A stretch of 64,000 nucleotides of DNA from Ruditapes philippinarum (lineage: Eukaryota), in the NCBI RefSeq assembly GCF_026571515.1, contig NW_026853239.1, positions 1 to 64,000 of the forward strand, in the 5' to 3' direction. Below are positions 1 through 64,000 of the stretch, piece by piece. Within the stretch, counting starts at the first letter, position 1, and each line of letters opens with the position of its first letter. Below the pieces are notes generated by a model. The model was given only the letters and a program-made list of their open reading frames with translations, was not told where the DNA came from and ran no database searches. The position numbers and the translations under genes were made by a program.

Positions 1-1458
1 TTAAAAAAAAATGGAATACCCCAAAGTTCCTTCAGTATATAAGGATTTTCTGGGGTTAAATTTTTTGGCCAAATCGGGGATTTCTACGAAACTCAAAAAA
101 TAAAATTGGAAAAATTTTCTAAAACCATCGCGACGTACAAGTATGAATTTTTATAAAATTCAAATTTTATATGAAATTTTTTTTACGCATTTAATAGAAA
201 AAGATGTTCTTTTGTAAATTTTAGCTACTGTCCCTTTAGGCTGAGAAGTTTGTGAGGGTTTTTTCACCATTTTGAGTACAATACTGAATCTATTGGGCTT
301 ATATATAAAGGTGTGAATAAGTTTGAAGGATTTTTGGGTCTGGGGAAATGAAAAGGGGTTAATTAAAAGATCCCCCAAAAATGATTTTTTTAAAAAACAG
401 TGAAAAATCTGAAATTGTTGGGGATATTTTAAGTGGGAAAACATTTTACTATATCTGTTAATTGTTAGCTTTCAAAGGGGTTCCTCAGTACAGGGTTTAA
501 AAGTCCTCTCGTTTCGACGTCTCTCGAATTTCACCAAAAGGCCCGATTTACAGTGTTCCCCCATTATTTGAACGAAATTTTGGGGGGGTACATGTTGTAA
601 TTACGTAAAATTAAATAATGTAACAAAAACCCTTAGAAAACTCAAAATCTAAAAAAAAGTTCGGCTTGGTTTGATTAACCCGTTTTTGGGCAATGGTGTA
701 ATTTCAACTACCCTCCACCCCCCAGCCCGGCTGAAAACAGTAGTTGTATTTGAAAAAAAATCGCAAAAAAAAGAAATTTAAAAAGGGGGAAAAAATTTTT
801 AACAGGGATCTTTATTTTGAAAAAGAATAAATATTATTGGTAGTTTTTTTATCCATTTTCCCAATAAAGAAAAAATTAAATAGGGTTAAAATCTAATTTT
901 TTACAGGGATTTTTTTTTTTAAATTTTTAAACATATCAGTAAATTTTAATTTAAGGAAAAAAAACTATTAAGTATTATTAGTAATTTAACAATGCCATTA
1001 TTCCCTTTTAATAAACAGATGTTTTATGAATACAAATTTTTCATAATCAAAAAATATTAAAAAAATAACCCCCATATTAAAATAACATGTTTTATAAAAA
1101 AATTATAAAAAAAAACTATTGTTGTGCAATTTAAGCTTCAGCCCAGATGGTCAAAAATTTCAAGAAAAACAATTTTAAAAAAGTGTCTAAGGTATAGGGA
1201 AAAAAAAGTTTCAAGTTCAAATAATATTTTTCAATATTCGATTTTTGCCGTTTTTTTCAGTTTTCAAAAAAATTTTACTTGCGTTTCTTTAAAGGGGATT
1301 TTGCATTTTTGCACTTTTTGGGATTTTCGTGATTTTGCAAGGCCCTAATAATGGGTTAATTGTTTCCTTTTTGGTTACTTCCAATTCCAATTAAATACAT
1401 GTATATTTTAAAAACTTTCATGAAAATTAGCATGAATTTGGAGGCGTAATGATTTTAG

Positions 1459-2048
1459 GCTTTCCAGCAGAGACAACTTACATTATTTACGAGAACTTAC
1501 AGTGGTATTTTGTCTAGGAAGTTCACAAGTATGACCTGCAGCTTGACCTCAGTATCAAACGAAGGCAGCTCAATCTGGCCGAAGAAACTGCAAAGAGAGT
1601 TTTAGATGTTATCATTTTAACAACACAATAACAACAACAAGCACTTTAAGTAAGGTCTTGCTCACTTTTAATTTAGAGCTATAAAATCATTATTACATGT
1701 AGGACTTTGATTGTCCTAAAATGTAGATACAAAAAGCCTATATACATGTTCATACTCCCATTATTAGGAATGTTTACTCATAATTATAAAATAACCTTAT
1801 TCTAGCTTTGTTTCTGTTAATTAGGTTTCTTTTCTTTTTTTAAAAAAAAGCAATTTTATTTCTCTAAATAAGATATTAAAACTTATAATTAGGACATATA
1901 AATCAGTTTCTAGTTAAAACTTCACTACACAGTGAGGATATATGTACAACGATTTTCCAGATTTACTGGTGCAGGAAAATTGATGCCACATTATGCAGGA
2001 ACCTGAGTATAAAATCCTAACTTCCTGGCGAGATTGCAGTACTCAGCG
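1459..2048 (+). CDS. Possible exon fragments (1459-1649, 1961-2048) of an unidentified plus-strand gene in error-rich sequence
   Basis: ttttag|...|gtaagg and ttccag|...|gtgagc boundaries with coding-like composition (FPAETTYIIYENLQWYFV*EVHKYDLQLDLSIKRRQLNLAEETAKRVL), but they contain stops. Confidence 0.3.
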
Positions 2049-3327
2049 GTGAGCGTGCAAAATCGGGATGAATTTGTAAAAAAAACGCAAAGAAAAAAAG
2101 TACGTATACCCTACGGCTGGCATATCCATTGATGCTTGTTAATCTTTGCTACTCATTTTTTTCCGAAAACGGAAAAGCCAAAAAAGCGGGCGAAACTAGA
2201 GACTGACATGTATTAAGTGATGATAAGAACTTAAAGGCCAGTAACGGGAAATAAAGGGGACAAGTAGTGGAGGAAAAAAGAAAACATTATAATTCATTTT
2301 TCTCGTGCTCTAAAACGAAAAATCATTAAAAAAAAATTTAAAAATTTAATTACTTTATTAATAAGTCGATCTTTTAAAAAATGAGAGAGAGGGTACCTTG
2401 AAGAAAAATTAAGAGCAAAGGAAGTAACTATGCGTTGAGAACCGAAAGTAAGGGGTTTTTTTTTATGAATTTTAATTGCATTTTGATTATTTATTTATTT
2501 TGTGTGAAGATAATAAAAAATGAGTGTGAAAAAGTGTTTACTTCTTGGTTTATTTTTATTACGAAAATACGAGGCGGGGGTTGGCAAAACATGCAATTTT
2601 GTGAAACTAGGGTTTTCAGAAATTTAAAAAAAGGACAAATTCTTTGATAAAATATATAGTTTAAAATTTTAGTGTTCTGGATCCGTGGGATACTCTTTTT
2701 ATTACTCGCTTGTATGAAAAAGAAAATTTTTAGATTTTAATTTATACTTTTTAAATTAAAATTAATCATTGCCCCGATTTTTTTCAAACTTTGCATTTTT
2801 CATTTAAAAAATATATGTTGCAGAACCTTGCCCAAAAAGACATATTTTATGTTAACCCATTTTTTTTTAGTATGTCTGCAGCATGCGATATGTAGCTGAC
2901 CCTATGCTTAAAACTGTACTAAAAATTTTACAGGGTTGTTTTTCCCCTTTCCCGGACCTTTAAAGACGCACCATCTTTTTCTATCTGTGTTCTTCAACGA
3001 AGTTTCATTTAAAAAAATAGGTAATAAAATGTTAAGAATTTTTTCGTTCAGAGTGGTTTTTTCTATTGAATTTTAACTAAAAATTTTTATCATTTTAAAA
3101 AGATAATTTTCGAAGTTACTTTTTCCAATTTTATAAAATTGGTATAAGTCTAAAATAGACTTATATTTCTGCATCCTCATCCGTGGTACAAAGAATAAAA
3201 AACATTTTCACATACGTTGTCTTTGGTTTAACCAATTATAATTTGGTTTTTAAAAAGAATATATTTTTAAGTACTTTGGTTTTTAAACAAATATTGGTTT
3301 TTAAATATTTTTTTTATTATTAATATC

Positions 3328-3868
3328 ATTTTTATACCCCCAAAAACGATCGGTCGGTCCAGCGGTTCGTTGTATTTTTCTTGTCCGGAGCTTAACTTGA
3401 AGACTAATGGTTTGAATTCAGTATAACTTCATACAATGGTCAAGCACATTGAGAGGAAGTGCAGTGCACAAGAACCAAACTGACTCCATCTTGACTAATT
3501 ACAGAGTTATTGCCCTTTGTTATTTTTCCTTGTCCGTAGCATAACTTGACACTTACTGGTTATCAACTCGAACAACTGGATACAATTGTCAAGCACTATA
3601 AGCAAAGTGCAGTTCACAAGAACCATAACTCTATCTAAAGTAATTACAGAGTTATTGCCCTTCGTTATTTTTTTCCATTGCTTTCTTTTGTCCGGACTAT
3701 AAACTTGAAGATTAGTAGTTGGAATTCAATATAACTTCATACAATGGTCAAGCACATTGAGAGGAAGTGCAGTGCACAAGAACCATACCTCCATTTTGAC
3801 TAATTACAGAGTAACTACCCTTTGTTACTTTTCCTTGCCCGGAGCATAACTTGAAAACTACTGGTTGG
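3328..3868 (-). mobile_element. HINE-like element, ~3.3 x 150-bp core repeats, truncated
   Basis: TTTTTATACCCC start, GGTC microsatellite, CTTGTCCGGAGCATAACTTGA units at ~3380/3529/3687/3834. Confidence 0.7.
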
Positions 3869-3869
3869 A

Positions 3870-4420
3870 GAGGGAGTGGAAAGGTCAATCAACGACGAAT
3901 TTAGGATCCAACAGAATTTAATTTCATCTACTTATGATTCTTTACATTACTTTTTTGCGTTTTACTTCTGCATTAACAGACACCACGAATTTAAGAACAA
4001 GCAAAACTGTCCATTTTTAACAATGCTACAAAAGTCCATGAACGCAAAATAATTTGAATTCACATGCTGATAGAAGCTAAATCACACAATAAAAACTGAC
4101 TCCTTACTGTAAAAGTAATTTTTAAAGCAACTTGTGTCGTCAGAAAATTTTATTACAATCAAAAGAATAAAGTTGTTGTTTTTATTATTGTTGTTTGATC
4201 TGAATATCTTCAATAGATGGCTTTTTCCTTTTGAAGCAGTTTTTGTGAGTTTTTTATTGTTGTTGTTGTTGTTTGTTTTGTTTCGTTTTTTTTCCATCGG
4301 GAATTATATAAATATGATACCTATGTCAAATGAATTAAAACCAGTCCTTTCTTCCCAAAAAATATTGCCTATGTATTGTCAATTATTTTAGAAAATGTAA
4401 AAACACTTTCAATGAAAATT
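3870..4420 (+). mobile_element. TE fragment homologous to 55810-56346
   Basis: Colinear alignment over ~540 bp. Confidence 0.75.
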
Positions 4421-5874
4421 TTTCAACAAAAAGGAAAAACATTTGAACGGGGCCAAAAATTTTTTAAAACAGGAGCTGTCCCCGGGCTTTTTTTCTTCCT
4501 TTTGCCCGCCCAACGATTTTTTCACCATACCATTAAAACTTAAAAATTTGGAAAAATTATAAAACCTGAAATATTTATTTTATATCTGTAAAAAAGGGGG
4601 GAAAAATTAAACTTTTTACTATTTTAATAAAAAAATCTGAAAATTTTGTACATGATAGCGCTATAAAACATGCCGTTAGGGTGTTCGTAAAATAGGACGA
4701 AAAAGACTTTAAACGGACAAATAACGCGCAAGTACCCAAACAGCCCCCTTAATATTTTAATGTTTTTCTTTTTTCAATTATTTGAGTTTTTATTTTTTTA
4801 TTTTTTTGTTTAAGCAAATTTCTATGTCATGGGGCGGAGTTTCAAATTCAACTCGAAAATTTTTGCTTTTAAATTTCATTAAAACGGTTTTCTGGCCTTT
4901 AAAAAGAAAAAAAAATTATTTTTTTTAATTAAAACGATCTTTAATATTATCATTTTTCTTTGTAACTTATTTTTTTAATTTTTTTAAAAAATTCTTTTGA
5001 TTTAAAAAACCGGCTCCCAAAAACCAAAAGCATAAAAAAAGTGAATTTTTACATGGGTCGATGGGACCAAAAAAAGGAAAAGGATGCAAAGTCAAATTTT
5101 CCAAATTAAAAAAGTAAATCTTTTTTTTTGTTCGAGTCATAGCCCAAAATTGAGTTTTTAAAAAACGTAAAGTAAAAAAATCTTCGTAAAAGTGAGCTAA
5201 ATCAAAATTTTTATTAAAGTCATATACCGGTCGGTCGATTTTAAAAAATCAAAAAAACAAACAAAGAACCAACTTTCCTATCGCTCTGTCTTACTTTAAT
5301 CTTTATATCATATAAAAAAACTGCACGTTTTTCCATTTTTCCCTCCCTACTAATAATACATTTTAAACAAATTGAACGTCCTAAGTTAAGCATAAAATAT
5401 ACTTTGTAAGTAAAGCATTCTTTTAATCTAGATTTCTTTAAAAATATAAGGATTTTATATTTTTTTTCCTTCTTATTCCTGTATGTGGAGACGTTTTTAT
5501 CAATCGTTTGATTTTGTCTTTCCCCTATAAAAAGAGAAACCAGAATCCCTAAAGAAAGCCAAACACGGCAAAATTGAAAATGTTGCAGGCTCGGTTTGAT
5601 TGAGCCTTTTCATGGACAGTAATGGTAATTGCAAACTGCCGTCCACGCAATTAGTTAATTATTACATGTCTCAGTATTTTGTATACATTTATAAGATATC
5701 AAGTAAAATAATCTGGAAAAGATCCTTCGGGAGCAATAAGAAGCAAAAGGATATTAAGCCCAAACTGAAAACAAAACCGGGTTACCTATATAAACCTTAT
5801 AGAAAATATACGACACATCGTGTCTAATATAGGAAACTCTGTTTATTTAAGCATGATTATAAAAAAAGAGTGTA

Positions 5875-6015
5875 GTTTATCTGAATAACTATCGATTCCA
5901 CGTCCTGGAACAAGCAAATACTAGGAAACACGGTCGTGCCCCATATAGGGCTCGAGCCCATGATCCCTAGGTTGACAGGCAGACACCTTAGCCACAAGGC
6001 TACCGCTCCTACCGA
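5875..6015 (-). mobile_element. tRNA-derived SINE fragment
   Basis: Minus strand TAGCCTTGTGGCTAAGG (A box), GGGCTCGAGCCC (B box), TTCCAGGA core. Confidence 0.65.
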
Positions 6016-6031
6016 ACTTATTGTGTCTTAC

Positions 6032-9000
6032 CTTCGCCTTCTTTTTATTTCTCTTTACTTTAATAACCACGCCCAGATTTACGTTGCCATCAGTGTTTTT
6101 CCAGTCCTTTCCTTTAAACATTTAACTTAAAATGTTATAGCAATAAAAGTGATAACCAAATATTTTTATTCCAAACAAAAAGTAAATATTTTGTTCCAAA
6201 CAGCATATTATAAAAAATATTTTCTAATTTTCTTCTTAGCCAATCATTTTTGATTCATAGTATATCTAATAAGTCAAGTTCTATAATTTCTGGATTTGCA
6301 CAACCCAAAAATACGCAAAACAATATTTGACAACAACAGTTATAACATTAGATATAAAAAATTTTGACAGGTTATATGGCCCTATAGAAACAGTTTTTAT
6401 TACAAACAACCGTTTATATTCAGCAATATCATCTGTCCAAAAACTTTATAACGAATTTATAACACTGCAAACTTCATTCTTTAAAGGGAAAAGTCTTCAT
6501 AAATTGACCGCAGTCGTGTATATTATTAGTTATAAAGATTGTTGACATGTTATATGACCCTATATAAACGGTTGTTTGTAAATATAACCCGAGCCGCCAG
6601 GTAAGGGTTATATTGCAAAAAATCGTTTATATTCTGCCATATAACCTGTCAGACATATTTATAACGAATTTATAATACTGCAAACTTCCTTTTTAGAGAA
6701 AAAAGTGAGATTTCTATATAAATGGACAGCAGTCGTGTATATAAAACTATATAAACGTCAAGAATATCCAATGAAAAGTGACGTTACAAACGGACAGTAT
6801 TATAAAATGTAATAATAAACGTCAAGGTTATCCAATGAAAAGCGTGCAGTATTATGAAATGTTATAATAAACGTCACGATTATCCAATGAAAAGTGACGT
6901 TACAAACGGGCAGTATTATAAACGTCAAGATTATCCAATGAAAAGTGACGTTACAAACGGGCAGTATTATAAAATGTTATAATAAAGATATGTACCAGGT
7001 ACTACTTTACAACCAACTGCTATTTTCTCCCCTGGTTTAAGTTTTCTGGGTTCATCCACAATAAGTACGTCATATCCTAGAGGCCCATACATATAAACAT
7101 TTTGGTTTTCATCTGCATCCCATTCTATCCAAAGCTGTTGATCTTTAATAGGAAGAAATAAAACAAAGCGCATTGATACATCACTCATATTATAGTATGT
7201 TATATATTTGTAGCATTTACAGACTAAAGGCATAGAGAACATAGCAAGCAAATGAAATATGAGACAGGTAGTGTCAATTGATTTATAAATTGTTTGGTCA
7301 AGATAACCTTTCTATAAATGTCCCTTGCCCTCAATAGTGAAATATGAAATTAGGCAAAGCCTATGAACGGGGAAGTCTGTTAAAAAGTTAATTTTTCCGT
7401 ATTAAAAGTGTCATTCGGTATTATATAAACCGCTTCCGTTTTCACTCGGAATACTGAGTATTATTTATCCGAAAAGTTGCGATTGTCTGTTACCGGAATA
7501 TCCCGCGTATTATCATTGAATAACATTGAAAATGGCGCCGCCCGACTAGAACTGACACTGAAAATTTCATTGATAGGTATAGAATTTTATGTATTCTTTA
7601 ATTGTTTTTATTTGATTTTCTTTTAAATATACACATGTAGTCTATAGCCGGGCAAGTCAAAGCCCGGGCCCGCTTTAAAAGTCTATATTCCCCTTATGGC
7701 TGAGGGGTCACCTTTAATTGTTGAGGCTTAAGAAAAGCAGTCACTGTTTATCCCTGCGTGACCATAAGAGTACGCTCCCTTCGCAGCTTACTGAATGCAC
7801 TCACGCTTATTGAAACATTCGACCGATGCGCAGGAGAGTACAATAAGAGGTGACTAAACGGGTTTGAAGAACTGGAGTCTATGCATCTCTTAGCTACCGC
7901 AGATGAGGTGGTTTTGACCCATTGTGTTGTTTTAAAGTTTGTAACTCCTGAGATTTGCCAAAATCATCTTTACTTTTTCGGCTCAATATGACCCATTCAT
8001 TTTTACTGTGTCGGTGCACCGTAACCGAACAGTCAAACAAAAACTAGTCTAAAAATCAAAAGCAATAAAATGCTTTTATACTATTTAATACTTTTATACT
8101 TTTAATTTTTGTAGTTGGGGTTTACGTCCACCAACACACTAAAGGTCATGTGGCGACTTTCAAACTTTACTGATAGATAAAGACCTAAAGTGCCCCTCCG
8201 TGCATGATTTTAGTTATAAGGGGTTATATTAAAGGCACTCCACTTCCGTCAAAAAGTCTAAAAACATATAATTTGAATTTCTTACATAGATCAACTGGAA
8301 AACAAAACCGTTCCAACGCTTTTCAATTTTGGGTAATTTGGCACAATTAGATTTATTATTTTGGAGCAAATGATCTGAAATTTTGCACACACGCTTTTGG
8401 TCTAGACCTACATCAAATCGAATATTAAACCTCGAAAAAAATTATTTTCAGTTCCTTCAGAACAATGTAGAACTGATCTGTTTGACTTACCGTTATCAGC
8501 ATGCCCTATGACCGTTCCAGGGCCATTGCTATCTTGCTGTCTATAATGCCAGTCCGGACCTCTCCGTACTCGGCTGCCAATCGGAGGCAATGTCTTGCTT
8601 TTGGATTCGTGATAAGTATCTCTGTCGGGCCTATTTGATGTTCTGGCATTTTCATCATAATGTCGTTTGGCACTTTTCTGTATATTCATCAGATCTTCCT
8701 ATAGAAAATGAATATATAATTGTTTTACTAAAGCCTTTTACATTCTTCCATACTTTAGTGGCGACATATACGAATAACACAATTTGACCATTTCTACCGG
8801 TACACCGCCTGCTCTAAGCCAATCAGAATGGGGAATTTAATATCACATGATTAAAAATGGCCGACAAAAGATCTCAAAAACGGGGCGCCTACGGGGCACG
8901 CTATCTGCCACGTTTTTGACGGGTTACCTATGTTTTGAATTGTAATACTAACTTCATACACGAAGCTCGAAACCAGTGTGGTAGGCTCCTGCGGGGTAAA

Positions 9001-12000
9001 GCGTATTCGGAGTATTTTTCATACAGAAAAAAACATTTACTCTATTGTTCAGGAATGAGTCTATATGATGAAATGTTTTTCGAATACTCGGCTGAACGGC
9101 TAGTAATAGCATTTTTGGAAAGGATAATTCTTTTAACATTTAAACGAGCCGCCATATTGGTATCCTCAAATTCTGATGTCACAGTAGAAAACACACTCTC
9201 ACGCCACTAGAAATAGACCTGCAGACAGCGGGCGAAAGTATCTCCGGCGTTTTATTACGATATCGCCAGACGCCAGACATTAGTCGATATTTACCGATTC
9301 ATAGAGAAAAAACATTGGCGTGTAAAAGTAAAATATTATGAAGGGAACAAAGACAGTAATTTACACATTGGTAGCGGCCAAAAGGAGCACAAAATATGCA
9401 ACAATAGCCTTTACTGTGTTAGTCAAGCAGCAGAAAGATGGTAATAAATACTGTAACATCAGTCATTAATATTGAATCCTTTTCACTTTTATTAAAACCT
9501 TGGAACATTTTTCTCAAGTTTAATTTTCTTGAATTATTTTGAAACATCTGGGATTATGCAGCTTTAAAAAATAGCTTTACAGATGGTAGTCGTCATATGT
9601 CCTACCATATCAAACGTGTTAAAGATTTAGACATTCTTAATGGGATTGGCTGTAGTATATTGAATTTCAAAAGAATCTTCGTAAAGGTGACAGACTTTAC
9701 CAATGAATTATTTTGGCGCATCTCGGGACATGCAGCTTTACCATAGAATGTTCGAAAAATAGCTTTGCCGACGGTAGTCGTTATATGTCCTACCATATCA
9801 AACATGTTAAAGATTTAGACATTCTAAATGGCTATAATATATTGAACTTTAAAACTCTCTTCGTAAAGATGACGAACTTAACCGAAGTCGGATCGAATAT
9901 TCAAATGCCGAATGTAATGTTTGCATAACTGGAACGCCAGTAAGATTGGACATTACATGAACATCAAAAAGTATCATATAAAAACATTAATATGCAAACA
10001 ATAACGGTATTAATGTGTCTAAACGGTTCCAACAGAGTCTAGGTGTCTGTTGTATTGATAATTACCTTATCTTCGCTGGAAAGGTCATAATCAGAACCAC
10101 GTGTCTGCGTGCCAGCAATAAGGCCTAATGGATCTAGCAAGCGTGTCTGAAATTTAAAAATAATTGAGTCACGACAAAAATGATCTTCAAATACGTTTTA
10201 AAAAATCAGTTAGTATCTCAATTATGAATAATGATCAAAAATCAAAAAATGATAATAGTAATATATGAGTAAAAGAGTAACAAGGAAAAGCGGTATGTAA
10301 GAAACGCTGCCGGATAACATTGAAATGGCAAAACATTGTTACCCTTGAGGTCGTACAACACCGCAAAGTAATAAACAAGAGGGCCATGATGGCCCTAGAT
10401 CGCTCACCTGACCCATCAAACTCATCCGAACAATTACCTAGACAAGCATTATGACCAAGTTTCATGACAGGTGAGTCAAAACAGTAGCCACTAGAGTGTT
10501 AACAAGATGTTTCTATTTTTAGCTCATGTGACCTAGTTTTTCATCGAGATGACCCATGTTCGAACTCATCCGAGCAATGACCTAGACAAGCATCAAAACA
10601 AACTTTCAGACCAATTAACAGGATATTTGGATCACAAAAGTAGCCACTAGAGTGTTAACAAGATTTTTCTATTTTTAGCTCCTGTGACCTAGTTTTCTAT
10701 TCGAGATGATCCATGTTCGAACTCATCCGAGCAATTACCAAGACAAGCATCCCGACCAAGTTTGATGACAATTGAGTCAGAAATGTGACCATTGGAGTGT
10801 TAACAAGGTTTTTCTATTTTTAGCTCCTGTGACCTAGTTTTTCATCGAGATGACCCATGTTCGAACTAATTCTTGCAATTACCTAGACAAGCATCCTGAC
10901 CAAGTTTGATGACACTTGAGTCAAAAATGTGACCTCTAGAGTGTTAACAAGGTTTTTGTATTTTTAGCTCCTGTGACCTAGTTTTTCATCCGAGATGACC
11001 GATGTTCAAAATGATTCAAGATTTTACCTAGACAAGCATCCTGACCAAGTTTGATGATGATTGAGTCAAAAATGTGACCGCTAGAGTGTTAACAAGGTTT
11101 TTCTATGTTTAGCTCCGGTAACCTAGTTATTCATTCGGGATGACCCATGTTCGAATTCATGTGAGCTATCACCTACACAAGCATCCTGACCAAGTTTGAT
11201 GATGATTGAGGCAAAAACGTGATCACTAGAGTGTTAACAAAGTTTTTCTATGTTTAGCTCCGGTGACCTAGTTTTTCATCCGAGATGACCCATGTTTCGA
11301 ACTCATTGGAGCTAACACCTAGACACGCATCTTGAACAAGTTTGATGATGATTGAGGCAAAAATGTGACCGCTAGAGTGTTAACAAGGTTTTTCTATTTT
11401 TAGCTCCGGTAACCTAGTTATTCATTCGGGATGACCCATGTTCGAATTCATGTGAGCTATCACCTACACAAGCATCCTGAGCAAGTTTGATGATGATTGA
11501 GGCAAAAACGTGATTACTAGGGTGTTAACAATGTTTTTCTATTTTTAGCTCCGGTGACCTAGTTTTTCATCCGAGATGACCCATGTTTCAAAGTCATTGG
11601 AGCTAACACCTAGACAAGCATCCTGACTAAGTTTGATGATGATTGATTCAAAAATGTGACCGCTAGAGTGTTAACAAGGTTTTTCTATTTTTAGCTCCTG
11701 TGACCTAGTTTTTCATCCGAGATGACCTATGTTCGAACTCATTCGAGCTATTTCCTAGAAAAGTGTCCTGACAAAGTTTGATGATGATTGAGGCAAAAAT
11801 GTGACCGCTAGAGTGTTAACAAGGTTTTTCTATTTTTAGCTCCGGTGACCTAGTTTTTCATCCGAGATGACCCATGTTCATACTCATCCGAGCTATCAAC
11901 TACAGAAGAATGCTGACCAAGTTTGATGATGATTGAGGCAAAACTGTGACAGCTAGAGTGTGAACAAGGTTTTTCTATTTTTAGCTCCTGTGACCTAGTT

Positions 12001-15000
12001 TTTCATCAGAGATGATCCATGTTCAAATTCATTCGAGCTATCAACTAGATAAGCATCCTGACAAAGTTTGATGATGATTGAGGCAAAAATGTGACCGCTA
12101 GAGTGTTAACGAACAAGTGTGGATGGACGACGGACGACAGACGACGGACGACGGACATTCAATGATCCTAAAAGCTCACCCTAAGCAAGCTCAGGTGAGC
12201 TAAAAAGTTGTTGCAGGTTCAGTATTAATGAGCATGGCATGGGCGATAGTGGTGAATGAAATCCGGACAAAATGTGATCCCTGGGAACCATTAATCACGT
12301 CAAGATTACATGAAAATTGCAGATCCGGTTTGCGTGAGTCTGTACATGAGGGAATAATGATTAAGTGCAACATATCCCTCACGCCTTAGCGGTACTCATT
12401 TTTAAACACTTAAAAGTGCTAGGATCAATGATCCTGAAAGGTACTGATGACCACCGAAAAGTTTAGTTGTAATTGTAAGATTTTAGCAATCATAACAGTT
12501 TAATAATATCTGTCATATGTTGCGGAAAGCCTCGTTACCGCCCAATTGGCGGGTTCCCTAGGGACGGATATTACGATCCGAACCGCAAACATATACAAAT
12601 GTATCAGGTACTTTTCTTGCATATTCTACAATATTGCATTATATTTTAAATTCTTTACGTTACTACGTTAATAAAATAATTGTTCATGGAAATTTGTCAT
12701 TTCACCCGGAACTATTTTCTCTCAGCGGAATGAATTATTTCAATCATAACGGTAAAATATCGTCATCTAAAGCGTGCCATTGTACAACACACAACTCATC
12801 CCAGCATGGGTAAAACTAACGGAAATACCAGTTTGATATACAAGAATATATTTTACTGGGCATATAATTACATGTTACACAATATTCATCAATATCTTTA
12901 AATACATACGGTTAAATATTGTCTTCTCGCCAACCTTCTTCCTTGTCTGCAGTCAAGTACCGCACCGTCTGAAATTGCCGCCATTGTCTTGTGAAAATCC
13001 TAAATTCCACAAATATCATACATATTACTGTCTGGACTTTTCATCAATTCAATGAAGAGTTATAGCTTTTTGTCAATATAAGGACGTTAAAGTCAAACAA
13101 TTGTCATATTTGACGTCATTTGTCTCATGAGAATATCGAAACACAATCAATTCTACTAAATGATACTGTTTGAAATGGGATATCCCCCGGGAAAAAGAAA
13201 ATGAAAACAACACATTTACAATAAAATGCAGACTCGGTTAGATTGGGTTTGCTGATAAGTGTTATGGATAAGTGGAAAATCTCTCATGCCCATTTCAAGG
13301 GTTTAACAAATATTTAATCGTCATAAGTCCCGAAAGACTAAAACCTTTATCTCTTCCCTCGGCACGTGCATGTCATGGAAAAGAAAGAATAAACACTTTC
13401 TCTCTTCCCCTCGATACGTGCACGTCGTAGAGAAGGCACAGGACATCGGCCGAAGATTTATAGCTAAGCAAAATGAACTCGTACTCGACAACTGTTTGTG
13501 CCTCAATGGACTGATAGTCCCTCATTTAAAATAGAATACACACATACAAAGACTACACAACTAGACAACGACCCCGAGATATAGTACGGGACAACTTTGT
13601 ACAACGGTTACGTAATACTAGCCAAAGGGAGGTAAAATGACAGGCTGATACGTACCACATCTGAATTACCAACTGGTACAAAAAACAAATCCATATGAGT
13701 TTTCCTTAGTCTTTCCATTTCTTGTAATATCTTTGCTTTCGTCTAAAAAATAAAATGAACAATCCATGATTGGATTTTTTTCTCAGATAGTAATAATATT
13801 AACAGAACAGCTATTGAAAGAGGTTTTATACGGTAGACATTATTCTTGCTTATCAAACAAGTTACCACGCATAGTGTGTTTGTAATCTGAAAAAGGAGCG
13901 TATAACACAAAATCGAAAAATAAATCCGCCGGGCGCAGTTAAAGATGGTCTTTAAATCGTTGAATTTTAAAGAACATGGCAGTCCAAAAGTTTGTTTTTT
14001 TTCCAGTTGTTACTTATCTGATCTAGTAATAAGAAATCATACATGTATAGAGATAATTATATTCATTATTATATTTACGTCATCAACTTTGCTCGAATCT
14101 GCAATATCAGGTCCAGCTATCAAATCGTCTTCTGTTGGTCGACCATCCGTGACAAATATAATCTTCGTAAATATATTAGAACTATTATCGAGGTGTTGTA
14201 TCTGGTCTGCAAAATTGTGAAATTGGAATTTAACTTTCGAATGATATATTTTGATTAATACCGGTACTTCTGTGGATCTTCTGACAGAAAATAAAGTATA
14301 TTATATTGGTGCACTCCCTTTGCTAAATCACAAATTTAATGCAAAATTAAAAGGTCAACCAGCACAGTAAAATTGAAAATACTAAATTATGCCTGTTCAT
14401 GGACGATGTTGGTATATGCAAGTTACCGTCCATGCCTCCCTCCTAGCACCGGCGGAGGCAGAACTTTTTATACGTCGAGAATGATACAGGCATTTATTCC
14501 CTTCGTCAGGTCGGACTGTAAGATTTCCTATGGCAACAATGTTTCTTACATATAACAATCAACAGATACTAAATTCCAAACATACGTTAAATATTGAATA
14601 GTACCATATATGAAAACATTGATAATTGTATCATTACCGCTTTTTAAATCATATTTCAGATGAATTTAAAATATAACACCAGAGGAATTTAGAATATAAT
14701 ACATGTATATAATTCGTGTAAAATATGATATTGAAATATTAACAACTTTTTTTACTTACGTCTACTACACCACGCCGCTGCCAGTGCCATAAGGCATCCA
14801 CCATACATCTGTGTCGGTCCTCCGAGCTTTGTTTCATCTAAAATTAAAATTAAATTTGAATGTTTTGTTTAAATCGGCGTAAATTTATTATTTTCAATAA
14901 ACAAATACGGTCTAAATCCTGATTTTTTGTACACCGACAAATAATCCAATATCTTTATTATTTCGTCTATATCATGATTATGTAATTAAAAATTTACTAA

Positions 15001-18000
15001 AGATGAAAAAAGCCATAAATCTGTACATTTAAATTTCTTGAACCCCGAGTTAAATTAATCAAAGGGCTGCAAGCTCTGTCAGTGGTATTATCTGATCTTT
15101 GCAATCTAAAGCGTACTGTATATCTGTATGTATTTTCCTGTATACGTTTATTTTTTTATACTATAATTCATCTTGCAGGACACCGAGATGCAGCGACTGC
15201 ATTTAAATTTTTACTATAACAGTTTTAGTTTGATACATACAGAATTTTGCATGACTAGAGTTGCATCAAAAACTTATTTATGTTCATTTTTTTATGACAG
15301 CCACATTTTATCCTTGCATATCGTGACTACTTCCTTAAAAAGACACTTAAAGAATATATAAAAAAAATAGATGCCTCGACTGGGATTTGAACCCCAGACC
15401 TCTCACACCCAAAACGAGCGCAACGTGGAAGTTATGAATAAAATCAAATAATTCTTAATTTAGAAATTCCATTTAGGGTTTGTAATCCTTATTAATTTGA
15501 CGTATTTTGTTCACGATAAACCTGTTGTTTAACACTGATGTAAATAATTTAGCGAAAGTCTCGCGAAAACAGTCCGACATGAATATACTCCACTACTCGA
15601 CAGTCAGATTTAGTTGTGTAATACGCTCTGAAGTATTCGGTAATCGACATCGCTGAAAATAGCATTTCCATTGATTAAAATGATATTCATCCGCGTAATT
15701 TGTGATTGTGCATTTATTGACAATTCTATAAGCCAACGCTACTTTTAAACTTTGAATGCGTTGTTATTTGTTGGATATTTGTAACAAAATTAGAATATTT
15801 CTTTCTTTTACATCGCTAGTTTTAAGCTGTTTTTAGAACTAATTGTTGTTAGGTTTGTCGTGAAGCGCTGTGCCAGAGATTGAATGTCAGCATTGTATTT
15901 CCTGATCTGCGATCAGAAAATACAAAAACCCGATCAAATAAACGAAACTGGAAAAAAAATAGACAAACAAAATATTATGATTCAACTTATACAATTTAAA
16001 TGTAAGTCCTATAAATTATATAACAAAAACAAAATTACGTCATTTAAAATGATGAGGCTTAAAACTTTGTGTCGACTACCATTGATATACTTAAAGGCCA
16101 ATCACGCCTCAGAAAGGAATATATTTTTCATTCTTTAGAAAGGGTAAACACGAGTTATATAATGTTTAAACAACGGATTTAGAACATGTTAGATGCATTT
16201 CACCAGCAGAAAATATTACTGAAAGTGAAATTATTTGTTATAAGTAGTATTTTGACTTCCATACGAAATACTAAATCACTAAAATAGTAGTAATTGCCAA
16301 AAATGCAACAGAAGCAAAAATAGATCAGTAATTTGCATATGNNNNNNNNNNNNNNNNNNNNNNNNNNNNNNNNNNNNNNNNNNNNNNNNNNNNNNNNNNN
16401 NNNNNNNNNNNNNNNNNNNNNNNNNNNNNNNNNNNNNNNNNNNNNNNNNNNNNNNNNNNNNNNNNNNNNNNNNNNNNNNNNNNNNNNNNNNNNNNNNNNN
16501 NNNNNNNNNNNNNNNNNNNNNNNNNNNNNNNNNNNNNNNNNNNNNNNNNNNNNNNNNNNNNNNNNNNNNNNNNNNNNNNNNNNNNNNNNNNNNNNNNNNN
16601 NNNNNNNNNNNNNNNNNNNNNNNNNNNNNNNNNNNNNNNNNNNNNNNNNNNNNNNNNNNNNNNNNNNNTTGGGGTAACAATAAGCCACTATACCAAGGTC
16701 TTTCTCAATATCTCTGTAATCAGCTGTGTATCCAACTTGAATTTTCGTCTGGTGCCCGAATGTTACCAAAGCTACATGTTCGGTGTATAGATCTCTCGAA
16801 TGAGACTTTGACATATCTTTAAGACCTGAAATGATGTAAAAATTCAACTGTAAAGCATTATTTTTCATATATACCTCCTTATGCGTAAATGAAACATATG
16901 AAATAAATATATATTTTCAACTATGATTAGATTTAATAAATGGATATATACGCACACGACAAACATGTGCCATGAGACAAGTTTTCACAGAAATAGTATA
17001 TTGGTTTATTTTAAGATATTTAGTTACTTATATTTCGATTCACGCATACGTACGTCCTTGCCATTTAATGGCACACATAAGGTACCATGTGCATGGTCGA
17101 ATCTTGTATCTTAGTTTGGAGACTTAACAATTGAAAACGTGTAAGAGTTAAATCGTATACCAATACATGCACAGTGTGTTAATTAACTGGAGTGTAGGTA
17201 TTAGTTACCCCCACTCACTGTCTGTTTAAAACATGCTCATTCATTCGCTCATTTTTTCTGGGGTTAACGGGAAAGAGATAATGATAGAGAAGTCATATTC
17301 ATATGCTCGTACTATGGTAACTTTTCTCTGGGGTTTAATATTAAGAAAAGTGTTATTATTTTTGTCTTTGATACAAAAGAGATAGAACATCAAAACACTC
17401 TGCAATCTGATTTATACTCGGGGCTATGACATAACATGAAATTGCATCTATTAAAGCCTTAAAGTTTAATTAACTGTAGACATCGTTATTGCGTTTTGCC
17501 CTACGCAAAATGCGCATGCGCGAAATGCAACATTCGTTGCTATGGAAAATCGTATTATAAAAAGGTCTATACTCGGGGCTATGCCCCATCGTACAACTCA
17601 CATAGTATGGTGTTTCGATGCTCCTTCTATTTCTAAACGCATCTAAATATTGATTCTCATATAAGTGCATACATTAGCGTTCAAACGCTTTAGCAATCAT
17701 GTCAACCCCTCGTCTACTAAATATATGCAACGAAAAACCCTGGATTACATGTTTTTCGATTTTTAGCTTTACGTTTGGGCTGCCGTTTCAATTTAGAAAC
17801 ACCTGTCAAAAAGTCGGTTTTTAAACTTCGAGCATCGTCCATCCTCTGAGGCGGGCCCTACTTTTAGATTATTCCAGGGAAATACTGAATACATCTTCAA
17901 GAAGCATATAACGGCAACGATCTGAAAATTACCAACAAACTATAATCTTGAGCATGTAATCAACTCGAATTGTATGTACGGAATGAAACTATGATAATCA

Positions 18001-21000
18001 CTGTAATCAGATGTACTAAATAAATTGCAATCACAAGAACGTAAATATATTGTAATAATATGTTCGTTAACAGACAGTATTCGCATGTATGTAAACAAAC
18101 TGTATTAATTAATATTATGTACGTAAACAGTTTTATATAGATTGCACATGTGTGTATATATACTTCAACAATATGTTATAATACATGGCCAGTTCTATGT
18201 TGATATATATTAAAGGGACTCCACTGGGTTGTTTTATGACATGTCGGAACTGGAAATAATTTTTCGGGATTAATATTACATTTAATGTAGGTCTAGACCA
18301 ATAACTTGTTTGCAAAATATTCAGATCATTCGCTCACTCTTTTTTTCCAGAACAATTATACAAAGTGTGAAAACTGACCCAAGATTGACCCAAGTCGGTT
18401 GCAAAATATAACACAAAATACCATTTTTCATTTTTTTCTGAGTATATTTCTTTATTTTCTTTTGCATATCTGTCTGTTTTAAGTGCCCCGGCTGATCAAT
18501 GTAAGAAATTCAAATTTTATGTTTTTGGCGTTTGGACCTCAGTGGAGTTTCTTTAAATATACATGTATGCAATGGTTATCATCATTATAAGTAGTTAAAA
18601 ATATTACACTAAAATTACACTTACAGTTATCAAGTTCATCTTGGGCCACTGATCGCCAGTGTCTCTCACTGTCAAAAACCAGCCTCGCTTCTTGTTTTAT
18701 CAGCCGCACTAAAATGTTCCATATGAAACTATATGATTTTGAATTACCATTAAAATGTTATATGGAACTATATGATTTTTAATTATCACTAAAATGTTAT
18801 ATAAAGCTATGTTGAACCTCAATATTCACAAAAACGAATTCGTCACATGTGTGAAAAAATCGCTCTAATTCCTCACACGTGTGTGACAAGTTCATACGAA
18901 TTGGGCACACATTTGTGAATTATTCGTTCAGCACTACAGGAAAACAATGCATGCTAAATTGCGTGCTTGACAAAGAAATTAACTAGATTGAAATTTGGAT
19001 GACAAAGTGTATCATAATGTATTGTTGAAAGTGTAATAACGGAAAAGAAAACCTTTAAAAATGCCGGCTATTCTTAAAAAATGTCATGAAGTATGACTGT
19101 TATGATATGATTTTCAAACCAATTTCTATTTTGTTGTTAGTTATATAACTTCACAAACAATTATTAATTTACATATTCAAAATTTGAGCAAAATGGACCT
19201 TATACACATCGTAAATACATAAGATATAAATGCAAATATGAAATACCAGAAGAAGGAGACGCCGCTACATTTAAATGAAGTATAAATCATTTTCCTGGAA
19301 CACCACCATAATTGTCTAATACTTGATTTGTTTCAATAACAAAAGTTTGTGTTAGTGAATGCCACCAATCTAATTAAAATCAGCTCTAAATAACGCTCTG
19401 CATTTAAGAAATAAGTAGGTCATAACTTTAGTCAAATTGTGAATGCCACATTAATAAATATGACTTCAAGAAATTACGATTTAGACATAAGACAAATATA
19501 ATACCTGACTGTTTAGGTACCATGAAGTTTGGCTTCTTTAACGGAACATTGCTGCAATTGATAAAGAAGTGATTGAAAAATATCACCTTATACAAATTAA
19601 GAAACTTACATTTGTAAAATTTGCAAAAAAAATTTTTTTTTAAAAATCTGAATCTTCTGAATTTAGAACTTAAGCTGACAAGCATCATGCTAATGGCGTT
19701 AATTACGTGACACGATGTCCATTTTATACGCTGTCATATTGAATTGAATTTGTCATAAATTTTTAAAGATGAATTTGTCATATATTTCAAAAGACTGGAA
19801 ATTATAATGGTATTGATCAATAATGACAAAAGATAATTAAAAATAGTTATGATACAATTTAAAAACTATCTAAATTATTAACACTTTTTAATTATTGAGA
19901 ATTAAGAACTGAGCGTTTCCGTTATATTCTGAACGATATTTTTAGAAATGTTCATTGGTCACTTGGATTATTGATTTTTTTTTTCATATTAAAATATTGG
20001 CAAAATTATGGCAAAATGTCAAGTTTATTTTCATTTTTTTTTGCCTGTTCACTAACCATTTACTTTTGGATGGGCATAATGTCATTTTCAATCTATTTAT
20101 TTTCAACTTTTTCATTTAAGTATAACCTATTTACTAACTATTTTAAATTGATTAACACTCATTTATAATTATATCAGTTGTTACATTGATAATGTACACG
20201 AAATGGGAAATTATATCAATTATTACCTTTTTCTATTTCCTTTATTTCCTTCTCCAGCGTTGCTTCGGTTGTTATAAAGTCCAGATCTACTTTCCATGTT
20301 CCTCAAACTGTTTTCTTTAAACTTTTTATCATCGTTTAATTTTTGTTTTTCTTTAGTCTTTGTAGCATCGTTTTTCTCTGCGGTTGTCATTCTGTTAAAT
20401 GCATTATCACCCTCAGGCGGTGCTGACTTAGACTTAAAACTATTGGTATGTTTATGTAGACCTTGACCCTTTGGATCTGCTGTTAGTGGGTCGCCTTCAT
20501 CGTGATTTATTAGATTCTTCTTTCTATTGGTGTCATCATGTTTTTGATCGGCAGTTTTATCTTTATCATAAGGTTCTGATTTAGTCTTTGATTTGGATTT
20601 ACTCGTTGCTGTGTCGATAACAAAAGGTATAATAAATATTTTTGTAGTAGTATTGTTGTAAACATTATGCAATGAAATATGACAGTTTTTTGGATGAAAA
20701 AGGCACATTATGGTTCAGAAACGTATGTATTTTCTTTAGAAAAAGGGCAAACATGAGTTTTTTAACATTTATTTATATAATGATTTTTGTAATGAAAAAA
20801 TTTATTAGAAAAATAAATAAAAAAACAACATTGTTTTCATAACATTATAGTAATTTCTCGAATAAGTTGTAACAGAAATTTATTGTTTTTTTTTTAACAC
20901 ACATGTTGTACAACAAATCAGAATAAATCATTCCGGAAAAAAGATAATTCCCCTCCTAATACTTGTTGGTTTACCGATTATTTGTTGCATGTTCCGCTCA

Positions 21001-23180
21001 TTTTATTTCATGAAATACATGTATACAGTCACGTTTCTTTTTATTTTTGTTTTCTGTAGCTATTTTAATTATGCTATAAACAATATTTTTTTCGTAATCC
21101 AAAGATCTGCTGAAATATATAACTTTATACACTAAAAACACTTATAAATAACACATCATATGTTTGAATTACCAGAGACTGTTGGTCCATTTTGAAGAAG
21201 TTTTAAATTACCGGTCTCGTCTTGAAATTTACGTTCCACCATGTCAAACCTGTCAACCAGTACCTTCAGATCATTACTTAAATGACTTTCATCTCTTGTT
21301 TTGAGCCTTTCCTCAATTGTATTTATGCGTGACTGAAGTTTTTCTATATCTGTGTTAACATGTATTTTTATTTAAACATAACTTCATAAGTGAAATATAC
21401 AATTGTCTGTGATGACCAGTATATTGGTGCTTTAATTTCATTTTTGTTTTACTATTACTTTAATCAAATTTTCTAAGTCAAAGTAAGCAATTATTAAAGA
21501 AATAAGTGTTGCATTATAATATAAATTGTCTAGCAGTCTTGGTGACGAAATAACCAATTTTCATCTATTAAGCCAATCGCTAAGAAAAATCGACCGGATG
21601 TAGTATTTTCTCGCGCGACTTCGTCCGAAAAGCACCGTGTCAAGATTAACTTACTTTCTGTTTAACTTATATATGCTGATAGCAGAACTTGTTTTCAAAG
21701 TTACCTACTTTTATCAATTGGTTCTGTATTGCAATTGCTGAAATTATATTAATAAGACTATGATAAGATTAACTATGGTAAGATTAACTATCATAAGATT
21801 AACTATCATAAGAATAACTATTTATTGCAGACAAAAAATACCCTTTCACAATGATCAAAATGACAAAATGGCGGTCTGTGCGGCTGATTGGACGAAAAGA
21901 TGCCACGGCGTTAAACTCCAGTTACGTGTCCCGTTATATTATGTCCCAGATTTTAGGGACTATGAAAATGTAATGTAATTATATTATGTCCCAGATTTCA
22001 GGGACTATGAAAATGTAATGTAATTATATTATGTCCCAGATTTCAGGGACTATGAAAATGTAATGTGATTATATTTTGTCCCAGATTTCTGGGACTATGA
22101 AAATGTAATGTAACTATATTATGTCCCAGATTTTAGGGACTATGAAAATGCAATGCGATTATATTTTGTCCCAGATTTTAGGGACTATGGAAATGAAACG
22201 TATTTATATTTTGTCCCAGATTTTAGGGACTATGACAATGTAATAATTAGAATTAAATTATGTCCCATATTTCAGGGACTATGAAAATGTAATGCAATTA
22301 TATTATATCCCAGATTTCAGGGAATATGAAAATGTAATAATATAATGTCCCAGATTTCAGAGACTATGCAATTGTAATGAAAATTATATTATGTCCCATA
22401 TTTCAGGGACTAAGAAAATGTAATGTAATTATATTATGTCCCAGATTTCAGGGACTATGAAAATGTAATGTAATTATATTATGTCCCAGATTTTAGGGAC
22501 TATGAAAATGTAATGTAATTATATTATGTCCCAGATTTCAGGGACTATGAAAATGTAATGTAATTATATTATGTCCCAGATTTTAGGGACTATAAAAATG
22601 TAATGTTATTACCAGGTACATTCTGTGTTGCCATCATCTATAACCCGGTTGAGTCGTTTTAACAGGAATTTACTAGTCAGCCGTATTTCGTCTATACCTG
22701 ACCGAATTTCTGTCACCTAGAATAATGCAATTATCTTGTGCATAATATCAAAAATGGCATTACAAAACAGTAAGATATTGCATATTTTTAAGCAGTAATT
22801 TGGATTTTAGGCTTAATAATATGTGCAATTGATATTAAGCCTTCTGCGTTAATTTGAAATTTTAAACACCAACACCTTGTATCAGAATATGTGTAATCTT
22901 AGAGAGAAATTGCCAAGAAATGCTAAACAACGTTGTGCTTTGATTTAATTTGATTCACCTGCCATTTTAGAAATAGGTGTCTTCAAACACTTATGAAAAG
23001 AGATTTTTTTACGTAATGAAAGTATAGAGAAACAAAGAATCCTTTCTGCAAAAAAAAAATAAAATATTTGTTATACATTTGGTTGAAAGTCCTTGATTTG
23101 AAACGAACTCAAGTTTACTGTAAAAACATAAATTGTTTAATTATGAGTATGAGCTTAAGGATGCTTACCTTGTCATCCAT
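6032..23180 (-). CDS. Gene A: multi-exon coiled-coil + VWA + 2x MIB/HERC2 domain protein (one exon damaged; last exon not recognisable)
   Basis: GT-AG exons, phase-compatible except the damaged one: 23169-23180 (MDDK), 22613-22716, 21709-21737, 21173-21349, 20227-20608, 19610-19674 (tentative), 18625-18708 ([16 protein letters not shown]), 17803-17921 (frameshifted DxSxS exon), 16694-16825 ([13 protein letters not shown]), 14760-14837 ([11 protein letters not shown]), 14079-14206 ([11 protein letters not shown]), 13656-13742, 12910-12999, 10066-10146, 8491-8698 ([26 protein letters not shown]), 6996-7142 ([19 protein letters not shown]), 6032-6111 (KDWK..GVVI). Exon lengths and phases match gene B. 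Confidence 0.85.
6330..6985 (+). repeat. Compound repeat: ~200-bp duplicated/inverted block plus ~51-63-bp tandem x4
   Basis: ATAAACGTCAAGATTATCCAATGAAAAGTGACGTTACAAACGGGCAGTATT units at 6751-6985. Confidence 0.8.
7735..8045 (+). mobile_element. SINE 3' portion (second copy at ~33400-33612)
   Basis: CCCTGCGTGA..TAAGAG..ACTAAA..ACTGGAGTCTATGCATCT..TTAGCT shared; tail ATATGACC..TGTGT.GGTGCACCGTAA. Confidence 0.7.
8112..8212 (-). mobile_element. 3' fragment of the 34399-type SINE
   Basis: Reverse complement matches TGCACGGA..GCAC..AGGTCTT..GTCGCCA.ATGACC..TGTGTTGGTG.ACGTAAA. Confidence 0.65.
8229..8460. mobile_element. Partial Kolobok-like MITE family 1 (further partial copies at ~37256-37480, ~40555-40873, ~44140-44360)
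   Basis: TTAAAGGCACTCCACT start and the family core TCTGAAATTTTGCACA..GGTCTAGACCTACATC. Confidence 0.7.
9530..9885 (+). repeat. ~190-bp tandem duplication
   Basis: ATATGTCCTACCATATCAAAC.TGTTAAAGATTTAGACATTCT occurs twice. Confidence 0.8.
10374..12206 (+). mobile_element. HINE/pearl-like non-autonomous Helentron with ~12 x 145-bp internal tandem repeats
   Basis: 5' AACAAGAGGGCCATGATGGCCCT..GCTCACCTGA; core repeats (GTGTTAACAA every ~145 bp); (GGACGAC)n microsatellite at ~12124-12156; 3' palindrome AGCTCACC..GGTGAGCT AAAAA. Confidence 0.88.
16342..16668. other. Assembly gap (327 N) within a gene A intron
   Basis: Run of N; the flanking exons are consecutive in paralog B, so no exon need be missing. 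Confidence 1.
17115..17590 (+). mobile_element. Repeat element shared with 36340-37020
   Basis: GAGTTAAATCG.ATAC.A.TACATGCACA ... AAGTCATATTCA.ATGCTCGT ... TATACT..GGGGCTATG in both copies. Confidence 0.7.
17803..17921 (-). pseudogene. Disrupted MIDAS (DxSxS) exon of gene A
   Basis: Splice sites are intact and it aligns to B exon 37705-37827 (LED..SKS..GW..DFLTG vs LED..SES..GW..NYLTG), but it is 119 nt vs 123 nt with in-frame stops and frameshifts. Confidence 0.65.
18214..18552. mobile_element. Kolobok-like MITE, family 1
   Basis: TTAA TSD, TIR AGGGACTCCACTG.GG. Confidence 0.85.
21760..21821 (+). repeat. 15-bp tandem repeat x4
   Basis: ATAAGATTAACTATC units. Confidence 0.85.
21935..22610 (+). 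repeat. 45-bp minisatellite, ~15 copies
   Basis: Unit TTATATTATGTCCCAGATTTTAGGGACTATGAAAATGTAATGTAA. Confidence 0.97.
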
Positions 23181-24092
23181 TATTTTGTAATATTACCCAG
23201 AGCCAGGCACGCTGTCAGCATTGAAGTACTTAACTGCAATGGAATATAACATAGAATTTTGCGTGTTCACGTCAAAACATAAAATATATTATGTTGAACA
23301 GAAGCGTGTACATTTAAATGACTAGTTTAGCTTAACTGTTTGTTTTTCTGCTATCATCTCGTATTCTAGGTAATTTGATACAGAAATTCAACATTTGAAC
23401 AGTTAATCTGAAATAGGAAGACCCCCCCCGCCACCGCTTGATTGACAAAAGCAAAGTGTTCAGTTCAATTCAGCCTGTGTGTGATTAAAATTGAGTCTTT
23501 CCCTGAGATTCTATGAATGGTGCAATATGTCTTGCACCTATTAAACAAGCTTACCAGTAAACTATTATAGGGAAAATATTTTTAAAAAATTGAATGACAA
23601 GTCGAATCATGTTGATTTACCTATAGCAGTACATAATTTGTCTAAACTAAGCACTCATATATGTGTAGTTTAGGTATGCTTGTTATTATTATTATTATCA
23701 TATTTTCTCTTAATAGATAATTATGTTATATTATATGAAACTTTGAGTCCGACATTCGCGCAATTTCCATGGTTAGTTGTGTCCTTGTTTGTAAGGTTTA
23801 ACCCTGAACAGTTTAAAAATAAACAACAAAAATTAAAAACAACAACATGAACAACTACAAAAAAAACAATAACAACGACAACAAAAAAAATGAAAAAAAA
23901 CAACAGCAAATAAAGAACAACAACTAACCCAACAACGAAAAGAAAATCAACAAAAAATATCATTGAAATTATACAGGAATAAGAAAAAAATTTCAAAATA
24001 GCAAATCTATATAAAAGTTCTTAAAAGTAATATTTCTAACGCGTTTACACCATCACTTTCCTTTTAATGAATATTTAATAATATATCCATAC

Positions 24093-24343
24093 CTTTAACA
24101 ATCGCAGCACGATCACCTAAAATGTACAGGAGCATTGACGAAACACACATATTTATAATTTCAACTGTAAATTATTGCAGTTAAAAACAATAGTAAACTA
24201 CCTGTTACCTCAAATTATTTCGATCCTTTTTTATATGTCCGTCAATACGATATGTATGTTGATGTCGGAAATTCAAAATATTTCCTTTAAATGAATGTTT
24301 CTAGTATGTCTTGATTATTTTCGTCCCTTTACAGTACATTACT
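24093..24343 (-). other. Putative 5' UTR exons of gene A (24202-~24343 and 24093-24116; the first coding exon starts at 23233)
   Basis: ag|gtagtt and aag|gtatgg donors, ttttag| acceptor, 85-nt intron. Confidence 0.4.
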
Positions 24344-24388
24344 GAATGTCCGTGAGACTCAATATCTTTTATTATTAGTTTCGGTTTC
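24341..24388 (-). promoter_or_regulatory. Candidate core promoter of gene A: ISRE/IRF site + TATA-like + Inr
   Basis: Minus strand reads GAAACCGAAACT (24388-24377, ISRE consensus GAAANNGAAACT), then TAATAAAAG (24375-24367), then Inr TCAGT with A at 24343, 32 nt from the TATA-like start. Confidence 0.45.
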
Positions 24389-25795
24389 ATATATAACCAC
24401 AAGCTTTTACATAGCCGGTTAGTCATGAACTTATATTGAACACTGTCATAAAACCTGTAAAATCAATGCATTTCTAGCTAAGTGTTAAGACTATGTATCG
24501 ATATCAATTTCCATGTAAAATACTCGAGAGTCAAACACAAGTAATATATCTACATACTCTAACAATGAACGTGTTCAAAATTCAAAAAATGCAGATAGGA
24601 TCACACGATATCCTCGGCTATTATGCTGAGCAATAAACCTCTGAAATAATAGTGTTATCATTTCTGATTCAAGTCATGAATATTAATGAGGTATTTGGTC
24701 CTTCCGAGGATGCCTATTTTCCGCTAATCGAAATAATATGGCGACATATTGGAACTAATTTCAGTCACATGGAACAAAAATGACGGCCTCCATGTGCCAC
24801 CTATGTGGCAAAAGTGATAGAGATTCGTAACGAGAAATACTCTTAATACAAGACATTCCGTCATTCGGACGTAAACTGCCTTATAAACCGGTGTTACTTA
24901 CGGAAGTATACGGAAAGATCCGAAGTTTGATGACTGACTAAATACATGATGTATAATAAAAATGGCATGGGGCACAAGATATAATTTATCACCTTAACGT
25001 TTTTATCCGGACTACATATACATTAAATATACATTTGTTTTCTCTGACCTAGATTTTGTAATGAACTTTCGTTGATGACTTATCATTAGTGTTTTCTTAT
25101 CATGCTTATAAATTTTAATATCAATCTGTTACATCATTATGTTTTATTTAAAGAAAAGTATATACTGCTAAATTGATAAAAATTGTTGGTTAATTTACCT
25201 TTGTTCCTTTGGTAGTTAGAGGATATCCCATATGGAAATTAAATATCATAACACCATATTCTTGAACGTTTTAAACATTCAAACAATACTTAAACACTGT
25301 TTTTATAGTGTCCATATCTTTATCTACAATTTGGTTTTCCAAACTCCACATGTATTTGCTAATGACTAATCACGATTTATTAATAGAATCCACTTTACAT
25401 CGAACAAACAAACAAAAGGATTATTTATAGACGGAAGTCGATTACCCTCAAAGTCAGTCAATATAAATCGATCTCTTCACAAAATTACTAATAAACGTAT
25501 AATTATGTTTTTCATCAATACAAAACTTAACTGGTTAAAGTTGTTATAAATACAAGTATATCAATATAGTGAGTAGTGGAGGACCCTTCTCCACTACTAT
25601 AGTGCATTCCAAATGGTAAAATATGCGCTCTGAACTTAAGAAGCATGTTTTCTGCTACTGTGACAAAACCATCTACACCATTTCCATCCTCTGGGTACAT
25701 TTTAATTTCGAAGGAAATTGTTAATCTGCGAGCAGTAACCTCGATATTTAATTTGTAACAAACCATATATAGACACATGTTAGATGACCATTTAA

Positions 25796-26030
25796 CCATT
25801 CACCTGCCGGAACCGAATCTGATTAGCCTATGAAACCATTATAGAACAAGGCCAGTCGGAGCACCCGTTCGATCTGACCAGGCTCTTTTTCTGTTGGTAG
25901 CGAATTAATTTGTATTCTGTTGATGAAATGCCTTGAACGCAATTGAACTGTTCCATGTTAAAAATACGAAAAGTCTATTTAAAGTGTAAAGGTAAAACAG
26001 GAAGTTTTATCTGATCGACAACACGGAAGG
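25796..26030. mobile_element. TTAA-flanked MITE (piggyBac-like termini)
   Basis: TTAA-CCATTCACCTGC...ACGGAAGG-TTAA; internal similarity to the 30311 MITE arm. Confidence 0.45.
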
Positions 26031-26489
26031 TTAAACACCCACTGATAAAATCCTAAATCAGCAATTAAGTTAACTTAAGTTGAAACTAATTTCTTTGATA
26101 TTATAGAACTAGAATCCTTTCTATTTTAGATGCTGACTTTAAACCAGAATTTTCTTCATAATATCAAATTTTCAATGTACTTACAATATACAAATATATA
26201 ATGAAATTATACTATTACATAAAAAAATCACTTACTTTGAATAAGGTACTATATACATGTATATGTATAGAATTTACAACACTAGAATACTAATTTGCGC
26301 CCGAAACACTATTTTCCTTAAACACAATATTTTCCTTAAACGATTATACAGGTAATTTGCAGGCAATTTGACGGTTTCGGTAATTGTTAAACCTGACTGT
26401 TTTAAGAATGTAAATCCAGATCGCTATCATTCATTTTGAATGTACATGTTGTAAAAACTGTATTTTTGTCTCAATGCATACTTGGTTAA

Positions 26490-26837
26490 AGGGACTCCAC
26501 TGAGGTTATTTGACATGATGGGACTGCAAATATTTTTCCAGATAAATTTACCATTTGATTTAGGTTTAGACCACTAATCTTTGTGCAAAATTTCTGATCG
26601 CACTCTTTTTTTTCCAGAATAATTATTCAAATACAAAACAATGGTCCAAAATGTAAAGCGTTTAAACGCTTTTCACTCAAATCGGGCTAAGAAAAGCATA
26701 AAAATACGATTTTCAATTTATTTCAAAGTATATTTCTTAACTATCTTTGCATATATTTATGTTGAAATGCCCCAGCTCATTTATGTAAGAAATTTAAATG
26801 TTATGTTTTTAGGCTTTTAAACCTCAGTGGAGTCCCT
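26490..26837. mobile_element. Kolobok-like MITE, family 1
   Basis: TTAA TSD, perfect TIR AGGGACTCCACTGAGGTT. Confidence 0.9.
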
Positions 26838-28081
26838 TTAATGTAAAGATAGGACCAATCGTTTGCTCACATACAAGACCTTAGGGTAGGTCATCAAACA
26901 GGCACTTCGATATATATTTAAAAAGAACTATAGTTGTTAAGAGTTAATTGCTTCACAATTTCCACGAAACTGAATTAGGAATCCCAAAGAAACACCATGT
27001 ACCCGGCCTAGCTATTAGATATAAATATATAGAGTATTTTTAAAAGATAAGAAGGGGAAGAACACCTCTCCCCAAGTTGTGAAATGAACTTTTAAGAATA
27101 CCAATGTACAAGTGATGACCAAAATGACAAGAATGTGTATAGCTATCACTGTTCATCTACATGTAGATACATCTCAGCCCAAAAGATTTTGCTAACCAAT
27201 ACAGTCACACTGTGATAAAATGGTCCACCTTTAAAGTGAAATCGGAAACAGCGTACACTCGGTTATAAGGAACACTAATCTTGCGCTAGGTTCCCATTTT
27301 CCTCTTTCTCTGTCTTATATTAAGATCTATATTTACAAAATAAAAAATGTATTAATGTTTATAGATTTTGAATGATTTATGTTTGAAACATAAACGATAT
27401 AAAAAAATAAAACTACGTGCAATAATAAAAGTGATAAAGTCATGTATCCAGTATGTACTACAGTAGTATATCAACATAAAACCGTTGTGATTTGTTTTTA
27501 TAAACGTATCATTTCATTTTAAACCCGCAAAAAACGCTTGCAAACGTCATGTCTATATATTGATAATGTTATACATACTTTGTTCTTTTGGCGACGCCGG
27601 AGAGCGGCGTCGTCTCTTATGGAATGCTTTTTTATTTTCGCCTATGGAAGGAGCTGTTATTATTAGCAGTTAATGTCATGTTGTGTTAATTAGTTTTAGT
27701 TTGTTGTTCTTCATTAATGCTTGTCATTTTGTTTTTTTGAACACTAATATTGTAAATGGCTCATTTCATATCTAGAATTATGGCATTGTTTCGTCCACTT
27801 CTTGTGAAAATAACTAAGGCGTGAGTTTTTATAGTGTTAAATACATGTAAAAACAAATGCCTTTCCTTTTTATAGTTGCACATTCTTTGGCTGTAAATAA
27901 ATCCCTCCCCCAAAAATATGTAACACATTATTTTCCTCTTAAGCTTTCTTACTATGTTAAAGGAAATATTACTATCGAAAATGATAGAAAATTGCACAAT
28001 AGATCAAGGGCAATGTTATAACGTGTATCCCATGACAAGGAAGGGATCAAAAGTTGAAAATATAATATTTAATATATAAAT

Positions 28082-28444
28082 TATGATGGCTGATTTGGTA
28101 CACTTTGCGTGTTGCGTTGTCGACAGCGACAACACAACCTATATCGTTATCGCCTTTTCGTCTTGACGTCTTGTCGCTAGCGAAACGCACCAAACGGCCC
28201 GTTGTCGTCTTGTCTCTAGCGGCGCGTTGTCTCAATGCCGCCCTGTTGCTTGGACATGTCGCCAACCCTTCGAAATGAGTCGAATAACAATGTGACATCG
28301 CGACAACAAGCCGCACGACAACGCGCCGTTTGGCGTGCATCTTTAGCGACAAGATGAAAGTCCGACAACGCGCCGTTTGGCGCTTTGTCGTGATTTCGCT
28401 AGCGACAATACAATACACAAACGCGTTCCAAATCAGACACCATA
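28082..28444. mobile_element. GC-rich MITE (related short copy at ~53422-53544)
   Basis: TIR TATGATGGCTGATTTGG / CCAAATCAGACACCATA; internal GCGACA/TGTCGC repeats. Confidence 0.8.
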
Positions 28445-29611
28445 ATAAATACATGACATTCAAGTTTTTTCTATGAATACAGGATTTATATTCATCGGGT
28501 GGTATGAAAATAAATATTTCACAATAGACGGTAGCCACAACTGAAATATAATCATTTTCATACCACAAGATGAAAATTAATCCTGTATTTATAGAAAAAA
28601 TAACTTGAGATTTTCTGTTTATTATCAATATATTTTATTTTCATTTTTATTTTAGACATTACAATTTGCAAGACTTCTAAAAATTTTAGTATTGGGTGAA
28701 TATAGAAGAAAACATTCCGGCAAGGCACCCGTGAAAATACGGAATATATGCTTCAATGAAGACACGCATTTTGTTTCATCAATATTTCTCAATATTAAAT
28801 TTAAAAGTATATACCTGGTTATAAATAAATAAATAAATAAAGGTAAATATAGATACTTCATATATAAAAACCACTGTAATTACAGCACACATATAGATGT
28901 ACCTATGACAGAGCCAAGTAATGCCAGGGATGATAGCGGTGGCTTATGTTTATCCAGATTTCCGTTCAAATTGATATCAATTGTTCAACTTTCTTTGTGT
29001 TAAACGCCAGAAGAAAATGGTCTGCTTTTCTTCTCTTCCCTTTCTTTAAAGGTACACTTCCCATATAAACGTCAGAGTTGCTACGAACAACTTTTTTCCT
29101 ATTAAATTCCAAACTCAAAATTTAGGAAACTCGACACTCGTTTAAACAATGACTTCTAAATTCCTGAGATATGCACTCATTGTGTCTGACAGACAGGATG
29201 GTCCCGTATGAAACTTGAAACGGAACTTGTCGTAAAACTTGAGGAAAAAACCCGCATTTTGCATTGCGTGCTCTTTTAAATAAAATGACACAGGTGTTTA
29301 CAGATAATTCTAACTTGAAACTTTATAGGCGTATTATCATTTACAATCTGAAATCTGTTAACTACCTGCAAAACTATACTTTAAGGAAAATATCAATTAA
29401 AACGCTGATTAAGTCATTGTATGATTGAAGTCTGTAAAAAAGTTCAGTTTTATCTCAAACTGGGTAATAAATAATAAAGTAAGTGGTTTATTATTGACAT
29501 TTTCATGTATTGAAATTTTAAATATTAATTGAGTTTGTTATGTTTTACGTTACGGTAGATAGGTTTATGTATCTTTTATGTTAAAATTATCTTCCTGCTC
29601 GTTTTTAAAAG

Positions 29612-29777
29612 TGGCGACCGCGTGGGTTCAAACCCTGTCAGGGTCAAGCCGTTGTTTCCTTGAGCATGAAACTTTACATTTATTGTACTGGTTGGTTCCA
29701 GGAACGGATTCGAGAGTGTTTCAATAAGCTTAAAGCTTCCAACACAATCGAACTAAAATAAATTTGTATAAACTAAA
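29612..29777 (+). mobile_element. tRNA-derived CORE-like SINE, 5'-truncated
   Basis: B box GGTTCAAACC; TTTCCTTGAGCATGAAACTTT..GTACTGGTTGGTTCCAGGAACGGATTCGAGAGTG; same family as 32232-32430. Confidence 0.8.
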
Positions 29778-30310
29778 AGTAAGATAAATATTTAATAATG
29801 AGATGAAACAATAACTTTTTCTACCCCTCACTATTTTTGTAATGTTAATTTCCCATTGGCGAATGGGAGTTACATGTATTCTTACTCTTAATTCAAGTGT
29901 ACCATGTGATTAAAGACTTTTAAAGTAAGGATACTTCTTTAAACTTTATACAGTAAAAGTCTGAAACATAAAATACTATAGAAACAGAGTCTCAATGAAG
30001 TATTTGTTCTGGGTAATGAAAAAGAACAACAACAAAAAAAAGCATAGGTTTTCGAGTAACAGCAAAAATATCATCCCTCATAAAAAACTGTTAGCCGGGC
30101 TCAGAATATAGATCTCTATTTCATTTATAGTTTTTCAAGTAACTTTTCATTTTCCTTAATGTTTTGCACAATTGCATCTTAAAGTTATATAATATTAAAT
30201 ACAATTGAATGTATTTGATATGTAAAGTTATTCAAAAGTATGTATATTATTATTGTATTCTATTTGAGACTCTGAATTCCTTGTCCTGCATTTAATAATT
30301 TTGGTTCATT

Positions 30311-30543
30311 TTAGACGCGCAATGACAAAACCAATATAATGCGTATGCGACCAGCATTTATCCAGACCAGCCTGTTCATCCGCGCAGTCTGATCAGGATC
30401 CATGCTGTTCCCTATCAGTTTCCCTAATTGTTAAAGGGGTTTGTAAGCGAACAGCATGGATCCTGTTCAGACTGCGCGGATGCACAGGCTGGTCTGGAGT
30501 CATGCTGGTCGCAAACGCATTGGTTTTGTCATGGCGCGACTCA
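30311..30543. mobile_element. Intact copy of the same palindromic MITE
   Basis: Long inverted arms (GACAAAACCAA..GACCAGC..CCAGACCAGCCTG..CCGCGCAGTCTGA) with central ...TTTGTAAGCGAACAG. Confidence 0.85.
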
Positions 30544-30793
30544 TTTTCTACCATTGCTATGTATTATCCACCATAAGTTCAACATAAAAGAGACAGAAAC
30601 TTATCTCCATTAGCGTAAAATACATGATTGTCTACATTGGATTAAATATGTAAAACACATACAAATGAATACCACTCATTTAATTTTTATTTTTATTTGT
30701 TTATGGTATATTTCTATCAATCTATAATTCATAATTTAAGGTCAAAAGACATCCAGTGTTCACTAAAAGAGATAAAAACTGTAAGTGCAACCA

Positions 30794-33700
30794 ATGGAGA
30801 AACGAATTGACGACTTACCAGGACCTGATGAAGTACACAATAAATGTGCTTGGTATTATATATGTCGTTGTTTTATTTTATTTACATTGAATATAGAAAT
30901 AAATACAGATTATAACTGTACTTTAACTTTATACTTCTGTAATTGACGTATATTTGGTTAAAATATTTGGTTGATTTAAAGACTGTTTACTCGCTATTGA
31001 CTGAAAGAAATATTTGATTGTTTTAAAGGTGGTTTAAATGATATTGATGTACGAAATATATTTGATTCAGGAAAATAAATAAAAATGATGTACTGAAAGA
31101 ATCAACGATTAAAGGGACTCCACTGAGGATTTTTTTGACGTTAAAGGACCGAAAATATTTTTTTCAAGATTTTTGTATAACTAGATGTATGTCTAGACCA
31201 ATAATAACTCATGTACAAAATTTCACATCACTTGCTCACTCTGTTTCCCAGAAATAATCAATTTTATTGTGCAAATTGGTCCAAAAATGAAAACCGTTTT
31301 GCTTTTTCATTGGCCAAACATCGCATAAAAATCGATTATCAATTTATATATCATCTATTGCTTGATTTCAAATTGAAGTGTACCATTTGATTTAAGAAAG
31401 AATTTCAAAATTTTTTATTTTAGGCTATTGGACCTCAGTGGAGTCCCTTTAATGTGTTACATATAAAGACAGATCAAATACTGAGTTAATGAAAATACAA
31501 AAACCAGAACAAAAACATAATAACATTGTATCACGGACGCAATATGTAAAGTACTATCAAAATGTATATCTGTGATTTAGCGAAATGTCCAGATGAAAAC
31601 ATTAAAAATAATAAAATAAAATGCAATGACATTTACATTTATTTTACGTATGTTCTTTTTACAGCAATCATAACAATACTAAATTGCAGAAAGGTAAGAA
31701 TTTATAAAAATTAAGAAGGACCAATTACTCCGTAATAATCTTTGAAACACTTTGTAGCAAAAATGAAATAATAGATGTATAAAAACTTTATCATATATTA
31801 ATAAAAAGATGTTTAGAACTGTTGTAAGTTTAAAAGATAAACAATTAAAGTATATATTAGATTCTAAACTTGTTGAACGCAAATGTTTTATGAGAACTAA
31901 TTTTTTTGCAGTCCGACTGGTTTTTGGTTGGATCTTTTGATGAATATGTCAACTATTTACGGCCGTTTTTTCTTTTATCATTTTATACAGACATTTTAGC
32001 GCTGACGTCACAATACAGTAAGTTAGAGAGTAAGTTCAGCGAGGAAAAACAAGCTCGGTTACAGTTAAAGGAAAGACTTGACGCCCTTGAAGCTCTAGTG
32101 CGAAGAACAGGAGACAATTCTGGTCTTGGTAGTAACAATAAACAAGGTTTTGTTGAAGATCCCGATAAAAGAGATTCCGGTAATGTAAAATAAGTTTACA
32201 TTTACTATAAAAACAAAACAAAAATTATGAACCGAGTGGTTAACGCGTCGGACTAGTAATCTAGGGATTGCTGACCGCGCAGTTTCATACTCCGACAGGG
32301 GCTAGCTGTTGTTTCTTTGAGCATGAAACTTTGCATTCATTGCTTGGTACTGGTTAGTTCCAGGAACGGATTCGAGAGTGTTCCAATAAGGTTATACACA
32401 ATCGAACTAAAACAATTTTGTATAAACTTTAAACAAATCATATGCGATCAGTTTAAAGGCCCATGATGCTTTGGAAATGCTTATTTTTCTGTTTGCAAAT
32501 GAAATATTTAAGTGAATTATTTTTTTGTATGGAAGTCAAAATACTATTTTGTTATCTTTACGACACATCACTCTATGTTCAGTGCTACTTTTTCAGTTGC
32601 TGAATATCTAACATGGTCTTAAATCTTAATCAATTACTAAAACATTATCAAACACATGTTTTGCATTTCTAAAGTACTTAAAAAATTGATTTCTGAGGCA
32701 TTATGTGCCATTAAACATTATTATTTGATATCGATTGTGACAAAAGCATGAACCATTATCATAACTGAGAATCGTGTTAAAATATCACCAAAGAACTGAT
32801 CAGTAGTTTTATGGAATGAGAAAAAATAGCTTTGACCAGTGTGGGCTCTAACCTACGATCAACCGTTCGAGCCTACGAACCAAAGATAGGGACGCATTCA
32901 CCCCATTTTTCTTTAAACGTATATTTTCACGGATATTTTTATATTTTAATTACTAGTAATATTTTAATGTTAACCATGCCTATTATATTATCACTGGCTT
33001 TTCTTTTACACAATACATATATCCTTGTAGCTGATGGGTTGCCTTTAAAGATCCTGTAACTCATTTTTTATGGTTTTATATCATAAATATAATGCTTAAA
33101 TGAAGATTTATCAATATTGTAAGTTCCAAAAAAAACATTATTTGTAAAGATATTTCCGAATTTACATGTCATGTTAATATAGGGAGGTAAATGGAAATTT
33201 ATTTTTATAAAGTCTAAATCATTTTTTTTTCAATAAGAAATGAATTCAAATATGTTGATGATTACATATTATGTGTACAAATATTTGCTGTTCATATTTT
33301 ACATATTCTTCGATGTTTAAAAATTGTTTAAGAAGCATGATTATATTCATACAGTAACAACCTTAATTACAACATACAGGATCTTTAAGAGCAGAGGCAT
33401 CAGAACTGCAGCTACCGTTTAACCCTGCGTGATAGTAAGAGTGTACTAAATTGGTTTAAATTACTGGAGTCTATGCATCTTTTAGCTCCAGTAAGTGAGA
33501 TGGCCTCGGTCACTGTGTTGTTGTTTTAAGTTTGTAACACCCAAGGTTAGCCGCAATCATCTGTCCTGCTGTTCCGGTGCCATATGACCTATATTGTGTT
33601 GGTGCACCGTAAATATAATACAATATTGAATATGTCAGTAAATGAGACGATTAAAATCTATGGTAATATGTTAATTTACAAACGATCATTTTCTTTTACC

Positions 33701-36700
33701 AACAAATCGTATTCGTTACCAGTGTCAAACGCAGGAATAAAGAGTAACACCGAAAGGGAGACACAAGACTCCGCTATCTCAATGGGTGACGTTTTTCGGG
33801 AGATAGATAATACTAAATATACCAAGGACTCCGCAAGTAATAATGATAAAGCACGGTAAATTTCATATCATATCATACCATATCATATCCATATCATATA
33901 ATATCCAAATTATATCATATCATATCATACCAGATCATATCATATCATACAAGATCATCATATCATATCATATTATATCATACCAGATCATGTCATATCA
34001 TATCCATATCCAGATCATGTCATATCATATCCATGTCATGTCATATCCATATCCATAGCCATGTCATGTCATATCATATCCATATCATATCATATTAAAC
34101 CATATCATGTCATATCATACCAGATCATGTCATATCATATCATATCCATATCATATCATGTCATATCATTTAATATCCATATCATATCAAATCATATCAT
34201 GTTATATCATAACATGTGATATCCTATAATATCATGTCAATCATATCCATATCATGTCATATCATATATCATGTCCATATCATATTATACGATATCATGC
34301 TCATATCCATAGCATGTCATTTCATTTTAAATCATATCCATATCATGTCATATCTTTTCATATCATATCATGTCATATCATATATCATGTCCACATCAGG
34401 GGGCGTCCGTGGCCGAGTGGTTAAGGTCGTTGACTTCAAACCACTTGCCCCTCGCCGCTGTGGGTTCGAATCCCGACAGGGACTTTGGCTTCTTTCATGT
34501 GAGGAAGCTATCCAGCTAGCTTACGGAACGTCGGTGGTTCTACTCAGGTGCCCGTTCCTGCCTGAAATAATGCACGGAAAAGCACCTGAGGTCTTCCTCC
34601 ACCAGTAAAGCTGGAACGTCGCGATATGACCTATACTGTGTCGATGTGACGTAAAACCAAAAACAAACAAACAAAAATGTCCACATCATGTCATTTCATA
34701 TCATATCATACCATATTATGTCCACATCATGTCATATGATATCATATTACATCATGTCAAATCATATCCAAATCATGTCATATCATACAATATCATAATA
34801 CATCATATCATAGCATGTCATATCATATCTTTTAAATATCATGTCTTTTCATTTCATATCATGTCATATCTTATCATAAAATGCAAAATTAATTTTGAAT
34901 TACTTGTAATTCATGTTCTCTACATTCGACATTCTGTAAGTTATTATGAATATTTTTTTAATTTTTATAATGAATGTAATATTCGGTTTTAAATCTTTAA
35001 TTCTTAAATAAATCTTTTTTTGCAGGAAATAATGATAATAAAAATGATGCACAGATTAACATTTCTTTACCGTTTTAGAACATGCCTTAATGTGATTACT
35101 TTATGTACCCATGTTATAACAACCCTTTACGTAACTATATCAATTTATGAATCGGAAATAAAAATAATGTAACTGAAAATTTCAGCACAAACTCAAAAAG
35201 GAAAGTAAACTTTCTAAATGACGAAGGTAAGTTTCATACGAGTTGTCAGTACGGAAGACCAGTGGGGTCATTTCAATCCTCGATTTCGTGAACTAATTGA
35301 ATTCGTGTTTTCAAGAATTCTCGATTTCAGTTTCATGACTTCACGATTTCAACTTCACGAATTCACGATTCTAACTTCATGAATTCACGATTTCAAGTTC
35401 ACGAATTATGCATCGCGAATTCACGTTTTGAACTTTAATATTTCAACTTCACGAATTCAAGCTTTCAACTTCACACTTTCAACTCCATGAATTCATGTTT
35501 TGAACTTCACGATTTCAACTACACGAATTCAAGATTTAATCTTCACGAAGTTGAAAGCCTGAATTCATGATGTTGAAGTTCTGAATTCGTGAAGATGAAC
35601 CCAAGAGTTCAAGAATTTTAAAATGTCACTATCGGCCTTTCGTTTGTCAAATTTCAAGTACATGTCTTTTGTTAATCCTTTGTCAACGATTGTTTAATGT
35701 TTAAAATCGAAAGAAATAGTTGCAAATCTGCTTAGACAATTTATAAACGAGTTACGTTTAAATGGAGAGGAAGCTATGACGTCATACATCATCGATTCAT
35801 TATCCCGCAAATTCACATTTGTGCGAGATTGTCCGAGAATATGTTTGACACAAGAAAATTTACCGATATGTACACCGCCATGTTATCTAAAATTTGTTAT
35901 GGTAATAAAAAGAAATAACAAAAATGTAATAAAACAAGCAAAAAAGATGTAAATTATTCTCAGTAATGGATGAAAATGTAAACACATTGGTTACGTAAAA
36001 CAAAATTGTGGTAATTGATCAACTCCAAGGGTCAATGATATTCGCGTTAGGGATTATGGGTCAGGATTTGAAAATTTTCTATCATTAGAGCTTCTTATCC
36101 CTCTGTAACATAAGTCTCTGGATTTTTTATAATTCTAAAAACTGAAGCTTTCTAAATTTTCAGTAGATATTGTCAAACAAGATGTGAAAAGAGTTTACGA
36201 CGGAGATAGACATTGGAGATATATGGCAAAATCAGAACAACGACGAAGTATGTATAGTTACAGTACACGCTTTATGTAACGCGTAATATGATTGGTTATT
36301 AGATTCAAATTTGTTATAGTATAATTTATTGTATTAAAGTTTGGAGATCTTTCTATTGAAAATGTGTCCGAGTTAAATCGCATACAAGTACATGCACAAT
36401 GCCTTAACTGGAGTCAGGGTCTTTCAAATATTTGAAAGACCCTGTTGGAGTACAGGTATTAATTAGGTACCCATACTTCAGTTACCGCGCTGTCTGTCGG
36501 GTATAAAATAGAACATGCTAGTTGATTGGCCAAATCCCTCCAGAGGCGTGCTCGTCGCGGATAAGGCACACGGCAGGTCAAGGTCAAGTCATCTCAAGTA
36601 AATACAAGTGATTATTGGTTAACCAGTTGTAACTAACTATAGAGGGTGTTGTTACCAAGGGTCGTTTTTTGTTATCGTTTGTCGGAAAACTGATGCCTGG

Positions 36701-39700
36701 GCAGTATTGTCGACTCGTTACGAAGAACAGGTTCCAGGAAGAGTCGGCATGAAAAGACGTCCCCGATGAGACTTCAACGGTGGACCGGCAAGGAAGCTAT
36801 AATCTCGGGCATATGGTTAGTCCGGCGCCGAGTATAAACAAAACTAAATACACGATGGGCTACAATTGTTCTTGGGTTTACTTATTGTGGCGACAGGAAA
36901 AGGGATCACGATAGAAAAGTCATATTCAGATGCTCGTCCATTGTTTCTATTTTTGCCTATGATACCAAAGAGAAAGAACACTAAAACACTCGGCAATCTG
37001 AATTATACTAAGGGGCTATGCATATTTAGTATATATGTATCATTTTTTTATTCATTTTTTTGTGGGAAATAAAGGAAATTGAATTAAAGGCATATTCCAA
37101 ATATCATAACATGTTTCAAATGAAAAATACTGCAGTTGACATGGTTTTGAGAGTTAGGAGGGTTGTAGAGTGGGTGAGGGGCCGTGGGTAGTGACCAATC
37201 AACGCGCCGAACACCTATACAATCATGTGACAGGATCCTCCCAGTCATTATCCTATTAAAGGGACATCACTGGAATGAAAAAAAAAACATCTTTTTTAAA
37301 ATTTGTTTACCATTTTTGTAGGTCTAGACCAATAACTTGTGTGCAATTTTCAGATAATTCCCTCGCCCCATTGTTTTAGAATAGTCATTTTTTATTTTCA
37401 AAATTATTTCCAACGCTTTTCAATCAAATCAGGCTAAGAATCACACACAAAGTTGATGAACAGTTTAATTCTGAGTATATTACTGTGCTGCGTTCCCTAT
37501 TACAGATCAAGTTAAGATGGTCATTTCTTAAAAAAAAACTGCCAGTTTTTTGTGTGACCATCTATATTGTGTAGAGTTTTTTTCGTGTGAAGACAAAACA
37601 TGTTTATTTTATATTTACATCAATATTTTCTAATACAATCTATCAAATTTGAGCAAAGTATATCTTTTAGATGTTGAAACATGGTAATTTCTTTTAATCT
37701 ACAGATCATGAGTTGTACAAGAACCTCGAAGATATTCATGTAGTCATTTGTATTGACATATCAGAAAGTATGGCGGAGTGTAACGGTTGGGTAAAAGCAC
37801 ACACATTCTTGACCAATTATCTCACAGGTATACGAACACTTGAAAAAAATAGTTCCTACTTTTATGGATAAAATTAGTAAGATAATAATAATAAGATATT
37901 TTTTTCTGAAAGAGTTTCTGGAAAGTGGGCATTTTTATACGTACTCTTGAAAAAATAGTTCCTACTTTCATGAATGAAATTAATAAGATAATTATTAAGA
38001 TATTAATAAGATAATTATTTTTCTGAAAGAGTTTCTTGAAAGTAGGCCTTTTTAGAGTTAGTTATACTGTCATTCGAAGCTAAGTGCTGCCCTAACAAGT
38101 GATTAACAAGTTATGTATTTATACTGAACAGAAAATTAGGTAATCTGAGTTTACAAAAAGTTATGTATTCAGTATAAAAAGGAAATTTAGTATTCAAACT
38201 GAACAAAATGTTAAATTATATGTAGTTGTGTATTTAGAGTGAACATAAAGCTGGCAGAGTGAACAACAAATTAGGTATTCAGATTAAATACAAAGTTAAG
38301 TGCATGTATTTAAATTTAATATAAAATTAGGTATTCAGAGTGGACATAAAGTTAGGTATTCTGAGAACAACAGAAATTTGGTTTTAAGTTTAATATAAAT
38401 ATTCATTATATACTTATAAATGTAATATTGAGAAATACTTATGAAATAAAATGAGTATTTTCTTTTTCCGTATTTTCAATGTAAAAAAATAGTTTTCACT
38501 GCAGTGAAACATATCTTCTGTATTTTCACTTGTGTCTTGTCGCATTTATTTCTTTTAAATTCTGCCAGTACACAAAATTTAAGGGACATTCTTTCCAATC
38601 GTACTGTCAAAAAAGAGAAATATGTATATAATAAACAGAAAATGATTTTTCTTCATCTTGTGGCATGAAAATTATCGTATTTCACTCGTGGCTACCGCCA
38701 CTCATGAAATATTTATTTTCATACCACTCGATGAAAATAAATCATGTATTGATAGAAAAAAACTTGAATATCCTGTATTCATTTAGTGGTTGCTCGCTAT
38801 CCTTTTTTTAAATATGAAGCAACCATACCTATCTGCTAGAATATCTAACATTTCCTTTGTGTTTATTTTCCTTGCAGGTTTGGAGAACATGTCCAATTTT
38901 CATGACTTTACCCCGGAACATATTTCAGTAGTAATATTTGGACACGAAACGAAAGTTCTCGTGGAATATACAGATCGTTACGAGGAAATTAGAAAGAAAA
39001 TAGGTTTGTTTGTTTGTTTGATTCATTTTACGCCTTTTCCCAACAGTATTTCAGTCATATAGACGGGTAGTTTCCTAACCATCGTTCCTGGAGAGTTACA
39101 CCAGTCCTAGACTGCCTTCCTCCGTGCCAAACTACCAAAGCATCTCCCGGGGATCGAACCCATGCCAGAGAGGTAACTGGATTAGAAGTCATCGACTCTA
39201 ACCCCTCGATCACGGAGGCGGTTTAAGAGTGAGTAGATGGCAGACTAAAATATTTTTGGGTAGAGGTATTCCTTTAGGGCGATAGGACAATACAATATGC
39301 AGCTTTGTCTTTACTGAGCTGTTCATTTAAAATAAAGGAATGGGATGTAACTCATTATGACTGGAGCAGTACTATAGACGCTTGCAGAAATAATGTTAAA
39401 ACGGGACCAAAACCATGTGTTAACATAGTCACGCGCTCTTGTTATAGCCCAGTTTTACCTATGCGCAATACATACAGGGCCCAGTAAACAAACAAACAAA
39501 AAATGACGATTTGGTCTTGTTTGCCAAAGAGTCATGCGCTTTTGTTATATTGAAATTATTGATTCGAGGGCATCAATCGCATAAGTAACGGCGAGCAGCA
39601 TTCAAGTAACTATGCCGGAAATACGGCGTATAGACATCGCCGCTAATCCTGGTTGTCGCCCTTTCTAAGAAACGGACCGTTGTCAATGAAAACAAACCCT

Positions 39701-42700
39701 CCGAGTAACTTACAAAACAAGATACAACAAAATGAATATGAGAAAATGTTGTTTTATTGATTTTTATATTGATAAATGCTCTTTATATTTATTTGAGAGA
39801 ATAATGTTTAGTGCCTGATTTTTTTTTCAAAACTTGTGTGCTTGAAAGAAAAACCGATTCTGATGTCATTGATCTTTTTTCTACCATCAATCAGAAATAA
39901 TTCTAGGAATGTCTGACGGTCATGTTTTGTCTTGTGTAGAGTAATTTAATGTGTATTTTTTCTTAAGTTAATAAATCTCCAATGTTAAGCTTTGTTAAAT
40001 CAATTAAAATTGGCCCCGGAAAAATAAAACGCATACGTAAAACATGTAGAATTGGATAAATACCGTCCAAGCACAAGGATTTAATGTATGTGTTTTGTAT
40101 TAAATCGACATCATGAATCTGTTTTAAAATTTTATGCTATAATAGCGTCAACGCACGTTTATTTCGTGTTATAAAGTCTGCAGAGTCCCTCGGAACTGTT
40201 GGAGCCCTCGCCCTACCGGGTATTCCTTTAGGGCAACGATAAATATGCATCTTTGTCTTTACTGAGCCTGTTCATTTAAAATAAAAGAATGAGATGTAAC
40301 TCATTATAGGACTGGAGCAGTACTATATACGCTTGCAGAAATCATGATAAAAAATAGACAAATAGCGTGCTTTTCCCCCGTCGATTCTTACATTTTTCAT
40401 CCACTATCATGCATAAATCGGTTAGACCTATTAACTTTCAATTCGCTGGGTAAAAAGGCAACATTTTACCATTTAATCATTCAAGCCCCTTGTCCGGTAT
40501 ATACCGTTTAGTCTCACTCAAAGGAATGTGTTATAACTCTTACGTCGCCTTGCTTAAAGTTTATGGCCAAATTCATAAGATTTAAAATTCTTTCAAAAAT
40601 AAACTGGTGAACTTAAAATGGAAAACTATGCATAAATGATAATCTGCTTTTTGATCTTTTTTTTCCTCTCGGCCGAATTGAGTGAAAACCGTTGCAACGC
40701 TTTTCGTTTGGGGTCAATTTGTACAATAAAATTGATTATACCGGGGAAGCGGAGTAAACAAAATGATCTGAAATTTTGCACATGAGTTATTGGTCTAGAC
40801 TTTCATACAGAAATACAAAAGTCTTGAAAAAAATGTTTTTGATACCTTCATGTCAGCAGTGAAGTCCCTTTAAGCTTAAGCAGCATTTAATCCTCAACTC
40901 TAAAAGTACTGGAATCGATTATCCCAAAGGGCTAAAAAATGATACGGCACTGAGACGGAAGAACAAGTTGACCCACAACTGTTGTGTCTGGTTAACCATA
41001 GGTAGTAAGTTGTAAAACATGTTCTGTCGGGGTGTTTAAGGATGACATGTTAATATAAAATAATCAGAGCAAAAAGCACAAACAGGCTATGAATATCGAT
41101 ATTTTATTTCATCCATTAAATAAAGTAATACACTGACAACTTCTAAATATAAGTCGCTTCTTAGTATTATAAATAATTTCTTTTTGGAGAGTTTATCTAA
41201 TCATCATTATTTTGTTCAATCCATTAATTTTTTTCCAGATGAATTAAAGTTGGGAGGACCTTCACAGATGTTTGGCGGAGTCTTATTTGCTGACGCCATG
41301 GCATTTTGTACCAGGTGTGAGTATGTGTATATACCTTGTATTTCATGTTGATATTTTTAATCAGAGAAACATAAAACCTTTTTGAAGTGCGCTCTGTCCA
41401 TGATTATTAAATAATTTTAGTTTTAAAGGAATGTGATTTCCGTTAAATCAGACTTCAAAAGAAACCTAATAAAAATAAAAATGAAGTTCTTACGTACTAA
41501 ACATATCACGTAAATGTTTGTTTTCTGCCTAAGAACTGGAAAAAAGGGAACAAATTAAACGCTAAAAAATTGCACAAAACGGTAAGATATATAGTTCCCA
41601 ATTTCTACAATATATACTGGCCTTGCCAAAAGTAGCAGCTATTTTGGGGGTCAATATTCTATGCAATTTAGGTCAGGCTGTCGCATTGTAATATAGCCAG
41701 CGATTGGCTAAAAAAAATGTGCAAGAACACCCGTAGCAAAAAATTTCAATGAATAGATGAGTAGGGGGAAGGGGGAATAATCCTCTTTGAAGTCATTTTG
41801 GTTGGCTACCCCAGTGTAACCGGATCATTTTATGTGTTTGCTAGAAAAATCACCTCTTTACAGCATGAAAACTGAATTTTAAGGTAAGATAAGGGACCAA
41901 TTCTTATAATAAGGTCTATGGGGAATCAATGTGAGTGTCTGACTTATAATAAGAATTGACACAATATAAAGACAATCAATATTAACAACTAATCTAGATG
42001 ACTTGACAAATTATCTTATACATAAGAAACAAATATTATCATAGCACCAATGTGTTAAAGATTTGTTTATCAGTTTTCGTGAAGATGATATAGTTATGAG
42101 TGTTTTCAATAGTATCTTATGCAAATGATATAATTGGAATGACCGCCAAAATGGTGGCCAGGGGTGGTAATAATTGCTATGTAAAAATTGTAGCAGACGA
42201 CTCGTTCTGTCATTTATTTATATATATATATTTGTATATATTACAGCTCACGTCGTTCAATGTCCAAACCAAGCTATCATACTTACTAAGATAATAGTTA
42301 TCACAGACGGTAGAGCCACTGAAGCAGACTTAATTTCTGGACCCGATGTACACGATTCTAGCAAAATTGACGAGGTGAGAAAAAACTCCCTAATATTGCT
42401 TACCATGCAAGTGCCTCAATTTTATTTTGTTCAAGATTTATATATTATACGTAATTGGCCATTTAATATTCAAAACACAAAACCACTTATTGACAGATTT
42501 TGAAAACTGGATATTGTTTAGTCTGATAGTCATTAAAATCAGTTAGTACATGTACAAGAGCATGTGTACGAGTACGAGTGCTCATACATGTTTCAACCAC
42601 TATATTATATACTTATTAATGAAATTAAAAAAAAATATATAGTTTCACTGTAAACATTTATTTTTCACTGCAGTGAAAAATATCTTCACTGGTACCTTGC

Positions 42701-45700
42701 CTTACTACTTTCTTCTAAATACAGTCAATACACACAATTACAAAAGAGAGCATTTTTAATCATAAGCACATAGAAAGAGTCGTGGTATGGAAATTTTCAT
42801 ATTTTAATCGTGGCTACCACCACTCATGAAATTTCATTTTTCATTCCACTTGATATAATTATCAGTTTTCAATCAGAAGAAGAAAAAAACATAAGAAAAC
42901 TGTAGTCATATGGAAATACATTTTAGATAAACAAGTTTTTAGATTTTGAAACATGTGATCTCTAACAAAATGACCAAAATGTCCAGAAAATAAAACAATT
43001 TTTACCGACAAACAAAGAAGCACCAATAGAAAGTTGTTAATTGCTGACGTAAACCATAAATAAAATTCGACAAATAAACAAAGGTTATATAGGTAAACTT
43101 CATTCAACCTTATAATTAAGCTATTTGATATCAAAATAATCAAAATCCTGTATTTATAAGAAAAAAACTGAATATCCTCAAAATCAATCAATCAATCAAT
43201 CAACTATTGAGTCAGCGAGTGACACTATAATCATTTAAACATGCAGGAACCTGAAACTAATTAGTTTTTCCAGGAAAATTTATAAGAACAAATAATATAC
43301 AAGCAAATAGCATAAATATGTGAAGTCAGAAATAAATAAAAGATATGATTTTTACAGACGAAGGCAAAGATTTTACAAGAGATGGAAGGTTTTAGAAGGT
43401 CACAGAGAGACGTGTTCTTTGTTCCCGTTGGAAATTTAGATCTGGTACAATATGTTTTATCTTTCACAAATTTGTATAGGGATGTGTATAATTTGAAAGA
43501 TTATGTAAATTATATCTGAACTTTGTTCTAAAAATCAAGCAATAATAGTTTCTATCATAAGAGAGATCATATTGTTGTACAAAATTAGAAAAGAGCATAT
43601 TTTCTCAGGGTTTTACAAAAAATTGTGCCGTCCGTTGATAGTCTTAAAAAAGGCTGCGGTGTTTTGTTGTTTTAGTTTTAAAATTTATGCCATGAAGTGA
43701 TACAACATATCTAATTGTTTCGCCTGTTTGTTACCATCGATATTTGTGCATTATTTTGATTATTTTTTATTTATTGTATTTTTTTCATATTGGCTGTTTT
43801 AGGATTTCATAAATACAATGGCAGCTTGTTGTGACGGCATGCTTCTGGATCATACGTATGGGACACGGTTCTCAAGAAGACAGTTTTTGACAGTTAGTAT
43901 TTCTTCCCTATCTCACTTGGTTGCGTATAAATACTGCTCACGTGATCTCAAAAAATAGTTCACGTGACCTTAAAAATAGTTCGTCCTTAGAACGCGTATG
44001 AATCATCTACTTTTGTCAATCCAGCATCATATGACGAGGACAATAAAAAATATCTACTTTACATCATTATAATTCAGTAATAAAATATTTTGCTTGTAAG
44101 AGTGAAAATAGTAGAAAAAAAACTAAACCAAGTTGTGAAAGTAACTCCATTGAGGTACAAAGGTCTAAATTCATAAAATTTGAATTTCCAACAAAGATCA
44201 GCTGTGGCACTTAAAGCAGAAATATATGTAGAGTGTAATTAAGGGATATCCTTAGAAATTTATTGAAATCGTATTTTTGAGCTATTCTCATCCAGATTTG
44301 AGTGAACAGCGTTGGAATGCTTTTTAACTTTGGTCATTTTTCAGAATTAAAATAATTATTCCCTTTAATTAACATACAAATAGAGATTCCGCTGTTAGTC
44401 AGATTTCATAGTTTTTTGGCCAAAGGCCATCTAAATTCAGCTTGTTTGACTTCCTGTAAAACTTATAGGGTAGAACTGAATGTAAGAAGAATTTGATTGG
44501 TCATTTAAAATTACAAATTTAAATCTGGGAATCCCATTGGTCATCCAAAGTTAAAATGTAAGGGATAGTTCTTACCATTTTAAAATAAGTGTTAAGGATA
44601 GTTTTAAAATAAAATGTATATGATGGTTTTTGCGCATTAGAAAATGTAAAGGATAGTTCTAAAACAAAACGTACAAGAGTATGCAAATTAGCCAGTTTTA
44701 ATCCGGCTGAGTACTTTTTTAAAGACATTTCCTGTTTATAAGACCTTCTTCTGAATTTCAGAAGCAGCTGGCCGATCCATCTGGCATGATGACGGACGAG
44801 TTTACACATGGTTCAGACCACAAGCTTTCTAAGGAAGACATGGTAATGTCAGTGTATTCAATTCTTTCTTGCATACCAGACAGGATTATCTACCGTTTAC
44901 ACCGGTGCTATAAAAACCTGTCTTACACCCGCCGTGTAAGACAAGTCACGTGCATTCAATGACGTCACTCCCGCTCGCCTTTAATAAATGAATTGCGTTA
45001 TTTTGCCTCTGAACCGGCATCAGGTGTAAAATATTTACAGTCTAATATATTTCGATTTTGAACTTGCTGATTGGGAAACGCCGCTACAACTACATTTCAA
45101 ACACAAATTTATCAACTTAACACTTCCTGGAAACTTTAATCAAATCTACATGGTAAAGCATTCTTAGAATTTCGATATTTGATGAAGTGTTTACAAAAGA
45201 TATGAAAATAGAAAACACTTTACCTTTGCTGACAGCTGATTCTAGCGACATGCACTGTGTGTATACGATTTAACTCTGACACATGTTCAACAGAAATGCC
45301 CCCAAACTATGATACAATAATAATGTTTACACAACTTTGCAGGAGGATATGAGGAGTATACAGGAAAGATTCAAACGTCACATAGAAGAACGTGCTGAAA
45401 TTGTTGACGGCAGAAACATGTACGAGGAGAAAACTAGCACTACATTACCGGAAATCGGTTGCCGCGTTCGACGTGGTCCCGATTGGCAATACAATAACCA
45501 AGATGGCAATGGTCCTGGGACAGTGATAGGCCACGACGATGATGGTAAATCTATATCATTATTGTTTGCTTAACGTGACATAAGTTTTGTTAAAAAAATA
45601 TTGTATCTGATTGTCTCAAGGTTGATAATTTTAGTTCGACTATTCGGGGGAATAGGGAGATCTATTGTACTCACCCAGTCGTCGGTGTCTAACTTGGGTA

Positions 45701-48700
45701 AAGTTTTTGCGTGCAAGTTGGTACCTCAAAAGATTATAAAAGGAATGGGTTGAAACTTCACATACCTATTTAGCAGCATAATAAAAGGTCACTATCCAAG
45801 ACCCATAAGTCCATCATGTGCTTTGACAGAACTTTGGCCCCTTTTTGGACTAAACGCATTCTTCATTATCCAGGCTCTTGTGTATAACTATCAAGCAGAA
45901 AAGTCGAACATGCTGTCCCATGGACAGCTCTTGCTATTGATTAAGTAATATTGTTAGGTCTTGTATTTAATTTCACGTTTAAACTGATATTATTATACGT
46001 TTATACTATTATATGTTTAAAGCTTTTTAAGGCACTGCTTAACATGCAGTAATATATCGTAAATGTAGCAAAATGTAAAGAAAGAAGTACTTTGTCTTAG
46101 ACACAAAATGCTTATTCACTATAATTATCCCAATTGCCAACAAAGCAAAAGAAACAATTATATTTCATCTATATGCCACATGAGTATTTTTGGAAACTGT
46201 TACAAGATATAAAATATAAAATGGTTTTGAGAGAAGTAAAAATGATAGCATTTCTGAGGCATAATTGGCCTTTAAAATCCTCTGATAAATAACATATATT
46301 TCTTACAAATTATAAGCAATTAAAATTTCTGAAAAATATTGGTTCAAATAACGTTTTTAATACATACCCGTGCCGATTTTGCAACTCTGTAAAAATGGTA
46401 TTGCACGGCCGTGCATATATTTTGACGTGACGTCATTTTCGTCATATAAACATAGCGTTATGACGCGCTAAATGTTAACGTTATACTTTAGGCGCGTCAA
46501 TGAAAAATGTTTCTTTAACACTTCAAACCGTCTTTATTTTGGATATGTGTAAATAGAATTTTAAATTCGTGTTAGTTCATTACTAAATTTATTGAACTCG
46601 TTAAAAAAACCAATATTATGCTCGCAAGAGGCTCGCATAATATAATTTTATTCAACTGGTTCAATAAATTCGGTATTACACTCATTCAATATCCTCTATA
46701 TAATAAAACAAATTATTTTTTCACAAAGATTACCATGTATGGTGTGAATGGGATAATAATGGGTATAAAAATATATACAATTACGGTCCAAGGGCGTACA
46801 GCGTACTTGTTGTTGACGAGCCGAGGATCCTAAAACCAGGGGAAGTAATCGCTGTTGGATGTCAAGTTGTTCCAGGTTTGTAGCGAAATCTTCATTTTGG
46901 TTTATAGTTATTGATGAAGTAATATTTTTGAAAATAGAATAAAAATAAACAATGACAAAAAAAATCAACAATAAAAAAACAACATACATTTTTTATATTG
47001 TCATTATATTGTGTCGCCTGCCATATAAATTGGGATTCCCGATTAAAGAAATTTAGCCGAGTTATGGCCCTTGAATAATGAAAAAACAACAACATTTCGG
47101 CCTGTAAATAATAGTTGTGCCTTCTGCTACACATGTTATCACTGGTCGCTCTTGATGTTTTGTTTTAAATAATATGAGCCGCGTCACGACAAAACCAACA
47201 TAATGGGTTTCCGCGCAGTCTGATCAGGATCCATGCTGTTCGCTATCAGTTTCTCTACTTGCTATAGACTTTGTAATGCGGCGTTCACACAGTGCCGATT
47301 ATGGCTCCCGTTTGAGATCAGACAGCGCTACGACACGAAAAGCGGATTACTATCCTCAATGGTCTGGAATGTCCTATCATTGTCTGAACGCAGTCGTATA
47401 TGTTCGTAACAGAGTCCAACGGATCGGGAATGGTCCGAAGAGGTCGGCCAAGCACTCCCGACAGTTAGATGCGTCCCGTAACATTCGGGAAACTCAGCCG
47501 ATTTTGTCTAGTCGGATTACAATCGTGACTATGTCGTGACAGATTCTGCTGTATCGGATCAAAATCGTAACAATGTCCTGTGTTGTCTGGTCAGTGTCCT
47601 GTGGAACGGGCATGATCTGGAGAAATTTTGCATTGCCGTTTCTTGCCGATTGAGTCCAGATTGCGTCCAGATCTTGCCGAATGCGAACCGTCTTTGCCGA
47701 ATCCGTTCCGGAACAGTTCTGTAATTAATACGAAATTCGGCAATAATACCCACGTCAGAGTCACGACAATTACAGAACACGATACGACTGAGTCCAGACA
47801 AAGGCGTGTGCAATGCGGTACAGCAGACTGTAATAAGATTGCGTTCCGGCAGTGTCCCGATCATCCCGAATATGGCGACAGTTGTAGGATTCCAGATGCA
47901 TGGATTTCCAGATTCGGCTGAGCTGCTCACGTATGGAGTATAACGTGTGTGTGTGTCATTCATTGACAGTACTTTGATCGGTCCACCATGAATGCTGCTC
48001 GTAGACGGAGACTTCTGCAGCAAGTTGCTCTCATGGAAATGGAAGAAGAAGAAGACCTTCTGTTTGGCAATTATTATTTGAACTGAAGGGCTATGAGACC
48101 CGGTAGAAATAGAAGATACTGGGTCAAGCCCTGGATATACAGAAGGGAACAGCTCGGCCAGTATGACACATTGATGAGGGAGCTGAGAGAAGAAGATCCA
48201 GAAGCTTTCATCAACTACATGAGGCTGCCCATGGAACTATACGATGAAGTCCTGGCTCGGATCACACCCCGCATCACCAAATCAGATACCTGGTGGAGGC
48301 AAGCCCTTGATCCAGGACTGAAGTTTGCCTGTACCATGCGGCATCTGGCATCCAGCGACAGTTACAGCAGCATAAAGGGGGACTTCAGGGTTCCCAGTAA
48401 CACCATGTCAATGTTTGTCCCTGAGGTCTGCCGAGCCTTCATTGATGAGTACGCTGCATCTACCTGTCCCACTACCCAAGCAGAGTGGAAGGAAATCGCA
48501 AATGAATTTCTCCGCAGATGGAACTTCCCACATGTGTGCGGTGCATTAGACGGAAGCACGTTGCGTGCAAGTGCCCACCAAATACCGGATCTACCTAACA
48601 TAACTACGAGGGCTTCTTCTCCATAGTCCTGATGGCCCTCGTAGATGCGGACTATAAATTTATTTGGCTTGATGTTGGGCCAGATGGAGCAGCTTCAGAC

Positions 48701-51700
48701 GCACAAATATACAACGAGTGTAAGCTGAAAGAAGTCCTTCAGAACAAGACCATTGGCTTTCCTGATCCTGAGCCACTTCCTAGAGATGATAGAAATATGC
48801 TATACTTCTTTGTTGCTGACAATGCCTTTCAACTGAGAACTGACATGATGAAGCCTTTCTCTTTCCGTAACATGACAGTAGAAAAAAGGATCTTTAACTA
48901 CAGGCTGTCAAGAGCACGCAGAATTGTGGAAAATGCGTTTGGCATCTTGGCTCAGAGATTTCAAATACTGTTGTCAACCATGCAACACACTCCTGACAAT
49001 GTAAGAATCATCGTACAGGCTTGTGTCTGTCTCCACAACTTAATGAGAATACGCTACCCAAGCATGAACATCAACCAGGTTGATCGTGAAGATGTCAAGG
49101 ACGCAAGGATCGTACCCGGAGAATGGAGATTGGGGCCGAAACATGCTTGACGTTGTCAATGTTCAGGGTGCTAACCGTGCAACAATACAGGACAAGACGC
49201 AGAGACAATAACTAAAACATTATCTTAACTCTGCCGCTGGATCAGTACCTTGGCAGATGAGGATGATCAACCCTCGCCGTAAATGAAGACCATATAATTA
49301 TTGACAGAATACTATGCTATTATGTGTCACATCTTGTATGTACCATTGGCTTTTAAATAAAACAGCGGAGTTTAACTTGTGACATTACTTATTTGGTAGC
49401 AAAATAAAATATTGTTTAATGTTTATTGAAATTTATTTTATTTATGAATGGGTAAACTCCTAGTTTGGACTACTTTTTAATTAAAGGCAACTTGTTTGGC
49501 AAAAATTTAAAGTTAAAACACAATATATTTTTACCGTGAACACGTGAAACGGTTTTCTAACGGATGTCTTCCGTCAGAGTCGGTTCATTGTCTGGTCACT
49601 GTCTGATCTCTGTCGGATCGCATTCGGGAGAATCGGGACGCTGTCGGGACAGATTCGGTCGTTTTTTACCATGACAAAGATACAAATCGGATCAGAATCG
49701 GATTGAGAACGGGATAATCGGGACGAATTCTGCTGGAAACGGCTGGATCGGGACGCCTCCTGAACAATATCTGATTGTTGTCGTGATTAAATAAATGTTT
49801 TTACAAATTTTAATAAAAGTTTGAATTTCCAGCCACGAATCACAGGATCTTGATCAGACTTTTGACACATTTTAATCGGGAATGGTCCTATCAAAGACGG
49901 CAGTAAAAATCCTGAATGTGTGACTTAGGCTTAAGCGAACAGAGTGGATCCTGATCAGATTGCGTGGATGAGCAGGTTGGTCTGGATCCATGCTGGTCGC
50001 AAACCCATTATGTTGGTTTTGTCGTGACGCGGCACAATTATTATGTTGAGACGTCAATGAAATTATCTGCAAAATTTCATTATTTTCAGGTAAAGATTGG
50101 AAAAATTCTGAGGGCAATGTAGATAATGGTGTTGTTATCAAATTAGACAAACGAGCAAACTCTGTGTTGGTAGGTTAAACGGATTTCTTTTTTCTTCTGC
50201 TTACGAAATTGAACTAGGAAAATTGTTTGTTTGTCTATTCATGTAAATCCTGTTCATCCTGTTTTTAATATGTTTAAAGGAACTCCACTGAGGTTAAAAG
50301 AAAAAATAAGAAAAGAAATAAAAACAACTACCAAAGGATCGAAACATAAAAAAAATAATTTTCTACATAAGTCTTAAACTTAAAACCGAAAGATATGCAA
50401 GAGATAATTAAGAAATGTACTCCGAAATAGATTGTGAAATCGAAAACAACAACAAGAAAAACCACCACCAACAACAAAACTAACAAAAATTACGACAAAT
50501 TCGCCCAAGAAAATAACAAATCATGGCGGAAAACAGTCAAGGGGATGTAACTCTGCAAATACTTAAACAAGTATATAATCCGATAAGATGCCGTACAGAT
50601 ACCGTAACAATGATCTCTGTCATACGTTGAGAACATCATACCATTATGATATCGAAGAGCATCTCTAGCAGTTCCACTGTATCCACTCACCTCAAGTTTG
50701 TAATTGTCTTCTTCTGGATATATCTTAAACTTACTGTACTTAGCATATGCACTGTTTCCCTCAAAATCTTCAATCTCTATTCGAAGTTCGTGTTCTCCAT
50801 CCGATGTCAGTAGACTCAAATGATCATTACCGAGCCAGAACTCATCATTGAGATCACCGAAACCGTTTTTATACTCATTCCAGTTTCGATAAAAATCTGT
50901 TTCTCCGTTCAGTCTTCTTTGAAATACTATCCAGCCTCCACCGTCTGTAGTTTGGTCACAGTAAACTACAGAACCTTGTCGTAATTTCTTTATTCCATTT
51001 CCTGCATTACCCATAGCTGTTAACAAACGACAGGAGGTAGGATAGAATAGATACTCCATTTTCGAATATAAATTAGTTATTAGAGTTTCAATGTTTTCAA
51101 TTTGTTTGGTGTTTTGCTTAACCTTTTCAGCCATATTTTGTAACACTTTCCGGTCATTTTCAGACGTTATAATAGCGTCTTCTGACACATGTTTGACCGT
51201 TTCAAAGCTGCTTAATAATTGATCAGTATTATTTACAGCGACTTTGCAATAGTTTTTAACATCTTTGTTGAGGGATATCAGATTGTTTTCAATCTTTGGA
51301 ATTTCCCGTCGAAATCTTACAGACTCAGATTTTTCCTCGGTGAAGGCTGTTCTAAGTCTCGTAAAATCCTCTTCCAATGTGTCAACTGTTTCAAAATTAA
51401 TCTCATCAGCTTTGGTCGCCGCTGAAGGAACGGGCTGTTGTTTTCCAATGGTTTCATTTAACAATTTATCGATGCCATTCAGTCGCATTGTTATTTCAGC
51501 AATATCTTCGTCTCTGATTGTAAATTCGAAGTTAAGTCTAGTTTCTAAATGTTTGACAATTGACCTTAATCGATCAAGTTCTCTTGTTGAACTTGTCAAA
51601 CAAATGACAGATACCATGAGAAGAAAAACTTTTACTTTACCAAATTACTGCATATTCCTATTTGTTTTCAATTGTTCTTAAAGCTAGAACACACGATTCG

Positions 51701-53346
51701 TCTTGATATGATCTATGATTATTTTCTAAACAACTTGAAACAATCCCAGTTCTTTATTAATAAAAATAAATTTTAAGTTGATACCGTTTGTTCAATATTC
51801 ATTAGAATAATGGTGATAAATGTTATCGTCATACATTCTTTATATTCCTAAATCTAAAGAGCCTTATTGTTCTTTTGTGCGTGTTTCTTTTTCAATTATA
51901 TTAAGTGGGCACTTTATTGCTCTTAGTTTCAAATTGGGTGTTTGCTTTTTTCTTGCCTCTCAAAAAGAAAGAATACTCTTTATTCGAACAAGTAGGAGCC
52001 AATTACATTATATGTCTTACGTTTTAAGTAGATGTACTTATTGGATGTGGTACAATCATATAACTTACGCTTATCTAATAATAACTAAATTACACAGAGT
52101 AAAATGTTATGAAAATGTGCAGTCATTATAGCCAAATCTAAAAAAAACTTTTTTTTTGTTTTTACATAATGTCGCTTATTTTCAATGTAAATTTTTACCT
52201 TTGCCTACCACTTTACAATACATTGTATATATAAATGGTCCAAGAAACAGTAAATTTGCACATTTTTTTCATAAACAATTTAAAACAAATTTTGTTAAAT
52301 AACTCCAGAAGACTGTGAGTAATTTCTCAGGAAACGTATATTTTAATCAAAGCACAGAAGGCGCTGAATTTGTTTGGGTCTCAGAATGTCAGAAAGGTGA
52401 AGGTTGTGAGATTATAAACCAATTTGTTTGTAAAGTGTCACCAAATTCTGTTTCCAGTGTTATAACTATAGTAAATTGACTATAAGACTAATTACAACAC
52501 TGGTATTCAATTCAAGGTTTATTTGGCTTAGTCAAAAAAAAAAATAAAAAACAAAAAAACATGAGTTGGCTGAACTGGGATTTGAACTCCGGACCTCTCG
52601 CTTCTAATGCGAGAGTGTAAACCCCTCGACCACGGGGTGTTATAAGACAACAATCTGAAGAATACCATATTATTTTTAATTAGAGTTTGTAACCCTTATA
52701 AATTTCCATATATTTTGTTCATGTTTAACACTGAAGTAAATAATCATGGAGCTGAATATAAGCATGTTTATCTATAAGAATAAGACAATATTAGAAATCT
52801 TCGACTATTTTTTTCGTTACGAAAATTAATGCGCCTGTCATTTGACTATCTTTACACAGTGATCTCCCCTTAATTTTTCGGTGTTAATGTACATATGAAA
52901 GGAAGTAACCGCTTCGAGGAGTTTGGACTACTTTCGGCATTTGCAAATAATAACATCAGGGTCTGAAATTCCGCTACCATTATTTGTTTGGTCTGACGAC
53001 CCAAACAAATAAAAACAACTATGTGGAGTCCCCTTTAAAGGTCAAAGAAAGGAGTACATAATGTATAGTTGATGACACTCAGTATAATGTTAAGGTTAAA
53101 ATATCATAAAAATTGTTTATCTAAATATTTTCATTACAGGTTCGATGGAATGATGGTAGAAGAGGAAATTATTCTTACGGGGCTGATGGGAAACAGGAAG
53201 TTCGTCTGAAAACAAATGCTCTAAGGAGGAAAGTTACTTTCAATCAGTCATTGAATTTCAAGAGCGCAGTTCCTGTAAAAATAAGTTATCACATCGACTC
53301 TACATTAAGTCCCTTTCTAAACAATGAATATATATGTCTTATATAG
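30794..53346 (+). CDS. Gene B: multi-exon coiled-coil + VWA + 2x MIB/HERC2 domain protein (~630 aa), paralog of gene A
   Basis: Phase-compatible GT-AG exons: 30794-30852, 31665-31693, 31991-32179, 33723-33855, 35186-35226, 36164-36247, 37705-37827 (VICIDISESM, MIDAS DxSxS), 38878-39003, 41239-41316 (KLGGPSQMFGG), 42247-42374 (KIIVITDGRAT), 43358-43444 (FFVPVG), 43803-43892, 44762-44842, 45343-45544 ([26 protein letters not shown]), 46729-46875 (VWCEWD..YNYG..AVGCQVVPG), 50090-50169 (KDWK..GVVI), 53140-53346 (VRWNDGRRGNYSYGADGKQEV). Start and C-terminus are uncertain. Confidence 0.9.
31113..31448. mobile_element. Kolobok-like MITE, family 1
   Basis: TTAA TSD, TIR AGGGACTCCACTGAGG. Confidence 0.9.
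32232..32430 (+). mobile_element. tRNA-derived CORE-like SINE
   Basis: CCGAGTGGTTAA A box and the shared core with the 29612 copy. Confidence 0.8.
32453..32714. mobile_element. TTAA MITE family 2 (other copies at ~16091-16341, ~46060-46275, ~55040-55190)
   Basis: TTAAAGGCCC/A termini, shared TCTGAGGCAT and ATGGAAGTCAAAATACT segments. Confidence 0.6.
33860..34880 (+). repeat. (ATCAT)n-type microsatellite, interrupted by a SINE
   Basis: ~740 bp of ATCAT/GTCAT/ATCCAT units. Confidence 0.95.
34399..34676 (+). mobile_element. Full-length tRNA-derived SINE (Meta/MESC-like core, tentative) with 12-bp TSD
   Basis: A box GTGGCCGAGTGG, B box GGTTCGAATCC, (AAAC)n tail, TSD ATGTCCACATCA at 34387-34398 and 34677-34688. 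Confidence 0.92.
35250..35643. mobile_element. MITE with internal TTCAACTTCACGAATTCACGA repeats
   Basis: Imperfect TIR TACGGAAGACCAGTGGGGTCATTT / AAATGTCACTATCGGCCTTTCGT. Confidence 0.7.
36340..37020 (+). mobile_element. Longer copy of the 17115 repeat family
   Basis: Same termini with an extra internal GC-rich segment. Confidence 0.7.
37838..38395 (+). repeat. ~105-bp tandem duplication followed by degenerate ~24-bp tandem repeats
   Basis: CTTGAAAAAAATAGTTCCTACTTT x2; AAATTAGGTATTCAGAGTGAACA-like units. Confidence 0.7.
38410..38780. mobile_element. Dispersed AT-rich repeat (copies at ~28448-28615 inverted and ~42610-42860)
   Basis: Shared TTTTCACTGCAGTGAAA and CGTGGCTACC.CCACTCATGAAAT..TTTTCAT.CCACT.GAT. 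Confidence 0.65.
39004..39221 (-). mobile_element. tRNA-derived SINE abutting a gene B splice donor
   Basis: Minus strand CCGCCTCCGTGATCGAGGGGTTAGAG..GGGTTCGATCCCCGG.. and an (AAAC)n tail. Confidence 0.75.
39264..40345 (+). repeat. ~130-bp direct repeat pair (39264-39400 and 40219-40352)
   Basis: GGTATTCCTTTAGGGC..TTTGTCTTTACTGAGC.TGTTCATTTAAAATAAA..GACTGGAGCAGTACTATA.ACGCTTGCAGAAAT. Confidence 0.8.
45628..45935 (-). mobile_element. Short HINE-like element
   Basis: TTTTAGTTCGACTATTC..GAATAG hairpin, GTCGTCGG stretch, terminal GCTGTC..GACAGCTCTTG. Confidence 0.6.
47277..49931 (+). mobile_element. PIF/Harbinger DNA transposon (2655 bp) with TAA target-site duplication
   Basis: TAA at 47274-47276 and 49932-49934; imperfect termini TGCGGCGTTCACACA / TGTGTGACTTAGGCT; GC-rich subterminal ATCGG/TCGGGA motifs; it splits a MITE at the site that is intact at 30311-30543. 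Confidence 0.9.
47988..49286 (+). pseudogene. Harbinger/HARBI1-family DDE transposase, disrupted
   Basis: ccaccATG at 47988; in-frame TGA at 48084; motifs YWVKPW, FINYMR, WNFPHVCGALDG(KH; -1 frameshift at ~48554), NYEGFFSIVLMALVDADYKF, FFVADNAF, FNYRLSRARRIVENAFGILAQRF, CLHN; another frameshift at ~49140; C-terminal YLNSAAGSVPWQ. Confidence 0.93.
50278..53034. mobile_element. Composite TTAA-flanked Kolobok-like element (2757 bp) enclosing the FReD sequence
   Basis: TTAA at 50274-50277 and 53035-53038; termini AGGAACTCCAC / GTGGAGTCCCCT. 50278-~50445 matches the left half and ~52910-53034 the degenerate right half of the ~340-bp MITE family in this window. Confidence 0.6.
50490..51653 (-). 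pseudogene. Fibrinogen-related (FReD; ficolin/ANGPTL-like) coiled-coil + FBG domain sequence, intronless, 3'-truncated, nested antisense in a gene B intron
   Basis: 375-aa ORF 50490-51617 with FBG motifs VYCDQTTDGGGWIVFQRRLNGETDFYRNWNEYKNGFG, EFWLGND, YKLEVSGYSG, HNGMMFSTYDRD. The GGWWY..C..NLNG C-terminal part is missing. The in-frame upstream ATG at 51653 is followed by TAA at codon 3 (MQ*FGKVKVFLLMVSVICLT, signal-peptide-like). Confidence 0.85.
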
Positions 53347-53967
53347 GAAATAAATACAGAAAGGGAACTTTTATCACTTGAGGTTGTTTATCAAAGGCAG
53401 TAAAACCATATATGAGATTCTTATGGTGGCCTTTTCATGCCATGTCGTATTTTCGCTCCGCGTAGCAACAGGAGAAAACATAAAAATATTTCGCCTGACG
53501 CCCAGCGGACCAAAAAATACAATTAGCACAAATCAGCCACCACAAATTAGGTTTAACAGTTGTGAGTTTGTCTATCAGATTTCGGTATTGCACTGGACAA
53601 TGCACAAAAATCTCATACTATCATGTGGCAGCACATGTCAGATCCTTTTTAGATCAAATACTGGTATCCTGGTCAAAGTCAGTTGTATACAAATATACAT
53701 TTAAATGTGAACTTATTTCAACGAATAAAAGTCATTCTAAAACTTTCTTAATAAATAGATTGCAATGATCTGCACTGATTTTCTTTTTAAAAGTGATGAA
53801 TTGTTTTGTTTAGATTGAAAGATTGATAAATCCATTAAAGATATTAATTGTGATAATGATTTATTTTGTCTGATTAATCAATCATTATACAACATCAATC
53901 AGTTGTTTCCTAACTTAATATGATTCATAACAAAATTATGATTTAGTATGAAATTCATACATTGCAG

Positions 53968-54109
53968 AAGTGACAACGAACAAAGACCTCCGAGGAAACT
54001 TCCCTCGTCCGAGGAATGGGAGATGCCTCGAGCTATGACCATCGAGGAGTTTGAAACCAAACAAAACAAGAACAAAAATAAAAATAAGAACAAGAACAAA
54101 AACATTTAA
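53968..54109 (+). CDS. Possible terminal exon of gene B (SDNEQRPPRKLPSSEEWEMPRAMTIEEFETKQNKNKNK...*)
   Basis: Good acceptor cattgcag| and a GC-richer open frame to TAA at 54107-54109, but no strong phase-2 donor was found in the preceding exon. Confidence 0.4.
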
Positions 54110-54202
54110 ATGTGACAATCGCTGTTGAATAACGAAACATAACCACATTTTTAGGTTGGAACATAATTTTGATTTGTTATTTTAACATTTACGTTCGTGC
54201 GC

Positions 54203-55792
54203 TGTAACACCGCACTTTAGGGTTCAACGCACTTTGGGGTCCGACCCCAGAGTGCGTTACGTACTTTGGGGTCCGACCCCAGAGTGCGTTACGCACTTTG
54301 GGGTTCAATTTTGACCCCAAAGTGCGTTAAACAGGTACATGTGCATTTTTTAACATCAGACAAACGACCGCACTTTGGGGTCATAAAAAATGAAGTTTCA
54401 TTATGATTTAAATAATATATTGTAGTCATAACCAATAGTAAACAAAAATCAAGGTATTAAATAGACCCAAACATGTGCCCTGAATTATATTAGAATCAGT
54501 AGGGATTTAAATGATCTTGATCAGTAAGTGAAGAGCTTCCATCAAATAAAGAATTTGTATTAATTTATAAACTCAACATATATTTTTTCTCCAATTTTCC
54601 ATTTATTTTTAAGGAATGTACACTTTTCATTAACTCCATTGTTTTTAGCTAATTGCACCATTTTCCCGTTTTTTTTTAATTACACATTTTATAGAAATAT
54701 GATTTTAGATTTATATGGTTTTAGCATAGACAAAGGTATAAATTCTGGGAAATCTTAAAAAGACATCTCAGTAAAAAATGTGCCTGATAATATGTTGAAA
54801 GGGCCATTTATTTAGCTTGTCTAAATGTGACATATAAGAAACTTCACTAGGTGTAGATGCGGCCTTAAGTAGTAGTCCGTACAGGCAGTACTCAAAAATA
54901 TCATAAACTATTTAAGTAGCCACACATTAAGAGCGTAACTTCATAATAATGTAAAGTTCTCACTGGAGGGTCTAGAAGGGATGGTGGGGTGTCGACCCCC
55001 CCCCCCCCCCCCCTTCCCTCAAGATTACAAAAATAACGTTTTAAAGGCCCATTGTGCTTTTATTTGTTTTTCTTAAAAGCTTTTTTTTCAGGTACAAAGC
55101 ATTACATTTTTATTATACCATTATTTTAACATGATATAATTCATGTTTGCCCTTTCTAAAGAAGTATGTTAGATTTCCCATTAAAAAAACCTCTGGCGAA
55201 CGGTTGTTACAGATCGAGCTTACAAAAAAATATAAGTTTGTTGTTAAGCTTAATAATGTATTTGTAAAATCACTATTTATAGTCCGATCGATAAACTTGA
55301 TATTTCATCAGAACATTGTAATAGAGTTTATTTATAGTTCTTTGGAAATAATATTAACTGCATTTTATTTCATCCACATCTTATTTAAAATGACTCAATA
55401 TGGCACCAAAAGTTATGAAGGAAATGACTGACAGAACGGGAAGTATTTCGCAGCATCTTTTAATTTTAGGAATACATCCAAAATTTATGTACTAGAGTAC
55501 TTTGTTACATGAACACACATTTTAGATATTTCAAGTGGTAAAATTAATGAAACTTTTATCACTATGAAGTATCAAACAAAGTATCGACCGCCGTCTTGAA
55601 CTCCACCTAAAATATTTCATTGTCGCAGATCGAAAATAAGTCAGTACTCAGTATTGAAGCAGAACTCAGATGACACCTTCAGACCTCCGGAACCCAAAGT
55701 GCGTTGATATGTAGCATATTAACGCACTTTTGGGTTATTTTCTCAATTTTGACCCCAAAGTGCGTTGGACCCCAAAAGTGCGATGCGAAGTG
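54203..55792. mobile_element. ~1.6-kb non-autonomous DNA transposon with multiple CGCACTTTGGGG subterminal repeats
   Basis: Inverted ends CGCACTTT.GGGT.CAACGCACTTTGGGGTC and several internal copies in both orientations. Confidence 0.8.
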
Positions 55793-55809
55793 TAACGAAA
55801 CTATTGCCA

Positions 55810-56346
55810 TGAAATTATTTACATCCCCAAGTAGTCTTTAAGACATTTTCTAAAATAATTGACAATACATAGACAATATTTTTGGGCAGTAACAACTGGT
55901 TTTAATTCAATTGACATAGGTGTCATATTTATATATTTCCCGATGAAAAAAGAAAACAACAACAATAAAAAGTATTTCAAAGAAACAAAGTCATCTATTG
56001 AAGTTATACAGATAAAACACCAATACCAACACAATCGATTTTTTTTTGCAATGATTTGTTTTGTCTTTCGATGTCCTAATAAAATTTTCTGACGACTCAG
56101 GTTGTTTTTAAAATCACTTTTACAGTCAGGAGTCATATTTTATGGTGAACTTTAGCTTGAATTATCTTTACTTCGCGTTTATGTTTGTGGCTTTTTTTTA
56201 ATGAACATTTTCGCTTGTTCTTAAATTCGTGGTGTCCTTTAATGCAGAAGTAAAAACGCAAAAAAAGTAATGTAAATAATCGTTAGTAGATGGAATAAAA
56301 TGCTGTTGGATCTTAAGTTCGTTGATTGACCTATCCACCCCCTTAA
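55810..56346 (-). mobile_element. TE fragment, inverted homolog of 3870-4420
   Basis: Shared AGGTCAATCAACGA..GATCCAACAG..TTACTTCTGCATTAA..GACACCACGAATTTAAGAACAAGC..GAATTAAAACCAGT; ends CCCCCTTAA. Confidence 0.75.
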
Positions 56347-56880
56347 AAAAGCAAATAAAAACGTGCATCGCGAATTATAATCGTTTTGCAATATCAAAGA
56401 TTTGAATTAAATTTTCAAATAGTGATTTTTCAGAGTTATACTTATTTACATGTAAATTTGTCATTGATTTGTTTATTTATTTGTAATAATACATGTATCT
56501 ATTAATTTGTCAATGCTTTATTTATCAATAATTGCATTTGAAAATCGATGTGCATGTTTAATCTAATGAAATAAAACACACTAAAAATACAATGTTTCTT
56601 GTTATTCAAAATGTCATAAATGCATAATATTGCATCAAAGCCATGTTTATATACGCATTTTACAATTCGGTCTGCTTGAATAAAATATTTATACCGCACC
56701 CCGTTAATCTATTGAATTAATGCTTACAGAGTACCCGTTGTAAGATCGATATCGATTAGCTAAACGTGTACGTTAAATATACAAATGTATATTTCAAACT
56801 TGACTACCTTTTAAAAATGAAATCGGATAGCTTTTATGAACGTCAATATTGAAAAATTACTTCTATAAAGTGGGGGATAA

Positions 56881-59569
56881 ATGCCAGGTAATTTTCGTAT
56901 TATTCTCTCATTTTCTTCTCCTTCAATCTGTATTATGAATGAATTAACATTCATTATAAGGTTTAAAGTTTTACAAAATAAGTTTAAACGGTTAGATTCT
57001 CATATTTCAGTGGTTATATTTTAATGATTTTTATCAATTGAAATGTTTTTAAAGCAGTTGAATGTAAACCCTAAACACACTAAATATCTTAAATGGCCTC
57101 GTCTATCTTTCAGTCTGGACTAAACCATTCATCATTTTCAGGGATTTTTAATCAAAATATGTACCTACTGAATAGCTGCATTATCTAGTAACAAGAAAAT
57201 TTTATTAACAATTGTATATAATACGACATAAAAAAGTACAGGCATACGAAAAGGAGAATGGGTCATGCTCAACATATATTGTGTGTCTCAAATCAAGGGT
57301 TTCTTTAACATATATGGATAACTGAATTGTTTACATGAATTCTATTATTTTTTTCATTTCCTTTTGCTATATGTATATACATAGTTTGAATTTGAATTGA
57401 ATTAATTCATATTAACTATTTGTGGTCAACAATAATATGTAAACATTTTATATAGCATACTTGTGAGTGACTGTCAAGCTTTTTAGATAAAGAATTCTAG
57501 ACGAAACGATACTCTAGAAACTTCTCGACCTATATAGCCATTTATATCGTTATTTCTTCAATTAACTATATCTCAGTATATAACATACATAGACATGAGA
57601 AGAACAAATTCTAATAATACACGTTATCACAGAGGACAACTTTTAATTTTCAATAAAGGTTATTATTAAAACAAATAAAAGTCTATTCTTTTTGTGAACA
57701 TGTGTTTCATTCAAAATATGCATATATTTCTTATAGTTAGACCAAATTAAGGGCTATCTTAGTAAATGTACATATCTGGTGTGTTGTTTTTTTTACTGCA
57801 AGAATATATTATGAATAGCCTTATTTCATTGCAATTCTACTTATTAGAAGTCCTTGTACGGAAATTATTCCACGTCTTTAATTGTTTTCCTTTGTTAAGA
57901 AACATAAATATTTTTATTCATGTTATACATACATATTGAATTGTGATATCAAAATACATTATGATATCAACATAGAAATGAATTATGTTATCAAAATAAA
58001 TTATGATATCAAAATAAACGTGCACAATGCATCAACAAAGAAGTTTGGATGAATGACAAACAAGGTCCACTATCATTAGATCATTCCTGTATCAGTTTAG
58101 GTTTTAAGTATAATGACATAATAAAATACCATTTTTATGTTACTTTTACGTTGTATATACGCTCAATAATAACATATAATGACTATACATGTATATGTAA
58201 ATTATTTAGTAGCTGTCTCTGTGCTAATAGTAAATGCACTTTGTTTTGCATTGCATCTGGGATCCGTTATCCAAGATTATACATGTCTACCAAAATGAAA
58301 CCTATGTAGTTTTTGTATTTGGCTAAATGCGGTTAAAATGCTGTTACGTTTTGTTAACTATTCATCCTCCGACAAAATAAAACAAAAGTAAAGGCAAAAC
58401 TAATGATATTTTTTTTTTATATATTTACAGTATTTCATAGAACTAGAGAGATGGTCGTTTCGTCACGGCCTTATCCAGGTTTTAAAAAAGAAACCGCATC
58501 TGATTCTCCGAGACCATTGGCAAGAGTCAAACCCGAGGCAGAAGGTTTTGCCAATAAGGCTAGAGGGTCATTTGAGCTTAAATATGGAGCGAAAACAACC
58601 AGAACTCCAAAAGCGGAACCTAAATGTCAAGGAGATGCAGCAATGTCAAATTATCAAGCCGGTCGTGGGACAGTTGACAAATTGATAGGAGGACGTCCGA
58701 CACCACGGCTCAATCTGTCTCCACAAGCTGTTCCTAGAGTGAAGCCAGAAGCACAGGGCATAGCGCATGTCCATGCTGGGGGTAGAACAGCAGAACTTTT
58801 CCAGAAACAAGGGCGGCTTTCGTTATCTCCGCCACCTGCCCCACGTATCAAACCAGAAGCGGAGAAAGATGCTGAAAAGCACAAAGGTGATAGAATTAAT
58901 TGTATAGTTCACAGCCCGGACCGATTACCGAGCTCAGAACGCGCACCGCCTAGAGTCAAACCTGATGCGGAGAAAACTGCCGAGTTAGGCGCCGGTGTAA
59001 GAATGAAAAAGTACATACACAAGTATGCCACACCCTTGTCAACGCGTGCAATACCGAGGGTAAAACCTGAAGCCGAGGACATTGCAAAAAGTCACGAAGG
59101 AAAACGTGCGGCAAAGCTGTTAAATCAATATGGTCAGCAGACGCCATCCGATAGGCCTGCTCCACGTGTAAAACCGGAAGCTGAAGAAATCGCAGAACCA
59201 CACAAAGGAGGTCGAATGAAATGTCTTGTTCATAGTCCCAAACGATTGCCAAGTTCTGCACGCGCTGCACCAAGGGTAAAAGCTGACGGACAAGATAACG
59301 CTGAACTGAATAAAGGAAAACAAATTAATAGACTAATGCATGATTACGGTGCTCCGCCATCTTCTCGTCCGCATTCACGGGTCAGTGTAGACGGAGAAGA
59401 TAATTACCGGAAATCGCAAGGAACTATGGGAGTTTTAATGGGTAGTTATGGACAGTTACCGCTTTCCAGTAGAGGTGCTCCACGTGTTACTTCCGCTGGG
59501 AATGAAATAGCGCGAAAAAGCCAAGGTGTAAGAATGTCTTTTCTTATGCACGGTTGTCAACGCGGATGA
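56881..59569 (+). CDS. Basic tandem-repeat protein (~36-aa PRVKPEAE repeats), join(56881..56887,58431..59569) or start at ATG 58451
   Basis: 388-codon GC-richer ORF with an acceptor tttacag| at 58430. Upstream ATGCCAG|gtaatt gives in-frame MPVFHRTREM. About 10-11 repeats of S.R.APRVKPEAE.IA..H.G..M..L. AATAAA at ~60232. Confidence 0.8.
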
Positions 59570-60930
59570 ATTGATGATTAAAATTAATTATGTAATATAT
59601 TAATTGATCTAATCAATCACGACTGTCATTATTTATTGATCTAGGGAAACATATTCATATCTTAAATATTTCTCATACATGATTATGATTTTTCTTGATT
59701 TAGAGGCCTATATTATGCCCCAGACATGTTTCTGTTTTTTTAATTCTTAAAAGCTTTCAATATGTGTTGTCATTTTTTAGGTTTCCAAAAAGATTCTCAT
59801 CGGCCAAATACATGAACAATCATTTACTTCTGTAGCTGTTTGGCAATAAGTACATTTATAGTAGTTTAATATATTGTACGGAAGTAAAAATACTACTTTG
59901 TTTATATTTTGCTACATTATTTATTGACATATTATTTCACATTTAGCGCTACTATGGTCAGGTGCTAACCTCAGGTGATGCCCTTTCTAAAATCGTTATT
60001 TGAACATTATAAAACTCGTGTTTGCAGGCTTTCTAAAGAAGAAATATGTTACGTTTTTGGAGCGTAATGTGCTTTTAAAATAGAGCTTACGTTTTTGGAG
60101 CGTAATGTGCCTTTAATTATAATAGAGTGAAGCAACTATAAATGCATTTAGATTTGCCCTTCTTTTCTAAGATTTATTAGTTTCAACCACTAAAATTGCT
60201 TGCATGCATAATTTTTATTCACAGTATTACAAATAAAAACATTTAAAGAAAAACAGGAAGTAATTTTTGTTGATTTTGTGACAAAATATGTTACAGGTTA
60301 TTTTTAAAGATGTATTCACATTACGAAAAGAAAATACTGTCAATGTCAGTATCACAGATATATATACAATATGTCAATACATGTCAATATAAATCCAGTC
60401 TGTTTGATACGTTACCAAGGTATATGTTCGATTTTTCCCAAACTTTGGTGGTCAGTTTATAATCCTACTTTGTAACCATCAGTATTCTTTATACGTTATT
60501 TTAAATTGAGTTCATAAATACAAATGTAATTATCAAAAAAATCATTGAATTTGTAATAAGTTACCACCGAAATGGACCGACAGGTAAACAAATATAGAGC
60601 TGAGGAAAGTCGAGTGTCCAATGGTTAACACAAAACAGCTGGCAACAGCCAATCTATATAGTTACTGATAATATGAGGGTTATATTGTCAGTCTGTTTCC
60701 CTATACTGATACCAGATGTTTTGATTATAGAGCTCTATCAATCTGACATTAGTGTAGTGCAGAAATACACAGATCTATACTAGCTTGTTAAAAATACCCC
60801 AGACTGATAGTGTGTAGGTTTTGTAAATTATTCATCAGACGATTAGAAATCTGTTATTATTATGGATAAATATTACAGATTCACAATCTATCACAGTAAC
60901 CTTATGAAAAATGTGTGCATTGACAGTTAA

Positions 60931-61274
60931 AGGAACTCCACTGAGGCACAAACGCTTAAAACATAAAAAAATTTACATAGGTCAACTAGCTAAGTAACTT
61001 GAAAGGAAAAAATTTCCAAAACATAATTAAGAAAAAAATGAAAATCGTATTTTTGTGCTATTCTAAGCCCTATTTGAGTGAAAGTGTAGCACACTTTTCA
61101 ACTATGAACTTTTTTCACAATTACAATAATTATTACTGAAAAACGAAGAAAGAGATTGATCTGAAATTTTGCACACAAGTTATTGGTCTAGGCCTACATC
61201 CAATGGAACATTAATTTCGAAAAATAAATCCAGTTTCCAGTCCCGTTATATTATAAAACCTCAGTGGAGTCCCT
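60931..61274. mobile_element. Kolobok-like MITE, family 1
   Basis: TTAA TSD, TIR AGG(A/G)ACTCCACTGAGG. Confidence 0.9.
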
Positions 61275-61585
61275 TTAAGGAAATGTCTTAAAATTCATGC
61301 CTTTTCAATTGTCAAAACTAATAGACTTGCCATAACTGAATGAATAATATTATATATAAGACACGGCCAAGGACATTTTATCCATGAAACTATCCTTCAC
61401 AGAAAGATTCCTTATATCATACTGGCAACACACTAGTACTGACAACAAACTGATAAAATACTAATTTTGAACAACGTCATGCTGGAAACAAAATGGAATT
61501 ACACTGTCAGGTAATAATGTTAGAAACTAGCAAAACATATTGCTAATGAAATTGAAAAATTCAATGACAATACACTGGATTTTAA

Positions 61586-61924
61586 AGGAGCTCCACTGAG
61601 GTCAAAAAGTCCATGAAAGTCTAAAACATTGAGTTTGAATGTATACACATATCAGCTTGAGCAGTAAAGAAGAAAGATATGCAAAAGATAATTAAGACAT
61701 AAACTCAAAAATGAATTCGTCTTACCACTAGCCACCACTCCCCTTGCTAGGCCCTGCTCCCCTTAAATCATAGGTTATATTTCACAATTAGAATACTTAT
61801 TCTGGAAAAAAGGAGTGAGCAAATGGTCTGACAAGTTATTGGTCTAGACCTACATCAAATGAAACATTAATCTTGAAAAATTATTTCCAGTCCTGTCATT
61901 TTAAAAAACCTCAGCAGAGTCCCT
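61586..61924. mobile_element. Kolobok-like MITE, family 1
   Basis: TTAA TSD, degenerate TIRs, internal TTATTGGTCTAGACCTACATC. Confidence 0.85.
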
Positions 61925-62149
61925 TTAAAGTTGTCCTGTGCATTTACCCTGTTCCCTATCATTTCAACTGTAAGGTAGACCTAAACTATTTTTATTCATT
62001 AAACATAAAACTGTTAAAGGAAGTAATTGTAAAATTCATTTTGAATACGCATTTTATATTGTAATTTTTTTCTTTACAGGGTTTAATTAAAATCATAATA
62101 AGCCATGTGTTATATATACATGTACTTGTCCCTTTTGTTAAAGGAGAGG

Positions 62150-62335
62150 ACTACCATGATGCTTAGAATGTGAACGAGTTTAAAATAAAATTAGATAAAC
62201 ACTGGCAGTGACTTGACAATATTTATTAAATTGACCAATACAGGAGTAGACGACAAGAAAATAGAACTGAGTCTAGGGGAATGATAGTCCATGGAATGAG
62301 CTGTTGCAGCTCTTAGTTCAATTCCTTTCTGTTTC
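62150..62335 (+). mobile_element. 3' end relic of a CR1/L2-type LINE
   Basis: Translates DA*NVNEFKIKLDKHWQ*, resembling the C-terminal 'F K..LD..W' motif of CR1-group ORF2, followed by a 3' UTR-like tail. Confidence 0.5.
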
Positions 62336-63504
62336 AAATTGTATATTATTACATGTATAAGTATTAACATGTGTATATTATCTTAATTAAAAATATAAAC
62401 CAAATATTAAATAACTAGTTAAAATAAAAACTCAAATAAAAACCAATAAACATTTCTTTATCAATTTTATTCATTTCTATTCAATAAAGTTAAAAACAAT
62501 ATAAAGTAAAATGCTCAAAATTGGCTGAGACTAAAATTTACCCTAAATAAACTCCTATAATATCTACAATATTATTATATATATCCAAGAAATTATTGCA
62601 CTAAATAACTACGAACAATACAAACTGAGATAAAGCAAGATCTTAATATTTAATGTATAAAAGCAAAATCTTGGTTAAGTCAAAGAAAATAAAATAAAAA
62701 ATATTGATTATTATGTACAACAATGGGAAATAAAAGTAAAATAAATAATATTCATGTATATAAAGGTGGGCTGCACACTTTATGAGTTGAGCAAATAGAG
62801 CCCACTGAGATTATGATTGTTCATAATAAGAATAAAAACAAATACATATGTACCGTATTGTTTCCATTTAATGCCCCCAATTCCCTCTTATAAGCACCCC
62901 ATCCCCCCCTCCCCCACTGCATCATTTTGTGGAAAAATCTAAAAAATACCTTAGAGATTTATAATTCAATAGTGTTAGAGCACACCAAAGAATCCAATTG
63001 TTTTATTTAAAAAATTACAATTAATAACACTCAAATAATGTAAAATTATTTTAAAAAATCAAAAAATCTTGTAGTATAAAAAATTATTAGATCAAAATAA
63101 TGAATGAACAGTTTTGTAATTATAAGCTGTATCTTTAATTAACATATTCTAAAGCACATTTTTGAAGTTCTAATTACTGGCCCACTATTTGGAAAAATGC
63201 AAGCCTCCCGAGGATGTAACATGGAAACAATATGGTTTGTTCCTTACGATAATCATTGTATACATTAAAAGGAAATTCCTTCAGAGAAGTAAAATATATC
63301 TTCTCATAAGAATCATGTCACTTGGACACTTATGCTACTACTTCATTCTTATATCACAGTGGCATTATTATTTCATACATATGCATATTTCATAATCTTC
63401 ATGTGTTATATAGATTTAATACTATTATAACTTTTAAGAGAAAAAATATGTCTGACTAACCTATGACATAAGAAACTCTATTCATTGATGAAACAAGGAT
63501 TTCA

Positions 63505-64000
63505 AGTGTCACTGTGGCCTTGACCTAATGACCTAGGCAAGGTCCCTATCAAGTTTTACAAACTTAGTTAACATTATCATTATTGTGTGACAAGAACAGT
63601 ACACACAGTGTCAATGGCAGCTTGACTATTGACCTCAAAATGAAGAGTGATCCTCTACTGGCCTTTTTTAATGTTCTCCAACGTTAAACAAGTAATTGAT
63701 CAGAAAAGGATATTACATAAAATTTCACTGAGACCTTGACCTTTGACCTAATGACCTTGAGAACAATCAAGGGTATCTAGGGGTCATAGACACTACCCAC
63801 CAAGTTTCATCAACTCAGGCTTATTTAACTTCTCAAATTATTGAACAGACAATGATATTACACATGGTGACCTTGACCTTTAACCTTTTAAACTACAGGG
63901 GTCATATATTGGCCATGGACACTTGTACATACCAAGTTTTATAAACAAAGACTTCTGTCTTCTCAATTTACTGAACAGACAAAGATTTAACACCAAGTAT
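63505..64000 (+). repeat. Degenerate HINE core repeats (GTGACCTTGACCTTTGACC)
   Basis: Recurrent TGACCTTGACCT / CCAAGTTT motifs at ~110-150 bp spacing. Confidence 0.6.

Follow-up and report, generated by a model that had tools for sequence, protein, structure and literature searches.

The window, meaning the whole stretch of 64,000 nucleotides analyzed here, carries two genes arranged head to head: gene A, predicted on the − strand from about 23180 to 5250, and gene B, predicted on the + strand from an ATG at 30794 to a stop at 54109. The initial annotation had described two divergent genes with matching exon lengths and phases. Indeed, A and B have 11 colinear exon pairs in common, and exons of 29, 84, 78, 128, 87, 90, 81, 147, and 80 nt occur in both, all flanked by AG/GT. 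In both genes, an intron splits the Cys-x-Cys codon (at 22613 in A and 30852 in B), and the annotated helix motif preceding the VWA domain is present as a 16-residue stretch in A and as VKQDVKRVYDGDRHWR in B. A direct count gives the reported 20 of 29 identical amino acids in exon f, and the introns of A and B, as had been noted, show no colinear DNA similarity, the matches being dispersed repeats only. Relatives cited below include Mercenaria mercenaria XP_053403712.1 (P0010), which together with the paralogs LOC123554779/80/81 belongs to the same uncharacterized family as A and B. The features of gene B are as follows.

30794..30852, + strand: putative first coding exon, MEKRIDDLPGPDEVHNKCA plus the TG of the split Cys codon (ATG, open frame; the TG/GT donor completes C-x-C)
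31665..31693, + strand: 29-nt exon (C/NHNNTKLQK/D), AG/GT, phases correct, like NHRTDTLST of Mercenaria P0162
31991..32179, + strand: coiled-coil exon, 189 nt (tblastn to the N termini of P0151, P0162, and P0080; phases fit)
36164..36247, + strand: pre-VWA helix exon, 84 nt (A/B colinearity, open frame)
37705..37827, + strand: MIDAS exon, 123 nt, VVICIDISESM (tblastn to P0010 residues 251-296, E 2e-9; AG/GT)
38878..39003, + strand: VWA exon c, 126 nt (tblastn to P0010, open frame)
41239..41316, + strand: VWA exon d, 78 nt, LGGPSQ with the MIDAS Ser/Thr
42247..42374, + strand: VWA exon e, 128 nt, IVITDG with the MIDAS Asp
43358..43444, + strand: VWA exon f, 87 nt
43803..43892, + strand: VWA exon g, 90 nt
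44762..44842, + strand: inter-domain exon h, 81 nt
45343..45544, + strand: exon i, 202 nt, a helix and the N-terminal half of MIB/HERC2 domain 1 (matching positions 1-25 of the Pfam MIB_HERC2 profile, E 5.5e-6)
46729..46875, + strand: exon j, 147 nt, running from the end of MIB 1 into the start of MIB 2
50090..50169, + strand: exon k, 80 nt, middle of MIB 2
53140..53246, + strand: exon l, 107 nt, end of MIB 2, VRWNDGRRGNYSYGADGKQE (matches P0010 residues 633-669 by tblastn and positions 42-64 of the MIB_HERC2 profile at E 0.07)
53968..54109, + strand: last exon, EEWEMPRAMTIEEFET, (KN)n tail, and stop (homologous to the P0010 C terminus)

The 13 exons of B from 36164 to 54109 form one open frame with AG/GT at every border, which reads DISES, GGPS, and TDG, followed by two MIB/HERC2 domains and the stop; the linker exons would lie between 32180 and 36163. 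The MIDAS residues D-x-S-x-S, Thr/Ser, and Asp all lie in this frame, at alignment positions with no or almost no variation across 53 relatives (D265, S267, G337, and D377 invariant, S269 nearly so). Judged from its sequence, gene B is intact. The N terminus of B (MEKRIDDLPGPDEVHNKCAC) lacks a hydrophobic stretch, consistent with the annotated absence of a signal peptide, and the two MIB/HERC2 barrels are ∼15 residues apart (VVDEPRILKPGEVIAVG), with no Cys/His cluster between them. Single exons of the window score below the Pfam MIB_HERC2 (PF06701) gathering score of 33.5 bits (26.6 bits for B exon i, 24.2 for A exon i, and 13.5 for B exon l) because introns split each domain. For the VWA Pfam models, the best E value on a single window exon is 0.21, and the MIDAS exon of B gives a weak VWA_2 match covering profile positions 1-28 only.

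Gene A, together with its flank, comprises the following.

23169..23180, − strand: tentative candidate start exon (MDDK/GTAAG; regex match, like the MEQK/MDLR/MDDE starts of relatives)
22613..22716, − strand: N-terminal exon, 34 residues plus TG (tblastn to P0162 residues 5-39, E 3e-6)
21709..21737, − strand: 29-nt exon
21212..21349, − strand: coiled-coil exon, 138 nt
20226..20714, − strand: long, charged, low-complexity open frame, very probably the large linker exon (borders approximate)
near 19509-19535, − strand: small exon, 10 residues
18625..18708, − strand: pre-VWA helix exon, 84 nt
17803..17921, − strand: broken MIDAS exon, 119 nt versus 123 expected (aligned with B and with the intact paralog A′, contig C15588 4120-4242)
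16694..16825, − strand: VWA exon c, 132 nt
16342..16668, no strand: assembly gap (N), within the intron that separates exons c and d
14837-14760, − strand: exon d, open, AG/GT-flanked
14206-14079, − strand: exon e, open, AG/GT-flanked
13742-13656, − strand: exon f, open, AG/GT-flanked
12999-12910, − strand: exon g, open, AG/GT-flanked
10146-10066, − strand: exon h, open, AG/GT-flanked
8698-8491, − strand: exon i, open, AG/GT-flanked (Pfam MIB_HERC2 E 3.2e-5)
7142-6996, − strand: exon j, open, AG/GT-flanked
6111-6032, − strand: exon k, open, AG/GT-flanked
5250..5346, − strand: degenerate terminal exon, GGKNGKTCSFFI followed by a stop (indels relative to A′ and A″)
3871..4398, − strand: conserved non-coding block 3′ of A, matched by one 3′ of B (55843-56343, + strand)

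As assembled, A is damaged in two places. Its MIDAS exon reads SISLE*SKSR and is frameshifted, with three stops in the expected frame, and is 83.7% identical to that of A′, compared with 93-99% for the other exons. In the terminal exon (from 5346), the conserved Trp is gone and a stop comes early, where intact paralogs read VRWNNGKRGSYMYDD. Exons d to k nevertheless share a single frame. Thus the VWA MIDAS assigned to both genes holds in part: GGPT (A) or GGPS (B) and TDG are found in both genes, DISES is present in B, and in A it has been lost with the broken exon. Likewise, the full architecture of coiled coil, disordered linker, VWA with MIDAS, and two MIB/HERC2 domains is found in B and the full-length relatives but not in A as assembled, which, on its predicted exons, can specify neither a MIDAS nor the whole of the second MIB domain. 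Given these losses and the nine A exons outside the damage that are open and constrained, A is, as far as the DNA itself tells, either a copy in decay or a splice variant that goes without the MIDAS; skipping of the 123-nt exon would leave the frame undisturbed. The idea that both copies were kept is therefore only partly true, for B but not for the damaged exons of A. A GT donor closes exon c of A at 16694, 25 nt short of the assembly gap. On either side of the gap, 17054-16669 and 16341-15925 run colinear with C15588 (4470-4852 and 4962-5402), the C15588 stretch between these counterparts contains no exon, and the A exons next to the gap map to contiguous P0010 residues.

Between A and B, dN is 0.33 against a saturated dS, for a dN/dS of about 0.1; the saturation of dS indicates that the duplication is old, in agreement with the age first proposed from the sequence. 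On the terminal branch of A there are 6 nonsynonymous versus 9 synonymous changes, and the dN/dS range of 0.1-0.26 corresponds to ordinary purifying selection. In the phylogenetic tree, A and B fall inside the venerid clade (support 100/98), and B groups with the Mercenaria paralog LOC123554779 with moderate support. Further copies of the A/B family lie on contigs C15588 and C925, at least ten contigs of the clam genome carry family matches (three genes on C14834), and inverted and tandem duplicates are present along with the damaged copy. The two-gene “system” initially envisaged is not borne out: both genes sit in a cluster holding multiple copies of a family found throughout molluscs.

A search for the same architecture recovered this family across molluscs, with many loci in the clam genome. 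Its full-length members, which come from bivalves and gastropods, are annotated as “uncharacterized”, and all named members in the samples seen are from molluscs. The relatives score above the Pfam thresholds for VWA, VWA_2, and MIB_HERC2 (35-146 bits for MIB_HERC2 in colinear relatives); the second MIB domain is divergent, and in P0010 Pfam matches MIB_HERC2 in one stretch only. In tblastn searches with P0010, P0162, and P0080, every core exon of A and B was matched, in order, and both genes are colinear with the family across the pre-VWA helix, the VWA, the inter-domain helix, and both MIB domains. With the Mercenaria relatives, homology runs exon by exon over 11 exons (43-70% identity) and includes the Cys-x-Cys and helix N terminus, the MIDAS, the two MIB domains, and the (KN)n tail. 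Among 53 aligned members, MIB_HERC2 is present in all, VWA (VWA_2) in 51, a C-terminal WWE in 26, and RING or HECT in none. WWE carriers include scallops, Solemya, and unionids; A and B, by contrast, belong to a venerid-clam subfamily without WWE, and no WWE was matched on the window contig or on C15588, C925, or C14834. Four Mercenaria paralogs with neighboring LOC numbers share a single 88-Mb chromosome record, and two family members are fused to other modules, P0038 to a kinase and 2-5A-type RNase module and P0133 to SH2. The AlphaFold model of P0010 has a helix at 18-86, disorder at 86-209, and a pLDDT mostly >90 across the VWA and the two MIB barrels, in keeping with the domain order proposed initially. 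The mollusc-wide VWA-MIB/HERC2 family is real and unstudied, and a full-text literature search found no functional description of this architecture, as had been suspected.

Among known proteins, the family profile matches the MIB1 MZM-REP (4xi6, E 1e-23), the HECTD1 MIB domain, VWA domains, and the WWE of DTX1 and TRIP12, and Foldseek matches the VWA domains of Rpn10, CMG2, BatB, and TFIIH p44 as well as MIB1. The two SH3-like MIB/HERC2 barrels are held in common with MIB1/MIB2, but the A/B family lacks the ZZ between the barrels (no ZZ match in any of the 53 members), the REP, ankyrin, and RING, and has a VWA upstream instead; it is not a ligase family. MIB/HERC2 homology extends to HECTD1 and HERC2 (2dk3, 3dkm, E 1.6e-16), HECT ligases with one such domain; the A/B family has two barrels and no HECT, ankyrin, or RCC1. 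Rpn10/PSMD4 and TFIIH p44/Ssl1, cytosolic or nuclear components of ubiquitin and repair machinery, are among the nearest VWA structures, although their partner modules differ (UIMs or zinc fingers) and identity is only 12-17%. The VWA of Rpn10 is not known to have a complete MIDAS. The plant RING ligases RGLG and WAV3 combine a VWA/copine-like domain with RING and use an intracellular VWA as a ubiquitin-pathway recognition module; they have their own RING and no MIB/HERC2, and their lineage is unrelated to the mollusc family.

Together, these observations make it very probable that A and B arose by an ancient duplication and are head-to-head members of a family of enzyme-less intracellular proteins that spans the molluscs, with the domain order Cys-x-Cys and long helix, disordered charged linker, short helix, VWA with MIDAS, helix, two MIB/HERC2 β barrels, and a short tail ending in (Lys-Asn)n. 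Two other origins are very improbable. The proteins might be fragments of a larger E3 ligase gene with RING/HECT exons further downstream or missed, since MIB/HERC2 is otherwise known mainly from E3 ligases, and one scallop relative is auto-named HECTD1 in UniProt. This is largely refuted: the B stop at 54109 is in frame inside a tail homologous to the P0010 C terminus and conserved with Mercenaria, Mya, and Dreissena proteins, in line with the annotated lack of a ligase domain, which extends to all 53 relatives. Ten open frames downstream of B (54110-58400) contain nothing ligase-like, with no match to RING, HECT, or WWE and two sub-threshold chance matches only. VWA shell-matrix proteins are common in molluscs, and a secreted matrix or adhesion role is just as improbable: the N termini of B (as predicted), P0010, and P0162 show no signal peptide, MIB/HERC2 and WWE are cytosolic/nuclear domains, and no chitin-binding or other extracellular module occurs in the 53 members.

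As to function, MIDAS sites coordinate an acidic ligand residue, MIB1 uses its MIB/HERC2 domains to bind the tails of Notch ligands (title of PDB 4xi7), and WWE domains bind iso-ADP-ribose. By analogy, the proteins could be non-catalytic multivalent adaptors linked to ubiquitin/poly-ADP-ribose signaling, a proposal we hold tentatively and at somewhat less than even chance. One partner would be gripped by the MIDAS through an acidic residue, a short linear motif in a second partner would dock onto the tandem barrels as in Mind bomb 1, and the WWE of WWE-bearing relatives would read poly-ADP-ribose, so that the protein would bring clients to, or withhold them from, signaling by separate enzymes. 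The C-terminal WWE present in half of the family, a feature absent from the initial annotation, shifts the likely context toward poly-ADP-ribose/ubiquitin signaling; this link may not apply to the window subfamily because WWE is absent there. The initial reading as an oligomerizing “adaptor, decoy or sensor” is likewise an inference. A lineage-specific stress or immune sensor family, binding pathogen or damage ligands through VWA/MIB surfaces, signaling by oligomerization, and turning over copies in an arms race, seems rather unlikely. It would account for the many clam loci, the Mercenaria paralogs with neighboring LOC numbers, the inverted and tandem duplicates with a damaged copy, the P0038 and P0133 fusions, and the restriction to molluscs in the samples seen, but the observed dN/dS is purifying rather than diversifying, and the fusions may be gene-model artifacts. 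Less probable still is a decoy or competitive inhibitor of Mind-bomb-type ligases, in which a ligase-less MIB tandem would take up MIB1/MIB2 motifs and dampen ubiquitination. The homology to the MIB1 MZM and the absence of a catalytic domain from all 53 members agree with a decoy; however, the invariant MIDAS and frequent WWE point beyond a passive one, and as there is no ZZ between the barrels, MIB1 motif specificity need not persist. Outside the coding exons, the 3′-flank non-coding block of A and B is 73.5% identical over 551 nt and has three full-length copies only, genome-wide.

The window is AT-rich eukaryotic DNA (~30% GC) at the start of contig C1726, in a source assembly of 1.41 Gb. 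Genes A and B were paired by comparing stop-to-stop pieces of the two halves, minus strand on the left and plus strand on the right, which yielded a colinear series of matches, and exon borders were set by the AG acceptors and GT donors common to homologous positions in both genes. The exon lengths proposed in the initial annotation (29, 84, 78, 128, 87, 90, 81, 147 and 80 nt) were reproduced exactly in A and B, and further exon pairs measure 123 and 119, 126 and 132, and 202 and 208 nt in B and A, respectively. The 13 core exons of B (36164-54109) combine into a single open frame of ~490 codons, in which VKQDVKRVYDGDRHWR is followed by VVICIDISESM, LGGPSQ and IVITDG, by a 10-residue stretch...VWCEWD...YNYG, by VGCQVVPGKDW...VRWNDGRRGNYSYG, and by EEWEMPRAMTIEEFETKQ(NK)n with a stop codon. 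The N-terminal parts of the two genes are made up as follows.

30794-30852, plus strand: first coding exon of B, from the ATG to a split Cys codon
31665-31693, plus strand: 29-nt exon of B
31991-32179, plus strand: coiled-coil exon of B
between 32180 and 36163, plus strand: putative linker exon region of B
23180-23169, minus strand: probable start exon of A (MDDK)
22716-22613, minus strand: N-terminal exon of A
21737-21709, minus strand: 29-nt exon of A
21349-21212, minus strand: coiled-coil exon of A
20226-20714, minus strand: long charged low-complexity open frame of A, followed by a small 10-residue exon and then the core exons

The long N-terminal exon of A-type genes was also looked for in B, and none was found. 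The exon order of both models places A and B head to head, ~7.6 kb apart, in agreement with the divergent arrangement first described. Exon f (lettering runs from exon c, next after the MIDAS exon, towards the C terminus) is indeed identical at 20 of 29 residues, and the introns have nothing in common except dispersed repeats. Two further pairs of segments, 28050-28879 with 38450-38808 and 30314-30563 with 49934-50039, were ruled out as exons: their similarity extends over several frames, and they are dispersed repeats.

Repeats and other open frames surround the exons of B. A MITE-like palindromic repeat (30314-30610) lies directly upstream of the start exon, with copies in the j-k intron at 47178-47276 and 49934-50039, one of which ends ~50 nt ahead of exon k. 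The putative linker region contains a long, degenerate tandem repeat (33800-35000, plus strand) that in all frames reads as ISYH-type peptide repeats. Within a GC-rich island of the j-k intron, there are two neighbouring open frames (48093-49150, plus strand), the second of which (48632-49147) corresponds to a DDE_Tnp_4 transposase of the PIF/Harbinger type (E 4e-22). An intronless frame of 375 residues with a fibrinogen C-terminal domain (E 3.6e-49) lies antisense in the k-l intron (50493-51617, minus strand), and downstream of B a 388-residue open frame (58403-59569, plus strand) encodes basic PRVKPEAE-type repeats and has no Pfam match.

The model of A spans an assembly gap. Exon c ends at 16694 and is followed by GT, and the run of N (16668-16342) starts 25 nt deeper in the intron. 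Exons c and d correspond to contiguous residues of P0010 (Mercenaria mercenaria XP_053403712.1), and the gap flanks are colinear with contig C15588, which carries the A-type paralog A′ and is exon-free between these flanks. The gap thus lies outside the coding sequence of A and leaves it uninterrupted.

Both copies had been proposed to be kept under selection. This holds for B, which is intact, and for exons c to k of A, which form one uninterrupted frame; it does not hold for the MIDAS (VWA metal site) and terminal exons of A, which are damaged as assembled. The MIDAS exon (17921-17803) keeps its AG and GT and measures 119 nt compared with 123, and that of the intact A′ reads ...VICLDISESMADSDGW... 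in frame where A is disrupted. It is 83.7% identical between A and A′ compared with 89-99% for the other ten exons, and has therefore drifted in the manner of non-coding DNA. A′ and both copies of contig C925 have an intact A-type terminal exon (VRWNNGKRGSYMYDDIQQ...). In A, the terminal exon reads GGKNGKTCSFFI* from 5346, with indels and loss of the conserved Trp, and a regular-expression search found no intact terminal exon in this gene. The remaining exons of A nevertheless bear signs of constraint: dN/dS is 0.26 between A and A′, and over exons f to k the terminal branch of A carries 9 synonymous and 6 nonsynonymous changes, compared with a neutral expectation of ~30 nonsynonymous changes. 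Three options are consistent with these features. A could have been disabled recently, with gene conversion possibly having refreshed it; it could still work without its MIDAS exon, which is conceivable since skipping an exon originally of 123 nt preserves the frame; or the damage could be a local assembly error.

The 3′ flanks of A, A′ and B share a non-coding block of ~530 bp, situated 0.8-1.7 kb beyond the genes at the following positions.

3871-4398, minus strand: block downstream of A
55843-56343, plus strand: block downstream of B
14939-15703 of contig C15588: block downstream of A′

The block is ~74% identical between A and B and has long invariant runs, whereas the introns of the two genes are unalignable and dS is saturated. 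The genome holds only three full-length copies, and the distal ~190 nt are similar to a dispersed repeat. An Rfam search of the whole window, including the block, returned no match. The block may be a constrained 3′UTR element or a gene-conversion tract.

There are many family loci in the Ruditapes genome. On C15588 (33.5 kb), A′ and a B-type gene (B′), the latter represented by its 3′ half, lie tail to tail; B′ corresponds to P0161 (XP_060577707.1; 88-100% identity exon by exon). P0161 and B share 78-90% protein identity, and the A-side flank of C15588 extends right to the beginning of the window contig. C925 (18.4 kb) carries another A-type 3′ half and an inverted partial copy. Both contigs match parts of the window at 75-92% identity, but their genes stand in a different order. 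The A/B pair is thus one part of a larger set, made up either of clustered inverted duplicates or of highly divergent haplotypes, and not an isolated two-gene unit. In Mercenaria, four paralogs with neighbouring LOC numbers lie on one 88-Mb chromosome record. Exons were spliced in silico for reading frames, dN/dS and the tree. In the maximum-likelihood tree, the venerid clade is supported at 100/98, A and A′ are sister to the remaining venerid sequences, and B groups with Mercenaria LOC123554779 with moderate support (93/94). This grouping places the A/B split before the Ruditapes-Mercenaria divergence, and the saturated dS between A and B (dN/dS ~0.1) agrees with the old duplication originally suggested.

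A phmmer search with exon i of B against 1.84 billion representative proteins gave 456 matches, and a family-specific VWA lies upstream of MIB in at least 65 of the 150 representatives listed. A homologue search with P0010 found at least 5 close relatives among the matches listed. Used singly as queries, the window exons gave a best Pfam VWA match of E 0.21 (the MIDAS exon); full-length relatives exceed the Pfam cut-offs for VWA or VWA_2 and MIB_HERC2, and many have a C-terminal WWE. Among 53 aligned members, MIB_HERC2 was detected in all, VWA_2 in 51, VWA in 49 and WWE in 26; RING or HECT was found in none of the 53. The named members are all molluscan and all labelled "uncharacterized", from bivalves (Mercenaria, Mya, Dreissena, Ruditapes, Sinanodonta, Potamilus, Solemya, Mizuhopecten, Argopecten, Magallana, Ostrea, Saccostrea and Mytilus) and gastropods (Haliotis, Littorina and Babylonia), and two clusters of the ESM Atlas, both molluscan, have the VWA-MIB/HERC2 architecture. 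In the 53-sequence alignment, no member deviates at D265, S267, G337 or D377 (P0010 numbering), and S269 is almost invariant; the MIDAS is thus the best-conserved feature of the family.

The AlphaFold model of P0010, taken as a structural proxy for the window genes and built with the 53-sequence alignment, has a long helix (18-86), a disordered region (86-209), a confident VWA (222-470), a helix (486-509) and two β-barrels (528-590 and 600-655). In profile and fold searches, the barrels are nearest to MIB1 MZM-REP and HECTD1, and the VWA matches generic VWA domains (Rpn10, CMG2/TEM8, BatA/B, TFIIH p44 and collagen VI). A two-copy complex prediction for residues 1-95 of P0010 gave a score of 0.24 (mark 0.32), which speaks neither for nor against oligomerisation. 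A conserved (Lys-Asn)n tail (KNKNKN), a feature that the initial annotation left out, closes many members of the family in Ruditapes, Mercenaria, Mya and Dreissena. It is carried by the 53968-54109 exon of B and by the C-termini of P0010, P0163, P0080, P0165, P0083 and P0056, and possibly serves as a polybasic signal or in localisation. No such exon was found downstream of A, A′ or A″ (a further A-type copy), and the A-type copies are without it.

The analysis shows the domain order, a complete conserved MIDAS in B, two MIB/HERC2 barrels and purifying selection. That the proteins represent a fragment of a ligase gene is largely excluded: the sequence past the B stop (54110-58400) contains no domain-like feature, in line with the ligase-free architecture first proposed. 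A secreted matrix protein is likewise largely excluded, and the reported lack of a signal peptide and of a catalytic domain was borne out. The likeness to Mind bomb is limited to the MIB tandem, and its defining ZZ and RING are absent from the family; a Mind-bomb decoy, which would overlap with an adaptor role, seems improbable. An immune or stress sensor, with the same overlap, is somewhat less improbable but still doubtful. Domain order, taken with the roles of these domains elsewhere, favours, as the best if tentative reading, a multivalent adaptor without enzymatic activity that would act in signalling linked to ubiquitin and PAR. By analogy with such domains elsewhere, the VWA metal would bind an acidic residue of a partner, the MIB tandem a short linear motif, and WWE-bearing relatives would read poly-ADP-ribose; the putative N-terminal helix may oligomerise. 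It is an unlikely, more specific proposal that these are mollusc-specific non-enzymatic readers coupling a MIDAS-bound client to ubiquitin/PAR signalling, with expansion and turnover in clusters arising from a role in innate immunity or stress sensing. Were this proposal true, the window would contain one working gene and one copy that has lost its MIDAS exon but is still constrained, A being a possible natural MIDAS-less regulator, together with a conserved 3′ element common to paralogs that no longer show any likeness in their introns.

MIB/HERC2 domains are hardly known except as modules with which E3 ligases bind their substrates. In the present family no ligase domain accompanies them; they are joined to a VWA whose metal site is invariant and, in half of the members, also to WWE. 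The family counts dozens of bivalve and gastropod proteins. No WWE exon was found on the window contig or the paralog contigs, and the window genes belong to the WWE-less subgroup of a catalogued mollusc family lacking functional study; in line with the initial annotation, no description of a VWA-MIB/HERC2 protein emerged from the full-text literature searched. Because the predicted proteins are already public as "uncharacterized", what is novel concerns their function, the genes as such being on record, and the family reads as an uncharacterised architecture of known modules, a genuine and testable, if unsurprising, case of lineage-specific domain shuffling. An adaptor or sensor would nonetheless be a new type of reader for ubiquitin/PAR signalling and could partly account for lineage-specific mollusc gene expansions. 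The practical value at present is modest: a corrected B model, A recognised as damaged, and a defined family in which particular residues (those of the MIDAS, D/S/S/T/D, and of the MIB grooves) can be tested.

Single members carry additional domains beside VWA-MIB(-WWE): a protein kinase and a Ribonuc_2-5A (RNase L/IRE1-type) module in P0038 (Potamilus streckersoni KAK3608719.1), and SH2 in P0133 (Sinanodonta woodiana KAL3866450.1). These may be merged gene models, or true fusions hinting at signalling or immunity. The top matches of the MIB exon search (P0001, P0002, P0004 and P0005) have 7-10 tandem MIB/HERC2 repeats each, P0001 being a protein of the metamonad protist Kipferlia bialata (GIQ80540.1).
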